From assembly GCA_027491415.1 (NCBI GenBank), contig JAOZFH010000008.1, positions 1 through 49,724 of the forward strand: a stretch of DNA of 49,724 bases, given 5' to 3'. Position 1 is the stretch's first letter. Each line of letters starts with the position of its first letter. A program made the translations under genes and the position numbers. Positions 1 through 49,724 of this stretch are shown piece after piece. Under the pieces are notes generated by a model. That model made no database searches, was not told where the DNA came from, and was given only the letters and a program-made list of their open reading frames with translations. Source of the stretch: Thermoproteota archaeon. GTDB lineage: Archaea > Korarchaeota > Korarchaeia > Korarchaeales > Korarchaeaceae.

Positions 1-13
1 GAGGGGCGGGGGA

Positions 14-1282
14 TCACTTCTTCCCGAAGAGCAGGTAGAACGGCAGGAAGAGGACGAAGGTCAGCGGGTTGGTCCCGTCGCAGATGCTTGAGATCAGAGT
101 CGCGCCCTCGGGAGCCTCGAATCCGGCTGTGATGGCCGCCTGAGTCACGTAGGGCGCCAGGAAGGTACCTATGTACATAGCGGGAATGAGAACTATGGCT
201 CCGATGATTACGGTGTGCACCACGTTGCCCTTTACGATCGGAACCAGCATGCAGACCATGAAGGGCAGTACAGCTAGGTCGGCGAGAGGTAGGAACTTGT
301 TGCCAGGCAGGATGAACGCCAAGCCTATGGTGATGGGTACCAGGATCAGGGCCGCAGCGATGGCGGTCGGATGGCCGATAGCGATGGCAGAGTCCAGCCC
401 GATATACATCTCCCGTCCGCCGTACTTCTCCTCCAGGATCTTCTTGCCGGCCTCAGAGATTGGGACTAGGCCCTCCATCAGTATAGCGACGACCTTTGGC
501 ATCAGGTACATAACGCCAGCCAGGGTCACACCAGTGTTCAGTATGCCAGCGATGTCCTGACCGGCGGCTATGGCCAGCAGGATGCCGATTATGAAGCCTA
601 TGACCATGGGCTCCCCTAAGACGCCCAGCCTCTCCCTGATGGCCTCGGGGTCTGCCTTGACGTCTCTCAGGGGTGGTATGGCGTCGATTAGCTTCTTAAT
701 TGGGATCCCTATTGGTACGTAAGCGGCAGAGAAGCCGTGGGGCAGCGAGATTCCGGGTATCCCGAGCATCTCTTGAACTCCTTCAGCCGTCCAGTCTCCC
801 AGCTTGAACACGATGATCGCGTTTATTGCCGAGGCGATCAGGCCGAGCGGGACGCTGTCGGTGGCCATGGTAACCAGGGAGCCGGTGAAGGCGAAGTGCC
901 AGTAGTTCCAGAAGTCGATGTCCATGGTCTTGGTCAGACCCAGGGCCAGCATGATGATGTTGATGATGAAGTCTATGGGAATCGTCAGGGCTCCCACGAT
1001 CGTGCCCCAGGCGATGGCAGCCGCTGCTGGCCAGCCCACGTCGATGACGGTCAGCTCTATACCAGTCCTCTGCACCATCGCCTGGGCGACGTCGCTCATG
1101 GTACCCCACAGCAGGCCGATAACCAGGTTGATACCCACGAAGCCGCAGGCGATGGTCAGCGCCGCCCTGAAGGCCTTGCTCGCTGGGATCTTGAAGGCTA
1201 GGCCCACTATGAAGAGGATTATCGGTATGGCGACGGTGGCCCCCAGCCCCAAGAACCATTGGACTGCTCCGACGATGTCCAT
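14..1282 (-). CDS. gatC: PTS system galactitol-family EIIC component
   Basis: Multi-TM protein with GatC-type motifs IDVGWPAAAAIAW, DIDFWNYWHFAF, LMEGLVPISE and YIGLDSA. Start moved to ATG 1282, which follows a GGTGAG SD-like element. Confidence 0.9.
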   Translation of the reverse strand: MDIVGAVQWFLGLGATVAIPIILFIVGLAFKIPASKAFRAALTIACGFVGINLVIGLLWGTMSDVAQAMVQRTGIELTVIDVGWPAAAAIAWGTIVGALTIPIDFIINIIMLALGLTKTMDIDFWNYWHFAFTGSLVTMATDSVPLGLIASAINAIIVFKLGDWTAEGVQEMLGIPGISLPHGFSAAYVPIGIPIKKLIDAIPPLRDVKADPEAIRERLGVLGEPMVIGFIIGILLAIAAGQDIAGILNTGVTLAGVMYLMPKVVAILMEGLVPISEAGKKILEEKYGGREMYIGLDSAIAIGHPTAIAAALILVPITIGLAFILPGNKFLPLADLAVLPFMVCMLVPIVKGNVVHTVIIGAIVLIPAMYIGTFLAPYVTQAAITAGFEAPEGATLISSICDGTNPLTFVLFLPFYLLFGKK

Positions 1283-1456
1283 CTCACACTCACCAGCCGT
1301 CTGCGCTCGACGGCTGACTACCACAATTTCGACTCTTACTAATAAAGTTAGCGATTGTTACAAAAAAGAAAGAGAAGCTCCTCGGCTCGCTGCCTCAAGG
1401 GGGATCCACAAGAGCGGTTTGGGCTGATTTGGGCAACTCAGAGCCTGTAAATTTTT

Positions 1457-1783
1457 TCATAGGTCTGCGGGAGGAGTTATCCCCACCGCCTCGAATATCT
1501 TCTTCAGAGCCTCCTTCTCCCCTATACCCGTCAGGAAAGGAACCCCATTAATCACGGGCTTACCCTTGGCCGCCTTCTCGGAGATTGGGGTGTTGGCGAC
1601 TATCACATCTGGATCGAAGACCTCGATCTTGCCCTGGACCTCGGAGGCCTTACACTGAACTATCGTGACGGGAATCTTCAGCTTGTCAAAGGCCTGCTTG
1701 ATCTTCCCCGCCACGACCGTGGCGGTAGCTATTGCTGTCCCGCAAGCGACGAGGATCTTGATGTCCCGGGGCTTCGTGCCCAT
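1457..1783 (-). CDS. gatB: PTS system galactitol-family EIIB component
   Basis: KILVACGTAIATATVV P-loop with the phospho-acceptor Cys, and a PFLTGIG C-terminal motif. Lies between EIIA and EIIC. Confidence 0.88.
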   Translation of the reverse strand: MGTKPRDIKILVACGTAIATATVVAGKIKQAFDKLKIPVTIVQCKASEVQGKIEVFDPDVIVANTPISEKAAKGKPVINGVPFLTGIGEKEALKKIFEAVGITPPADL

Positions 1784-1831
1784 AAACTCCCCCCGACGCC
1801 CGAGTGGCGACTACCATACTTAATAACCTTT

Positions 1832-2311
1832 CTAAGGCTCCTCCGACTCCTCGGAGGGCGAGAGCCTCTCTCTGAGGATCTGCGCGACTTCTCGCTCGGT
1901 ACGAGCTTTCGTTAGTAAGTCCATCACCCACGGATCCTTGAACACGTCAACGAGCCGCATCAGGGTCTTGATGTAGGAGCTGGGGTCCTTTATGGCCGGC
2001 ATGAACACGATCCGCACTGACACCTCGGACTCCGGGTCGTCCATTCTCCTAAAGGTGACGGGCCTCTTCAGCCTAGCGACCACTAGGGCCGGTTTGTTCA
2101 CGTGCTCGACGCCGGCGTGCGGGAGTGCCGCGTTGACTCCTCCGGCGAGTTCCAGCCCCGTCGGAACGCTCTTCTCTCTCTCAATGGTCGCTTTAACGAA
2201 CGTGTCCTTTACGTAACCCTTCTCCTCTAAAAGCTTACCCAACTTACGAATGACATCCTCTGAGGAGGAGGAGTCCATCTCTAGGACCACCAAGATGTCC
2301 ATGTCCCGCAT
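1832..2311 (-). CDS. gatA: PTS system EIIA component (fructose/mannitol/galactitol type)
   Basis: EREKSVPTGL...AALPHA with the phospho-acceptor His, and PVTFRRMDDP. Start uncertain (2341, 2311 or 2302). Confidence 0.88.
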   Translation of the reverse strand: MRDMDILVVLEMDSSSSEDVIRKLGKLLEEKGYVKDTFVKATIEREKSVPTGLELAGGVNAALPHAGVEHVNKPALVVARLKRPVTFRRMDDPESEVSVRIVFMPAIKDPSSYIKTLMRLVDVFKDPWVMDLLTKARTEREVAQILRERLSPSEESEEP

Positions 2312-2373
2312 GAGGGCGACCGCATACCCGGGTATGCACATTCTTTAAGTTTCTGGATACGACAAGTGGCCAG

Positions 2374-2826
2374 GTGGTCCCTTTGTCGATTAAGAAGCCG
2401 GAGGGTCCTCTCGAGTACGAGGCTGAGGCGGTGTGGAACGGCCGAATGGGCGGTGTCGTCACCCTGCCGAGAGGAGATCGGCTCCAAATTGACATGGCAA
2501 CCGAGTTTGGAGGGCTTAACGAGGCCCCCTCTCCGGACGACCTGTTCGCAGCCAGCCTGAGTGGATGCCTGCTAACGACGGCCGTCTGGTTCGCCAAGAA
2601 GATGGAGCTCAATATCACCGAGCTGGCGGTGAAGGTCAAGACGAAGAGCGAGCTCGTGCAGGGAGGCTTCAAGATAACCAGGATCTGGGTGACCATGAAG
2701 GTGGTGGGCCCCCCGAGAGAGAAGGCCGAGCGACTAGCCGATCTTGCGGAGCGGTACTGCCACCTGACTAGGACGCTCAGGGGCTGCGTCGACATCGAGT
2801 TCGCCTTGGAGTATGGTGGAGGGTAA
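2374..2826 (+). CDS. OsmC/Ohr family protein
   Basis: EFGG...PSPDDLFAASLSGCL and AERYCHL carry the two conserved Cys. Confidence 0.8.
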   Translation: MVPLSIKKPEGPLEYEAEAVWNGRMGGVVTLPRGDRLQIDMATEFGGLNEAPSPDDLFAASLSGCLLTTAVWFAKKMELNITELAVKVKTKSELVQGGFKITRIWVTMKVVGPPREKAERLADLAERYCHLTRTLRGCVDIEFALEYGGG

Positions 2827-3187
2827 CCAGTTGCGGCTCAAGGTCGGTCGGTGGGAGAAAGTCCCTGAGGAGGTGGTCTCCTCGGCGAAGGGGCTCTACC
2901 GAAGGTGGCTCATAACCCCGAGGGACGGAGCCCCGAACTTCGCCATGAGGCTCTTCAGGATGGTTCCCGGTGGGGAAACTCCTCCGCACTCGCACGACTG
3001 GGAGCACGAGGTCTTCATACTCTCCGGCAGGGGGAGGGCTACCCTCGACGGGGAGGAGTACGAGCTGAGCTCTGGCACATTTCTGTTCATTCCCGGCGGG
3101 GTCGAACACGCATTCCAAAACGACGGCAGGGAAGACCTGGTGTTCCTCTGCCTGGTCCCGGCGAGCGCCGTCCCGCCGGGCAAGTGA
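2813..3187 (+). CDS. Cupin domain protein
   Basis: GAPNFAMRLF...PPHSHDWEHEVFILSG...PGGVEH cupin metal motifs. True start may be TTG 2831. Confidence 0.85.
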   Translation: MVEGNQLRLKVGRWEKVPEEVVSSAKGLYRRWLITPRDGAPNFAMRLFRMVPGGETPPHSHDWEHEVFILSGRGRATLDGEEYELSSGTFLFIPGGVEHAFQNDGREDLVFLCLVPASAVPPGK

Positions 3188-3195
3188 ATCCTCTT

Positions 3196-4374
3196 TTAGG
3201 GCCGAGAGTAGACCAAGACGGCGGCGTCCACGCCGCCATACCTCACGGCCCTCCTCTCCTCAAGCCTGAGCGCGCTCATGGCCCTCTCGAACTTAGGCAA
3301 AGCGGGGCCGCCGAGTATGGCGGAGGCCTTCAGCTCGAGCTTTTCCGCCAGCGCCCTAGCCATCCCCCTGAACGCTGCCTCGATGTCCCTCCTCCGACCG
3401 GTCCTGAGTTCGTACGGCGGGTTGGTTGACAGGGCGCCAATCCTATCCACCCGCTCAGGCAGGAACTCCGCGCTGAACACGGAGAACGTTATGGAGTCCT
3501 GCACCCCAGCCGAGACCGCGTTTCTCGCGGCGCCCGCGACGTGCTTCGGGCTCACGTCGGATGCGAGGATTGCCGGTCGAAAGTACGGCCTCGCCCCGGC
3601 GTCCACCCGGTCTAGTATCTCTTCGACCGGGAGGTCGCGGAACGGCTTTAGAAGTCTGAAGGGCCAGCCCTCTGCCCTCCTCCACGTGCCCGGAGGGATT
3701 CTCTTGGCCGCCAGAGCCGCCTCTATCGGGATGGTCCCACCTCCGCACATCGGGTCGATGAGGGGCGACGACGGGTCCCTCTCTACCTCGGCGAGCCAGC
3801 CGGTCAGCCTGACCAGGGAGTACGCGACCACCGGGCTGAGGGAGGCGGGGTGCTGGTACACCCTGTACCCGCGCTTGTGGAGGCTCTCCCCGACGAGGTC
3901 TATACCGAGCAAGAGCACGCTGCCGGAGACGTAGGCCCTGACGGTTACGTCCGGGCTCTTCAGGTTGGCCCTTATTCTCTCCCCGCTACGCCGGAGGAAG
4001 TGGTCCACCACGGCGGCCCCAACCTCCGCGGCTATCTCCGGGCTCCTGTATGCGTGTTTCCCCGCCCGCTCCGCCCTGACCGCGAACGTCACGTTGGGGT
4101 CGAAGTAGTCTGACCACTCCACCCATCCGGCCATCTCGCCGACCGACGCCAGGTCGCTCGGGTCGACCTTCCCCTCCCCAACTAGGAGGAGTATCCTGTT
4201 GGCCGACCGTATACCGTACACCAGTTCAACCGCCTTCTCGGGTTCTGCGAGGAACCGCACCTTTCCGGGAACGACCGGCCGCGCCGCCCCGCCTATCAGC
4301 TCCTCGATCTCGCTCCTCACCACATCCTCGAGACCCGGAAGGGTGACGGCAAGATACTCGTGCTGGCGTCCCAC
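3196..4374 (-). CDS. trm14: THUMP-domain tRNA (guanine-N2) methyltransferase, Trm14/TrmN-like
   Basis: N-terminal THUMP region (TFAVRAERAGKH), SLHKRGYRVYQHPASL, SAM motif DPMCGGGTIPIEAA and NPPY. Confidence 0.82.
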   Translation of the reverse strand: MGRQHEYLAVTLPGLEDVVRSEIEELIGGAARPVVPGKVRFLAEPEKAVELVYGIRSANRILLLVGEGKVDPSDLASVGEMAGWVEWSDYFDPNVTFAVRAERAGKHAYRSPEIAAEVGAAVVDHFLRRSGERIRANLKSPDVTVRAYVSGSVLLLGIDLVGESLHKRGYRVYQHPASLSPVVAYSLVRLTGWLAEVERDPSSPLIDPMCGGGTIPIEAALAAKRIPPGTWRRAEGWPFRLLKPFRDLPVEEILDRVDAGARPYFRPAILASDVSPKHVAGAARNAVSAGVQDSITFSVFSAEFLPERVDRIGALSTNPPYELRTGRRRDIEAAFRGMARALAEKLELKASAILGGPALPKFERAMSALRLEERRAVRYGGVDAAVLVYSRP

Positions 4375-4399
4375 GCGACGACCCCCCGCCGTTCGGCCG

Positions 4400-6160
4400 C
4401 TACATCCTGGCGGCCTCCTCGAGGTCCTTCATGAGGACGGCCCTCTCGTAGGCCTTGACGACATCGGTTCTCGTCAGTATGCCCACGAGCCTCCCGTCCT
4501 CGACGACGGGAAGCCTCCCCACGTCGCACCTCAGCATCTTCAGGAGCGCGTCGTGCACGGACATGGCCGGGGTGACGGTGACCGGCTGCCTGTTCATCAC
4601 GTCCCTCACCCTAACGCGATCCCACTGGCTCGGGTGAATCCTCCTCAAGTCGGCGAAGGCCACCATGCCCACGAGCTTACCCTCCGGGTCCACGACCGGG
4701 AACCCCATGTGATGGGTCCTGAGCATGATCTCGTGGAGTTCCCCCAGCGTTATGTCCGGCTGGACGGTCACGACCTCCCTGACCATGGCGTCGGAGACCC
4801 TCAGCCTGTCCAGCACCTCGAGGCCGACTACGGGAACTCGCTTTCCCCTCTCCTCGATGCGTCTGGTGTAGATCGTGCTCTCCATCAGAATTAGGGAGAG
4901 GAAGTAAGCGGTCGAGCACGAGGCGAGGAGAGATGGGATCAGCTTGTAGTTCCTCCCCAGCTCGGTTATGATCACCACGGCCGTGAGCGGGGCCCTGGCG
5001 GCAGCGGCAAAGGTGGCGGCCATTCCGGCGAGTGCGAACATCTCGGGCGTGCGGAAAACCCCTGGAGAGATCGCGTGGAGTACCTTACCAACCAACGCCC
5101 CGGAGGTAGCTCCGATGAAGAGCGTCGGAGTGAATATCCCGCCCGACCCGCCTGATCCCACGGAAAAAGAGGTTGCGAGTATCTTGACGGCCGTCAGCGT
5201 GAGCAGGAGGTGGAGGGTCCCCTCTCCGGAGAGGATTCTATTAAGACCGTCGAAACCCGGCCCCATGACACCCCATCCCAGACTCCAAAAGGCGAGCAGG
5301 CCACTTAGCAGACCGCCTAGGGCTGGTTTCAGCCACGCGGGGGCGGCCCACGCCTCAAACCGATCCTCAACCTCATAGAGTGTGTCAACCCAGACCCTGG
5401 CCACGGCGGCCGAGAGGGCCCCGAGCGCCAGCAGGGCGACTACCTCCACGGGGTGCGGAAACGGGATGTGCGCCGGTATCAGGATCACCGGCATGGACTT
5501 TCTCAGCGTCCAGGAGACTGAAACCGCGGATATCGACGCTACAAACGCTGGAATGAGTTCAACCGAGTATACTGCCCCCAAGAGTATCTCTAGGCCGAAG
5601 AGAACCCCTCCCAGGGGAGCGTCGAAGGCGGCCGCTATCCCGGCGGAGAGCCCGGCAATCAGGAGGAGCTTCCTCGGCCTGACCGGCACCTTGAGGACCT
5701 CGGCCGCAAAGGAACCCAGACCCGCCCCGACCTGGCCTATCGGGCCCTCCCTGCCAGCGCTTCCGCCGAGACCGATCAGGGCCCCGGACGCGAGTATCCT
5801 CGCCACCGGAACTCTAGGGGATATCCTGCCCTCTTTGAACAGGAAGGCCTCGAGGACGTTTGGAATCCCGTGACCCCTGACGTCGGGCGCGATCTTCCAC
5901 GCGATCACACCGGAGATCAGCCCGCCCGCCGCGGGGGCGAGGATCAACCCCAGGTCGATGAACCCCAGGGTTAACTCCCCCTCAGTCACTTCCAAGAATT
6001 CTCTGAAGATCTCTATGGACTTGTCCAGCGCCACGGCGGAGAGGCCCGATATCGCTCCGATCGCAACGGCGGATAGCTCCAGTTTCCCGTAGCGCCTGGT
6101 GAGTCCAGCGATTCGCCGCCAGAACACCTGCCTCCTTATCTCCCTGTGAGGCTCTAACAT
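4400..6160 (-). CDS. CLC family chloride channel/H+ antiporter with C-terminal CBS pair
   Basis: GHGIP, GSAGREGP and GGIFTPTLFIG signature motifs, followed by two CBS domains. Confidence 0.92.
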   Translation of the reverse strand: MLEPHREIRRQVFWRRIAGLTRRYGKLELSAVAIGAISGLSAVALDKSIEIFREFLEVTEGELTLGFIDLGLILAPAAGGLISGVIAWKIAPDVRGHGIPNVLEAFLFKEGRISPRVPVARILASGALIGLGGSAGREGPIGQVGAGLGSFAAEVLKVPVRPRKLLLIAGLSAGIAAAFDAPLGGVLFGLEILLGAVYSVELIPAFVASISAVSVSWTLRKSMPVILIPAHIPFPHPVEVVALLALGALSAAVARVWVDTLYEVEDRFEAWAAPAWLKPALGGLLSGLLAFWSLGWGVMGPGFDGLNRILSGEGTLHLLLTLTAVKILATSFSVGSGGSGGIFTPTLFIGATSGALVGKVLHAISPGVFRTPEMFALAGMAATFAAAARAPLTAVVIITELGRNYKLIPSLLASCSTAYFLSLILMESTIYTRRIEERGKRVPVVGLEVLDRLRVSDAMVREVVTVQPDITLGELHEIMLRTHHMGFPVVDPEGKLVGMVAFADLRRIHPSQWDRVRVRDVMNRQPVTVTPAMSVHDALLKMLRCDVGRLPVVEDGRLVGILTRTDVVKAYERAVLMKDLEEAARM

Positions 6161-6243
6161 CGACCGCGTCCCTCTCGCCTCGACAGACCTGTCGGCTTTC
6201 GCCTATCAGGCCCTTAATTATTGCTCCCCCACTCAACGACCTG

Positions 6244-7395
6244 ATGGGCGTCAGAGTCCCGATCTCCAGGCCGCTGCTCGGAGCAGAAGAAGTGAAGGAG
6301 GTGGAGCTTGTCCTCAAGAGCGGAATGCTGGCGCAAGGGAAGAGGGTGAAAGAGCTGGAAGACGGGTTTGCCGAGTACGTGGGCGCTAGGCACGGCATCG
6401 CAGTGTCCAACGGGACGCTCGCCCTCCTAGTGGCCCTTCAGGCCATGGGGATTGGGCCGGGGGACGAGGTCATCACGACCCCCCTCTCGTTCTTCGCGAC
6501 GGCCTCGACCATTCTCATGACGGGCGCCGTCCCCGTATTCGTTGACATTGACCCGGAGACCTACAACCTCGATCCCGGGCGGGTGGAGGAGGTCCTGTCG
6601 GATCGCACCCGGGCGATAGTTCCGGTCCACCTCTTCGGTCACCCTGTCGACATGGACCCCCTGCTGAAGATAGCTCGGGAGAGGGATCTGCTGATTCTCG
6701 AGGACGCCGCGCAGGCCCACGGAGCTGAGTACAGGGGGAGGAGGGTCGGATCCATCGGCCACGCGGCAGCGTTCAGCTTCTACCCGACGAAGAACATGAC
6801 GACCGCCGAGGGTGGGATGATAACGACGAGCGACGACCGGCTGGCAGAGAGGTGTAGGCTCCTCAGAGACCACGGGCAGGAGTCAAAGTACGTTCACATC
6901 ATGCTCGGAATGAACTGCAGGATGACGGATCTCCAGGCGGCCATAGGGATAGTGCAGCTGAAAAAGCTGGATAGCATGAATGAGAGAAGGCGGGAGATAG
7001 CCAGAACGTACGTAGACGAGCTCGGTGGGCTCGAAGGGATCGAAATGCCAGTTGAACGCCCCTGGGCGAGGCACTCCTGGCACCTCTTTGCGGTCAAGGT
7101 CACCGGCCCGTCGAGGGACAGGCTGGTGGGAGCGCTTCGCGATCGGGGAGTGGATGCCAGGCCGAGTTATCCCATGCCGATATACGAACAGCCGGTGATG
7201 AAGAAGCTGGGGATCAGGGAGTTCGACCCGCTGTGGTTCGCGAGGTCGGGGAGGGGGTTCAAGAGGACAGAGTGCCCGAACGCGGAGAGGCTCGTCGATC
7301 AGCTCCTCCTCCTCCCCATCCATCCCGGAATGAGCGACGAGGACGTCCAACTCGTCACGAGAGCGGTTAAGGAGGCCCTGAGGGAGGTCAGCTGA
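6244..7395 (+). CDS. DegT/DnrJ/EryC1/StrS family PLP-dependent sugar aminotransferase
   Basis: VSNGTLAL, EDAAQAHG and FSFYPTKNMTTAEGG (PLP Lys). Confidence 0.92.
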   Translation: MGVRVPISRPLLGAEEVKEVELVLKSGMLAQGKRVKELEDGFAEYVGARHGIAVSNGTLALLVALQAMGIGPGDEVITTPLSFFATASTILMTGAVPVFVDIDPETYNLDPGRVEEVLSDRTRAIVPVHLFGHPVDMDPLLKIARERDLLILEDAAQAHGAEYRGRRVGSIGHAAAFSFYPTKNMTTAEGGMITTSDDRLAERCRLLRDHGQESKYVHIMLGMNCRMTDLQAAIGIVQLKKLDSMNERRREIARTYVDELGGLEGIEMPVERPWARHSWHLFAVKVTGPSRDRLVGALRDRGVDARPSYPMPIYEQPVMKKLGIREFDPLWFARSGRGFKRTECPNAERLVDQLLLLPIHPGMSDEDVQLVTRAVKEALREVS

Positions 7396-7888
7396 CCCAC
7401 CTGCTCAGGGCCGCCCTGAGAACTTTGGATAAGGGGACCCCGACCAGAACTCCAGCCGCCGCCTGAAAGAGGTTCCCGGGCAGTTCCGCGACCGCCGCCC
7501 CCGGTCCCAGCAGAACGGCCTCCACGGTGAAGTAGCCCAGCACCATCTCGGCCACCGCGACGGTCGCGCCTGCGATCTCCGCCAACCTCCCCCGGCCCGA
7601 GACCAAGCCGGCTAGGGCGCCCTCAACTCCCTTGATGGCCAGAGTGTAGGGGGCGTAGTGAGCGTATCCAGACAGCAGGTCGGCGAGGGCCGAGCCGACT
7701 CCTCCGCAGAACGCCCCCACCGTGGGACCGAGAGCCAGTCCCAGGGCGATCACCACGGTGTCGCCCAAGTTTATGTATCCCTGAGTCGCCGGAACCGGGA
7801 TCTGCACTACTAGGGTGGTTGCTGCCACGAGGGCGGCGCCCATACCTGCGAAGGCGGCCCAGACGGACCCGTTCCTCGGCCCGGCCAT
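7388..7888 (-). CDS. ECF transporter S-component (COG4720-like)
   Basis: IPVPATQGYINLGD...GGVGSALADLLSGY...TLAIKG in a small multi-TM protein. Only the C-terminal 166 aa of the 456-aa ORF is credible; start ATG 7888. Confidence 0.8.
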   Translation of the reverse strand: MAGPRNGSVWAAFAGMGAALVAATTLVVQIPVPATQGYINLGDTVVIALGLALGPTVGAFCGGVGSALADLLSGYAHYAPYTLAIKGVEGALAGLVSGRGRLAEIAGATVAVAEMVLGYFTVEAVLLGPGAAVAELPGNLFQAAAGVLVGVPLSKVLRAALSRWVS

Positions 7889-7905
7889 CGCGAGCACCGA
7901 GGATG

Positions 7906-7944
7906 TATAAGTCAGCATTCTTATATTTGAGTCAGAAAGCTTAT
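7906..7944. promoter_or_regulatory. Compact divergent promoter region with back-to-back TATA-like boxes and a direct repeat
   Basis: TATAAG-N8-CTTATA inverted repeat at 7906-7925. AGTCAGnAnnCTTAT occurs at 7910 and again at 7930. Confidence 0.5.
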
Positions 7945-9328
7945 GTATCGGACTATGATGAAGTGGCTGGCCCGCTGCCCCGGGTGTGGGCTGAGCCGCG
8001 AGCTGATTCAGGTGACGCCTACCTGCCCAAAGTGCGGTACCCCCCTCCTTCTCCTGCCAGACCTCCAAGAGCTGCGGAACAGGGTGACCCCCGACGTCTT
8101 GGCCAACAGGGTTGCGGGAGTCTGGAGATACAGGGAACTCCTGCCGGTCTCTCGGGATCCCGTCACGCTCGGAGAGGGTGGAACCAGGCTCCACGCGTGC
8201 AGGAGGCTCGGGAGGGAGGCGGATCTGCGCGGCCTCCTGGTGAAGGACGAGACGAAGAACCCCACAGGCTGCTTCATAGACAGGGGGTCCACGGTGCTGG
8301 TGTCTCGAATAGTTGAAGAGGGATACCAGGGCGTCTACGGAACTGTCAAGGGAAACCTTGGGGCCTCTCTCGCTGCCTACTCGGCTAGGGCGGGGGTGGG
8401 GTGCGCGGTGAGGGTGGACGGGCCGACCGACCCGGCGAAGCTCTATCAGATGATTGCCTACGGGGCTGCAGTCTCCCCACCAGACGGCCGAATGGAGGCT
8501 CCAGAGCGATACTACAACGTCTTGAACTCTGATCCCCTCCTCGTGGAGGGCGAGAAGACGATATCGCTGGAGGTGCTGGAGTCTCTGGGGTGGGAGGAGC
8601 CTGACGCGATCGTCGTGCCCGTGGGTAGCGGCTCCCTCATGACCGCGGTCTGGAAGGGAATCACGGAGGCCAGGGAGCTGGGGCTCGTGCGGTCGGAGGG
8701 CGTCCGACTCTACGGGGTGAGACCGGGTGAGGAGAGCGCCGTCGCCCTGGATCTCCACTTTCCTGAGCCAGACCGCTTGGACCAGGCTAGTGAGGCTGTC
8801 AGGGAGAGCGGCGGGGACTTGATCACGGTCGGAGACGAGGAGATGCTGGAGGCCTCGAGGAAGCTCGCCCGCGCCGAGGGGATATTCGCCGAACCCGCCG
8901 CGGCCTCCACGCTGGCGGCCGCGGAGAGGCTGAGGGTAGAGGGAGAGATCTCTCCCTCAGACACGGTCGTCCTCATAGTGACCGGGTCCGGGCTGAAGGA
9001 CCCCACCGCCGCCGTCAGGGAACTTGAGAGGCTCCACTTAACCGACGCCTACGTGAAGGGGGAGCGCGTTGGCAGGCCGCTCGGGAGGACGAAGACGGCG
9101 ATCCTGAGGATACTGACCTCTGGTAAGATGCACGGGTACGAGATCTGGAGGAGGCTGAAGGGATCCGGCGTGGAGATCTCGCTTCCGGCAGTTTACCAGC
9201 ACCTCAAGTCACTAGAGGAGATGGGCGCGATTGCCAGGGTACAGACGGTATCAAAGAATGGGAGGTCTCGCGTGGTCTACTCAATAACCCCGAGAGGCAG
9301 GCTCCTCCTGTCGACCGTGGAGGGATGA
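7943..9328 (+). CDS. Threonine synthase-like (fold-type II PLP) protein lacking the catalytic Lys, fused to C-terminal PadR/ArsR-like wHTH
   Basis: N-terminal CxxC...CxxC ribbon, WRYRELLP, TLGEGGT, NPTGCFIDRG (canonical NPTGSFKDRG), VPVGSG, EGIFAEPAAA and TGSGLKD. C-terminal MHGYEIWRRL...SLPAVYQHLKSLE...YSITPRG. Confidence 0.85.
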   Translation: MYRTMMKWLARCPGCGLSRELIQVTPTCPKCGTPLLLLPDLQELRNRVTPDVLANRVAGVWRYRELLPVSRDPVTLGEGGTRLHACRRLGREADLRGLLVKDETKNPTGCFIDRGSTVLVSRIVEEGYQGVYGTVKGNLGASLAAYSARAGVGCAVRVDGPTDPAKLYQMIAYGAAVSPPDGRMEAPERYYNVLNSDPLLVEGEKTISLEVLESLGWEEPDAIVVPVGSGSLMTAVWKGITEARELGLVRSEGVRLYGVRPGEESAVALDLHFPEPDRLDQASEAVRESGGDLITVGDEEMLEASRKLARAEGIFAEPAAASTLAAAERLRVEGEISPSDTVVLIVTGSGLKDPTAAVRELERLHLTDAYVKGERVGRPLGRTKTAILRILTSGKMHGYEIWRRLKGSGVEISLPAVYQHLKSLEEMGAIARVQTVSKNGRSRVVYSITPRGRLLLSTVEG

Positions 9329-9366
9329 GGTCGCGTTAATTAACGCCCACCCATCCAGAGCGTCAG

Positions 9367-9789
9367 GTGGGTGATTCCGTGAGCGCAGAGGAGAAGAGGC
9401 TGAGGATCCTCACGGCCCTGAGAGGCGTCTATGACCCTGAGATACCCATCAACGTCGTCGATCTCGGTCTGATCAGAGAGGTAACCCTAGAAGAGAAGGA
9501 GGGGTCCACTACTGTAAGGGTTAGGTACACTCTCACGGCCCCCGGGTGTCCGCTGGCTCAGATGCTCTCTTCCCTCATCAAGAGGACCGTCGAGGCCGCA
9601 GTCGGCAGCGACGTCAACGTTGAGCTGATCTACGAGGACTTCCCGCCCTGGACCCCGGCCGACATGACCGAGGAGGGCAGAGAAGAGTTCAAGAGGAGGT
9701 ACGGCTACGACATAATGGACTCCTTCCTCAAGCAGTGGGGTAGCATCGAGAACTACATCGAGGCGGTCAGGAAGGCCCTTGGGAAGTGA
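9367..9789 (+). CDS. DUF59/SufT-like Fe-S cluster assembly protein
   Basis: VYDPEIPINVVDLGLI, TLTAPGCP and PPWTP motifs. Confidence 0.88.
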   Translation: MGDSVSAEEKRLRILTALRGVYDPEIPINVVDLGLIREVTLEEKEGSTTVRVRYTLTAPGCPLAQMLSSLIKRTVEAAVGSDVNVELIYEDFPPWTPADMTEEGREEFKRRYGYDIMDSFLKQWGSIENYIEAVRKALGK

Positions 9790-9802
9790 AGGTGGCGGGG
9801 GC

Positions 9803-10681
9803 TCACCCCTGCTCCGGCCCGGTGACGGCCAGCGTCACCCCAGCCAAGAGGACCGCGCCGCCAATCACGACCCTTAGGGACGGGACCTCGCCCAGCACGA
9901 CCCAGGCCAGAACCGTCGCTCCTATGGGCTCCATCAAGATCGCCAGCGAGACCACGTGCGCCTTGACGTACTTCAGGGCGTAGTTGTAGAGGGTGTGACC
10001 CACACAGGAGGGTCCCAGGGCCAGGGCCAAGAAGATCGCGTACTCCCTGAACGGGTAGCCTGTTAGGGGGCGCCCTATCGAGAGCGCGCCGGCAGCCAGC
10101 GCGAGCCCAGAGACCCCGTATACGGACGCCGCGTAAGACAGGGTGTCGAGGCTCCTCCTCAGCGCCCTGCCCGCCACCAAGTAGAGTGCCAGAGCCACCG
10201 CGCCCGCGAGGGCGAGGGTTGCTCCCAAGAGATCACGCTCGGTGAGGGTCCAGGCCTCGCCTACGATCTCGGCGGCGCCCAGCATTCCCAGAGCGATTCC
10301 GGCGGCCTCTCGAAGGGTTATCCTGTCTCCAAGGAGGGCCCACCCCAAGACGGCGGCAAACATCGGGGCAGAGTCGACCAGCACAACGCTCACCGCAACG
10401 GAGGTGTACTTGAGGGAGGTCGCCCAAGTCGCGAAGTGAACGGCCAGAGCGATCCCCGAGGCCGCTAGCTGTGGGAGCAGACCCTCAACGACCTCTACAG
10501 ATCTCAGTAGGGATGGGAGTGAGACAAGCGACATAATCGCGGCCGCTATCAGAAGTCTGTTGGCCGCTATCACCATGGCCGGCGCGTTGCTCAGCTTGAT
10601 CAGGACGCTGGCGGAGGACACGGAGGAGACCCCTATCGCCAGCGCCAGCCTTGAGTCAAGCCCGCGTTGACCCCGCGCCAC
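9803..10681 (-). CDS. EamA/DMT family transporter
   Basis: About 10 TM segments in two EamA repeats; SLKYTSVA and GHTLYNYALKY...EPIGA. Confidence 0.88.
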   Translation of the reverse strand: MARGQRGLDSRLALAIGVSSVSSASVLIKLSNAPAMVIAANRLLIAAAIMSLVSLPSLLRSVEVVEGLLPQLAASGIALAVHFATWATSLKYTSVAVSVVLVDSAPMFAAVLGWALLGDRITLREAAGIALGMLGAAEIVGEAWTLTERDLLGATLALAGAVALALYLVAGRALRRSLDTLSYAASVYGVSGLALAAGALSIGRPLTGYPFREYAIFLALALGPSCVGHTLYNYALKYVKAHVVSLAILMEPIGATVLAWVVLGEVPSLRVVIGGAVLLAGVTLAVTGPEQG

Positions 10682-10733
10682 GGCCGAGCGCTCCCCCTCA
10701 CGGTATTAAGGAGATCGGACGCAGGCGACCAGA

Positions 10734-11221
10734 GTGGGTACCCGGAGGCGGGTCGTCTGACAGAGGGACTGTCCAGACGCGTGCGGCCTCCCGGTCAGGT
10801 CGAGGGAGGCTCCAGAGGAATTCCCGATAAGGCTCCTCACGAGTTCAGTTCCCCTCGTCACGAGCACCCGAGACGAACTCGACTCGCTATATGAGGTTCA
10901 CGTGAGTCCTGAAGACGCCGAGAAGCTCGGACTCACGGACGGGGCCCTGACGGTCCTCGAGTCCTCGGCGGGGGGAGGGCCGCGGCCGAGGTTGGGGTTG
11001 ACGGGTCGCTTCCAGCGGTGGTGTCGTGGGTCAGGAGGCTAGGCAGGCTGGCGAAGGGGTTTGTTAACAACCTCGTCGGCCCCGAGAAGCAAACCATCGG
11101 GGGCGGCAACACGTTCAACTCTACCTATGTTAGGCTGAGACCCCTCCGCGTGAGGCGAGGCTCGGACGGCACTTTTTTGAGTGGCGAGCGAGAACCCAAA
11201 CTGAGAGGCTGTACATCATGA
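10734..11221 (+). pseudogene. Remnant of a molybdopterin oxidoreductase (N-terminal Fe-S motif joined to the C-terminal dinucleotide-binding domain)
   Basis: From GTG 10734: MGTRRRVV*QRDCPDACGL..PEEFPIRLLT..EVHVSPEDAEKLGLTDG..ESSAG. After a frameshift at G6 (10970-10975) it reads RAAAEVGVDGSLP..VNNLV..GGGNTFNSTYVRL. Confidence 0.7.
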
Positions 11222-12108
11222 TCCTGCGGGAGGCAGATGAAGGCGACGTGGGCGACATCGTCGCCGTCTACACCTACGGAGAGCGAATAGATGACCGGCT
11301 GGAGAGGGTCCGGAGGTTCGGCTGGTGGGGAGACGAGGAGGCGCTCGCCTGGTACCTGAAGTCGCTGAAGAGAACCGGAGGTATCTCGATAGTCGCGGTG
11401 GAAGAGGAGAAGGTCGTTGGAGAGGCCGAGATAGCACCCGACAGTGGCCCCAGTCTCGTCGGAGAGCACGCGTTTCTGCTGAGCCTTTGGACGCACCCCA
11501 AGTACCTAGGGAGGGGGGTGGGGAAGGCCCTCCTGGACAGGTGTCTCGAGATAGCCAAGGAGTGGGGCTTCAGGGTGGTCGACACGATCCCGATACCGGG
11601 GAGCGAGAGGTTCTTCTCTGCCACGGGGTTCTCCAAGGTGGCCAGGCAGGTCGTCGCCGAGGCCAGCAGCAGGCCGACCCCTGGGTTGGCCGGGTTAGTA
11701 AGCCTGGGGCCGGGGGACTTCCCCGAGAACCTCTGTCTCCTTGCAGGACACGTGAGGCCTGGAAGGCTCAGCTGGGAACTCCTCTGGGGGCAGGCGGAGG
11801 TAGGTCTAGGGCTGCCCTCTCCTAAGGCGTTCAGAGTCAGGGTGGGATCGTGGAACTTCGCGCTCCTCCTCTACTCCATCCCCTCGAGGGATGGGCCCAA
11901 GGCGGCTGCCCTGCTGTGGGGGGAACCCCGAGTGGGAGTTGGCCAGGTTTTCGACGCCGTCGAGGTCAGCCTCAGAATTGCGTCTGAGGCGGGGTTCAAG
12001 AGGGTAAGGGCTCAGCTCTGGGAGAAGTTCCTGCCCTCATTCTCGGCCGCGGGATTCGATGAGGTGGAGAAGGTGCCTTGGGTGCGAAAGCAGATCAGGC
12101 CTAGATGA
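11218..12108 (+). CDS. GNAT family N-acetyltransferase with C-terminal extension
   Basis: LWTHPKYLGRGVGKALL acetyl-CoA-binding motif A. Confidence 0.78.
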   Translation: MILREADEGDVGDIVAVYTYGERIDDRLERVRRFGWWGDEEALAWYLKSLKRTGGISIVAVEEEKVVGEAEIAPDSGPSLVGEHAFLLSLWTHPKYLGRGVGKALLDRCLEIAKEWGFRVVDTIPIPGSERFFSATGFSKVARQVVAEASSRPTPGLAGLVSLGPGDFPENLCLLAGHVRPGRLSWELLWGQAEVGLGLPSPKAFRVRVGSWNFALLLYSIPSRDGPKAAALLWGEPRVGVGQVFDAVEVSLRIASEAGFKRVRAQLWEKFLPSFSAAGFDEVEKVPWVRKQIRPR

Positions 12109-12172
12109 CCGGTGGGGACCCCTGTGAGATTAATTAACCCCCTCGTAGCCGCGCCCGCGGAGGAGTGAGGAA

Positions 12173-13204
12173 ATGGCTGGAGCTTCGGTTGGAGACGGGA
12201 AGTACGACGCAATCGTTGTTGGGGGCGGCATAGCGGGCCTCACGGCGGCCCTCTATCTGGCCAGGCAGAATCTGAGGACCTTGGTGGTCACGATGGACGT
12301 CGGCGGACAGCTGCTCTTGGCCACTGAGATTCAGAACTACCCGGGGTTCAAGTCGATCGACGGATTCAGCCTCTCCAAGAAGGTCGAAGAGCAGGCCAAG
12401 CTATTTGGAGCTGAGTTCAAGTACGATGAGGTCGTGGAGATCATCGGAGACGGGGACCTCTTCGCAGTCAGGACCGTGACTGGAGGGGAGTATAAGGCAG
12501 ACGCCCTAATCCTCGCGTTTGGGAAGAAGCCGAGGGAGCTGGGAGTTCCAGGGGAGGAGAAATTCAAGGGGAGAGGTGTGAGCTACTGCGCGACGTGCGA
12601 CGCCCCCCTGTTCAAGGGAAAGAGGGTGGTTCTCGCGGGGGTCGGGCCGCACGGGATCGAGGCCGCCAGCATGCTCTCCGACCTTGTCAGCGAACTGTAC
12701 TGGGTGTTCCCGGGGGACACTCCTGGGGGAGAGGAGGAGGTGCTCAAATCGGTGGCCTCGCGACCCAACGTGCGGGTGCTCGCCAAGTCCAAGATAGTGG
12801 AGATCGGGGGGGGTTCTAAGGTGGAGACGGTCCTTGTGGAGACCCCGGACGGCAGGGTGGAGCTCGAGGTCGACGGGGTGTTCGTAGAGATGGGATACGT
12901 GCCCGAGACGGTCATGGTCCGCGGGCTGGTCAAGCTAAATGAAAAGGGTGAGATCATCGTGGACAAGCTCTGTAGGACGTCCGTCCAGGGGGTCTTCGCG
13001 GCCGGAGACGTGACGGACATCCCGTACAAGCAGGCGATCATTTCCGCAGGGATGGGCGCCACGGCCGCGCTCTCCGCCTACAGCTACCTGATGAGGAAGA
13101 GGGGGAAGGAACTCAAGACCCTATCCGACTGGAAGCACGTCGATGTGGGTGGAGAGAAGGAAGGGCCTGGTGGGGGCGGGCTCTTCTTTGCCCCCCCATC
13201 CTAA
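12173..13204 (+). CDS. trxB: Thioredoxin reductase-like FAD-dependent disulfide oxidoreductase
   Basis: GGGIAG FAD motif, NYPG, GRGVSYCATCD redox CxxC and FAAGDVT. SD-like GGAGGAGTGAGG upstream. Confidence 0.88.
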   Translation: MAGASVGDGKYDAIVVGGGIAGLTAALYLARQNLRTLVVTMDVGGQLLLATEIQNYPGFKSIDGFSLSKKVEEQAKLFGAEFKYDEVVEIIGDGDLFAVRTVTGGEYKADALILAFGKKPRELGVPGEEKFKGRGVSYCATCDAPLFKGKRVVLAGVGPHGIEAASMLSDLVSELYWVFPGDTPGGEEEVLKSVASRPNVRVLAKSKIVEIGGGSKVETVLVETPDGRVELEVDGVFVEMGYVPETVMVRGLVKLNEKGEIIVDKLCRTSVQGVFAAGDVTDIPYKQAIISAGMGATAALSAYSYLMRKRGKELKTLSDWKHVDVGGEKEGPGGGGLFFAPPS

Positions 13205-13245
13205 ACACTCACGCCAGCACCGGGTGAGTCCCCGCCACCATGTCG

Positions 13246-13300
13246 CCCTGCCTGAGCGCGAAGCCGGTTTGGGAGGGATCCCCAGCGCGCTCAGGCAGGG
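13246..13300. repeat. Perfect 15-bp inverted repeat between convergent trxB and thyX (hairpin; terminator or small structured RNA)
   Basis: CCCTGCCTGAGCGCG (13246-13260) and CGCGCTCAGGCAGGG (13286-13300) enclose a 25-nt loop. Confidence 0.7.
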
Positions 13301-13311
13301 GTCGGTTCCAT

Positions 13312-14223
13312 TCAATCACCGACACTGGGTTCCATGCCTGAGAGTCGCTGTATCATTTGTGCAACGAGTCGGATCTCCCTCTGAGCGTCGGGCGCCGCCC
13401 TGAGCCTGATGAAGTGGATCCACGCAGAGTCCCTACCGCTGATCAGGATCCTAGTTGTGCACGCCTGTGGGAGGATGTACCTGGCGTCCTCCATCTCCAC
13501 GCCAGCGTCAACAAGTCCGTAGTAGGTTTTGAGGGACCTCTCGACCTCCCTCTCCATCCTCCTCCTCAGCTCGGCGTCGAGGTGACCGGGTAGGTAGTAC
13601 CCGGAGACCTGAGACACCCTCTGGCTCTGCTGAGTGAAGCTCAGCGCCCTGTGCCTGACCAGCTGGTGACTGCAGACCCTGGATATCCCTTCCACCAAGA
13701 ACGCGTGGAAGCCGTGCCTCGGATCTGGCCAAGGAGAAGACAGGAGCATGTGGACCCATATGTCCTCCACCTCCTCGCTCGACAGCTCGACCCGGAAACC
13801 GACCCCTGGACCCCCCCCTTCGGAACTCAGTCCCACGGCCCTGGAGAGAATTGGGAAGTGGAGGAGGACCCTCTTGGCCAACTCTCTGACCTCAGGGTCA
13901 CCGCGCTCGATCATCTCGACGGCGACGCGGGGGTTCATGGACAGAAGTCCCTCATCCTCGGACAGCTCTACGAACTTCCAGTGAAAGAGCCTCGACTTGA
14001 CCTCCTCCGGATCGTCCTCGATCCACACTCGGATGAGGCTGTGCTCGAACACGGAGAGGTGCCCCCAAACCAGGAGCTTTCTGAAGAGTAGCTCCATCCT
14101 CTTGGGCGTCGCCTCCCCGATCATGCCCTCCACGGGCTTGGAACTCCGGGACACCCTCGCGCCCAGATACAGGAGCCAGTCCCCTCCAGCGACCTCAACC
14201 CTTGAGATCCTCAACCTCACCAC
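13312..14223 (-). CDS. thyX: FAD-dependent thymidylate synthase
   Basis: GHLSVFEH, ISRVCSHQLVRHRALSFTQQSQR, EDARYILP and FIRLR..AQREIR. Confidence 0.9.
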   Translation of the reverse strand: MVRLRISRVEVAGGDWLLYLGARVSRSSKPVEGMIGEATPKRMELLFRKLLVWGHLSVFEHSLIRVWIEDDPEEVKSRLFHWKFVELSEDEGLLSMNPRVAVEMIERGDPEVRELAKRVLLHFPILSRAVGLSSEGGGPGVGFRVELSSEEVEDIWVHMLLSSPWPDPRHGFHAFLVEGISRVCSHQLVRHRALSFTQQSQRVSQVSGYYLPGHLDAELRRRMEREVERSLKTYYGLVDAGVEMEDARYILPQACTTRILISGRDSAWIHFIRLRAAPDAQREIRLVAQMIQRLSGMEPSVGD

Positions 14224-14749
14224 CCAAGCTCTTGGGGAGGCTCACGCCCCTCTGCCCCTGATAGAAGCCGGAGTACGGCCTCGAGGACTTGCCGTCGAGC
14301 CTGAAGAAGATCACGTGAAGGAACCTGATCCCCCTGTAGATCTTCACGGGGGACGGCCTGGTCCAAGCGACCTCTACGGTCAGTTGCCCCTCAAAGCCGG
14401 CGTCTATGAGGGTCGGGGCGGACAGGAACCCCCACCGGGCGAAGGTGCTCCTGAGACCGCAGAGCCCTGCCACGTCCTCCGGGAGCCTAACCCTCTCCTG
14501 AGTGACCAGGAGAAGGCTCGTGTCTCCGGGGACTATGAGTCCCTCATCCGGGATCTCTCTTATCACGAAGTGCTTCTCCGGATCGGCGCTCCTGAGGTCG
14601 ATTACTTCGCCCCCGAAGGATGGAAACGCCACCTCCTCACCGATTCTCAGGTCGACACCGTTTTCTCGAATGGTGTCCTGGTAGAGGGGATCTATCTCAA
14701 GTCTACCCGACTCTAACAGGCCTCTTATGGCCTTGTCACTCAGTAGCAT
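14195..14749 (-). CDS. dcd: dCTP deaminase
   Basis: MLLSD, IRENGVDLRIG, LRSTFARWG, IDAGFEGQLTVE and YSGFYQGQRGV. Overlaps the thyX start. Confidence 0.9.
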   Translation of the reverse strand: MLLSDKAIRGLLESGRLEIDPLYQDTIRENGVDLRIGEEVAFPSFGGEVIDLRSADPEKHFVIREIPDEGLIVPGDTSLLLVTQERVRLPEDVAGLCGLRSTFARWGFLSAPTLIDAGFEGQLTVEVAWTRPSPVKIYRGIRFLHVIFFRLDGKSSRPYSGFYQGQRGVSLPKSLGGEVEDLKG

Positions 14750-14826
14750 GTCTCCGCCCACCCTCGTGGGCCCAGGATTTAATGCCGCGTTGGCCGCCTA
14801 TCCAAGCACGTTCCCAGACAGCCCCC

Positions 14827-15249
14827 TCAGATTGCGTACTCCAGCGAGCCCGATCCCTGCTGGCCTCTCTGCTGCCTCGATATCACGGGTGCGGGGAGCG
14901 GCGGGGGGACGCCGATGGACCGGCTGGCCACCACGGCGTCGGCCATCGCGGATGAGAACACAGCCTGGACCACGGCGTCGGGGGGCTTGCCAGAGCTTGA
15001 CCTCTGAACGGCCTCCTTAACCTCCTTTTCGCCCCCTTGGATCAGGACTACCCCTCTGATCGTTATCTGAGCCACCGCCGGATTGTAAGTTGCCGAGACG
15101 ACGAACGACCCCTTTGCCTTTCCCTGGCCAGCTGGCTCAAGCTTGTGAACGGTCACGTTAAGCTGTATCTGAACGGGAGCAGGTAAAGGGGTCTCGACGT
15201 CCCAGAGACGCTCTGCGGAGATGCTTGTGGTCCTCACGCTCACCATCAT
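14827..15249 (-). CDS. Conserved archaeal hypothetical protein (SecB-like/arcadin-1-like pattern)
   Basis: Four beta-strand-like segments, then helices ending SRSIGVPPPLP. The coding frame is clean; the family assignment is from recall only. Confidence 0.5.
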   Translation of the reverse strand: MMVSVRTTSISAERLWDVETPLPAPVQIQLNVTVHKLEPAGQGKAKGSFVVSATYNPAVAQITIRGVVLIQGGEKEVKEAVQRSSSGKPPDAVVQAVFSSAMADAVVASRSIGVPPPLPAPVISRQQRGQQGSGSLEYAI

Positions 15250-15344
15250 GGCGGTACTTGCGCACTCCCTCGGGGCCTATTTTTAATGATCCTGTGGGCC
15301 TAGGGCCCGGACGTGCACACTCTCCTGTCCAGGGAGGTCTGAGA

Positions 15345-16226
15345 TTGGGCGCCCTGATCGGCTTGATAGGGAGATACCCGCCCCCCGTTGTCGTAGAGCC
15401 CCAGACGCCTCTAGTAAACGTCCTAAGGGGGCTGAAGAACAGGGCGGTTAGGCACGCGCTCGTTCAGGAGGAAGGGCGGCTTGTCGGGATAATATCCGCC
15501 AGGGATATCCTCCGCGATCTCGTCAGGGCCGAGGATAGAACTCTCTCACAACTGAACGAGAGACTCGCAAGGGACGTGATGACCAGGGACGTCGTAACGG
15601 TCAGCTTCGAGGAGGGCTTCGCGAGGCTGGTGGAGAAGTTCCTCGAGCACGACCTTGGGACGATCCCCGTTGTCGGCGCCAAAGGCAAGGCAGTGGGCGT
15701 TGTATCAGAGCGCCACATCGTGGACGCGCTTTCCGGACACGTGACGTATGTCCGCGTCGGTGAGATAGCCAGCTCCCCGTTGCTCACGGCGGACGCCGGA
15801 TCCACGCTCTTCGACGCGATCGCCAAGATGGTCGAGTTCAACATACGGAGGGTTCCGTTCATCGGAGAGACCGGGAGCCTAGTCGGGATCATCACGCTGA
15901 AGGATGTCGTCTCTCTCTTGGGATCTTGGAGGACGGTGGAGGCAATTGAGGTGGGAAGAGGGGGCGGGATCTCCGACACTCCGCTCGACCCCACGTGGAG
16001 GTGCTCTATCGCCTCGATCGACTCCAAGGTCGATGTCAGTGAAGCTCTCAAGAAGATGAGGTCGCTGGGGGTCGGGAGCCTGCTGGTGAGAGACGGTGAC
16101 CAAATAGTGGGGATAGTGACGGAGAGGGACGTGGTCAGGAAACTACCCAAGGTCATGGGCGCTGACGTCTTCGTCGACGCGGTCAGGCAGGAGGTCTTCG
16201 TGGGTAGGATATCCAAGTACGGATGA
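15345..16226 (+). CDS. CBS domain protein (two CBS pairs)
   Basis: LVGIISARDI, AVGVVSERHI, LVGIITLKDV and IVGIVTERDV repeats. Start set at TTG after GGAGG. Confidence 0.85.
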   Translation: MGALIGLIGRYPPPVVVEPQTPLVNVLRGLKNRAVRHALVQEEGRLVGIISARDILRDLVRAEDRTLSQLNERLARDVMTRDVVTVSFEEGFARLVEKFLEHDLGTIPVVGAKGKAVGVVSERHIVDALSGHVTYVRVGEIASSPLLTADAGSTLFDAIAKMVEFNIRRVPFIGETGSLVGIITLKDVVSLLGSWRTVEAIEVGRGGGISDTPLDPTWRCSIASIDSKVDVSEALKKMRSLGVGSLLVRDGDQIVGIVTERDVVRKLPKVMGADVFVDAVRQEVFVGRISKYG

Positions 16227-16227
16227 G

Positions 16228-17223
16228 CTATCCCGAGAGGACCCTCCAGAGTTCCTCCGAAACGGGTCTGTTGAGGTCGAGCTTCGATCCGTCCAACCTC
16301 TCCAAGACGCGGATGGAGGGATCGGAGACGAACTCTCCCACCACCGCCGCGGCGATGCCGTTCGCCCTGAGCTCGCGGACGATCTCCTCGGCCGAGCCCA
16401 CTGGGGCCGCTATGAGCAGGGATCCCGAACTCACGAGTCGAAGGGGGTCAGCCCCCAGGGCCTCGCACACTGCCTGAGTCTCCGGCCTGATCGGGATATC
16501 TTCCTCGCGGACAACGACCCCGACGCCGGACGCCATGGCGACCTCCTGAATTCCGGCGGCTATTCCCCCCTCGGTGGGGTCGTGGAGCGCGTGCGCCCCC
16601 AAGTCGGCGGCGATCCTCGCATCCCTGACCACGCTTATCTCTCGGATGAACTCCGCAGCCCTGTCTAAAACGCCCTCGCTGACCTTTTCGGCGAGCCTCG
16701 CCCTCAGGTCGGTCGCCAAGATGGCTGTCCCCTCGAGGGCAGCCGCCTTGGTCACTATGGCCAGGTCACCGGGCTTCGCTCCGGAACTCCTGATGAGCTT
16801 GTCGGGGCTCGTGAATCCTATGGCCGTCGTGACAATTATGTCTCGGTCGAGCCAGGGTGTTACCTCCGTGTGGCCGCCGACCACGCTCGCCCCGACCTCG
16901 TCGGCGGCGGACCGTATCTGATCGGCCAGCTCCTCGAGCCTCTCGAACGTGGTGCCGCCGCTGGCCAGGAGGGTCACGACGAGCCACCTCGGGTCGGCCC
17001 CCGAAGTGGCGACGTCGTTGCACGCCACGTGGACAGACAGCCATCCCGCGTTCCTACCGGCCCCGGTGATGGGGTCCGAGTGAACCACCACTGCGACCCC
17101 GTCGACCAAGAGGGCCGCGTAGTCCTCGCCCAACCCTGGACCCAGGAGGACGTCGTCCCTTGGCTCGTAGATTCTGCTCAGGAATTCCCTCAGCCGATCG
17201 GGTGGGAGCTTTCCGGCCTGCAC
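16228..17223 (-). CDS. AIR synthase/HypE (PurM-like) family protein
   Basis: GKLPP, GEDYA, HSDPITGA, CNDVATSGA, VGGHTEVT and HDPTEGG. Confidence 0.85.
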   Translation of the reverse strand: MQAGKLPPDRLREFLSRIYEPRDDVLLGPGLGEDYAALLVDGVAVVVHSDPITGAGRNAGWLSVHVACNDVATSGADPRWLVVTLLASGGTTFERLEELADQIRSAADEVGASVVGGHTEVTPWLDRDIIVTTAIGFTSPDKLIRSSGAKPGDLAIVTKAAALEGTAILATDLRARLAEKVSEGVLDRAAEFIREISVVRDARIAADLGAHALHDPTEGGIAAGIQEVAMASGVGVVVREEDIPIRPETQAVCEALGADPLRLVSSGSLLIAAPVGSAEEIVRELRANGIAAAVVGEFVSDPSIRVLERLDGSKLDLNRPVSEELWRVLSG

Positions 17224-17264
17224 GGGCCGATTGGCTAGACGCAGTGAAAAAAGTTGACTGAATG

Positions 17265-17296
17265 GGGGACCCGACCCGAACTCGGGCCGGGACCCC
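17265..17296 (-). other. Strong GC-rich hairpin followed by a T-tract (possible terminator or small RNA)
   Basis: Minus strand GGGGTCCCGGCCCG-AGTT-CGGGTCGGGTCCCC, followed by ..CAACTTTTTT. Confidence 0.45.
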
Positions 17297-17397
17297 TTGG
17301 AGGGTGGCCCATGTATCCTAAAGCCCTGAGGCTTTATGGATTTCGATTAGAACCGTCGGCGGACCATTGACAACGTTTTGAAACGGTCATCCACGCG

Positions 17398-17901
17398 TCA
17401 AAGCTTGTAGCCGAACCTCCTCAGAAGCTCCTTGCGCTCCCTTACGTCTTCGTCGCCCTCGACGCCAAGCGGCGTGAGGCCGTCAACGACCCCAAGCAGC
17501 CCCCTCCCCTGGCTTGTCTCCGCCACTATGGCCTGAAGCGGGTTTGCCGTGGCGGCGAAGATGTTGGCGATCTCGCTCACGGTCTTCAGCCTGTTCAGGA
17601 CGTTGATCGGCCACGCGTCGCGAATCAGGATGACGAGGGTGTGGCCCGCGGCGAGCCTCTTCGCCCTCTCGATGGCCTCCTTCTCCAGCTCGGGGTCGTT
17701 TCCGACGTGTCTGATCAGCCTCTTCCCCGACGACTCGCAGAAGGCTATCCCGAACTTTATCGAAGGGCACGATTCGATCAGGGCCTCGTAGACATCCTCT
17801 ACTGTCTTGATGAAGTGGGACTGAGCCACGATTATGTTGGTCCCCTCCGGAGGGGAGATGTCCACTACATGGATCTTCACGCCCTCACACATTCCATCCA
17901 C
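17398..17901 (-). CDS. Adenosine-specific kinase family protein (DUF355)
   Basis: [44 protein letters not shown] and [10 protein letters not shown]. Confidence 0.87.
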
Positions 17902-18065
17902 CCCGCTCTGCTATCGTAACATCTGGGAAAAATACGTAAAGTTGACGGCCCCCGGGCAGTACGAGCTAGTGGCTTCTGTCGTCAGGCGAGCTGCCGGGCG
18001 GATGCGCCCCGCACGTGCCGAAATACCTATCTATACCCGTCGAGGAGGGTGGTCCGGAGGGTGGC

Positions 18066-19682
18066 TTGAGGAAAAGCGGCCTCGTGTTGCTGATCCTGCT
18101 CTCGGCCCTCATGGCGGCGCCAAGCGGGACGGGTACTGCTAGTGAGGGATTAGCCAGGCTCCCGACAGGTGCGTGCACCCTATTCTGCCCAATATCCGGC
18201 TACGTCAAGGTGTGGTACGTCGACCTGAACTCGTCCCTTGCCGGGAGTCAGAGGATCGCGAGGGTGGGGGTTGGCGAAGAGTTTGAAGTTTACGTGGAGG
18301 TCTGGCTGAAGAAGACGTCTTCCGATGCTCCAATGGCGCTCATACTTGTTGGGTCGTGGTCCAATAAGTGGCCTCCTGTAAGGGGGGCCTACGTGAAGAT
18401 ATATGAGGGAATCCCCAGCTCCACGGGGTCGAAGTACAGGCTCAGGACGACCATGAGGGCGCCACAGACCCCCGGAAACTACAGCCTCTGGGTGATGTAT
18501 GTCCCGCCGCCGCGAGAGCCCGGCGTTGACCCGGTCGAGAACCTCTTCAAGATCTGGAGTGAGACCGAGAACCTCACGGGCAAGGCCCCCTGGGAGCTGC
18601 CGAACTGCGGTCCCCCCCACGCTCGAGTGGAGGTTGTTGCCAAGCCCAAGATCACCCTCACGAACTTCTGGGTGAGCAAGCGTCAAGTGTCGCCGGGAGA
18701 GACTGTGGAGTTTGGCGTCAGGGCAAACAATGTGGGTACCGCGGAGGGAACCTACGAGGTGGAGGCAAAGCTAGACGGCTCACACCTAGAGACGAAGACG
18801 GGCGTGCTGGCCCCCGGACAGAGCCGAGACCTGACGTGGAGGGTCAAGCTAAACCAGCCAGGGGACCACTGGATAGACGTCGGCGGCTCCTTCTCCGCCC
18901 AGATTCACGTGCTCGAGCCTGGGGAACTTAAGGTGAAGAACCTGAGGGCCAGCTCCTCTGAGCTGATGCCCGGGGATACGCTCAAAGTGTACGTTACCGT
19001 GGAGAACGATGGGGAAATGGAGAGAGACATCCAGCTCGCGCTGATCGTCGACGGAAAGGTTGTCGACAGCAAGACGGTCCTGATCGAACCGATGTCGTCA
19101 AAAGACGTGCAATTCGAAGTCACCCTGGAGAAGCCGGGAGTACACGAGGTGAAGGTCAGCAAGCTAGGTCCCCTGGAGGTTCGCGTCCTGTCTCCCGGCG
19201 AGTGCAGGCTGCTCGAAGTAGCCGTGGGCAACGGCACGGTCTTTCCCGGCGAGGTCGTTAACTTGACGGTCACGCTAAGCAATGTGGGTGATCTAGAGAC
19301 GACCTGTGTCGTGGAGGTTAGTGTGAACGGGACGGTAAAGACGTCAGAAGTCGTCCGCATCCCCGGCAAGGGCACGAAAAACGTCACCCTCTCCTTCCCC
19401 ACATGGGCCGCCGGGCTTTACTTCGTAGACGTCAACGGCACGGAATTGACGGTGGAGGCCATAAGTCCTCCGGACTCGGAGGGCGAAGCTGAAGGCGGAA
19501 GTGGGAGGTTGAGGGTCGCAGCGGGGGTCGCGTCGCTCGCAGCCGGTGGGGCGGTGGCTGCTTACGTTATGGTAGGGAGACTGAGGTCCTCCAAGTCAAG
19601 GCACGGCTTGGGCGCCAGGAAGACACGGAGACACAAGAAGAGAAGGCCCGTGGGAGCCAGGAGGAGGAGCGGTCTGCGATGA
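18066..19682 (+). CDS. Secreted/membrane-anchored protein with three CARDB-like Ig domains
   Basis: Signal peptide, then three repeats of V.PGE.V...V...N.G. C-terminal TM followed by a very basic tail. Start set at TTG after GGAGG. Confidence 0.75.
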   Translation: MRKSGLVLLILLSALMAAPSGTGTASEGLARLPTGACTLFCPISGYVKVWYVDLNSSLAGSQRIARVGVGEEFEVYVEVWLKKTSSDAPMALILVGSWSNKWPPVRGAYVKIYEGIPSSTGSKYRLRTTMRAPQTPGNYSLWVMYVPPPREPGVDPVENLFKIWSETENLTGKAPWELPNCGPPHARVEVVAKPKITLTNFWVSKRQVSPGETVEFGVRANNVGTAEGTYEVEAKLDGSHLETKTGVLAPGQSRDLTWRVKLNQPGDHWIDVGGSFSAQIHVLEPGELKVKNLRASSSELMPGDTLKVYVTVENDGEMERDIQLALIVDGKVVDSKTVLIEPMSSKDVQFEVTLEKPGVHEVKVSKLGPLEVRVLSPGECRLLEVAVGNGTVFPGEVVNLTVTLSNVGDLETTCVVEVSVNGTVKTSEVVRIPGKGTKNVTLSFPTWAAGLYFVDVNGTELTVEAISPPDSEGEAEGGSGRLRVAAGVASLAAGGAVAAYVMVGRLRSSKSRHGLGARKTRRHKKRRPVGARRRSGLR

Positions 19683-19707
19683 AGGTAGTCGCCGAATACG
19701 CCACCCT

Positions 19708-20229
19708 TTGTGTCCACTAGCGGGGCTTGCGTCGCATCTTTTTATCTATAGACCCCAGACGGGGCGTGAAGGTCCCACTGGTTCGAGGGGATCTCCCTTG
19801 GGCGCCAGCGATCGGGGCAAGACTGAGGGCGATAAGTTACGAAAGCTCGTCAGAACCCTCAGAAGAAAGAGTTCTAAGATCTCTCTAACGGTTGCTGAGG
19901 CAGGAATGATACAGAGGGCGATCAGGAGGGCTTCAAACAGGCTGCGCGGTAGAAAGGGCACGGTCGTAGTTGGGAGAAAGACCATAGCATTTGACGGGGA
20001 GCTGGCGTTCGTCTTTCCGGGCCATCCCAAGGTGAGCGCCTTCGTCGAGAGATTGTGGAAGAGAGGGTTCGTAGAACTCGTCAGCAGCAAGCCGAAGGTT
20101 TACGTCGGTCCAGGCGTTGTCGTTGCAGCCATCGTGCTGTTCAGAAACGAGATAGTGGCAAAAAGACGGTGGGCGGAGGGGGTAGATGACCTAGTCCTGT
20201 CTCTGCTCATTAAGGAGCTGGGGGAGTGA
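19708..20229 (+). CDS. Hypothetical basic protein
   Basis: Uninterrupted ORF abutting the next gene; no motif recognised. True start may be TTG 19798, downstream of TTTTTATC. Confidence 0.5.
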   Translation: MCPLAGLASHLFIYRPQTGREGPTGSRGSPLGASDRGKTEGDKLRKLVRTLRRKSSKISLTVAEAGMIQRAIRRASNRLRGRKGTVVVGRKTIAFDGELAFVFPGHPKVSAFVERLWKRGFVELVSSKPKVYVGPGVVVAAIVLFRNEIVAKRRWAEGVDDLVLSLLIKELGE

Positions 20230-20233
20230 TGTC

Positions 20234-20800
20234 TTGGAGGGTGTTCACGGGATTAAATCGCGAATGTGGGTTGGAAAACCTCCGACCGTCTACATAGGCG
20301 CCGATGACTTGGGAGACGACGCCGGAACCGGCGAGATATGCGTGGAAGGAGTCGAACACTTGAAATCCTTCTCCCCGACAGGAGTCAGGTTGTTTAGAGT
20401 GAAGCTGGCAGATCCCTCCCTAATCGGCAGGGGCCGTGAGAACATGGCGTGGGCCATTGAAGCCCGTGGAGATCCTTGGCTACTCCTGGAGGAGTTTGGA
20501 TCAATCGTGGCGGACAGAAGTGGGATGGATAGCAACCCGGGGCTGGCCCTCCTACTAGACTCCCCTCCCACCGACGCCCTGGTAGAGTTGGCGGAGAGGA
20601 TCCGCAGAGAACGGGTTGCCCTGGCAGAGGTTCACAGGGTAGCTGAAGCCTACGGCGTAGAGTTATGGGAACTGGGGGGCAGCGGCTTAGGGGTTATCGG
20701 GGCCTTTGCAGCCGCCGTCCTGAGTTCCGCGGGGGTCGCAGAGGAGGTCTCTGTTGAGGGTTTAAATCCGCAGAGGGGACATCGATACAGGCGCCAATGA
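20234..20800 (+). CDS. Stand-alone TiaS N-terminal-like (DUF1743/Mmp11-related) protein
   Basis: VYIGADD..GTG, SNPGLAL and LGGSGLGVIGAFAA resemble the IGIDDTD...GxGxIGALAA framework. No OB fold or Zn ribbon. Confidence 0.55.
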   Translation: MEGVHGIKSRMWVGKPPTVYIGADDLGDDAGTGEICVEGVEHLKSFSPTGVRLFRVKLADPSLIGRGRENMAWAIEARGDPWLLLEEFGSIVADRSGMDSNPGLALLLDSPPTDALVELAERIRRERVALAEVHRVAEAYGVELWELGGSGLGVIGAFAAAVLSSAGVAEEVSVEGLNPQRGHRYRRQ

Positions 20801-20851
20801 GGTTAATTCCTTCACCTGAGCGGTGAGGACTGATGGGCGGACCGAGGCGCC
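20790..20851 (+). ncRNA. Dual-guide C/D box sRNA predicted to 2'-O-methylate 16S rRNA
   Basis: GGCGCC terminal stem; C box ATGAGGT 20797-20803; 12-nt guide; D' CTGA 20816-20819; C' GTGAGGA 20823-20829; 12-nt guide; D CCGA 20842-20845. TTTAAAT lies upstream at 20761. Both guides are complementary to conserved SSU rRNA segments. Confidence 0.8.
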
Positions 20852-21078
20852 CAACTAATTTACTCTCCCGCGCGACGCCGGGTAAGAACTCACTGCGTTG
20901 ACAAACTCGCCGGCCAGCCTTACCTCTCAGCCTGCGAGACCCTCCCACGATGACATGAGGACGAGATGCGCCCTCCGCCAGCCGAAACACCCGAGTCGCG
21001 GGCGGCCTATCCGGCCGACTCCCACGCGGGGTACCTAAACCCTTTAATCGCTCTCCGCTCCCGCCGCGATGATACAAA

Positions 21079-22449
21079 GTGTGGAGCTTGTTAGAAATCC
21101 TCAGAACCAACCCGAGTTACCTCAAGGGAGACCTAGAACGGAGAGGGATGGACCCCACGGTGGTTGATGAAATCGTCGACTTAGACAGGAGATGGAGGGA
21201 GGCCAAGTTCAAGCTCGACGAGATGAGGAGGTATAGAAACGAGATCACCGCAAGGATAGCGAGGGCCCGGGGAGATGAAAAAGAAGGCCTCCTGAGGGAA
21301 GCCAAGCGGGCGGCCCAAGAGGTCAAGTTACTCGAAGCCGAGTACTCCAGGCTCACGAAGCTGAGGATGGAGGCTCTGTGGAGACTTCCGGCGGCCCCCC
21401 TCCACCCGGAGGTCCCGACGTGCCCCGAAGGGGAGGAGGGGATACCCATCAGGTTCTGGGGCAAGCCGATGGTCTGGGAGGGCCACCTCGAGCAATTCCG
21501 CAGGGAGACAGAGAGGTGGGGTTTCAGGGTGGACTACGAAATCATTGACTGGAAGCCGAAGGGCCACGCGGACGAGGCGGAGATGGTGCTAGGTCTGGGA
21601 GACACCAAGAGGGCGGCCAAGGTCTCGGGCGCCAGGTTCTACTACCTATACGAGGACCTGGTCTGGCTCGACATAGCCCTGATGCTCTTTGCGGTGGACA
21701 GGCTGACGGCCAAGGGCTTCCGCCTCGTCATCCCACCCTACATGATGAGGGGAGAGCTCTACAGGGGGGTGACACCCCTTGAGGACTTCATCGACGCGAT
21801 ATACAAGGTCGAGGGCGAGGACCTCTTCTTGATATCCACGTCCGAGCACCCGCTCGTCGCGCAGCACGCGAGGGAGGAGATACAGGACGCGAGCCTACCC
21901 CTCCTGTACGTCGGGGTGAGCCCCTGCTTCCGCAAGGAGGCGGGCGCCCACGGGAGAGACACGAAGGGAATATTCAGGGTGCATCAGTTCCACAAGGTGG
22001 AGCAGGTCGTCTTCAGCATGCCTGAGGAGAGCTGGGAGTGGCACGAGAGGCTCATTAAAAATGCGGAGGAACTCTGGCAGGCCCTCGAGATCCCGTATAG
22101 GATAGTCGACATATGCGCCACGGAGCTCGGCCCGCAGGCGGCCAGGAAGTTCGACCTAGAGGCCTGGATGCCTGCGCAGGGCAGGTACCGCGAGATGGTT
22201 AGCTGCAGCAACTGCCTAGACTGGCAGGCCTTCAGGCTGGGGATCAGGTACATAAGGGGTGACGGGACGAGAGGTTACCTCCACACCCTCAACAGCACGG
22301 CCATCGCCACGACCAGGGCAATCACCGCGATCTTGGAGAACTACCAGCGGCCTGACGGAGCCGTGGAGGTCCCAAGGGTCCTGAGACCGTATCTAGAACC
22401 GTTCAGTCGCGCTCCAAAGGAGTTGATCCTTCCAGCCTCCAAGAGGTAG
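21079..22449 (+). CDS. serS: Serine--tRNA ligase
   Basis: N-terminal coiled coil, LISTSEHPL, CFRKEAG..FRVHQFHKVEQ, EMVSCSNC and HTLNSTAIATTR. Confidence 0.96.
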   Translation: MWSLLEILRTNPSYLKGDLERRGMDPTVVDEIVDLDRRWREAKFKLDEMRRYRNEITARIARARGDEKEGLLREAKRAAQEVKLLEAEYSRLTKLRMEALWRLPAAPLHPEVPTCPEGEEGIPIRFWGKPMVWEGHLEQFRRETERWGFRVDYEIIDWKPKGHADEAEMVLGLGDTKRAAKVSGARFYYLYEDLVWLDIALMLFAVDRLTAKGFRLVIPPYMMRGELYRGVTPLEDFIDAIYKVEGEDLFLISTSEHPLVAQHAREEIQDASLPLLYVGVSPCFRKEAGAHGRDTKGIFRVHQFHKVEQVVFSMPEESWEWHERLIKNAEELWQALEIPYRIVDICATELGPQAARKFDLEAWMPAQGRYREMVSCSNCLDWQAFRLGIRYIRGDGTRGYLHTLNSTAIATTRAITAILENYQRPDGAVEVPRVLRPYLEPFSRAPKELILPASKR

Positions 22450-22516
22450 GACGGGTCCTCCCATCTCGATAACGCTCAATAAGATGAGGATATGTTCCTA
22501 GTGGGGAGGGTTCGAG

Positions 22517-22957
22517 CTGACCGAGATAACGCGCACAGGCGTGTCCATCCCGAGCGGACTCCTCAAGGAGCTCGATAGAATCGTCGAAGCGCTGGATGTG
22601 CCGAGCAGGTCAAAGGCCATAAGCGAGGCCATAGCCGAGTACATAGGCGACCGCGCCTGGTTGCTGGAGGGCGGCGAGGACTACGAGGTTGTGGGGTCGG
22701 TGACCATCCTGTACAGACACGAGGAGACCTCGGAGAGGATCATCGAGATCCAGCACAGGTTCATCGAGATAATCAGGTCGACCTCCCACGTACACCTAGA
22801 CGTAGGCAGGTGTCTAGAGGTCACAATAGTCGCTGGGCCCGTGTCGAAGGCGAGGGAGCTGGTGAAGACGCTCCACTCCATCAGGGGCGTAGAGGCTATA
22901 AGGGCGTCGGTCTTTCCCGTGGGGAGGGCAGGGGAGCATGGCCACCCCCACGGCTGA
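22517..22957 (+). CDS. nikR: Nickel-responsive regulator NikR (RHH plus Ni-binding domain)
   Basis: RTGVSIP..SRSKAISEAI RHH domain; IQH..SHVHL..CLEV Ni ligands. Start inferred at CTG 22517 (see findings); ORF track gives 22541. Confidence 0.82.
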   Translation: MTEITRTGVSIPSGLLKELDRIVEALDVPSRSKAISEAIAEYIGDRAWLLEGGEDYEVVGSVTILYRHEETSERIIEIQHRFIEIIRSTSHVHLDVGRCLEVTIVAGPVSKARELVKTLHSIRGVEAIRASVFPVGRAGEHGHPHG

Positions 22958-23816
22958 GAGAGAGAAGGCCAACGTGTGGTTCACGGACCATCACACGGAA
23001 AACCTCACTCTCTCGTTCAGGGTCAAGGGCTTCCTCTGGTCGGAGAAGAGCAAGTACCAGAGAATAGACGTGCTAGACACGTACGAGTACGGCCGAATAC
23101 TGGTGTTGGACGGCCTGATCCAGTTAACGGAGCGGGACGAGTTCATCTACCACGAGATGCTGGTCCATCCGGCGATGATGACCCACCCCAGACCCCGGAG
23201 CGTGTTGATCGTGGGGGGAGGAGACGGCGGGGCGGCGAGAGAGGTTCTGAAGCACCCCACCGTCCGCAAGGTGGTTCAGGCAGAGCTGGACGAGAGGGTG
23301 GTGGAGGTCTCTAAGAGGTTCTTCCCCCAGCTCGCGGCGTCCTACTCGGACCCTAGGCACGAACTCGTGATAGCGGACGGGTACGAGTTCATGGGCCAGA
23401 CAGAGGAGCGGTTCGATGTGGTCATCGTCGACAGCACCGATCCGGTCGGCGAGGCGAGAAAGCTCTTCACGGGGGACTTCTACTCCAAGGTCAAGGGCGT
23501 CTTGGCTCAGGGCGGCATAGCCGTCGCCCAGGCTGAGACCCCCTTCCTCTACCCGCAGGTCACCAAGGGACTCTACGACGTCTTCAAGTCCGTGTTCGGG
23601 CACGTTAAGCTCTACCTAGCCTTCACGCCCACCTACCAGAGCGGGATGTGGGGGTTCGTGATGGGCTCCGACTCCCCCCTCGAGGTCGACCGGGACCTCC
23701 TCGAGGAGCGGTATGCAGAGAGGGAATTGAGGGGGTCCCTGAAGTTCTACAACCCCGGGGTCCACCTGGGCCTCGCCGAGCTGCCGAACTTCCTGAGAGA
23801 CCTCGTCTCTCGCTAG
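22938..23816 (+). CDS. speE: Polyamine aminopropyltransferase (spermidine synthase)
   Basis: SKYQRI, LVLDGLIQLTERDEFIYHEML, VLIVGGGDGG and IVDSTDP. Confidence 0.94.
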   Translation: MATPTAEREKANVWFTDHHTENLTLSFRVKGFLWSEKSKYQRIDVLDTYEYGRILVLDGLIQLTERDEFIYHEMLVHPAMMTHPRPRSVLIVGGGDGGAAREVLKHPTVRKVVQAELDERVVEVSKRFFPQLAASYSDPRHELVIADGYEFMGQTEERFDVVIVDSTDPVGEARKLFTGDFYSKVKGVLAQGGIAVAQAETPFLYPQVTKGLYDVFKSVFGHVKLYLAFTPTYQSGMWGFVMGSDSPLEVDRDLLEERYAERELRGSLKFYNPGVHLGLAELPNFLRDLVSR

Positions 23817-25678
23817 CCCCCCTCTAGGTTCTTAGAAGTCCACTGCCGGAGGTAGTGAGGCAGGTCTTCGTGGTACACGACCGTGGCCGTCTCCCTAACG
23901 AAGTCTGGGAGGAGGGAGAAGTAGGCTGGCCTGGCGTAACGGCTGTCCCCGAGCACGAACACGCCTGGCTCGTCTTGAGACCTTATGACCCTGCCCAGAG
24001 CCTGGGAGGCCCTTCGGAGCGCGGGAACCACGTAGGCAAGGTACCTTCCTCTCTCCCTTCCGTGCTCCTTCTCTCTGAACTCGAGCAGGAGCCTGGTCCT
24101 GGTGTTCATTCGATCGAAGGGTATCCCAACCAAGTAGACTCCTACCAGCTCCCTCCCCGGGAAGTCAGCTCCCTCGCTGAACCTCCCGCCCATTGGGGCA
24201 AGCAGGACCGCGGGGCTCTCGGTCTCGGCGGCGCCCTTGAACTCCTCAAGCACCCTCCGGGCCTCGTCCCCGCTCATGTCCTCTCTCTCCACGAAGAGAG
24301 GTCTGCCGAGCCTCGCGCAGGCCTCCGAGACGCCGTCAATTATCTCGCCCTGAATCCTGTAGCTGGCGGTGAACACCGCGACGTTCCCCGGAACGTTCTC
24401 CAAGAAGTCTGAGACGGAATCCACGTAGGCTTCGGCCATGCCGGGCGGTAGCGACTCGCCCCTAGTGGTGAGGTCTCTGGTGATGAAGGACTCCACCCTC
24501 TCTGGATCTACCTCGGAGGGCACGTTGGCGGGGGCGCACGAGTCTAGGCCGACGGCCTCTGCGAAGGCGTCTACCGGGGCGAGGGTGCCGGACATGAATA
24601 TCCTGGCGTAAAACCTGGGCCAGATTTTGGAGAGAAACTCCCTGGCCCGCATGTCCCAGGCCTCGAACTCCAGGCGATCCCGCGCCCTCGAGACTATGAA
24701 GGCCACCCCTTCCACTCCTGCAAGCCTGAGGCACTTCTCGAGGAACTCTCCCAAGTGGTGCAGAGACGACCTGGGCGCCTTCCCTTCGGCGGCCCTCAAC
24801 CTCTGGACCTGGTTACCAAGCTTGATGATGCTGGCGACGTCCTCCTCCTCGAGCCCGCCCGCCGCCAGGAGGTCTAGGGGGTAGAAGACCCCGTCCTCAT
24901 CTATTTTCTGGCCCACTCTCCTCATCTCGAGCAGGATCGATCCGAGACTCTCGAGCAGGCCCTCCTCCTCGGGGAAGTACTCTCTAACCTCGTCGATCGC
25001 CCTCTCCACCGTGGTGGTGGTCACTTTCTCCGAGTTTATCGACATGGCGGCTCCCTCGATGTTGTGGGCCTCGTCCACCACGAGGATAGACTTGCTGAAG
25101 GGCATGATCCTCCTTATTGCCCAGCCAGCCGGTCCCAAGATGTAGTTGTAGCTTAGGGCCACCAGCGTGGCATCTCTCAGGGCCAAGAACTGCAGGTAGT
25201 ATGGGCACATCCTCCTTTCCGCCGACACCCTCATCAGCTCCGAGAATGTCAGCGGCCTGTCGGTCAGGCCCTCCAGTGGGCGAACCCTCCTGTAGTACAC
25301 GCACGTCTCCCTTTTCAGGCGACAGAGGTTTTCGACGGCCCTGTAGTCCCTGATCCCCCTCTCCCTCGCAAGCAGGCACATGTCCCTCTTGCCCCGGAGC
25401 GAGAGTCCGAAGGGCCCCTTACCCCAGCTCTTCCACACGGCCGTCAGCTCCTCTATTGGCCTGTCCGTCTCGTTTCCCGTCCTGACCGCCCAGATGATCC
25501 TCAGGTCGGAGCCCTCCACCTGGTCGAGAAGGGCCGCAAGGACCACCGGGGTCTTGCCGAACCCCGTCGGCGCCTGGATGCATATGTTGGCTCCCCTCCT
25601 CAGGTTGGCCGCTATGAACTCGATCAGTTCGACTTGGCGCTTTCTCGGCCTGTATGGAAAGTATTTGAGGCGGCTCAT
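23813..25678 (-). CDS. xpd: XPD/Rad3/DinG family Fe-S DNA helicase
   Basis: APTGFGKT Walker A, four-Cys Fe-S region, DEAHN, SGTL, SEGADF and QALGRVIRS. Confidence 0.9.
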   Translation of the reverse strand: MSRLKYFPYRPRKRQVELIEFIAANLRRGANICIQAPTGFGKTPVVLAALLDQVEGSDLRIIWAVRTGNETDRPIEELTAVWKSWGKGPFGLSLRGKRDMCLLARERGIRDYRAVENLCRLKRETCVYYRRVRPLEGLTDRPLTFSELMRVSAERRMCPYYLQFLALRDATLVALSYNYILGPAGWAIRRIMPFSKSILVVDEAHNIEGAAMSINSEKVTTTTVERAIDEVREYFPEEEGLLESLGSILLEMRRVGQKIDEDGVFYPLDLLAAGGLEEEDVASIIKLGNQVQRLRAAEGKAPRSSLHHLGEFLEKCLRLAGVEGVAFIVSRARDRLEFEAWDMRAREFLSKIWPRFYARIFMSGTLAPVDAFAEAVGLDSCAPANVPSEVDPERVESFITRDLTTRGESLPPGMAEAYVDSVSDFLENVPGNVAVFTASYRIQGEIIDGVSEACARLGRPLFVEREDMSGDEARRVLEEFKGAAETESPAVLLAPMGGRFSEGADFPGRELVGVYLVGIPFDRMNTRTRLLLEFREKEHGRERGRYLAYVVPALRRASQALGRVIRSQDEPGVFVLGDSRYARPAYFSLLPDFVRETATVVYHEDLPHYLRQWTSKNLEGG

Positions 25679-26910
25679 TGACCTCCACGTTCTCCCACGC
25701 GAGTTACGTGATAAATGGTGGGCGACCCAGAAAGGGAGACCAACCTTCTTCCCATAACTCTCCGGGTCTCAACCAGCCCAAGCTCCTCTAATATGTCGAC
25801 GTTCCTCTTGACGGTCTCGGTCGAGACGCCAAGCCTGTCCGCTAAGAGCCTTATGGGTTGGGGCCCCTCCCTCTCAAGGAGAACTAAGATGTTCCTCCGA
25901 GTTGAATTGCGCAAGGCCACGCGCACCGCGGCGTCCCTCCTCCTGCCCGGCAGAAAGTAGATCCGCTCCCCCAAGATCTCTTCCGACGTGATCAAACCGG
26001 CCCTTTCCATTACCCCCAAGTGATGCTTGAGCGTGCTGCGTGGGATCTGAAGCTGATCGCTGAGCTCGGACACGCTGGCGGCCCCCACATCGTCCAGGAG
26101 GGAGAGGAGTACTGCCCTGATAGGGTGGGATAAAACACCGGATTTGGGAACCCTCTTGACTCTCTGCGGCTGGTGAACCTGCCTCCGCCTGCTGAACGTT
26201 GCTCTCAGGGAGCCCAAGACTACAAGCCCAGCCAGCGAGACCGCGATGAATTCAGGTGGGATTGCGGCGCCTGAAGAAAGATGGTCAGTCAGGACTGCGA
26301 TCACCGTCAAGAGAGGGTCGGGCTCTTCTAGAGCCCACTCACTGAGGTTAGCCGACACCAATACGATCGGTGGGTCTTTCTCGATCAGCATGACCGCGGG
26401 AACTCCATCGTCATATGTGTACACCACCTCCACGCCTGCGGCAGAAACCATCCCCCTCTCAACCCCAGGGGGAATTGTCAGCGTCGGAAGTCCCTCGTCT
26501 TGCCTAAATGGTATGAGTTTCGCGCCCCCGTTGGTATCGTAGGTGCCCCTCAACTGGGCAGGGAGATTTGTAATCTTACCCATCATTTCGATGCCAACGA
26601 ATATTGGGCAGTTTAGGGAGGAAGGGGGGGTCCCGCCGACCAAAATCAGCGCGGCGTCTTGCCTCCCATGTCGAGGAGACCCGGCGTCCAAGACTACTAC
26701 TCCAGAAGTCCCGTTTGCAGAGGCGAGACTCTCCAGTACCTCGTCAGCCGCATATACCCAGACGAGCAATTTGCCCTCAGCGCCGGACGAGGCGGCGGTT
26801 TCTGGGATATACGCCAACAGGAAGAGAGTGAGGCTTGTTAGTACAAGCAGCTGGACCCTCCATCGCTGAATTCTGGGAGGAGGCTTCATTCGCTTTTCAG
26901 ATTTGCCCAT
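25675..26910 (-). CDS. Membrane-anchored transcriptional regulator: signal peptide, extracellular domain, TM, two tandem ArsR-like wHTH
   Basis: N-terminal hydrophobic signal; TM FIAVSLAGLVVLGSL; then HPIRAVLL..SELS..RSTLKHHLGVMERAGLI and NSTRRNIL..LADRLGVSTETVKRNVDILEELGLV. Start may be ATG 26889. Confidence 0.75.
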   Translation of the reverse strand: MGKSEKRMKPPPRIQRWRVQLLVLTSLTLFLLAYIPETAASSGAEGKLLVWVYAADEVLESLASANGTSGVVVLDAGSPRHGRQDAALILVGGTPPSSLNCPIFVGIEMMGKITNLPAQLRGTYDTNGGAKLIPFRQDEGLPTLTIPPGVERGMVSAAGVEVVYTYDDGVPAVMLIEKDPPIVLVSANLSEWALEEPDPLLTVIAVLTDHLSSGAAIPPEFIAVSLAGLVVLGSLRATFSRRRQVHQPQRVKRVPKSGVLSHPIRAVLLSLLDDVGAASVSELSDQLQIPRSTLKHHLGVMERAGLITSEEILGERIYFLPGRRRDAAVRVALRNSTRRNILVLLEREGPQPIRLLADRLGVSTETVKRNVDILEELGLVETRRVMGRRLVSLSGSPTIYHVTRVGERGGQ

Positions 26911-26922
26911 GGAGGATCTTTG

Positions 26923-26935
26923 TTATACCTTTTTT
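26923..26935 (-). promoter_or_regulatory. BRE/TATA promoter element for the double-wHTH regulator/xpd unit
   Basis: AAAAAAGGTATAA on the minus strand just upstream of the start. Confidence 0.55.
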
Positions 26936-27000
26936 GGTGCCGCAGGCCGCTAGGATTGCGCTGAGGAGATCTAGTTCTATGCAAAAGGTTAGCCCTCCGA

Positions 27001-27453
27001 TTATTCCCAAGTCAGCCCCCGGATTCTCACGTATCCCGACCTCTCCAGCCGCAGCAAAGCTGAGGTTATAGCAAAGGGAGTAACCCCCCACTCCCCCGCC
27101 AGTTCAGCTGGTCTGAGGGCTCCTCGTTCGGCCAAGTAGGCGAGGAGCCTTTTTTCTAGATCTGACAAGCCAGCGGAGTCGACTGCCTCCGGCAGAACCT
27201 CGGCCATTAGGCGGTACCTCGACGGCATGGGGGGGAGTACCTCCGAGTGGTAGTACGAGAGAGAGGTGAGCACACCGGCCAGCACGGCCAGAGAAGCCGC
27301 CAGCGCTTCCTGCCTGGGAGTTAGAATTGGGGACAGGACCGTTATTACGAGGAGTGACACTACTGTTATTGCCAGACCGAGCTCGACGGCGGCCATCGTC
27401 CTCCTTCTCTTTCTCCTATCCAGGGCCTCTTCTAGCCCGATAACGGCGCTCAC
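27001..27453 (-). CDS. Two-TM membrane protein with C-terminal wHTH
   Basis: Two hydrophobic helices, then LSDLEKRLLAYL..PAELAGEWGVTPFAITSALLRLERSGYV. GTGA overlap with the giant gene. Confidence 0.72.
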   Translation of the reverse strand: MSAVIGLEEALDRRKRRRTMAAVELGLAITVVSLLVITVLSPILTPRQEALAASLAVLAGVLTSLSYYHSEVLPPMPSRYRLMAEVLPEAVDSAGLSDLEKRLLAYLAERGALRPAELAGEWGVTPFAITSALLRLERSGYVRIRGLTWE

Positions 27454-30400
27454 TTCAGCTCACCCTCCCCTTCGAGGATCGTGGGCGAGAGCAGCAGAAC
27501 CTCCAGCCCGAGTTCGCGGGCCACGGAGGCTGCCAGCAAATCAGAAAGGACCACGGCCGTAGCCCCATGGGTGACCGCCGCTATCAGGTTTGTGGCGGAC
27601 TCCAGGCTCATTCCCGTGGTCCTCGCGAGCATGAGGGCCTGAACGAGGGCGCCCTCCTCCAAATCGTGCACCTCCACCGTGCCCCTTCTTATGAGGTCGG
27701 CCAGCGTCGGGCCGACCGCTGAGTCGGCCAGCAGGTCGTCGGTGGTTGTGCGAGTCACGAGGGCCAGCTCTCTCACGCCAGAGAGGCTTCCAGGGCCCCC
27801 CGTGAGGATCGTAAAGCGAATTGAGTGCGAGTCGTAGAGCACGAGCCTTCGCCTCCTGAGTCCTAGAGACAGCAGAAGAAAAGCCAGCATGGGGAGGGCG
27901 GAGGCGCCTCCCATGGCGGCCGTTAGGAAGGTGGGAGGCACCCTTACCACGCTGGAGGCCATCAAACCGAACTCTGGGAGCTCTGCCACGTTGATAACGT
28001 CACCAGCCAAGCCCGGTGGAAGCTTGACCAAGTAGGTGACGGTCGCCGGCGAGCCCGCCCGCGCGAGCCTTAAGACGATCCTCAGGGCGTTCTTATTTGG
28101 CTCCCTCGACGCGTACTCCGCCCCGGATGTTGAGACGCTCTCAGGCAGGAGCGCCGCGGCGTCTGGGAGTCTATCGACAACCACGACGTCCACCGGCCCA
28201 CCGCGCACATAGACCGAGACCGTGTACCTGATCGTCTGGTTTCCAAGGTACGTGCCCACCTTGCTGATCACTGGGCCCGGCGTCGGCGGGGGTCGCACGC
28301 CTATCCTGTACGTCGCCGTATAGTTCTGGGTGTACGCCACGTTGATGAGGGACCCTCCCGCCCCCGCCGTCACCACCGCGTGGAAGACCGCGGCGAAGGC
28401 CCTTCCAGGCGGGAGTTCGGACACCTTCCAGACAAGTCGGCCCGGCGCGGTTTGGTGGGGGGGTGGACTGGCCGAACCCTCGACGAAGGTCAGCCCCACC
28501 GGGAGGACATCTACCAGGGTAAGGTTGGCGGCAGAGCCGTTGCCCACATTTGTCAATACGATCCTGCAGCTGACAACATCTCCTATAGCCACCTCTGCTG
28601 GCGAGCACTCCTTGGATATCGAGAGCTTGGCCAATTCAACAGGTCTCGCAGGGGACACCTCGGGCGCCGGTCCCGGGGGCCTGACGATGACCACCGGAGC
28701 CCTAGCAACCACCTCTCCGCCGTAGAGAACGACGTTGTACACGATGTCAGATCCGACGGGGAGGGAGGAGACCGTCGCGCTGAAGGACAGGATCCACTCG
28801 CCGCCCGGGGGGAGGGGCGGAAGGGTCCACCTGAGGATCGAGCCTGAGGTCTCGGGCTCGACGGAGACCCCGTTCACGCTTGAGGAGCCGGTCACATATG
28901 TCAGCTCCTCCGGAAGCTCGTCCTCCAAGATAATGATCCCGCTCCCAGATCCCCCAACGTTCCTCACGGTGATCGTGAAGGTCACCGCATCTCCCAGGGA
29001 TGCGACGCCTGGTTCAGCATACTTGGAGAACGTCAGTTCGGGCGGGGCGGGAGGTCTCGCGCCCTCGCACGTGAGGTTGGGCTCCAGCAGCGTGGCCTTG
29101 ACGAGGTACGTCCCATTCACCGCCTCGAGCAAGGGAACTTGGACTCCGCCCACCACAGGCACGACGGTGAAGTTAGCCGTGACGTAGTACTCCGGTACCC
29201 CCTTGGCGAGCGGATCTGGCCTCCAGGGACCGACCCAGGTCTCACCGGGTGAGATCGCCTCGCCGATTGCGTAGCAGGAGATCGGCTCGCCATCGGGCGG
29301 GGGGGACCCCCTCCACACGCACACCTCCGTCAGGTTGTAGATGAGACCTCTAGCCAGGTTCGTGAAGCTGGCCCTCACAGAGTAGCCCTCCTCGGACAAG
29401 TTCTTCTCCACATCCAGCGCCGCCGGCCCAACGGCGTGGACGCCCCTTATTCGGTGGAGAAGCAGCGCGTCATCTCTCCTGAAGGTGAGGGACCCCTGTG
29501 GGAACTGCTCGGCACCGGTCAACCTGGCTGAGCCGGTTATGACGAGTTCTATGGTCTCTCCTAGGTCGACATCCCCTATGTCCCACTCTATCGAGTCTGT
29601 TGAGAGGCTAACCGACCCTCCGGTCGAGGTGACCGATCCGGGGGTGAACCAGGCCGGGATAGGCTTCAGGAGGCTCACGTTTCTGAGCCGGTCGGTGAAC
29701 CGGAGGGTTATCCGGAGCGTGAGGTTCGTTGACTCGCCGCAGGCTGGGGTGAAGGGCGTGACCGTCTCAAGGGCCGACACCGGCGGAGTCAGAAGACCCG
29801 GATCCACCTCGTACCTCCATCTCCGATAGTCTCCCGGCCTGAGTTCCGGTACGTGGAGGGGCGGGGAGACTGGCGAGTCGCTTGGGGTAGGGTAGTCGGG
29901 GTAGAACTCCATCCCGACAGAGTCCAGTCGAATCCATATGTCTGAGACGACGTCGCCGGTCGGATTGGAGACCGTCAGGAATCCCCAGACCCTCCTGACC
30001 TCGTAGGTCGAGTCCGGGTAGAGCACGATGTCGACGAACTCAGAGGCCGATATGTTCAGGTAGCTCTCCGTCGGGTCAACTCCCAGGGTAAAGGCCTCGA
30101 ACAGGTTGTAGTCCACCAATCCACAGGCAGACGACCTGAGGGTGTAGGTGATGAGCTGGCTGGAGTCGGGGGACCCAGACGGGCCGAGGTCGACCGACCA
30201 CCAGTACACGCCGCCGGAATTTCCCTGGTATGGGGGCGAGGGTGACTCGATCAGCATGTTCGCCGGAACGATGTCGTACACCCTCACCCCAGGCGCAGGC
30301 GTCGGATTCCAGTTGGTGACGTTCAGCGTGACCTCGTAGTAGCAGGGGGCCGTCGGGGTGAGGGACTTCCCCACGGAGACATTCAGCCTCACCTCTCCTA

Positions 30401-33400
30401 TCCTTGCGCTCGGGCCGAACTCCGAAGTCCCGGCGGCCGAGAGGGTGGTGGTGCCAGTTAGCAGGCTGCCGGCCTCGGGTCTCAGCCTTGCGGGGAGTGA
30501 AGACACAGGGATCCAGCCTGAGAACTCCCCGTTGGCGTCGGAGACGAGGCTCCCGAGGTAGATGAACCCTTCCCCGTAGTACCTAGAACCATAGAGGTTG
30601 CCGTCGAGGTTGTCTCCCGCCTGAGAGTTGTTGACCATGAAGATCTCCACGGTCGCGCCGGCGAACTCCGGAGACCCAGACCCGGCCGACTCGGAGTTCA
30701 CGAACCCCTCCACGTACACGTGGGTTCCGTTGTAGGCCGCGAAGGTGATCACCGGGTAGTCCACCTTCAGGTTCGGGGCCCCGTGGTTGAGTGCCCCGTC
30801 GTTGACGGTCACATGATCTCCGTTCGGGTTCCCCGCACCCGCCAGGGTGGTGTTATCGATGTCCACACCCAGCCCGGTGTTGTTGAACATCGAGTTCTGG
30901 GTCAGGTTGTTGTCCAAGGCGTTGCCCGGCGACCCCCAACTAGGTGGAGGTACGGTCCTAGCCACGACGACCCCGCCCCCGTAGTTGGAGTAGATCACGT
31001 TGCGGCTGACTACACTGTGGTTTCCAAACAGCCTCACCCCGCCAGCCTCGCCCTGGTAAGGCTCCCAGCCGTTGAGCGTAATGTTGTTCTCCTCGACCCT
31101 CATCCCACCGAGAGAAAACCAGCTGTCTATTCCATAGCACGTGTTGTTGGCAATTAGGTTGCCCCTCACGACAACCCCGCCAGCCGACCCCTCCACCGAT
31201 GTCCCGTCCGGCCCTCCCGGGAGGGTCGGATCAAACACCTGCTTCAGGCCGTTGGAGTAGATTAAGCACCCCTGAATCAGGCCGGAGGTGACCTGAGAGC
31301 CTGTAAAGTGGACCCCAGTCCCCCAGTTGTACGAGATGACTGAGTGAAGGATCTCCGTGGAGTCTCCCTCCACCAGTATGCCGAGCCTGACGTTCCTCTC
31401 TTCTCCCAAAGTCCCGGGGTCACGGCCGTCCGGCCTGATCCCCACGAAACACCCGTAGATCCGTACCTGAGTCGCCCCTGACCCTACGTGTATGGCCCCT
31501 CCAGACCCATAAGTCGAGTAAAACCCGTATATAGAGAGATTCGCTATCTTCGCAGGACCGGCACCGATGACAAGGCCGTCTGACTCCAAGCCTTGGCCGT
31601 AGATGGCGACTTCCGGTAGGCTGTAACGCGGGAGCGCAAACTCGTCCCCGGTTCCCGGCACACCGTCTGGACCGGATCCTACCGCCCCCCCGGGCCCGTA
31701 AACTCCGGGATTAGCGTCGTTGACAGAGAGCGAGGGTGTGAACACGGTTCCATTGACCTGGGTCCCAGCGTCGGTAATCGTCGGGAGCTGACCCAGGCTG
31801 GGGTTGACATCGATCCTCCACCAAGAGTGCTCGGGGTCGGGCTGAACGTTCTGTGGAGTCATGAACACGAACCAACTCCTGTCACCACCAGAAATGGCGT
31901 TTGCGTTTAGCAGGAACTGCCTCAGGGTTCCCTGTGCCACCCTGGGGTTTGACGGGTCGTGGTCAACATCCAATGTGTTGACGACGACGTCGAAGCTGAA
32001 TCCGAAGTCCAGGCTCTCTCCAAGATAGTCTCCAGCGGAGACCAGTGAGACATGCTCACACCTGGTTCCAGGCCTCCAAAGCGTCAGCTCGTCGACGTAG
32101 TACTCATATCCGCCGTGAACGACTATTCTGTCGAAGGATGTGTAGGTTGTATCGGTAGCCCTCACTTGCGCCAGAAGGTCGCCGCTCAGATCGTACACTT
32201 GGAATGCGATTGTGCCGTTAGCGAAGAAGATCATCTTCCAAAAGTACCACTCGTTCTCTGGCGGATCCCAAGAGACGCGAGCCGAGATCCTCGTTGGATC
32301 GCCTCCGTCCCTCCTGTCTATCCAGATCCTCCCCAACAAGTGGTCCACGGTGAACGTGTAGCCGTTGAATGAGGGGTCCTCCAACCCGATCCTGTCTCGA
32401 GCTCCACCCGACCAAGGACTCGGCCTGTACGTGTACCCTTGGAGGATCACCCCGCGGCCGACGGTTCCGCCGACAGGCTTGTACCCGCCGTTAGGGTCAT
32501 TCCTAGAATCCTTCTTCAGGCTGAACGATCCCTCGTAGGCCTGCTCGTCTGACTGGTAGACTGTCCCGAGGCCGTAATCCGACCAGCCGGCCCACGTCTC
32601 AAATCCATCGTAGAGAACTACCTCTAGGCTGCAGGCGTCACTAACCTCTGGATCTCTCCCACCGAAGTCTGGGGAGCCAGTGTGGGCAGCGCCGTCCCAG
32701 CTAACGACATAGGTTCCCTCTGCCCAGGTCTCGACCCAGTCTCTGCCAGCGTTGAGGCCTCTTGGCGAGGTGACGGTCCTAGAGTCGACGGCTATCCAGT
32801 AGGTGTCGTTTCTGGCCAGGAAGCTGTAGCCTCCAGCTGAGCTCGTCTCCGTCACTCGGACGAGTGGGTCGGTCAGTGGATCAAAGCTTCCGTCCCCGTT
32901 GTCCAAGAACAGCCCGACTCTGACGCCAGAAACCGGTAGATCTACTCCCGGAGAGAACCCGCTGGCCAGCGGCCATTCATCTTCAAAGACTATTCCTGAC
33001 AGGTTCGCCCTGACCTCAAATGTCAGCTCGTCCACGTTGAAGAAGTCGGTGTAGTTCACCTCGTCCGGCCTCCCGGGTATGTGAATCAGGCCGTCGTACG
33101 AGGGGGAGAGGATCGACGCGGAGGAGTCGTTCGCGAGGACGACTATTCTCCAGTCTCCGAGCCGGTCTCCGGGCGATATCGAATAGACGTTGTCGTTCGT
33201 GAAGATCCCGTCGCCGGCGACGGCGTCACCGTGAGTTCCGTCGTCGTACAGCGCCGCAGACGAGACTAGAGCGCCTGAAGGGTCATACACGCGCGCCAAT
33301 ACGCCCCCGGTGGGCGCCGCGTCAACGCGTGCGACGACCTTCAGGGGTCCAAAAGTCTGCAGCCCCCGGGGCTCGGTCAGGTTGACCCCGAAGCCCTCCA

Positions 33401-36400
33401 CCATGTCCGCCTGAACCGTCGCAGAGAGGTTGCACCAGATCAGGTTGTCGATGTAAGCCCAAGTCTTGTACCAGTCGTCCGAGTAGGTGTGCACAGTAAA
33501 GTTGACGCGGATCGTCTGCCCCGCGTAAGGCGTGAGATCGTAGTCCGTCGCTATCCACCAGCCGGAGTCTGCGAAGGTCCCGTAGGAATACCCCACATTT
33601 GGGTTGTATACCAATATCGTGTCCAGCGTGTTACCGGCCAGGTCTCTGATAGTCACGACGAGGTAGTCGAAATACGACGAGTCCCAAGACTCGACCCTGA
33701 ACCAGAAGGTGAGGTTTCCTCCCCCGCTCGGGACGGCTATCTCATATGCAGCCCACGTGTCCTCGCCGGTGGCCGTGTAGTCCTCAGACACGTTAACCCT
33801 GTACCCGAGGACAAGCGAGTAGTTCCCCACGGCTGGCAGGCCGTCGTCCACGATGAATCGAGGGTTCGGAGGGGGGGATCCGAGGGTTCCGCCGTCGATC
33901 GTGTAGGGCCCCCTGGGGCTAGCCTGTATGATCGACGAGATCCCGGCTGGGGATTGCCCGTAGAGCCAGTAAGACAGATCCCCTAGGTCCACCCCGGTGT
34001 TCAGCGTGTTGTAGACGGGCTTGGCGCCGTTCTCCAAGATGTCGAAGTAGACGTAGAAGGTCTCCTGCGCGGTCAGGTCGTTTGGGAGCAGGAACTTGAT
34101 TATCCCGGTTCCCCGGCCGGTCGGTATGTACTCCTGCTTGGGAACCAGGCTCCCGCTCGGGTCGACCACTCTCACCGAGTTGTTGTCGAAGGTCCCTGAG
34201 ACGTTCAGGTCGGTCAGGAGGTCCGTGAAGTTGACCTCCACGACGACCATCTGATACTGGTAGCCCGCGGGCACCGTGATGGGAACCCTGTAGTGCCAGT
34301 CGTCGCCGGAGTTGGGACCGTCGGGGTCCCACCACTCGGGGACGCCGTAGATAACGTAGTAGTACCTGTTAGGGTCGTCGTAGAATACGAGGGTGGAGCC
34401 CCTCTGGTACCAGATCTCTACCTTGCGAGTCTCGTTTCCCAGGGCCAGAACCTCCTTCACTACAGCCCCAGGCGGCAGATCGACCGTTATCCGCCTCCAC
34501 TCTCCGTCACTCTTGTTGGCCAGCTCCACAAGGATCTTGCCCGGGGAGAGGAGGACCTGCCTGGAGGGCGGCGCGGCCGGGGCACCGTTCAGGAGGGCCT
34601 CCACTATCGCCATGCCCGCGGAGTCAAACCAGAACTCCTCGCCGGAGACCTCGAAGTCGGCGCCCCTCCAGTGAACCGTGACGTGCTTGGCCTTGAGGCC
34701 AATCCTATGGGACCCCGGCCGCCTAACCTCCAGCCAACGGACCAGCCACGTGCCGTCCTCCCCCTTGGCCTCGAACTCAGACAGGACCTTTACCAGGGCA
34801 GGTTTCTTTGGCTGCTTCGGCGCCTTCTCGGGGGCGGGAATCCCGGAGACGCCAACGCCCCCCCTCCCGGAGGGGCCGCGCTCTTGGGAGGGCGGAAGCT
34901 CCAAAACGATGATCAGTGAGACCTTCCCGTCGCTCCGGCCGTCGGGGTCTCCTGAGCCTCCGTCGCTGAGGGAGAGCGTCCTTCCCCCCACCCCATACCG
35001 CGCTCTGAGGGGTGCCCCGTCCGTCCCCACTACAACGAGGACCCCCTCCACGCCGGAAAGTCTGATTTCGGCGGAGAAGCCGGGCTCTCCCTCGAGAGTG
35101 AGCAGTAGGCCGACCACGTTGTCGCGCCCTCCCCAGGGGCCCTCAGGCGGTTCGACGACCCGCGCGTCAGAGATGCAGGCCCCCTCAGCCGCCAGCGAGG
35201 CCCCTCCAACCGACATCACCGGCGAGCACGGCCCAGGCGGCTGCCTCACCGCGATGACGCATGATTCGGACGCGCGAAGGCCACCCAGGGTGGCGCTTAC
35301 CTCCAGCGTGTAGTTCCCGGGCTCCAGCGGGCCGAGGGGTAGGGTGAAGTTGCCCGGCGCGGGCGCCGAGAGGGCTCCCCGGAGAGCCTCCTCACCGCCC
35401 CGGCCCCTGAGCGCGTACTCAACGGAAGCGTTGCCGGGCGGGGCGCCGGAAAGGAGCAGACCGACCTCGACCGAGACCTCCTCGCCTGAGGGGAACTCGA
35501 CCACCTCAGGGAGTCGGATCCCGAGGGTGGCGTTCGGAGAGGGCGCGCCGGGCGTGAGGACTACGAACCCCTCGGCTCTGGCCGAGAGGCCGCGCCAGGT
35601 GGCCAGCACCGAGAAAGAGTAGTTCCCGGGTGGGAGGTCCGGCAGCGTCAGCGCGGCCAGCCCGTCTTCTGTCGTCCCGGAGGCGGAGAAGTTCGCGGGG
35701 CCCGTGAGGGTGAGATTCACGCCCGCTCCAGACAGAGGTCCAGCAGCGACGGCCTTGACGCTCACCATGGCCAGCCCGACCGACGCGTTCAACCCCACGT
35801 TCAGAACGTCAACCCACAGCGGGACTTCCGCAATCCCGACGGCCCCCGCCCTCCACCCACGGGCGAGGAGGTCGTACCTCCCGAGTTCGACGACGCTCGT
35901 CAGGGGATACTCCGCCAGCCAGGTCGACTCGTTCACATAGACTGGGTCCAGCCGGATGACCCTCCCCCCGGGCGTGACCAAGGACACGTTGACACCCTCG
36001 AGGGACACGTTCGCGGTTATCCAAGCTGAGATGGACTCACCAGGAGCGTATGCGTTCCTTTGGAGGTGTATCCTGAGCTCAACCTTGGGTGAGGGGACCG
36101 TCGCCAGCAACTCTGTGCTCCCGACTATGCCCCTGGAGTCGACGGCCCGGAGATCCAGACTGTACGTCCCGGGCATCCAGGGCTCGAAGCTGACGTTGGT
36201 GGATCCAGAGACCGGAACATCCGTCAGCGCCATAGACGCGTTGTCTGGGCCGACGACGACGAGCGAAACGTTGGCCTCTACGGGCCTCCCGGTCAGGGCG
36301 CTCTCGACACTCACGGCGACCGTGCAGACATCCCACCTGCACGACCAGTCCGCTGAGAGGAGGATCGAGTCGACCGTGAAGTTGGCGACGGCCTCCAGCT

Positions 36401-36773
36401 CTCCGACCTCGGCCCTCAGGTAGTAGATCCCAAGGGGGATTGGCGAGATCAGGGGGAGTGGAAAGCTGAGGATCCAGGTCCCGTCTACCTCGCGCAGGTA
36501 GGCCGAGAGGTTGATCGTACGGTTGTTGGGTGTTATCAGCAGCACGGTGGGGCTGGGGGCCCCCTGGAGAGAGAGGTTGGCCGTCACGTTCTCCCAGGGG
36601 TTGAGGTAGTCCCTAGCCAGCACAATCGAGATGCCCTCGCCTCGGGCCGCGGTCGGGGTCGGAGGGCTGAACTCCTGGGCTCTCGCGGCCTCGGCCGAGC
36701 GCAGGCTCGGATGAGCCGCGGCTATTACGAGAGCCGCCAGCAGCAGACCTGCGAACTCGGCCGACGGCCTCAC
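27450..36773 (-). CDS. Giant (3107 aa) cell-surface adhesin-like protein with DUF11/isopeptide-type repeats, TM and C-terminal PIN-like domain
   Basis: Signal peptide; Ig/MG-like repeats; DUF2341-like WWD..WHYRVPI; choice-of-anchor-X-like LYDDGTHGDAVAGDGIF; beta-helix region (about 30850-31600); permuted subunit domains; three DUF11-like repeats; TM plus RRRR; cytoplasmic tail. Confidence 0.85.
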   Translation of the reverse strand: MRPSAEFAGLLLAALVIAAAHPSLRSAEAARAQEFSPPTPTAARGEGISIVLARDYLNPWENVTANLSLQGAPSPTVLLITPNNRTINLSAYLREVDGTWILSFPLPLISPIPLGIYYLRAEVGELEAVANFTVDSILLSADWSCRWDVCTVAVSVESALTGRPVEANVSLVVVGPDNASMALTDVPVSGSTNVSFEPWMPGTYSLDLRAVDSRGIVGSTELLATVPSPKVELRIHLQRNAYAPGESISAWITANVSLEGVNVSLVTPGGRVIRLDPVYVNESTWLAEYPLTSVVELGRYDLLARGWRAGAVGIAEVPLWVDVLNVGLNASVGLAMVSVKAVAAGPLSGAGVNLTLTGPANFSASGTTEDGLAALTLPDLPPGNYSFSVLATWRGLSARAEGFVVLTPGAPSPNATLGIRLPEVVEFPSGEEVSVEVGLLLSGAPPGNASVEYALRGRGGEEALRGALSAPAPGNFTLPLGPLEPGNYTLEVSATLGGLRASESCVIAVRQPPGPCSPVMSVGGASLAAEGACISDARVVEPPEGPWGGRDNVVGLLLTLEGEPGFSAEIRLSGVEGVLVVVGTDGAPLRARYGVGGRTLSLSDGGSGDPDGRSDGKVSLIIVLELPPSQERGPSGRGGVGVSGIPAPEKAPKQPKKPALVKVLSEFEAKGEDGTWLVRWLEVRRPGSHRIGLKAKHVTVHWRGADFEVSGEEFWFDSAGMAIVEALLNGAPAAPPSRQVLLSPGKILVELANKSDGEWRRITVDLPPGAVVKEVLALGNETRKVEIWYQRGSTLVFYDDPNRYYYVIYGVPEWWDPDGPNSGDDWHYRVPITVPAGYQYQMVVVEVNFTDLLTDLNVSGTFDNNSVRVVDPSGSLVPKQEYIPTGRGTGIIKFLLPNDLTAQETFYVYFDILENGAKPVYNTLNTGVDLGDLSYWLYGQSPAGISSIIQASPRGPYTIDGGTLGSPPPNPRFIVDDGLPAVGNYSLVLGYRVNVSEDYTATGEDTWAAYEIAVPSGGGNLTFWFRVESWDSSYFDYLVVTIRDLAGNTLDTILVYNPNVGYSYGTFADSGWWIATDYDLTPYAGQTIRVNFTVHTYSDDWYKTWAYIDNLIWCNLSATVQADMVEGFGVNLTEPRGLQTFGPLKVVARVDAAPTGGVLARVYDPSGALVSSAALYDDGTHGDAVAGDGIFTNDNVYSISPGDRLGDWRIVVLANDSSASILSPSYDGLIHIPGRPDEVNYTDFFNVDELTFEVRANLSGIVFEDEWPLASGFSPGVDLPVSGVRVGLFLDNGDGSFDPLTDPLVRVTETSSAGGYSFLARNDTYWIAVDSRTVTSPRGLNAGRDWVETWAEGTYVVSWDGAAHTGSPDFGGRDPEVSDACSLEVVLYDGFETWAGWSDYGLGTVYQSDEQAYEGSFSLKKDSRNDPNGGYKPVGGTVGRGVILQGYTYRPSPWSGGARDRIGLEDPSFNGYTFTVDHLLGRIWIDRRDGGDPTRISARVSWDPPENEWYFWKMIFFANGTIAFQVYDLSGDLLAQVRATDTTYTSFDRIVVHGGYEYYVDELTLWRPGTRCEHVSLVSAGDYLGESLDFGFSFDVVVNTLDVDHDPSNPRVAQGTLRQFLLNANAISGGDRSWFVFMTPQNVQPDPEHSWWRIDVNPSLGQLPTITDAGTQVNGTVFTPSLSVNDANPGVYGPGGAVGSGPDGVPGTGDEFALPRYSLPEVAIYGQGLESDGLVIGAGPAKIANLSIYGFYSTYGSGGAIHVGSGATQVRIYGCFVGIRPDGRDPGTLGEERNVRLGILVEGDSTEILHSVISYNWGTGVHFTGSQVTSGLIQGCLIYSNGLKQVFDPTLPGGPDGTSVEGSAGGVVVRGNLIANNTCYGIDSWFSLGGMRVEENNITLNGWEPYQGEAGGVRLFGNHSVVSRNVIYSNYGGGVVVARTVPPPSWGSPGNALDNNLTQNSMFNNTGLGVDIDNTTLAGAGNPNGDHVTVNDGALNHGAPNLKVDYPVITFAAYNGTHVYVEGFVNSESAGSGSPEFAGATVEIFMVNNSQAGDNLDGNLYGSRYYGEGFIYLGSLVSDANGEFSGWIPVSSLPARLRPEAGSLLTGTTTLSAAGTSEFGPSARIGEVRLNVSVGKSLTPTAPCYYEVTLNVTNWNPTPAPGVRVYDIVPANMLIESPSPPYQGNSGGVYWWSVDLGPSGSPDSSQLITYTLRSSACGLVDYNLFEAFTLGVDPTESYLNISASEFVDIVLYPDSTYEVRRVWGFLTVSNPTGDVVSDIWIRLDSVGMEFYPDYPTPSDSPVSPPLHVPELRPGDYRRWRYEVDPGLLTPPVSALETVTPFTPACGESTNLTLRITLRFTDRLRNVSLLKPIPAWFTPGSVTSTGGSVSLSTDSIEWDIGDVDLGETIELVITGSARLTGAEQFPQGSLTFRRDDALLLHRIRGVHAVGPAALDVEKNLSEEGYSVRASFTNLARGLIYNLTEVCVWRGSPPPDGEPISCYAIGEAISPGETWVGPWRPDPLAKGVPEYYVTANFTVVPVVGGVQVPLLEAVNGTYLVKATLLEPNLTCEGARPPAPPELTFSKYAEPGVASLGDAVTFTITVRNVGGSGSGIIILEDELPEELTYVTGSSSVNGVSVEPETSGSILRWTLPPLPPGGEWILSFSATVSSLPVGSDIVYNVVLYGGEVVARAPVVIVRPPGPAPEVSPARPVELAKLSISKECSPAEVAIGDVVSCRIVLTNVGNGSAANLTLVDVLPVGLTFVEGSASPPPHQTAPGRLVWKVSELPPGRAFAAVFHAVVTAGAGGSLINVAYTQNYTATYRIGVRPPPTPGPVISKVGTYLGNQTIRYTVSVYVRGGPVDVVVVDRLPDAAALLPESVSTSGAEYASREPNKNALRIVLRLARAGSPATVTYLVKLPPGLAGDVINVAELPEFGLMASSVVRVPPTFLTAAMGGASALPMLAFLLLSLGLRRRRLVLYDSHSIRFTILTGGPGSLSGVRELALVTRTTTDDLLADSAVGPTLADLIRRGTVEVHDLEEGALVQALMLARTTGMSLESATNLIAAVTHGATAVVLSDLLAASVARELGLEVLLLSPTILEGEGELK

Positions 36774-36787
36774 GGTCTCTTCCCCCC

Positions 36788-37603
36788 TCAGGGTGGCCTC
36801 GCCCTTGGGGCGAGACGAGGCCTTCTACCCTCGGACCTCCTGAGGGCCCGAGAGGCGATTAAGACGAGCATGACCACTATCAAGGCCCCCCAAAAGACCA
36901 GGTATCCCTTGATGGGGAGCATGGGTAGTGGGAGGGGGCTGAACTCCACCCATACCCTCACCCTCCCGCCCTCGGGCAGCCCCGACAAGTCCCACTCCAC
37001 TGACTCGCCCCTAGACCCAGGGCCGGGTGAGGCGTAGGTCACCCTAGAACCGGCCGGAGGGAAGATGACCACCCTTCCCCTCTCGACCCTGTTGGAGATC
37101 GGCCCTATCCCAAAGGCGAACTCGTCAAACAGCACGCCGCGCGCCACTCCGTTCTCTATCCTGAAGGAGAGCTCGAAGGACTCCCTCTGACCCGGTCTGA
37201 GGGGCTGCCACAGGGAGTAGCGGAGAACCAGGGAACCGTTCTCCCAGAGCGGGACGACCTCCATGTCGACGTTCCTAGTCAGATCCCTCGCCGAGAGGAC
37301 GGTCACCGAGAGGTTGACCCTCCTCTGGCCGGGCAGCGGGAGGCCGCCAGCGCTCCTCTGCCTGATCCCCGAGACGGGCAGCTTCCCGTACCCGGGCACC
37401 ACCGGGACCCGGCCGTCGTTCCGCAGGGTGGCCCTCACCGTGACAGTCACCGCGCCGTCCTCCGAGACGCGCGCCGTCACCTCGAGCCTCTCGTACACCA
37501 GCGGATTGTACTCACCCTGCGCGCCGAGGGCGTGCAGGGTGGGGAGGCACAGGGCTATCACGAGCGCTGACGCGAAAAAAGCGTGGAGGGGACGGGAGGG
37601 CAT
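36788..37603 (-). CDS. Secreted, C-terminally membrane-anchored accessory protein of the surface cluster
   Basis: Signal peptide from ATG 37603, beta-rich body (VVPGYG), then EFSPLPLP..GYLVFW TM and a basic tail. Confidence 0.72.
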   Translation of the reverse strand: MPSRPLHAFFASALVIALCLPTLHALGAQGEYNPLVYERLEVTARVSEDGAVTVTVRATLRNDGRVPVVPGYGKLPVSGIRQRSAGGLPLPGQRRVNLSVTVLSARDLTRNVDMEVVPLWENGSLVLRYSLWQPLRPGQRESFELSFRIENGVARGVLFDEFAFGIGPISNRVERGRVVIFPPAGSRVTYASPGPGSRGESVEWDLSGLPEGGRVRVWVEFSPLPLPMLPIKGYLVFWGALIVVMLVLIASRALRRSEGRRPRLAPRARPP

Positions 37604-37635
37604 AGCCCGACGCCCCGCTCGTCGGGGAAAAAGGT

Positions 37636-39801
37636 TCACTGGGAGGGGGACTTCCTCCTCCTCTCGAGGAGGACCCCCACGACCACCAGGACGGCGACGG
37701 CGATGACCAGCCACTGCTCGAAGGTGGCCGCGCCGAACTCGACGCCCGCCGAGGGCATGAACACGGCGGTGGCATCCAGCGTGTTCCTGGGATCGACGCC
37801 CACCACGAAGATGTCGGTGAGGTTGTAATCGCCCTTGCCGATCACGCAGTAGTGGACAACCACAGGATTGTACACATCCATGTTGAGGTTCTCATAGGTC
37901 CCCTTGGCGGACACGACCACCCTCCCGGCGCCGGTGTCGAGGGTGTTCTGTACCCACGAGACGAGGAAGTCGGTTCCGCCGGCGGCTATGGTGCTGCCCT
38001 CGGCGTAGTTGGTTCCGTTGACGTTAATCGTGCTGCCGTCGACCGGATAGACGGTCCACTGCCTAGTAGACCCGTCGGCCAGCGTGACCGTGACCGTCTT
38101 AACGTTGGCCGCCCCGGGCCCGTCGAACCACTCCGCGAAACCCATCTGCGGTGCCGGAAGCGGGTAGGTCTTCCACAGGTATCCCTTCTGGTAGCCAGTG
38201 AGGCCGGTCACAACCTGGCTGTAGTCCGGCGGAGAGTTCGAGTCGGCGTCTTGGGCCAGCATTTCGATCGGGAAGAACATCATGCTCTCGTTGCTCGCGT
38301 CGCTCTCCTTTGCCATGAAGTTGAGTGGGATTAGGTCATAGAACTCGACGTAGGGCGTCATCCACTCCCCGGCGTTGTAGAGCTCGATCGTTATGCAGGT
38401 CATGTTGTTCACGGGCCCGGGCCTGACCTCCTTCTTCGCCTTGACCAAGTAGCCCCTGACCACCCAGATCATCTCCCTCACGATAAACTTGGACCTCCCG
38501 TCGGGCCCCACACCGACGGTCGTGTTGGTGTAGTTCATCCAGCCGTAGGTCTCGTCCCTCTCTATCCTAGCCCTGAACTCGGCCCAGACCTTCGGAACCG
38601 ATCCGGAGGAGAAGCTGAACGGGCCGTACTGATAGGAGGCGCTGGCCTCTCCCGGGCCTATGACAGCTATCGGAGAGCCGACCTGCTCATTCTCGGAGCC
38701 CGCTATTGGAGTGCCCTCAGGGTTCGCCGTGGTGGTGGCCCACAGCTTGGTGTAGACGATCTCGTAGTCGAAGGTCCCGCTCGTGTCGTACACCACAAGG
38801 GTCTCGTACCAGGTAGACGGAGTCGAGGTGTCCTGTTCCTTCTTGGCCTCGAAGTCGGCATCCCCCACCGCGTAAAGATAGCCCACGCGGCTTCCGCTTA
38901 TCGCCCTCGCAAGCGTGAACCTGAGGTAGATCGTTCCCATGTGGACCTTCTGGGTGCTTCCACCGACCTCTGAGAGGTCGGGAGTTCCCCTAACGACGAC
39001 TCCCGTGAGGTTCTCGTTGGAGTTCGCCGCCACGGTGAACCAGCCGTCCGGCCAGCTGCCGTCGCCCGTCCAGTTGAGCTGCTTTCCGTCGGTGGAGAGT
39101 CCAGACCCACCACTCGTGGGAGTGCCCGCTGAAGTGAACACCGGGTTGCCGGCGGCATCCCGCCAGCCGTCACTCGGCCCGTTGTCCGGGGGCAGGATCT
39201 TCCGGAGCTTGACGCTGACGTCCCACGGGAGATCGTTCACTACGGTTATGTTGATCTCGATGTCCTGAGTCTGCCCGTCCACTATCTTCTCGGGGTCTAT
39301 CGTCTCACTCACCCTTATCGGGGGGCAGGTCGAGATGGACGCTCCGTCGATGGAGTATGTTAGAACAACCCTGTCACCCGGCTGAAGTTCGGTTATGTGG
39401 ACCCAGTGCATGCTGTTCGCATCGCCGAATCCGCTGGAGGGGTAGGAGTTAAGGACCCATGAGGGTATCGAAGCCCCCGGGGCCGACACCTCAACGTAGG
39501 CGTAGGACGGCTTCTCTGACACGGACAGGGGGGTGAGATAGGTCAGGGTCGTGTCGAGCCAGATGGGGAGCCACACGTCGAACACCCTCTCCGTCGCCCC
39601 GTTGTATATCGTGACGTTGCCCGTGACGTTCCACGCCCCGCAGTCGTAGAAGAGGCCGTCGGTCTCCAGGGTGGCGTTAACGATCTCAGTCAGGTACACG
39701 CTCAGCGGCGCGTCTGGAGTCGCCTGCGAGACTTGAGAGGAGCCTGGGGCCACTAGGAGGGCAACCAGGAGGGCGACTCCGAGTACCCCTCTGCGATTCA
39801 T
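37636..39801 (-). CDS. Secreted beta-rich surface protein; candidate major fibre subunit (GVDP-linker-TM-RRRK C-terminus)
   Basis: Signal peptide MNRRGVLGVALLVALL after a GGTGG SD-like element; Thr/Gly/Asn-rich with several NxT/S sequons; C-terminal DIFVVGVDP...WLVIAVAVLVVVGVLLERRRK. Confidence 0.75.
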   Translation of the reverse strand: MNRRGVLGVALLVALLVAPGSSQVSQATPDAPLSVYLTEIVNATLETDGLFYDCGAWNVTGNVTIYNGATERVFDVWLPIWLDTTLTYLTPLSVSEKPSYAYVEVSAPGASIPSWVLNSYPSSGFGDANSMHWVHITELQPGDRVVLTYSIDGASISTCPPIRVSETIDPEKIVDGQTQDIEINITVVNDLPWDVSVKLRKILPPDNGPSDGWRDAAGNPVFTSAGTPTSGGSGLSTDGKQLNWTGDGSWPDGWFTVAANSNENLTGVVVRGTPDLSEVGGSTQKVHMGTIYLRFTLARAISGSRVGYLYAVGDADFEAKKEQDTSTPSTWYETLVVYDTSGTFDYEIVYTKLWATTTANPEGTPIAGSENEQVGSPIAVIGPGEASASYQYGPFSFSSGSVPKVWAEFRARIERDETYGWMNYTNTTVGVGPDGRSKFIVREMIWVVRGYLVKAKKEVRPGPVNNMTCITIELYNAGEWMTPYVEFYDLIPLNFMAKESDASNESMMFFPIEMLAQDADSNSPPDYSQVVTGLTGYQKGYLWKTYPLPAPQMGFAEWFDGPGAANVKTVTVTLADGSTRQWTVYPVDGSTINVNGTNYAEGSTIAAGGTDFLVSWVQNTLDTGAGRVVVSAKGTYENLNMDVYNPVVVHYCVIGKGDYNLTDIFVVGVDPRNTLDATAVFMPSAGVEFGAATFEQWLVIAVAVLVVVGVLLERRRKSPSQ

Positions 39802-40034
39802 GGTAACCACCTGACCACCACACAATATCAAGCATTTAGCTTGATATTGCACATCTTCACTTGTTATTTTCAGCGATCCGCCACATTAAAACGGTTGTAG
39901 CCGCCGCTCCAAACGACTCAACTAGGAAGCGATGAAACGTTTCCTCGAGGCCCACCTACCCCTCAGGTAAGCGCGTAGCTTAAGTGAAGCCGCCTAGTGA
40001 GTTTAAAAACCGTGGATGGGGGTGAGCGCCGCCC

Positions 40035-40406
40035 TCATCCCACGAGGGACAGGAGCAGAGATATCCCCAGCACGAGGCCCACAATCGCCGACAGCACTAA
40101 GCCCAGTACGAAGCCCACGACTGCGATCAGCAGGGCATGACCCCACCCTATGTCAAACCAGACCTTTATCAACCATATCCAGACCAATATGGCCACCAAG
40201 AACCCTATGACCGGGATGAGCTTCACGAGAACCACTTCTAGGACCGCCCCTACCAAGGCCAGCAGGGCCACGGAGAGCAAGCCCTTTTCTTTCTCCTTAG
40301 GGAGGACGAATCTCTGAGACAGCCACAGAGCAATCACATTAGCGACAAACGTAGCCATCGCGACGGCAGGCGCCCAGGCCACCCCTCCAACCCCGAAAGC
40401 TGGCAT
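40035..40406 (-). CDS. Small four-TM membrane protein
   Basis: Hydrophobic 123-aa C-terminal part of the 228-aa ORF (IWLIKVWFDIGWGHALLIAV). The upstream part overlaps the nitroreductase in another frame. Confidence 0.7.
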   Translation of the reverse strand: MPAFGVGGVAWAPAVAMATFVANVIALWLSQRFVLPKEKEKGLLSVALLALVGAVLEVVLVKLIPVIGFLVAILVWIWLIKVWFDIGWGHALLIAVVGFVLGLVLSAIVGLVLGISLLLSLVG

Positions 40407-40456
40407 TGTAAGACCCCGCCTCCTCTCATGAGATATAAGCCTACCTGACCTCCCGC

Positions 40457-41053
40457 TCACATGCTGGGCCTCCTCAGCCTCGGGTCGGAAGCGGAGTATG
40501 GAAATGGACGTTCGAGTGTGTCGAGGGTGACGATCTCTTCGACGGGCCTCCTGCCTGTGGTTCTCGGCGAGGCCCGCGGCCTCCCGACAGTAAGCACAGC
40601 AACGGGACGCAGGCCCGCGCCGACAGCCCCGACGGCTCTGAGCACGGCCTCGTCGTTGAAGGCGCCCACCCAGCAGGTCCCGTATCCGAGGGCGTGAGCG
40701 GCGAGCATGGCGAACGTGCACGCTATCGTGGCGTCCTGAAGCGAGTAGAGCTCAGCCCCCCTGGTCCCATACCTCCTCGCCGACACCGCAGGTTCAGCGA
40801 GAAACACCAGGGACACTGGAGCCTCAGCTACGAATCTCTGCCCCCAGCAGGCGTCGGCGAGTCTCCTCCTAGTCTCCGGATCCTTCGCGACTACAATTCT
40901 GTACGCTTGTAGGTTGCCGGCCGACGGCGCGCTGCAGGCCGCCTCTATTATCCTGTTCAGGTCTTCCTCGCCCACCGGATCCGGGAGGTAAGACCTCACC
41001 GACCTCCTGCGGCCCATCACCTCGAACAGGTCGGTGCAGTCCTTCCTCACCAT
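40457..41053 (-). CDS. Nitroreductase family protein
   Basis: RRSVRSY, APSAGNLQ, QDATIA and GYGTCWVGAF. Confidence 0.92.
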   Translation of the reverse strand: MVRKDCTDLFEVMGRRRSVRSYLPDPVGEEDLNRIIEAACSAPSAGNLQAYRIVVAKDPETRRRLADACWGQRFVAEAPVSLVFLAEPAVSARRYGTRGAELYSLQDATIACTFAMLAAHALGYGTCWVGAFNDEAVLRAVGAVGAGLRPVAVLTVGRPRASPRTTGRRPVEEIVTLDTLERPFPYSASDPRLRRPSM

Positions 41054-41054
41054 G

Positions 41055-42164
41055 TCACCCCAGCTCCTTCCTCAGCTCCCTCTCCATGAGCTCGACGTCC
41101 TTCATCGTCAGCTTGCCGTAGCTGATCCTCATCCACTCCGGGGCCGACCCGAAGGCCGCGCCCGGAACCATCCCCACCACGACATCCCTGGACGGGTCGA
41201 GGAGCCTCGAGACCAGTTCAGAGGAGTCCGGGAATTTAGGGTGCCTAGCGAAGACGTAGAACGCCCCCTTAGGCTCGACGAACTCGAATCCGAGCCTCAT
41301 AAGAGCTCCTACCAAGGCGTCTCTCCTGAGCCTGTAGAACTCCCTCACCCCCTCGAAGTAGACCTCGTCGGCGGCCCGCACCTCCTCCGCGAACACCATC
41401 TGGGAGATGTCGCTAGACCCGGCCGTCGTGTGGTAGACGATTCTCCCTATCTTCTGAGCGACCTCCCTGTCCGACGAGTAGATGTAACCTATCCTTATCC
41501 CCGGGAGGGAGAGGCTCTTCGAGGCAGTGTCCAGTATTAGATCCCCGGGGAAGGGTGGCCTGCTCTGGAAGTATATTTCATGGTACACGGCGTCGTTTAT
41601 CAGGGCAACTCCCCGCCTGCTCAGCTCCTCCCAGAGCTCCTCGATCTGCCTCGAGGGTGGTACGTGCCCCGTCGGGTTGTTGGGAAAGTTGATCAGCACG
41701 CCCCTGACATCGTCCGAGAGCTTGGACAGGATCTCCTCAACGAGGTCCCCGGACAGGGGGTCGTACGTGTCGTACTTGACGCCAGCAGTCTCTGCCTGTG
41801 GATAGTAGAGCGGAAAGCCGGGCTTCGGTAGAAGTAACTTCCCCCCTCGGAACAGGGCCATGGACACGAAGCAGGCATGTGCCCCGCTGGCGGTTATGAC
41901 AATCCTCTCAGGATCTTCGGGCAGGCCGAGCGTCCTCGCCGCGAACTCCGCGGCCGCCTTCCGCGTGGATTTCGTCCCCACAAAGGGTGTGTAGGACCTC
42001 CCCACCCCCTTGGCTCTCCGTAGAACGTCCTCCACGGGTAAGGGGGGATCGTGAGAGGGGGCTCCTATGTGAGCGTCGACCACGACTTTCCCCTGGCCTC
42101 TCAGGCTATCGCACCGAGCGAAAACGTCTCTAATGGACAGTACCTGAGTCCGCGAACCCGACAA
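41055..42164 (-). CDS. Class I/II PLP-dependent aminotransferase (aspartate aminotransferase-like)
   Basis: NFPNNPTG, NDAVYHEI, SKSLSLPGIRIG (PLP Lys) and PKGAFY. Confidence 0.88.
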   Translation of the reverse strand: MSGSRTQVLSIRDVFARCDSLRGQGKVVVDAHIGAPSHDPPLPVEDVLRRAKGVGRSYTPFVGTKSTRKAAAEFAARTLGLPEDPERIVITASGAHACFVSMALFRGGKLLLPKPGFPLYYPQAETAGVKYDTYDPLSGDLVEEILSKLSDDVRGVLINFPNNPTGHVPPSRQIEELWEELSRRGVALINDAVYHEIYFQSRPPFPGDLILDTASKSLSLPGIRIGYIYSSDREVAQKIGRIVYHTTAGSSDISQMVFAEEVRAADEVYFEGVREFYRLRRDALVGALMRLGFEFVEPKGAFYVFARHPKFPDSSELVSRLLDPSRDVVVGMVPGAAFGSAPEWMRISYGKLTMKDVELMERELRKELG

Positions 42165-42243
42165 CTAGTCTCCCCTTGCCCCCAGTCAGGTATTGGAAAA
42201 ACCTTTTTCTCCCGGTGGGGCGGCCCCTCCGAGCGAAGTTCTG

Positions 42244-43620
42244 CTAAACTCTCCCTAGCCCGGACGTCTTGCTGAATTTCTCGCCCAACACTGACTCCAT
42301 TGCGGCCCTCTTCCTAGCGTACTCGGCCATGGACTCGGCGCCCAGCTCCTCGAACAGGCTTGCAGCCTTCAGGTACCACCCGGCTGCCTCCGCATGGGAC
42401 ACCTCCGAGACGAGCTCGGCAATCCACAGCGTGGCGCGGGCCTCGACTTCTGCCACACCCGGTAGGTCGATGCCGGCCTCCCTGACACCCGCCGTCGAGA
42501 GCTTGAGCTCAGCCCACGCCCTAAACGCCCGATGCTTCAGCCCAGACTCGGTGTAGGCGAGGGCGGCCCTCTCAAGCGCCTCGTGATACTGAGCGAGCAC
42601 GGGGGCCCCGGAATCGGCGTGGGGTCGGAGGGTCTCGGCGGCCTCTTGAAAAAGAACGCCTGCTAAAGCGCTCTTTCCGGACTTAACGGCCAGGCGTCCA
42701 GCTTTCACCAGCAACCTCCACCTCCTAATGGGATCACGGCCTCTAGAGGACAGGGTTGACAGGATCGCCGCGGCAGCAAGCGGGAGCTCGGCCGCCTGAG
42801 CCTCCTCCGCGACCTCCTCCGAGTTCAGCTCCGGGGCGACCCGGATGACGGCAACCGCCTCAGCCCAGAAGCCGGCGTCTATCATGGCGTCCAAGGTCGC
42901 CAGCCGAGCACGTCGACTAAGCTCGGCCGCCGTTAGGCGGCCGAGTAGGCTCCACACGAAGGATGGCCAGTTCCCCAGGATGGATGACAGTACATCTCTC
43001 AGAGATCGAGCGGAGATTCTTCCGTCCTCAGCCCTCTCATACGACTCCTTAATGACGGATAGCACGACACCAGCGGGCCATCCAACCTTGGCCAGGGCGT
43101 CAACTCCTCTAAGACCTATCCCAGACCGCTCAAATTCCCTGGCCAGGGACTGCTCGAGCCTCCGAAGTATTGCAGGATGAACGTTCGTCAGGGACCCCGT
43201 CGCCAGCCTCACGGCACTTGCAACGGGGTCGTCCGCCCGCTTGGGCGAGTCGCGTTCAGCCCTCTTGTGGTGAAGGGTCGCGGCGGCGAGCGCGCCCATG
43301 AAGAGGGCCTCCGGGTTAACATCCAAGCTATCCAGCGCCTTGAGGATCCGGGGGACTGCGGGCGGGTCCCGCAGGGTTAGAGCGTAGCCGAACCGGTACC
43401 ACCAGTCGTAGTCGGCGGGAAGGTCCCCTCGGGGGCTAATGCCAAAGAAAGCCACCCTGCGAAGCAGGGGAAGCCAGAGCACTAGTGACCTGAGCTTTGA
43501 GGCGCTCGCCGCCTTGGCTAAGCTCGAGAGGATCTCATCCGACGAGGAACTCTCGGTCCGACGGTGCGACCGCAAGGCCGCAGAGAACAGCCTGGCCGCC
43601 AATTCGGGCTGAGGGAGCAC
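42244..43620 (-). CDS. Hypothetical all-alpha protein with TPR/SNAP-like C-terminal helices
   Basis: Ala/Leu-rich helical pattern, with AAGWYLKAASLFEELG near the C-terminus. No family recognised. Confidence 0.55.
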   Translation of the reverse strand: MLPQPELAARLFSAALRSHRRTESSSSDEILSSLAKAASASKLRSLVLWLPLLRRVAFFGISPRGDLPADYDWWYRFGYALTLRDPPAVPRILKALDSLDVNPEALFMGALAAATLHHKRAERDSPKRADDPVASAVRLATGSLTNVHPAILRRLEQSLAREFERSGIGLRGVDALAKVGWPAGVVLSVIKESYERAEDGRISARSLRDVLSSILGNWPSFVWSLLGRLTAAELSRRARLATLDAMIDAGFWAEAVAVIRVAPELNSEEVAEEAQAAELPLAAAAILSTLSSRGRDPIRRWRLLVKAGRLAVKSGKSALAGVLFQEAAETLRPHADSGAPVLAQYHEALERAALAYTESGLKHRAFRAWAELKLSTAGVREAGIDLPGVAEVEARATLWIAELVSEVSHAEAAGWYLKAASLFEELGAESMAEYARKRAAMESVLGEKFSKTSGLGRV

Positions 43621-43676
43621 GATGCCGCCGCAGCTCGGTACGTTAAGACTTGGACATTCCGAACGTAATACGCCTG

Positions 43677-45218
43677 TCAGCCGAGGGGTGTTCCCAGCTC
43701 CTCTAGGGGAGCCCCGGCCAGAAACCTCTTGACGGCCTCGACAAGGGCGGCCCTGTCTGCCCTCACCTGGGCCATGGTGTCCCTGTCCCTGAGGGTGACG
43801 GTCCCGTCATCTAGCGTCTGATAGTCGACCGTGATGCACAGCGGCGTTCCGACCTCGTCCATGCGCCTGTACCTCCTGCCTATGGAGTCCTTCTCGTCAT
43901 AGTAGACGAAGAACTCGCCCGAGAGCTCCCGAGCTAGCTCCCTCGCGACCTCCGGGAGCCCGTCCTTCGAGACGAGTGGAAACACGGCCACGTCGATCGG
44001 GGCGAGGTGCCTCGGTATCTTGAGCCACTTTCTCTTCTCATCCTCCACGTAGGACATCATGAGCACGTGGAGAACCGTCCGGTCCAGGCCGATGGACGGC
44101 TCGTAGAGGTGCGGCGCCACCTTTCCCCTCGGGGTCTGGACCGAGAGATCGATACCAGACGCCTTGGAGTGACCCTTCAGGTCGTAGTCGGTCCGATAGG
44201 CGTTGTTGACCAGCTCCACCCAGCCGAGATCCTCGGTGTACACCTCGAGGTCCCAGTGGGCGGAGGCGTAGTGGGCCCTCTCGTCAGGGCCCAGCTCCCG
44301 ATACCTGAGCCTCTCCAGCGGGAGGCCTATTACCTCGTTGAAGAACTTCTGATAGATCACCAGCCAGTAGGTGATGAGCGAATTTATGGTGTAGCCGCTC
44401 TCCAGGGCCTCGCGGGCCGTAATCTCCGTGATCTCGCCCGTGTCCCTGTCATCCAACCGGAGGAACCTGAGCCTGTAGTCCAGCAGGGGCCTCAGCTTCT
44501 CGTCGTACTGAGACGTGTCCTCCGGATCGAAGAAGACGTGGATCTCGAGCTGCTGGAACTCCCTCATCCTCACCAGGGCCCGCCTGGGCGCTATCTCGTT
44601 CCTGAACACCCTCCCCCTCTGGGCCATTATGAAGGGAAGCTTCCCCCTCATGGTCAGGAAGGTCCTCCTGAACTCGACCACGCTGCCCTGAGTCGTCTCA
44701 GGCCTCAGGGCGGCGTTAGGCTCCTCCGCCTCGGCCCCGACCGCGATGGTGAACATCAGGTTGAACCTCTTCACCTCGGTCCAGTCGAAGGCCCCGCACT
44801 TGGGGCACCTGACCTCCCCCTCCAGCAGCATGCGGCGCAGCTCCTCGTCTGGGTATCCCTCGAGGTTCTCCCTCACCCCCAGCTTCTCCTCCAAGAGCTT
44901 GTCGATCCTGAACCTCGAGTGGCACCTCTTACACTCCACCAGCCTGTCGAAGAAGTGCTTGAGGTGTCCAGAGGCGTCGAAAACCTGTATGGGAAGCATC
45001 AGCGGGGTCTCGAGCTCGAACGCCCCTTCTGGCCTGACGATGTGCCTCCTCCACAGGTCGGCAATCTTTTCCTTGAGCCTGTAGCCCAGGGGCCCGTAGA
45101 CCCAGAAGCCCGCGGGGGCTTGGGGGTACAGGTCCCTAGCGGAGGGCCAGAAGAACCCCCTCCGATTCGCCAGCTCGACAACCTTCTCAAACGTCCCCTT
45201 CACAGCAGGCCCAGCCAT
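43677..45218 (-). CDS. glyS: Glycine--tRNA ligase (alpha2, archaeal/eukaryotic type)
   Basis: RRGFFWPS, YGPLG, LRPETTQG, FRNEIAPR..RMREFQQLE, EPSIGLDR and the anticodon-binding SIGRRYRRMDEVGTP. Start set at ATG 45218. Confidence 0.95.
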   Translation of the reverse strand: MAGPAVKGTFEKVVELANRRGFFWPSARDLYPQAPAGFWVYGPLGYRLKEKIADLWRRHIVRPEGAFELETPLMLPIQVFDASGHLKHFFDRLVECKRCHSRFRIDKLLEEKLGVRENLEGYPDEELRRMLLEGEVRCPKCGAFDWTEVKRFNLMFTIAVGAEAEEPNAALRPETTQGSVVEFRRTFLTMRGKLPFIMAQRGRVFRNEIAPRRALVRMREFQQLEIHVFFDPEDTSQYDEKLRPLLDYRLRFLRLDDRDTGEITEITAREALESGYTINSLITYWLVIYQKFFNEVIGLPLERLRYRELGPDERAHYASAHWDLEVYTEDLGWVELVNNAYRTDYDLKGHSKASGIDLSVQTPRGKVAPHLYEPSIGLDRTVLHVLMMSYVEDEKRKWLKIPRHLAPIDVAVFPLVSKDGLPEVARELARELSGEFFVYYDEKDSIGRRYRRMDEVGTPLCITVDYQTLDDGTVTLRDRDTMAQVRADRAALVEAVKRFLAGAPLEELGTPLG

Positions 45219-45769
45219 CGGACCACCTTCTCCGGAATATTGGCCTCCTCTAGGATCACCCGAAGGGCGTCTTCCTTGCTCGAGCCCTCCCTGATTAGCA
45301 TCTCCATTAGAAACTTGGCGGTCTCCGCATACTCCCAAGGGTATATCACCCAGCTCTCGGTCTGCTCCACGTAGTAGTCCGGAGTTACCTTGCTCCAGGG
45401 CTTGTAGTGGAGCGTCGCGACGCGGACCTCCGAGGCCCCCATTTCCCTCACGTGCCTGACGGCCTCTGCTAGGCTGTCTCCCGTGTCGGCCACGTCGTCC
45501 ACCACCAGCACCCTCTTTCCGTCCACCCTTTCCCTGAGGGGCTCCACGATCCTAGCCCCCTCCCTCTTCTCGAGGGCGGAGTAGTGCTCTATCCTCACGC
45601 TCCTTATCTCCCTAACGTCCAGGAAGTCGCTGAGATAGCGGGCGATGACCATACCACCCCGGAAGATGGACACGAGGACCTCGGGCCGGTACCCGTCCCT
45701 GGTGATCTTGTCTGCCAGCTTCATGGTCATCTCGAGGATGTCGTTCGGCCTAACGGTCAGAAACTCCAC
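45200..45769 (-). CDS. Purine phosphoribosyltransferase (type I PRTase)
   Basis: RGG, VLVVDDVADTGDSL PRPP-binding motif, and PDYY..WVIYPWE. Confidence 0.9.
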   Translation of the reverse strand: MEFLTVRPNDILEMTMKLADKITRDGYRPEVLVSIFRGGMVIARYLSDFLDVREIRSVRIEHYSALEKREGARIVEPLRERVDGKRVLVVDDVADTGDSLAEAVRHVREMGASEVRVATLHYKPWSKVTPDYYVEQTESWVIYPWEYAETAKFLMEMLIREGSSKEDALRVILEEANIPEKVVRWLGLL

Positions 45770-46076
45770 CAGACCACCTCCCGACCTGAAGAGGAGGGCA
45801 GCGACACGGCTTGAAGCCGCACCGGGGACACCCCGAACCGTACCTCTCGACGAAAGCCGACTCCAAGTTGACGCCCAAGAGGTCGAGGGTGCTTAGCAGC
45901 CAGGCGAAGACGTCCGCCGCCTCGGCCCTGATGTCCTCCTCAGATCCCCGCCTGATAGCCTCCAGCAGCTCACCCAGCTCCTCAACGAGGTGCAGGGCCG
46001 TGAGCGGGGCGCCCCTCTCCGAGTCCCTCTCGTGGTAGGTCTCCCGAATGAGCGCTTGGGCCTCGGAGATCCTCAA
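45750..46076 (-). CDS. MazG-like nucleotide pyrophosphohydrolase
   Basis: LVEELGEL..EAADVFAWL and C-terminal CPRCGFKPCRC. Confidence 0.85.
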   Translation of the reverse strand: MRISEAQALIRETYHERDSERGAPLTALHLVEELGELLEAIRRGSEEDIRAEAADVFAWLLSTLDLLGVNLESAFVERYGSGCPRCGFKPCRCPPLQVGRWSGGVSDR

Positions 46077-46088
46077 CTGGCAGGCACC

Positions 46089-46253
46089 TCACGCGGCCGC
46101 CCTAAGCACTAGCAGGATCACGGAAGACGCTATGGAGACCGCCACGGGGAACCACTTTGGAACCTTCAGGCCGCCGGACTCCTCCTGGGAGAAGGACAGC
46201 AAGCCGGCGGTCGACATCGGCATGAAGCTCCGCTCCTTCTTTTTCTTGGGCAT
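46089..46253 (-). CDS. secG: Preprotein translocase subunit Sec61beta/SecG (54 aa, missed by ORF track)
   Basis: MPKKKKERSFMPMSTAGLLSFSQEESGGLKVPKWFPVAVSIASSVILLVLRAAA: basic N-terminus, AGL..F..EE motif and a single C-terminal TM. SD-like GGGGAGG upstream. Confidence 0.82.
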   Translation of the reverse strand: MPKKKKERSFMPMSTAGLLSFSQEESGGLKVPKWFPVAVSIASSVILLVLRAAA

Positions 46254-46363
46254 GCTTCCTCCCCTTCGCCCACCGAGGGGACGAGGGATATAACTTTGAC
46301 TCCAATCGCTGTAACTGGGTCATGGGCCGACCGGTGGAAAAATCTTAAGGTCGAGCGGACGGG

Positions 46364-47338
46364 GTGAGCGCCTCGTTGGAGATAAGACTCTCAAACGGCG
46401 TAGAGGTTCGTGAGGGGGACACCAGAATCCTCCTCGACCCGAGGAGGACGGAGCCAGGCGTGCCCACCCTGGTGTCCCACGCACACGCCGATCACGTGCC
46501 GAGGGGCCTCAAGACCTCCTCCTCACTGCTCGCCTGCACCCGACCAACGGCGGACGTGATACGGGCCAGGTACGGGGGTATTAGGAGGCCGGTGATAGTC
46601 GAGTTTGGGGAGCCCATGGAGGTTGGCAGCCTGACGATCACGGCCTACCCAGCTGGGCACATCCTCGGCTCGGCCATGTTCCTCATCGAGGGCAGGGGAC
46701 CTTCCCTCCTGTACACGGGCGACGTTAACCCCCTGGGGGGCCTCACGGTCGAGTCGCCGGCGATCGTCCCGAGGGCGGATGTGATAGTCATCGAGTCCAC
46801 CTACGGGTCCCCGAGGTTCGGGTTTCCCCACCCCCAGAGGGTCAGGGCTGAGCTCGCCCTCTGGGCGGCCAGGGTCATGAGGGAGGGGTCTACGCCCGCC
46901 GTGCTGGCCTACGCCGTTGGAAAGGCCCAAGAGATCATCGCAGCCCTGAACAGGCTGCTCGACGTCCCGGTTCAGGCCGATCCTGAGATCCTGAGGGTGA
47001 CCGAGGCTTACAAAAACCACACTAAGGCGGATCTCGTCGCCTCTCCGCTGGGAGGCCACGAAGGCGGAGTCGCCGTCGTGAGCGCCCGAAGCAAGGCGGT
47101 CGCCAGAAGGCTCTCCTTGGCGACTGGGTGGGTGATACTGAGGGTTCCCAGATGGGCTGACGCTGGATTCCCACTGAGCTCTCACGCGGATTACGCGGGG
47201 CTGGTGGAGGTCGCGAGGAGATCAGAAGCAGGTAGGGCTTACACGGTTTGGGGACGGACGAGAGATCTTGCGAGAGGGCTAACCCTAGAGCTGGGCATGG
47301 AGGCCAGGCCACTCAGTTCGAGGTGGGAGTCCCTCTAA
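46364..47338 (+). CDS. Metallo-beta-lactamase/beta-CASP-like nuclease
   Basis: SHAHADH, AGHILGS, YTGD, ESTYG, GKAQE and LSSHAD. Confidence 0.85.
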   Translation: MSASLEIRLSNGVEVREGDTRILLDPRRTEPGVPTLVSHAHADHVPRGLKTSSSLLACTRPTADVIRARYGGIRRPVIVEFGEPMEVGSLTITAYPAGHILGSAMFLIEGRGPSLLYTGDVNPLGGLTVESPAIVPRADVIVIESTYGSPRFGFPHPQRVRAELALWAARVMREGSTPAVLAYAVGKAQEIIAALNRLLDVPVQADPEILRVTEAYKNHTKADLVASPLGGHEGGVAVVSARSKAVARRLSLATGWVILRVPRWADAGFPLSSHADYAGLVEVARRSEAGRAYTVWGRTRDLARGLTLELGMEARPLSSRWESL

Positions 47339-47378
47339 CCGGCCTCCCTGCCCAGCCCTCTCTACAACCCTCCGAACC

Positions 47379-47885
47379 TCAGGCCTTCGCGAGGGAGCGG
47401 AGGACCTCAGGCGGGATCTCGTCGGGCACTATGGATGCCTGCTCCCTGACGGTCTCCAGCACGAGCGAGGTGTTGGTCTCCCTCACGCCGGGGATGCTCA
47501 GTATCTTCTTCAGGAGCTCGTTCAGCTCGTGCTGATCCCCGGCGATGAGCTTCACGACAATGTCGTACGGGCCCGTTATCTCGTGGACCTCGAGCACGTT
47601 CTGTGGGGCGATCTCGACAACCTTCTTGGCCACCTCTGCGTGCTTGCCGGGCTCTGTCCTCATGAGGATTATGTACTTGTATCCCTTGCCCAGCTTGGCG
47701 TGGTCCACTAGGGCCGTGTACCCCTTGATGATCCCCAGCTCCTCCAGCTTCCTGACCTTCTTCATTACACCGGCTGGACTCATGCCAAGCTCCCTGGCGA
47801 TCTGGGTGTACGTCACCCTCCCGTCCTCCACGAGCTTCTTCAGGATATTTAACTCCCGGTTGGTTATACCCTTCCTTCTGGGCAT
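47379..47885 (-). CDS. Lrp/AsnC family transcriptional regulator
   Basis: N-terminal HTH (DGRVTYTQIARELGMS..KLEELGIIKGY) and RAM domain (EVHEITGPYD..TNTSLVL). Confidence 0.92.
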   Translation of the reverse strand: MPRRKGITNRELNILKKLVEDGRVTYTQIARELGMSPAGVMKKVRKLEELGIIKGYTALVDHAKLGKGYKYIILMRTEPGKHAEVAKKVVEIAPQNVLEVHEITGPYDIVVKLIAGDQHELNELLKKILSIPGVRETNTSLVLETVREQASIVPDEIPPEVLRSLAKA

Positions 47886-47995
47886 TACAAACTCACCCCT
47901 ACATACTCGACTCCGAAGGGCGCATTATCGCGCCCTACCAACCCTAAACATCGGAAACATAAATAAAAAGTTTCAAGTTAAGGCCGTGTCTCCCA

Positions 47996-49724
47996 ATGGC
48001 CTTCCCAACATTTTACAGGGGAATAATCAAAGCCGCTAGAAGGGTCTTCAGATTAGGCAGTTTTCGACTGGCGGTCGGCATAGGAGCCCTTGAGAGCGCA
48101 GCGCTATTCTTAGCGTGTTTTTGGGTGTGCGACATCAACGCAACGATTTGGTTAACACTAACATATTCCGCGTCTCTCGTAATTGCGTTCACACTGTTGA
48201 GCGGCGTCAGCGGGCCACTCGACTCGAGGAGGGCCGCCTGGCTGGTAACACTCACACAGGCACCTCTTGCCATCGCACCCCTAGCGCTTGCCCCCCTCGG
48301 GGCCAAGGGGATCTACTCGGGGCTGCTGGCTGGCCTCCACGCCTCCATATATCTGAGGGCCCTCTCGGTCCTGTCAATGACAATGGAGGTTGGGAGGGCA
48401 CTCCCATCTTTTCTTGCGCCTCTTCTCGTGGCTTGGTGGCCGGTTAAGTCCGGTGAGATGGGACTTCCACTGCTCGGCCTCCCGCTGCTGACCGCGGCAC
48501 TAACACTCTGGCTGACGCTGGAGACGGAGGACAGGATTTCGAGGAGGCTCGTCGGAGAGAACGCCCTTCAGACGGTGAGGGCAATTGCCAGGCTCCTACT
48601 TGTGGGCGACCCAGACCCCTTGGAGAGCATCCTCGCCGCGAGGGCCAAGCCGGGCAGGGTGGGGATCCTGGGGGTGAAGTCGGGGAGCGTGGCGGTTGTG
48701 GCCCCCGACTTCCACCCCGGACCGCTTGGAGATGCCGGCAGCTCCAACGGGCCCTACAGGGTCTTATCGAGCTTAGAGGGGGCTGGACTCAAGGCGATAT
48801 TCCTCAGGAGGGTTAGCACTCACGGGAGGAACCTCCCCAGCAGGTGGTGGGTTGACAAGGTGGCCGAGCGCACCCTGGAGATCTTGAATTCTGCCCCCCC
48901 GGTTGAAGTGGGTCCCCCGGTGATCGTCAGATCGGAGACGGAGAGCATCGAGGTGTCCGCCCAGCGATTTGGCGACTACGTGCTGCTAGCAATATCCGGC
49001 TGGCCGAGAGACGCCGAGGACTTCCCTGAGACGGTCGAGCTGAGGCTGAAGGAGAGGGTTTCCTCCTCGGGCGGCGGGCCTATCCCGCTTATCGTTGACA
49101 GGCACGACTCCCTCGGGGCCGGCGAGCCGTGGAGCGTGGAGCCCTTCAGCGTGGAGGAGGAGCTCATCTTGGAAGCCGCCTGGAGGGCGTATCGGGGGGC
49201 GGTCGGCTCCCCCACCTCCAAGCGAGTGCTCGTGGGATTCGGCTCGGCCCACGGCCTCAAGGATGAACTCTCAAGCGTGGGGCCCGGTGGAGTGAGAGTC
49301 GTAACCTTGAGGCCGGCCGACGGATCTTGGGCCGTCGCCTACGTGTCTGTGGACGGAAACAACATGGTGCCGGAGCTCAGGGCCAGGATATGCGCGAGGC
49401 TCAGGTCGGCCGGATACGAGCCCATAGTCGCCACCACCGACACGCACTACACGCTCTCGCCCGAGACCCCGATCAACCCGGTGGGGTGGGGGGGTGAGGA
49501 GGAGGCCATCCTTAGGCTGGTAGAGACGGCCCTGGAGGAGGCCGAATCATCGGAGGCACCAGCGCACGTGAGCGCAGGCTACGGTGAGTTGGAGGTCATG
49601 CTGGTCGGTCGAGAAGCCGTCGACTCAATCGCCCTCGCGGCCGTGACGGCAGACCACGCGGCCCCCCTCGTGGCGATGGGGGCCGCGGTGCCGATGCTGC
49701 CTACGGCGCTGGTGGGCCTCCTGT
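47996..49724 (+). CDS. DUF2070 family membrane protein (3'-partial, runs off window)
   Basis: Translated by hand from ATG 47996: N-terminal TMs, then PDFHPGPLGDAGSS, STHGENL, VDRHDS, VDGNNM and TTDTH. No stop seen before the window end. Confidence 0.8.
   Translation, partial: MAFPTFYRGIIKAARRVFRLGSFRLAVGIGALESAALFLACFWVCDINATIWLTLTYSASLVIAFTLLSGVSGPLDSRRAAWLVTLTQAPLAIAPLALAPLGAKGIYSGLLAGLHASIYLRALSVLSMTMEVGRALPSFLAPLLVAWWPVKSGEMGLPLLGLPLLTAALTLWLTLETEDRISRRLVGENALQTVRAIARLLLVGDPDPLESILAARAKPGRVGILGVKSGSVAVVAPDFHPGPLGDAGSSNGPYRVLSSLEGAGLKAIFLRRVSTHGRNLPSRWWVDKVAERTLEILNSAPPVEVGPPVIVRSETESIEVSAQRFGDYVLLAISGWPRDAEDFPETVELRLKERVSSSGGGPIPLIVDRHDSLGAGEPWSVEPFSVEEELILEAAWRAYRGAVGSPTSKRVLVGFGSAHGLKDELSSVGPGGVRVVTLRPADGSWAVAYVSVDGNNMVPELRARICARLRSAGYEPIVATTDTHYTLSPETPINPVGWGGEEEAILRLVETALEEAESSEAPAHVSAGYGELEVMLVGREAVDSIALAAVTADHAAPLVAMGAAVPMLPTALVGLL

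Follow-up and report, generated by a model that had tools for sequence, protein, structure and literature searches.

A Korarchaeal gene cluster for a candidate anchored surface module with membrane-bound regulators

The genes and their products

The window, i.e., the whole stretch of DNA analysed (49,724 nucleotides of contig JAOZFH010000008.1), carries on its minus strand five co-oriented genes, A to E, which are separated in the ORF calls by 32, 14, -4 and 90 nt (Table 1). An earlier, sequence-only reading had described this arrangement, and its strand, gaps, lengths, membrane segments and helix-turn-helix (HTH) domains were all borne out. The operon that it proposed stood in part: the five genes are indeed co-oriented and close, but a sixth co-oriented gene, which encodes an XPD/Rad3 helicase and overlaps E by 4 nt, had been overlooked, and the 90-nt gap between D and E holds a TATA-like element of E's own, so that a single five-gene transcript is a candidate only. 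A Pfam scan of the 39 ORFs in the window that reach 90 aa agreed with the earlier statement that pilins, assembly or secretion ATPases and sortases are absent from the window, and likewise returned no archaeosortase family and neither the PilB/FlaI-type assembly ATPase nor the PilC/FlaJ-type platform protein that would go with a fibre of the type IV pilus or archaellum kind.

Table 1. Features of the gene cluster in window coordinates
Feature	Position	Strand	Description
Gene A	37636..39801	-	721 aa, secreted, beta-rich, C-terminal membrane anchor; ORF and translation
A, residues 30-445	38467..39714	-	predicted mu-homology-domain-like double beta-sandwich head
A, residues 452-671	37789..38448	-	C-terminal beta domains, including the end domain common to giants
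A, residues ~694-716	37654..37722	-	membrane helix followed by RRRK tail; hydropathy scan, helix at 695-716 in the AF2 model
Gene B	36788..37603	-	271 aa; signal, ~200-aa beta ectodomain, C-terminal membrane segment
Gene C	27450-36773	-	3107 aa; ORF and translation
C, residues 1-800	34374..36773	-	variable head of the giant
C, residues 1240-2234	30072..33056	-	conserved giant core: LamG-like region, right-handed beta-helix, end domain
C, residues 2235-2949	27927..30071	-	A-like anchor module A': A-type N-domain and DUF11 repeats
C, residues 2950-3107	27453..27926	-	membrane segment, RRRR, 137-aa cytoplasmic PIN-like tail
Gene D	27001..27453	-	150 aa; two membrane segments, cytoplasmic MarR-like winged helix
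Gene E	25675..26910	-	411 aa; signal/TM, ectodomain, TM, two winged-helix domains
XPD/Rad3 helicase gene	23813-25678	-	sixth co-oriented gene
Segment absent from sister genome G004	27048..40004	.	12,957 bp, neighbours on both sides retained; contains A, B, C, most of D and the region upstream of A

The start of A was placed at the ATG used by its homologues; a GTG at 39852 is also open (738 aa). By hydropathy and translation the N-termini of A, B and C are ordinary hydrophobic ones, signal-like in A and B. Protein A, encoded by a single-copy gene, falls into the precomputed families PF27409 and PF27408, the second of which is also assigned to the G002 homologue of C. It has 29 close homologues, some of them labelled Korarchaeota by their sources, and its family comprises 113 representative clusters at E<=1e-3. 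Methanococcus aeolicus WP_011973776 is a relative, in line with the earlier suggestion that similar proteins occur in Methanococcales. Neither A nor B matched any known S-layer family or any Pfam or NCBIfam family, and pilin matches to A stayed at the aligner's background level. Nor does A resemble a known S-layer protein or enzyme, either of which would have told against the earlier proposal.

An AF2 model of A, of middling confidence (pLDDT 70.4, pTM 0.43), is all-beta with several complete-looking domains, keeps the membrane anchor and leaves unmodelled the conserved linker that follows the motif VGVDP (residues 667-671, 37789-37803, translation checked), with which the ectodomain closes. 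In this model the head of A is predicted to show the two-subdomain, banana-shaped beta fold of mu-homology type. The likeness to mu-homology domains (clathrin-adaptor mu, delta-COP, muniscins) lies in the predicted fold, without a Pfam Adap_comp_sub match; the head of A differs in carrying ~170 extra residues of insertions, in being extracellular rather than cytosolic, and in having no adaptor complex. The fold is uninformative on function. In B, a conserved LPLPxLPxxGYxxxWG motif runs into the C-terminal membrane segment.

The product of C matches DUF11 (7.6e-34), Beta_helix (3.8e-9) and choice-of-anchor X, and contains 59 N-glycosylation sequons. Its head is 42-55% identical to that of a same-genus homologue, compared with 63-83% for the rest of the protein, and is barely alignable across genera; on these alignments the giant is a fast-evolving surface protein, with the head as its least conserved part. 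Methanogens and other archaea encode adhesin-like giants built of DUF11, beta-helix and LamG repeats. Protein C is like these in domain vocabulary, sequons and variable head, and unlike them in having a defined end domain and in being encoded within a conserved module of several genes, together with anchored partners of its own.

The common end domain and the fused anchor

The conserved core of C closes in LGVDP (30072-30086, translation checked) and aligns by blastp with the giants of non-Korarchaeal loci at 33-39% identity (E down to 4e-175). These alignments stop at residue 2234 of C, which corresponds to the C-terminus of the non-Korarchaeal giants. The A-family HMM matches C beyond that point, at 2235-2284 and 2421-2487, and in L040, another Korarchaeote, A' is a stand-alone gene of 858 aa with its own signal peptide, located in a cluster without a giant and aligning to C 2241-3093 (E 5e-67). 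Because the giant alignments end at 2234 and A' is a separate gene elsewhere, a relation of the Rosetta-stone type, C is, on these alignments, a giant fused at LGVDP to the A-like anchor A'. The earlier description of C as a multi-domain adhesin is thus correct as to the multi-domain giant, but C is not simply an adhesin. In nine of nine long Korarchaeal homologues of C the internal G[VIL]DP is kept and none is found near the anchor. In this genome the giant is already anchored via A', which leaves the separate A without an obvious part and counts against the anchored complex proposed below.

The relatives of the core include precomputed NosD- and parallel-beta-helix-type families, with LamG-type domains on relatives, and transmembrane regulators adjoin the giant. 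Together with the Beta_helix match, this is what would be expected of a surface enzyme or substrate-capture protein, in which the core would act on polysaccharides or bind polymers for nutrient acquisition, with D and E responding to the substrate. Such a role is improbable, however: sequence searches gave neither a catalytic family nor a relative among solved enzymes, the Pfam scan showed no transporter or glycoside hydrolase within the module, and a variable head on a conserved stalk would better suit a binding protein.

Profile comparison (hhalign) of the last 230 aa of the giants with the A family gave a probability of 96.4 (E 1.4e-9), the alignment ending exactly at GxDP, so A and the giants have in common, by profile homology, an end domain whose last residues are G[VIL]DP. 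Outside Korarchaeota, no more than 5 aa follow this motif in 12 of 14 distinct complete giants; in A-family members of at least 550 aa it lies 42-77 aa from the C-terminus (89/96), and a family-wide alignment of 22 sequences has G.DP among only 19 invariant columns. The giants thus have the end domain only, A has both N-domain and end domain, and A' has the N-domain only.

This distribution of domains would also fit a head-to-tail fibre, a sharper form of the fibre put forward in the earlier reading, in which the end domain binds the N-domain of the next subunit or, once the Asp-Pro bond is cleaved, is linked to it covalently. With a donor end and no A-type N-domain, the giant would be the tip, A with both ends the shaft, the anchored A', an acceptor without G[VIL]DP, the base, and B an assembly or anchoring factor. 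The fusion in C puts the giant's end straight onto an A-type N-terminus, and the fixed spacing of motif, spacer, helix and basic tail in A resembles C-terminal sorting signals. The Asp-Pro is strictly invariant also in the giants, where the chain all but ends with it. This exceeds what a domain boundary would need and so points towards processing, which favours a fibre. Several observations argue the other way: a sortase-like or other processing enzyme is absent from the window, A gives only background pilin matches and is single-copy, and in this genome the tip would be fused directly to the base, with no room for a shaft. Donor-strand fibres (chaperone-usher-like, archaeal thread or bundling-pilus) consist of small subunits in which a strand of the neighbour fills an incomplete Ig fold; set beside these, A is a 721-aa protein with a membrane anchor and several complete-looking beta domains, and its linker after GVDP lies outside the modelled part. 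A fibre is therefore not the best reading and is rather unlikely, but it stays a live rival since the polarity of donor and acceptor domains matches the tip/shaft/base logic.

Two known systems bear on this question. Like A, the subunits of sortase-assembled Gram-positive pili are beta-sandwich proteins of 500-700 aa with a C-terminal motif, hydrophobic helix and basic tail, and their tip/shaft/base polarity is readable from the ends present, as it would be here from the sequences alone. Unlike LPXTG, which lies next to the helix, G[VIL]DP lies 20-25 aa before it, and the window has no sortase. Protein A was also considered as a sortase or archaeosortase substrate and rejected as such, there being no LPXTG/PGF-type motif before the helix and no cognate enzyme in the window. 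The second system is the FrpC module, an Asp-Pro clip-and-link in which the reactive aspartyl can link to an amine (PMC7078468). It resembles the giants and A in the invariant Asp-Pro bond that ends a secreted domain. However, the known reaction needs Ca2+ and a module downstream of the bond, whereas the giants end within 0-5 residues after the Asp-Pro and A has only the linker and membrane helix, which counts against a fibre.

Distribution and loss of the module

Genes A and B each occur in 21 of 43 Korarchaeota genomes, with an identical pattern by genus. Of 13 loci in relatives, 12 have the two genes next to each other, and so does the thirteenth (G035) by hhalign (E 3.6e-8); A, B and C are neighbours in every one of the 11 Korarchaeal loci whose sequence extends beyond B. 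Farther afield, 26 of 39 distant metagenome loci have A and B side by side, in some cases divergently oriented; in 12 of the 13 loci that lack B, the contig ends within 1 kb of A. Giants are present in 22 of the 39, 15 ORFs encode B' and 11 loci have D3, and in G065 A, B and a giant are consecutive. The co-location of the three secreted proteins, on which the earlier reading had let its proposal depend, holds in Korarchaea and, as A-B or A-B-giant, in distant archaea. The A family is present in only 5 of 61 diverse archaeal genomes. In G053 and L061 A is found alone, with no B or giant nearby, an observation that counts against the anchored complex proposed below.

The sister species genome G004, which is 96% complete, lacks A, B, C and most of D between the same flanking genes. 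When its region G004:C11:19001-29000 was compared with the window by blastn, the flanks showed 95-97% identity and D was reduced to its final 47 nt; the flanking XPD gene is still 97% identical, and E has decayed into a pseudogene broken into at least three frames. The module is sporadic, accessory and, given the deletion of A to D together with the decay of E, dispensable.

This pattern weighs against an S-layer or other obligatory envelope lattice, in which B would anchor A as the principal protein of the wall, like SlaB and SlaA of Sulfolobales. A is glycoprotein-like, beta-rich, C-terminally anchored and encoded beside a smaller anchored partner, which would suit such a lattice; but 22 of 43 Korarchaeota genomes, G004 among them, lack A and B, and another protein of this genome (G000), of 866 aa, matches Pfam S_layer_C (4.1e-24) and has relatives in 36 of 43 genomes, spread over all 10 genera. 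Patchy presence, deletion and the separate S_layer_C protein largely refute A as an S-layer protein, and the lattice is very improbable.

Cytoplasmic domains and the proposed complex

D and E are predicted transmembrane transcription regulators. In D, two hydrophobic segments, of which one is strong and the other weaker, precede a MarR_2 domain (3.6e-6). The N-terminal membrane region of D is matched by profile (hhalign probability 78, E 1.9e-5) to D3, a family from distant loci whose HMM has D as its sole genome-wide match in G000, and homologues of D come after C at six separate loci in Korarchaea. E combines a pair of hydrophobic segments with matches to HTH_20 (3e-19) and HTH_24 (1.4e-14); with homologues in only three other loci, it is lineage-specific. 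The earlier claim that membrane-anchored regulators belong to the system gains from the likeness of the membrane part of D to a module component and from the decay of E where A to D are deleted. ToxR/TcpP-type regulators (surveyed in PMC10269533) likewise combine membrane segments with a winged helix and lie beside plausible target genes; the HTH domains of D and E differ in being C-terminal and, in E, doubled, and the membrane part of D is common to proteins with a different cytoplasmic domain.

Protein C also reaches into the cell, with a membrane segment at ~2950-2970 (hydropathy) and the tail beyond it. This tail has no Pfam match at E<=10, and its link to PIN proteins is transitive: its profile matches the tail of the second giant of G000 (hhalign probability 96, E 3.9e-9), which is matched by the B'-tail profile (E 3.6e-9), which in turn matches a bona fide PIN protein of G000 (probability 84.6, E 6.8e-6, 43 columns); direct profile comparison of the C tail with the PIN protein gave E 0.025. 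A tail of this kind tethered below a giant, with the same architecture on the second giant of the genome, could belong to a surface sensor with a toxic or regulatory output (e.g., in defence or kin contact), in which perturbation of the giant's ectodomain would activate the PIN-like nuclease or the winged-helix regulators. Patchy distribution, recent loss and the co-decay of E would suit it. However, A to D have no match among the PADLOC defence families, the module is not set among mobile elements or tRNA genes, and acidic positions expected from PIN motifs vary among the tails when read by eye, which suggests a scaffold; a sensor of this kind is quite improbable.

Another point of comparison is offered by the WxL/Csc clusters of Lactobacillales and Bacillales, in which small and giant proteins have one common C-terminal domain and a membrane-anchored partner. 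The module is like them in the common end domain, the anchored partner, the accessory nature of the cluster and the variable large protein. It is unlike them in showing no WxL, DUF916 or DUF3324 match (Pfam E<=10 for A and B, E<=0.01 for C), in its archaeal host, with no peptidoglycan to bind, in the membrane anchor of the smaller protein A, and in the attached cytoplasmic PIN-like and HTH domains.

Taken together, the five genes are the Korarchaeal form of an archaeal gene module that has so far gone undescribed; it could well encode an anchored display-and-signalling complex, which is the best, if tentative, explanation. A surface location of A, B and C is suggested by their signals, by the membrane anchor that each retains and by the sequons in C, and a cytoplasmic coupling by the HTH domains of D and E, the PIN-like tail homology, the D-D3 match and the co-decay of E. 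In the complex proposed, A would contribute its mu-homology-like head, end domain, conserved linker, membrane helix and basic tail, B a small beta ectodomain carried by a conserved membrane helix, and the giant a secreted LamG/beta-helix protein whose last domain is the same end domain as in A. A' would be an A-like anchor without the motif and with the PIN-like tail, and D a two-helix membrane protein; in this genome both D and E carry predicted winged-helix DNA-binding domains. The end domain would dock head-to-tail onto the N-domain of A-type proteins, through which a membrane platform of A, A' and B would retain the giant, presumably adhesive, on the cell, while D, E and the PIN-like tail may couple the state of the complex to gene expression. 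On this reading, the membrane-anchored proteins of the module probably keep a giant, fast-evolving surface protein attached to the cell and signal to regulators in the cytoplasm.

The five-gene module and its surroundings

The sequence-only reading had described five co-oriented, closely spaced genes, here named A to E, and open reading frames, translation, hydropathy and domain matches bear out their arrangement and lengths, with intergenic gaps of 32 (A-B), 14 (B-C), -4 (C-D) and 90 nt (D-E). The start that gives A its full length is the one used by its homologues and is preceded by a GGTGG-like element. By hydropathy, A, B and C each have an N-terminal signal and a C-terminal membrane segment, D has one strong and one weaker membrane segment, and E has two. 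Pfam and NCBIfam scans returned no family match for A or B, and placed in C, D and E the domains listed in the table. The helix-turn-helix (HTH) matches in D and E, taken with their membrane segments, likewise uphold the earlier description of both as membrane-bound winged-helix regulators; they fit the transmembrane transcription regulator class (survey, PMC10269533), and a TATA-like element of E's own lies in the 90-nt gap upstream. The same reading had seen no pilin, assembly ATPase or sortase in the window, and a scan of its 39 ORFs of at least 90 aa agrees, with no pilin, secretion ATPase or sortase among them. The stop of E overlaps by 4 nt with an XPD/Rad3 helicase gene, a point absent from that account; despite this overlap the helicase probably stands outside the module, because it is intact (97% identity) in G004, a same-genus genome in which E has decayed.

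The remaining 29 of the scanned ORFs were housekeeping genes or unmatched, the window contains no tRNAs, and PADLOC reported no defence family matching A to D. The sequencing runs listed include no RNA run and only three DNA runs of one study with small shares. The ORF upstream of A probably encodes a protein shorter than listed, ~125-137 aa long and with several membrane passes; its G004 copy begins near an MPAFGVG stretch. Elsewhere in the window are three adjoining genes with matches to components of a sugar phosphotransferase system (PTS), a kind of system that is uncommon in archaea, an enzyme-regulator fusion that joins a PLP-dependent enzyme domain to a C-terminal winged helix, and a secreted-looking CARDB protein followed by two small ORFs without a family match, which may be another small surface-protein cluster.

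Positions of the module genes and of other features discussed (window coordinates unless a genome and contig are named)
Feature	Position	Strand	Length	Matches or content
A	37636-39801	-	721 aa	
B	36788-37603	-	271 aa	
C	27450-36773	-	3107 aa	DUF11, Beta_helix, choice-of-anchor X
D	27001-27453	-	150 aa	MarR-type HTH
E	25675-26910	-	411 aa	two ArsR/MarR-type HTH domains
Helicase gene	23813-25678	-		rad3 TIGR00604 (9.6e-70)
LamG-like stretch of C (residues ~1400-1580)	~32030-32570	-		
ORF upstream of A	40035-40721	-	228 aa as listed	
PTS genes	14-2341	-		EIIC-GAT (1.5e-84), IIB (6e-11), EIIA-2 (2.1e-30)
Enzyme-regulator fusion	7943-9325	+	461 aa	PALP (1.8e-55), PadR-type winged helix (4e-13)
CARDB protein and two ORFs	18015-20797	+	555, 173, 188 aa	CARDB
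Second giant	G000:C4:25866-34463 (locus L113:3866-12460)	-	2864 aa	eleven DUF11 repeats
UPF0175 gene, then PIN gene	G000:C9:41219-42144 (locus L114)			UPF0175; PIN-TPR-GreABC/DUF3368
A in two pieces	G002:C5:83936-85967 (locus L019)			two separate open frames, covering residues 1-463 and 537-721

Occurrence, gene neighbourhood and loss

The window corresponds to contig C61 of genome G000, which measures 1.78 Mb and is 96% complete, and close homologues of A are labelled Candidatus Korarchaeum and Candidatus Methanodesulfokora by their sources. Profile searches found A in 21 of the 43 genomes of the phylum (16 of 25 of high quality, 5 of 10 genera), and B with identical numbers, the two differing in two fragmentary genomes only. 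The expectation that the three secreted proteins would be co-located across archaea was confirmed: by tblastn, B directly follows A in 12 of 13 relatives' loci, and wherever the sequence continues past B, in 11 loci, a C-like giant comes next. D follows C in six distinct loci, and E is found in only three others. Further afield, an exhaustive search with the A profile gave 113 representative clusters, 80 of them at E<=1e-10, with named members from a euryarchaeal MAG, from Methanococcus aeolicus (WP_011973776) and, in the Hydrothermarchaeota, from Candidatus Pyrohabitans; many metagenome contigs also carry relatives, and the A family occurs in only 5 of 61 diverse archaeal genomes. Two of the distant cases are a tiny-genome archaeon (G035), where A is followed by B (hhalign probability 95, E 3.6e-8), and a low-GC genome of 1.6 Mb (G065), in which A, B and a giant of 1463 aa are consecutive.

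Neighbours were counted in 39 metagenome loci with distant A relatives. A B-like gene adjoins A in 26 of them, sometimes with divergent transcription, and in 12 of the 13 loci without B the contig ends less than 1 kb from A; a giant protein of 1000-2600 aa is present in 22. Two further protein types recur there. One, called B' (15 ORFs), consists of a signal, an ectodomain, a Pro/Thr linker, a membrane helix and a cytoplasmic domain of ~110 aa; the other, D3, is a 180-aa two-helix membrane protein found in 11 of the 39 loci. The N-terminal membrane part of D resembles D3 (hhalign probability 78, E 1.9e-5), and D is the sole match when the D3 model is run against all ORFs of G000. Homology of B with B' was considered and dropped, being undetectable by hhalign (E 0.036), and their joint clustering arose only through fused or merged ORFs; no similarity was found between the ectodomains of E and B'.

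A natural deletion was found in G004, which is 96% complete and whose flanking proteins are 97-98% identical to those of the window. It lacks the 12,957 bp corresponding to window 27048-40004, i.e., A, B, C and all of D save the last 47 nt, with the same neighbours on either side; the ORF upstream of A is kept at the deletion edge. The E gene that remains is spread over at least three reading frames, with a 273-nt gap and a 5' half that is only 81% identical. The module is therefore dispensable and was lost through deletion, and E lost its function alongside it. In G002, another genome of the same genus, A lies in two pieces and the other four module genes seem intact; this A gene may be broken, or the assembly may be faulty. 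The possibility that A and B are an S-layer gene pair was rejected in view of the phyletic pattern, the G004 deletion and the presence in G000 of a separate, secreted S_layer_C protein (866 aa, Pfam 4.1e-24): the latter has relatives in every one of the ten genera and in 36 of the 43 genomes, and A and B are missing from 22 of the 43 Korarchaeota genomes. The available passages on Korarchaeum in the literature on its S-layer name no envelope protein.

The shared end domain, the fusion and the cytoplasmic tail

The alignments of C with distant giants span its residues 1240-2234 (33-39% identity, E down to 4e-175) and stop at residue 2234, which corresponds to the final residue of those giants. 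At this point C reads LGVDP (2230-2234), and G[VIL]DP, with no more than five residues after it, closes 12 of the 14 distinct giants whose C-termini are complete; an anchored A-family protein and a frameshifted gene are the exceptions. Over their last 80 residues the giants align with the A-family C-terminal domain, and this match closes exactly at the motif (probability 96.4, E 1.4e-9). In A itself the motif is VGVDP (667-671), and in 89 of the 96 A-family members of at least 550 aa it lies 42-77 residues from the C-terminus, followed in 81 of those 89 by a hydrophobic helix. Beyond 2234, C continues with a match to the A-family N-terminal part, then DUF11 repeats, a membrane segment and the tail, and in another Korarchaeote (locus L040) this A-like anchor, A', is a stand-alone 858-aa gene with its own signal peptide (E 5e-67 against C 2241-3093), in a cluster that runs A, B, A', D, E and lacks a giant. 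Judged from these alignments, C is a giant fused to an A-like anchor at the end-domain motif, since the giants align up to 2234, A' lies downstream and A' is a separate gene in L040. The motif is internal in all nine long Korarchaeal homologues of C and near the anchor in none, and stand-alone A' has no G[VIL]DP motif. PF27408, one of two precomputed Pfam domain entries for A (the other is PF27409), is also listed by the source database on a same-genus C homologue. The fastest-evolving part of the giant is its head. The LamG-like stretch of C, with a conserved run around YDGFETWAGW at its start, recurs twice at the N-terminus of a 980-aa A-family protein of Methanococcus aeolicus, and head domains seem to be exchanged between A-type and giant proteins.

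An AlphaFold2 model of A built from 23 homologues is all-beta (mean pLDDT 70.4, pTM 0.43), and the stretch after GVDP is unmodelled. In Foldseek it comes closest to the mu-homology domains found in subunits of clathrin adaptors and of COPI (best E 6.5e-8, with a target-normalised TM of at most 0.60), a fold otherwise known from eukaryotic adaptors. PDB sequence searches gave no match for A, the C tail or the C core, the protein Atlas no usable match for A (best score 0.76), and the literature searched no paper on an archaeal mu homology domain. That the head of A is a prokaryotic antecedent of the fold tied to eukaryotic vesicle adaptors is a long shot.

On the cytoplasmic side, Pfam gave no match for the 137-aa C tail, which was approached through successive profile comparisons. 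It resembles the tail of the second giant of G000 (probability 96, E 3.9e-9), the latter resembles the tails of B' (E 3.6e-9), and the B' tail profile matches over 43 columns a stand-alone G000 protein with a Pfam PIN call (probability 84.6, E 6.8e-6), whose gene follows a UPF0175 gene. By this transitive route the tail of C is provisionally termed PIN-like; by eye, the acidic positions expected of PIN motifs vary among the tail sequences. The UPF0175 and PIN genes are likely a toxin-antitoxin pair, used here only as a reference for the tails. At its C-terminal end the second giant has, like C, a membrane segment followed by the PIN-like tail, so giants with such a putative inner tail recur in this organism.

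Proposed display of giant proteins at the cell surface

The hypothesis favored here is that the module encodes a membrane display complex which would hold a giant adhesin-like protein on the cell; it is put forward tentatively, with somewhat less than an even chance of being right. It builds on the membrane or surface nature of all the proteins, the end domain common to A and the giants, the fusion of a giant to an A-type N-terminus precisely at the end of that domain, and the fast evolution of the giant's head. Together, the A-type anchors and B would make up a membrane platform; docking of the end domain on the A-type N-domain would keep the giant on the cell, and D, E and the PIN-like tail might link the complex to the cytoplasm for signalling.

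The sequence-only reading had instead proposed a non-type-IV fibre. In the form considered here, the giant would be the tip, A the shaft and A' the base. The polarity of the domains suits such an order, as the giant has the end domain only, A both domains and A' the N-domain only, and the Asp-Pro pair does not vary even in the giants, where it stands at the extreme C-terminus. The Asp-Pro 'clip-and-link' reaction of FrpC is a precedent (PMC7078468), but the FrpC catalytic module lies downstream of the bond, a part that the giants lack. The direct fusion of tip to base in this genome also speaks against a shaft, and the fibre is considered an unlikely but live alternative. Less probable still is a sortase-free, self-assembling covalent surface chain. 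The end-domain Asp-Pro would then be an autocatalytic 'clip' site whose aspartyl anhydride reacts with an amine in the A-type N-domain that comes next. In such a chain the giant, a donor only, would be linked to A, which is both acceptor and donor, and A in turn to the anchored A', an acceptor only; the giant-A' gene fusion would be a genetic mimic of the ligated product.

Among known systems, the WxL/Csc clusters of Gram-positive bacteria are the closest analogue in logic to the module; none of their defining families was matched in it. No description of the module was found in the literature searched on PF27408/PF27409, the archaeal mu homology domain and the Korarchaeum S-layer, and a search on MJ1393-MJ1397/AF2028 matched on 'AF2028' alone, with no archaeal title. 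Anchored display of giant surface proteins is known as such; the module adds an unusual predicted fold and an unexplained invariant motif.

How archaea without a wall polymer hold very large adhesin-like proteins on the cell is largely unknown, and the module offers a concrete candidate answer, made up of a common end domain closing in G[VIL]DP, A-type anchors and the small partner B, for which the natural fusion and the natural deletion serve as genetic controls. If the model of A is right, a mu-homology-like fold would be placed outside archaeal cells, and the predicted link between giant proteins at the surface and PIN-like and winged-helix domains in the cytoplasm hints at outside-in signalling.

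Follow-up and report, generated by a model that had tools for sequence, protein, structure and literature searches.

C-terminal sorting signals of surface proteins include LPXTG, PGF-CTERM and PEP-CTERM, which are paired with sortase, archaeosortase A and exosortase, respectively. Bacterial chaperone-usher pili are strand-donation pili, and engineered self-complemented pilins carry the N-terminal strand after the end of the domain. At the gene level, the "Rosetta stone" idea concerns the fusion of interacting or neighbouring proteins. In archaea, strand-donation pili are represented by threads (PMC9715654) and tat-fimbriae (PMC11821415), according to the accessible text of both papers. DUF11/CLIPPER domains contain an isopeptide triad, which the available part of PMC12617251 assigns to Lys715, Asp748 and Asn806 in 9IFR; the same part of that paper mentions archaeosortases.

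The locus described here resembles each of these systems in some respects. Like DUF11/CLIPPER fibrillar adhesins, its giant protein runs from a passenger through a stalk of Ig-like domains to an anchor, with three DUF11 domains before the membrane helix. In common with the strand-donation pili, one major subunit and accessory surface proteins are encoded together in a small operon, and an N-terminal strand is set directly after a domain end, as in self-complemented pilins; in contrast to those pili, no PapD-like chaperone was found and every protein here has its own membrane helix. A tripartite C-terminus consisting of a motif, one helix and a basic cluster, present behind many head types, resembles that of sorting signals, although the motif lies 23–27 residues from the helix and a second conserved residue, a Glu, is placed at the helix edge. 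As in Rosetta-stone fusions, separate proteins in some genomes form one chain in others; unlike in such fusions, the anchor and signal peptide have been deleted to the residue and stop-loss intermediates survive.

Organization of the locus

The window, i.e., the whole analysed stretch of 49,724 nucleotides from a Thermoproteota archaeon, encodes a subunit, a middle protein, the giant and a fourth protein (Table 1). The start Met assigned to the subunit is the same in its homologues, including P0005 (721 aa).

Table 1. Coordinates of the genes and protein segments at the locus
Feature	Position in window	Strand	Residues and remarks
Subunit gene	37636..39801	minus	721 aa; likely start M18 of the ORF opening at 39852; signal peptide, A-B-C, D-type domain, GVDP, tether, membrane helix, basic tail
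Subunit domains A-B-C	38458..39720	minus	45–465; first residue is the predicted mature N-terminus; assigned by hhalign to giant
Subunit D-type domain	37789..38457	minus	466–688; terminal GVDP invariant
Subunit GVDP	37789-37800	minus	685–688
Subunit tether, helix and basic tail	37639..37788	minus	tether 689–712, Glu712 abuts helix; helix ~713–729
Middle gene (P0003 family)	36788..37603	minus	signal peptide, ~200-aa ectodomain, C-terminal membrane helix
Giant gene	27450..36773	minus	3107 aa
Giant passenger	30402..36773	minus	1–2124; signal peptide, Ig-like repeats
Features within giant passenger			choice-of-anchor-X-like stretch 1174–1194; right-handed beta-helix 1798–1961
Giant D0 domain	30072..30401	minus	2125–2234; ends in GVDP
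Giant GVDP	30072-30083	minus	2231–2234
Giant joint	30063..30071	minus	2235–2237; from GVDP to first A strand
Giant A-B-C copy	29067..30062	minus	2238–2569; assigned by profile comparison with subunit
Giant DUF11/CLIPPER x3	27933..29039	minus	~2579–2702, 2716–2830, 2834–2947
Giant membrane helix, Arg cluster and tail	27453..27920	minus	helix 2952–2972; conserved cytoplasmic tail of ~130 aa
Fourth gene	27001..27453	minus	membrane-tethered winged-helix (MarR-like) protein; start overlaps giant stop

No Pfam or NCBIfam family matched the subunit. In the giant, residues 2582–2687 and 2717–2816 match PF01345 (E 7.6e-34; 116.9 bits against a cut-off of 24.6) and TIGR01451 is matched with E 1.5e-28, D0 lies outside every Pfam or NCBIfam match, and the cytoplasmic tail matches no known family. 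By eye, a Lys/Asp/Asn pattern, following the triad definition in the available part of PMC12617251, occurs in each of the three DUF11 domains.

The middle gene was found at 17/17 related loci, and a VVPGYG motif is invariant in the ectodomain of its family, which has no relative in Pfam or PDB. This protein was considered as a PapD-like chaperone, on the basis of a single-sequence match to CupB2 (3q48, E 0.0014), and rejected: the match lay partly over signal peptides, and a 14-member family profile gave no PapD-like match in PDB or Pfam.

The giant contains a subunit-like segment in rotated order

The sequence-only reading of this DNA had claimed that the giant contains a circularly permuted copy of the subunit, joined exactly at GVDP, and both GVDP motifs lie where it had placed them. 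BLASTP between the two proteins was weak on its own, aligning subunit residues 151–204 with giant residues 2306–2357 (E 1e-4), the GVDP strand with E 0.1 and the D start with E 0.8. The profile comparisons were significant: a profile of 24 subunit homologues aligned residues 48–408 with residues 2237–2518 when run against giant 2100–2600 (probability 96.7, E 4.3e-10), and the use of a seven-giant profile extended the hhalign match to subunit 46–428 and giant 2235–2535 (probability 98.0, E 1.6e-13). These E-values rule out chance similarity. The short motif pairs from which the similarity had originally been read fall within the profile alignments; for GVPEYY/SVPKVW (2525/418), this holds at the level of the overall range of the seven-giant-profile alignment.

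The subunit D domain (460–695) matched D0 (2125–2236) in two pieces, namely residues 669–688 with 2215–2234 (E 1.7e-7) and 470–511 with 2132–2172 (E 1.4e-6), the alignment being split because subunit D carries an insert of about 140 residues. Equivalent Cys pairs, as placed by the alignments, are common to both domains (C486/C669 in the subunit, C2144/C2217 in the giant). The three DUF11 domains of the giant are more distant from subunit D (E 7e-3, E 2e-4 and no match), and D0 is its best relative. When 14,818 six-frame ORFs of the same genome were searched, the D0 and A-B-C profiles each retrieved the subunit (E ~4e-4) and no further protein except one DUF11-rich giant on another contig. Sequence searches of PDB with the subunit and giant profiles gave no match, and an ESM Atlas query with a homologue yielded only weak DUF11 leads, with scores of 0.86 or lower.

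Thus, the domain order D followed by A-B-C is real in the giant. That this order arose by permutation, through tandem duplication and trimming of the subunit gene to leave D0-A-B-C as a rotated version of the same three-dimensional module, is nevertheless highly improbable. The two genes are neighbours, D0 is closer to subunit D than are the giant's own DUF11 domains, and the Cys pair is shared, all of which would fit such an origin. A short strand following the giant C domain also resembles, by eye, the first strand of D; its interpretation as a remnant of that strand was discarded, as the profile alignment was not significant. On the other hand, D0 lacks the insert found in 24/24 subunit D domains, some 2100 residues of unrelated passenger precede it, and the place of D after C is taken by DUF11 domains, the first of which aligns weakly with the start of subunit D (E 0.028). 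Moreover, in the intermediate forms of relatives described below, D0 and A are separated by a membrane helix and a signal peptide, which points to two different genes rather than two copies of the subunit. The rotated order of the original claim consequently stands, whereas the single permuted copy does not, given the three DUF11 domains after C and the two-gene intermediates.

G[VIL]DP caps the last domain of a widespread archaeal anchor module

The motif was not created by the junction; it closes a domain that precedes the membrane helix in numerous unrelated surface proteins of archaea. In the D-type domain, G[VIL]DP forms the invariant C-terminal cap, and this domain is in turn the final folded portion of an anchor or pedestal module that is widespread in archaea. 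As read from sequence, the module consists, in order, of D, G[VIL]DP, a tether of about 23 residues, a Glu, the helix and an Arg cluster. The motif was found 45–85 residues from the C-terminal end in 118 of 134 relatives, the 16 lacking it being mostly fragments, and the distance from Asp-Pro to the helix was 23–27 residues in 83 of the 85 relatives with a located helix. In a gapless stack of 105 sequences, G, D and P were each present in 105/105, and the Glu at +27, which abuts the helix and is followed by the Arg cluster, in 72/105. The D-type end also occurs behind subtilase, LamG and NosD heads, and the module is present in Methanococcus aeolicus, Archaeoglobaceae, a Euryarchaeota MAG and Ca. 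Pyrohabitans. A full-text literature search returned no paper pairing GVDP with archaea; the recent Pfam families PF27408 and PF27409 cover proteins of this kind. The module is thus apparently undescribed, conserved across phyla, and distinguished by an invariant Asp-Pro and a tether of fixed length.

The D and D0 domains are probably distant DUF11/CLIPPER relatives, with the same start pattern and with residues that correspond, by sequence pattern, to the triad Lys and Asp, subunit D having in addition the ~140-residue insert; a weak profile link connects subunit D with the giant's second DUF11 domain (E 2e-4, probability 45). They differ from DUF11/CLIPPER domains in falling below the Pfam model and in having a signature of their own, G-x-G-x-Y...F-x-x-G-[VIL]-D-P, in a domain that is always the last before tether and helix. 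In the subunit family (24 homologues), K474 and D506 are present in 24/24 and N677 in 20/24, and G685, V686, D687, P688 and R689 are each present in 24/24; the tether is well conserved, R689 and P700 being invariant. In D0, the G, D and P of GVDP are kept in 8/8 sequences compared with 7/8 for the Lys, 6/8 for the Asp and 2/8 for the Asn, the equivalence of the triad in D and D0 being assigned from sequence patterns. Since Gly, Asp and Pro are kept better than this isopeptide-type triad, the Asp-Pro may do more than cap a strand. The AlphaFold2 model of the subunit (mean pLDDT 79.4) is all-beta from residue 50 to 685, disordered from 685 to 715 and helical from 712 to 733, so that the predicted fold ends at residue 685, where GVDP starts. 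By eye, the giant's second DUF11 domain ends in GVRPP at the place equivalent to GVDP.

The sequence-only reading had suggested covalent assembly as one option, with GVDP as a processing or sorting motif. The Asp-Pro bond would be cut, autocatalytically in the manner of GDPH or by an unknown enzyme, releasing tether and helix; the freed Asp would then form a bond with the N-terminal amine of a following A-type protein, so that fibres of tip, shaft and base result; and the giant would represent a pre-ligated product, itself perhaps cut at GVDP. We regard this scheme as a whole as unlikely. The Asp-Pro is invariant wherever the module is present, in the stacked relatives as well as in the subunit family and D0, and motif, spacer, Glu, helix and Arg cluster together look like a sorting signal. 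Beyond GVD, the giant is gaplessly collinear with the predicted mature A N-terminus, with about 11 residues to a conserved Glu (by eye). Self-cleaving Asp-Pro bonds are known from VWD domains (accessible sections of PMC10880436), where an invariant Gly-x-Asp-Pro likewise lies at the surface of an extracellular beta-domain, and in archaeal thread pili strand donation occurs together with isopeptide bonds between subunits (available text of PMC9715654).

Several observations argue against this scheme. No match to sortase (PF04203), with a control positive in 3/14 genomes, or to exosortase/archaeosortase (PF09721, TIGR04178), with controls positive in M. jannaschii, H. volcanii and M. acetivorans, was obtained in this genome, which is 96% complete. 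Its distance of 23 residues from the helix sets the G[VIL]DP motif apart from LPXTG, PGF and PEP signals. The GDPH site of VWD domains, as presented in the accessible part of PMC10880436, belongs to a different fold, no VWD domain was found by family-model search of the locus proteins, and the residue following G[VIL]DP in the 118 relatives was R, A, V, M, I, Q, L, T, S, E, F or K, and never the His of GDPH (0/118). The conservation of the subunit tether would be odd for a discarded leaving group, and one relative (G033) has a tether of just 9 residues. The most specific form of the proposal appears similarly improbable: G[VIL]DP, ~23 residues, Glu, helix and Arg cluster would constitute a new archaeal processing signal, in which high temperature allows the Asp-Pro bond to open, either through the protein's own action or through that of an unknown enzyme, for which the conserved middle protein is one candidate, and the activated Asp is passed on to the next A-type N-terminal amine. 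If true, it would imply sortase-free covalent tip-shaft-base fibres, of which the exactly fused giants would be the gene-encoded image of the ligation product.

The junction as a probable scar of gene fusion

G[VIL]DP is present at the junction in 26/26 related giants examined, comprising 24 distinct junction rows, L013 and the G020 tip, and the motif is kept in 7/7 giant homologues of 38–100% identity. Together with its presence throughout the subunit family, this bears out the predicted conservation of GVDP. Three states of the junction could be distinguished. In 23 junction types, the segment consisting of tether, helix, basic cluster and signal peptide is excised exactly, and the D-to-A join lies 2–7 residues from G[VIL]DP in 23/23. 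At the position of the giant's three-residue joint, relatives hold these same elements: in L013, 77 in-frame residues separate G[VIL]DP from A and comprise tether, helix, basic cluster and a signal-peptide-like stretch, and 52 comparable in-frame residues are present in G033. In both, a single base change would turn the codon at the expected stop position (TGT, TGG) into a stop, and 3 nt separate this codon from the GTG or ATG that opens the signal peptide; as both are metagenome-assembled genomes, a sequencing error at the stop is possible. In G020, the two parts are split. Its base, an 862-aa protein encoded in the operon, has a signal peptide of its own followed by A-B-C, three DUF11 domains and a helix, and its tip is a separate 2681-aa gene on another contig, with passenger and D0, ending 13 residues past GVDP without a helix. 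A metagenome scan provided 4 loci and no new junction type.

The residue after G[VIL]DP is Pro in 20/23 exact fusions versus 0/118 anchored relatives, as expected if the second Pro derives from the mature A protein, which begins with x-Pro. In addition, the residue after GVD aligns with the position at which signal peptidase is predicted to cut the free proteins, these sites and the alignment having been assigned by eye.

On these grounds, the junction is probably, albeit with considerable room for doubt, the scar of a fusion between a tip gene and a base gene, from which anchor and signal peptide were then excised. The giant is more readily understood as a tip (passenger, D0 and anchor) joined end to end with a subunit-like base, and its resemblance to a rearranged subunit would reflect the joining of two anchored proteins at the former site of anchor and export signal. 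The fused C-to-N junction noted earlier would accordingly be one between a tip protein and a subunit-like base and not within a single permuted subunit. The ancestor would have had two neighbouring genes in the same frame. The tip gene would have encoded a signal peptide, a large passenger and a D-type domain ending in G[VIL]DP, with tether, helix and basic tail, and the base gene, a paralogue of the subunit, a signal peptide, A-B-C, three DUF11/CLIPPER stalk domains, a helix and a cytoplasmic tail. In the base, DUF11 domains occupy the place that D has in the subunit. Loss of a stop codon would first have joined the genes, a state present in two lineages, and tether, helix, basic cluster and signal peptide would then have been excised, with one edge of the cut directly behind G[VIL]DP and the other near residue two of the mature base, as in the 23 junction types. 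The product would be a single chain in which a long stalk carries the passenger; from the membrane outward, it would run through three DUF11 domains, C-B-A and D0 to the passenger. The anatomy of the excised forms is explained without any processing.

The base-side tree places G033 as sister (support 99) to one exact-fusion clade, two other exact-fusion clades being present, and in the tip-side tree, too, the helix-keeping forms are nested among exact fusions. If a lost helix and signal peptide are not regainable, at least two excisions are required; the count of independent excisions is soft because the two trees disagree and branches are long. Longer fused relatives of the subunit were not found, which is weak evidence. 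The junction states in these relatives offer a rare natural series from two proteins to one, in which membrane anchor and signal peptide have been removed to the residue.

Apposition of D and A

One feature speaks against a neutral excision: its left edge lies at G[VIL]DP in every exact fusion, though about 24 tether residues could remain. Such precision exceeds what a purely neutral deletion needs and hints at a constraint on D-to-A spacing, of which the fusion explanation makes no use. It is conceivable, if rather doubtful as a complete scheme, that the C-terminal face of D-type domains binds the N-terminal strand or face of A, so that subunits chain or tile head-to-tail on the membrane, the tip binds the base likewise, and the giant represents a tip-base pair that is self-complemented at the gene level. 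The apposition of D to A is kept in three covalent states, i.e., fused, hairpin-tethered and split, and 23/23 junction types show an exact excision edge on the side of D. The 2681-aa tip of G020 is intact despite its missing anchor, which is easier to understand if D0 binds something, for example the base. Subunit and giant also tend to occur together: among 40 genomes, 18 have both, 18 neither and 4 one alone, the latter all less than 90% complete. Finally, the mature N-termini of subunit, base and middle protein are alike, although the middle-protein and subunit families share a sole and weak hhalign match, N-terminus to N-terminus (E 0.0025, probability 12). Against docking, LamG and NosD heads outside this class directly precede A with no D domain, which suggests that the A N-terminus is a general attachment point. 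Furthermore, comparison with DUF11 indicates a full strand set in D0 and, in contrast to strand-donation pili, subunit D gives no sign of a missing strand; in the exact-fusion giant, the D end and the A start are both tied up in the junction and unavailable for the docking of subunits.

The proposal of the subunit as a universal S-layer protein of the class was weakened by its presence in only 20/40 genomes and its absence from 8 genomes of high quality, one of which belongs to the same genus. The split, hairpin and fused forms are ready constructs for studying docking or ligation of surface-protein ends and the role of Asp-Pro. The relatives bearing the giant, a cell-surface protein, are a group of hot-spring archaea.

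The giant contains a D-type domain followed by an A-B-C copy

The subunit, a 721-aa surface protein, consists of domains A, B and C followed by domain D, which ends in GVDP and precedes a tether and a membrane helix. The giant comprises a passenger and a D-type domain (D0) also ending in GVDP, which together form its tip half, and a base half consisting of an A-B-C copy, three DUF11 domains, a helix and a cytoplasmic tail. Both GVDP motifs lie where the sequence-only reading had placed them (see table).

BLASTP of the giant against the subunit was only suggestive, returning three pieces (E 1e-4, 0.1 and 0.8) that are collinear once rotated. Profile comparison gave a clear match: a 24-member subunit alignment searched against giant residues 2100-2600 aligned subunit 48-408 with giant 2237-2518 (probability 96.7, E 4.3e-10), and a profile of seven giants aligned subunit 46-428 with giant 2235-2535 (probability 98.0, E 1.6e-13). 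Subunit D (460-695) and D0 (2125-2236) matched in two pieces flanking an insert of about 140 residues, with E 1.4e-6 for the start and 1.7e-7 for the end including GVDP; D was more distant from the three DUF11 domains of the giant (E 7e-3, 2e-4 and no hit). The window's own genome is 96% complete and yields 14,818 ORFs; scanned against these, the D0 and A-B-C profiles of the giant each recovered the subunit at E about 4e-4. In related loci the best matches of the two profiles to subunit orthologues reached E 9e-12 and 5e-10. The only other match in the own genome was a DUF11-rich giant on another contig. This second giant ORF (contig C4, 25869-34463, minus strand, 2865 aa stop to stop) was matched by the D0 profile at E 9.6e-5 and carries many weak DUF11-like stretches. 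Judged by these profiles, the order D then A-B-C in the giant is real.

That order had been described as a circularly permuted copy of the subunit. The term holds as a description and fails otherwise, given that three DUF11 domains follow C in the giant where the subunit has D. A weak alignment (E 0.028) links the first of them to the start of subunit D. Since the DUF11 domains occupy the place of D after C, base and subunit are collinear, and D0 is an addition that came with the tip. An origin by tandem duplication is unlikely, both because DUF11 stands at the place of D and because D0 lacks the insert that all subunit D domains carry.

Features of the operon and its surroundings in the window
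Feature	Coordinates	Strand	Remarks
Subunit gene	37636-39801	-	721 aa counted from the Met used by homologues
GVDP of the subunit	37789-37800		residues 685-688
Fixed Glu at the outer helix edge	37711-37725		
P0003 gene	36788-37603	-	small protein with signal peptide and helix
Giant gene	27450-36773	-	3107 aa
Choice-of-anchor X match	about 33192-33254		giant residues 1174-1194; NCBIfam NF041940, E 2.5e-8
GVDP of the giant	30072-30083		residues 2231-2234
Cytoplasmic tail of the giant	27453-27857	-	about 130 aa
Membrane-tethered winged-helix protein gene	27001-27453	-	MarR-like; start overlaps the giant's stop
Two-winged-helix protein gene	25675-26910	-	411 aa

G[VIL]DP caps the last domain of a common anchor module

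The expected conservation of GVDP was borne out: G685, V686, D687, P688 and R689 are invariant in 24/24 subunit homologues, whose identity to the window's subunit is 42-86%, and all seven giants from the protein search (38-100% identical in the junction region) have G[VIL]DP with the first strand of A beginning within a few residues. Genome scans added further giants, leaving after duplicate removal 24 junction rows plus locus L013. Exact fusions account for 23 of them; in these, 2-7 residues separate G[VIL]DP from the first strand of A.

Searching 1.8 billion representatives with a profile returned 107 relatives at E 1e-3 or better which, combined with 31 close homologues, gave 134 proteins for examination. 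G[VIL]DP occurs in 118 of them (GVDP 64, GLDP 31, GIDP 23), nearly always 45-85 residues from the C-terminal end; the other 16 are mostly fragments or unrelated repeats. The helix, located in 85 proteins, starts 21-31 residues past the Pro, and 23-27 in 83 of them. In an ungapped stack of 105 tails aligned on GVDP, G, D and P were each present in 105/105, preceded by a strong upstream signature, G-x-G-x-[YF]...[DN]-x-[FY], and followed by Glu at +27 (72/105), the helix, and Arg peaks at +47 and +48. The anchor end is found behind heads as different as subtilase, LamG-type lectin folds and NosD beta-helix, and occurs in Methanococcus aeolicus, an Archaeoglobaceae MAG, a Euryarchaeota MAG and Ca. 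Pyrohabitans. In the AlphaFold2 model of the subunit (mean pLDDT 79.4, pTM 0.59) the beta fold ends at 685, residues 685-715 are disordered and 712-733 form a helix. From this conservation, spacing, variety of heads and fold end it follows that G[VIL]DP caps the final folded domain in a widely shared anchor module, and that the giant's tip half is a typical protein of this kind whose own tether and helix have been lost. The fixed Glu, 24 residues after the Pro in the tails of the relatives (P0005-P0145), keeps a rigid spacing despite the variable tether sequence, something a plain linker would not usually do.

D-type domains appear to be remote relatives of DUF11/CLIPPER domains. PMC12617251 describes DUF11 as having a CnaA-like fold and an isopeptide triad of Lys, Asp and Asn. 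In subunit D the triad residues are present in 24/24 (Lys), 24/24 (Asp) and 20/24 (Asn); in D0 of the giants they drop to 7/8, 6/8 and 2/8, yet the G, D and P of GVDP are kept in 8/8. By eye, the second DUF11 domain of the giant ends in GVRPP at the place equivalent to GVDP.

Relatives suggest a route to the fusion

Several key relatives are metagenome-assembled genomes. In L013, a single 2670-aa open frame, D0 ends in G-L-D-P and is separated from A by 77 residues that read as a tether, a hydrophobic helix, a basic cluster and a signal-peptide-like stretch; genome G033 has the same layout with a different insert of 52 residues. Where the first gene would be expected to stop, both have a codon that a single base change would turn into a stop (TGT in L013, TGG in G033); three bases further on stands a GTG or ATG able to open a signal peptide. 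The simplest reading is that two same-frame genes would have merged through stop loss. The operon of genome G020 has just the base, an 862-aa protein (L012/L036) with its own signal peptide, A-B-C, three DUF11 domains, helix and cytoplasmic tail; the tip gene (2681 aa), on another contig, terminates 13 residues past GVDP, with neither a helix nor A remnants downstream of the motif.

In a tree of A-B-C rooted on subunits, L013 and the G020 base fall at the unresolved base, and G033 is sister to the Methanodesulfokora/Korarchaeum exact fusions (support 99), with two other exact-fusion clades beside them. In the tip-side tree L013 and G033 pair up (support 96) on long branches, adjacent to an exact fusion. 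The two trees disagree in detail. Unless a helix and signal peptide can return after their loss, both imply at least two separate excisions, a soft count given the quick trees and long branches.

The register of the joint indicates how far such an excision would reach. Pro follows G[VIL]DP in 0/118 anchored relatives (R 45, A 18, others) and in 20/23 exact fusions, and free A-type proteins begin with x-Pro past the predicted signal-peptidase site (sites judged by eye). The conserved Glu in the first strand of A lies 9-14 residues (most often 11) beyond GVD, and in the subunit, the L012 base and L013 it lies 11 residues beyond the predicted mature N-terminus. These matching counts and the Pro pattern imply that the excision begins directly behind GVDP, reaches about residue 2 of the mature base and removes all of the roughly 24 tether residues. 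Such exactness is the strongest point favouring a functional relationship between the end of D and the start of A; it is equally expected if exposed linkers are selected against.

Processing, operon context and distribution

Head-to-tail polymerisation of subunits, or cleavage at GVDP, had been proposed. Searches whose controls worked found no sortase and no exosortase or archaeosortase in the window's own genome, which is 96% complete. GDPH sites have His after Asp-Pro, whereas G[VIL]DP is never followed by His here. None of these results shows cleavage at GVDP, which may nevertheless occur. Within the giant lies a short choice-of-anchor X match, a class named from proteins that swap C-terminal sorting signals.

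The operon comprises four close-packed genes on the minus strand, from the subunit to the membrane-tethered winged-helix protein, with housekeeping genes on the flanks. The homologues bear source names that put the organism in the Korarchaeota. P0003, encoded by the middle gene, belongs to a family that matches no known one and whose proteins have a signal peptide, share the invariant motif VVPGYG and carry a helix at the C-terminus; the gene is present in 17/17 subunit loci, and its product is the one uncharacterised protein that could be an assembly factor. A CupB2-like pilus chaperone was considered for P0003 and rejected: the single-sequence match (E 0.0014), partly over signal peptides, disappeared with a 14-member profile. 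The sole link between the P0003 profile and the subunit is a weak N-terminus to N-terminus match (hhalign E 0.0025, probability 12), in which the mature N-termini resemble each other.

The junction region of the giant was found in 20/40 genomes of the class and the subunit in 20/40: both in 18, one alone in 4 (all under 90% complete) and neither in 18, among them 8 high-quality genomes, one from the same genus. A downstream ORF matching giant profiles was present in 10 of 17 subunit loci; in L007 and L015 a long downstream ORF, a candidate giant, runs off the contig before reaching the junction, and the remaining loci are too short to show one. The cluster looks like an accessory surface-structure operon, not a universal S-layer.

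In L010 (9986-12035) the subunit gene lies in two overlapping open frames of 541 and 226 aa beside an intact giant. One stop codon falls inside the subunit match in G010, G014, G030 and G034 (TGA) and in G033 (TAA), where the match may run past the gene end. The cytoplasmic tail of the giant is conserved, has no family match and recurs in the 862-aa base-only form; downstream of it are the MarR-like protein and then the protein with two winged-helix domains. The tail and these neighbours may link the cell surface to gene control.
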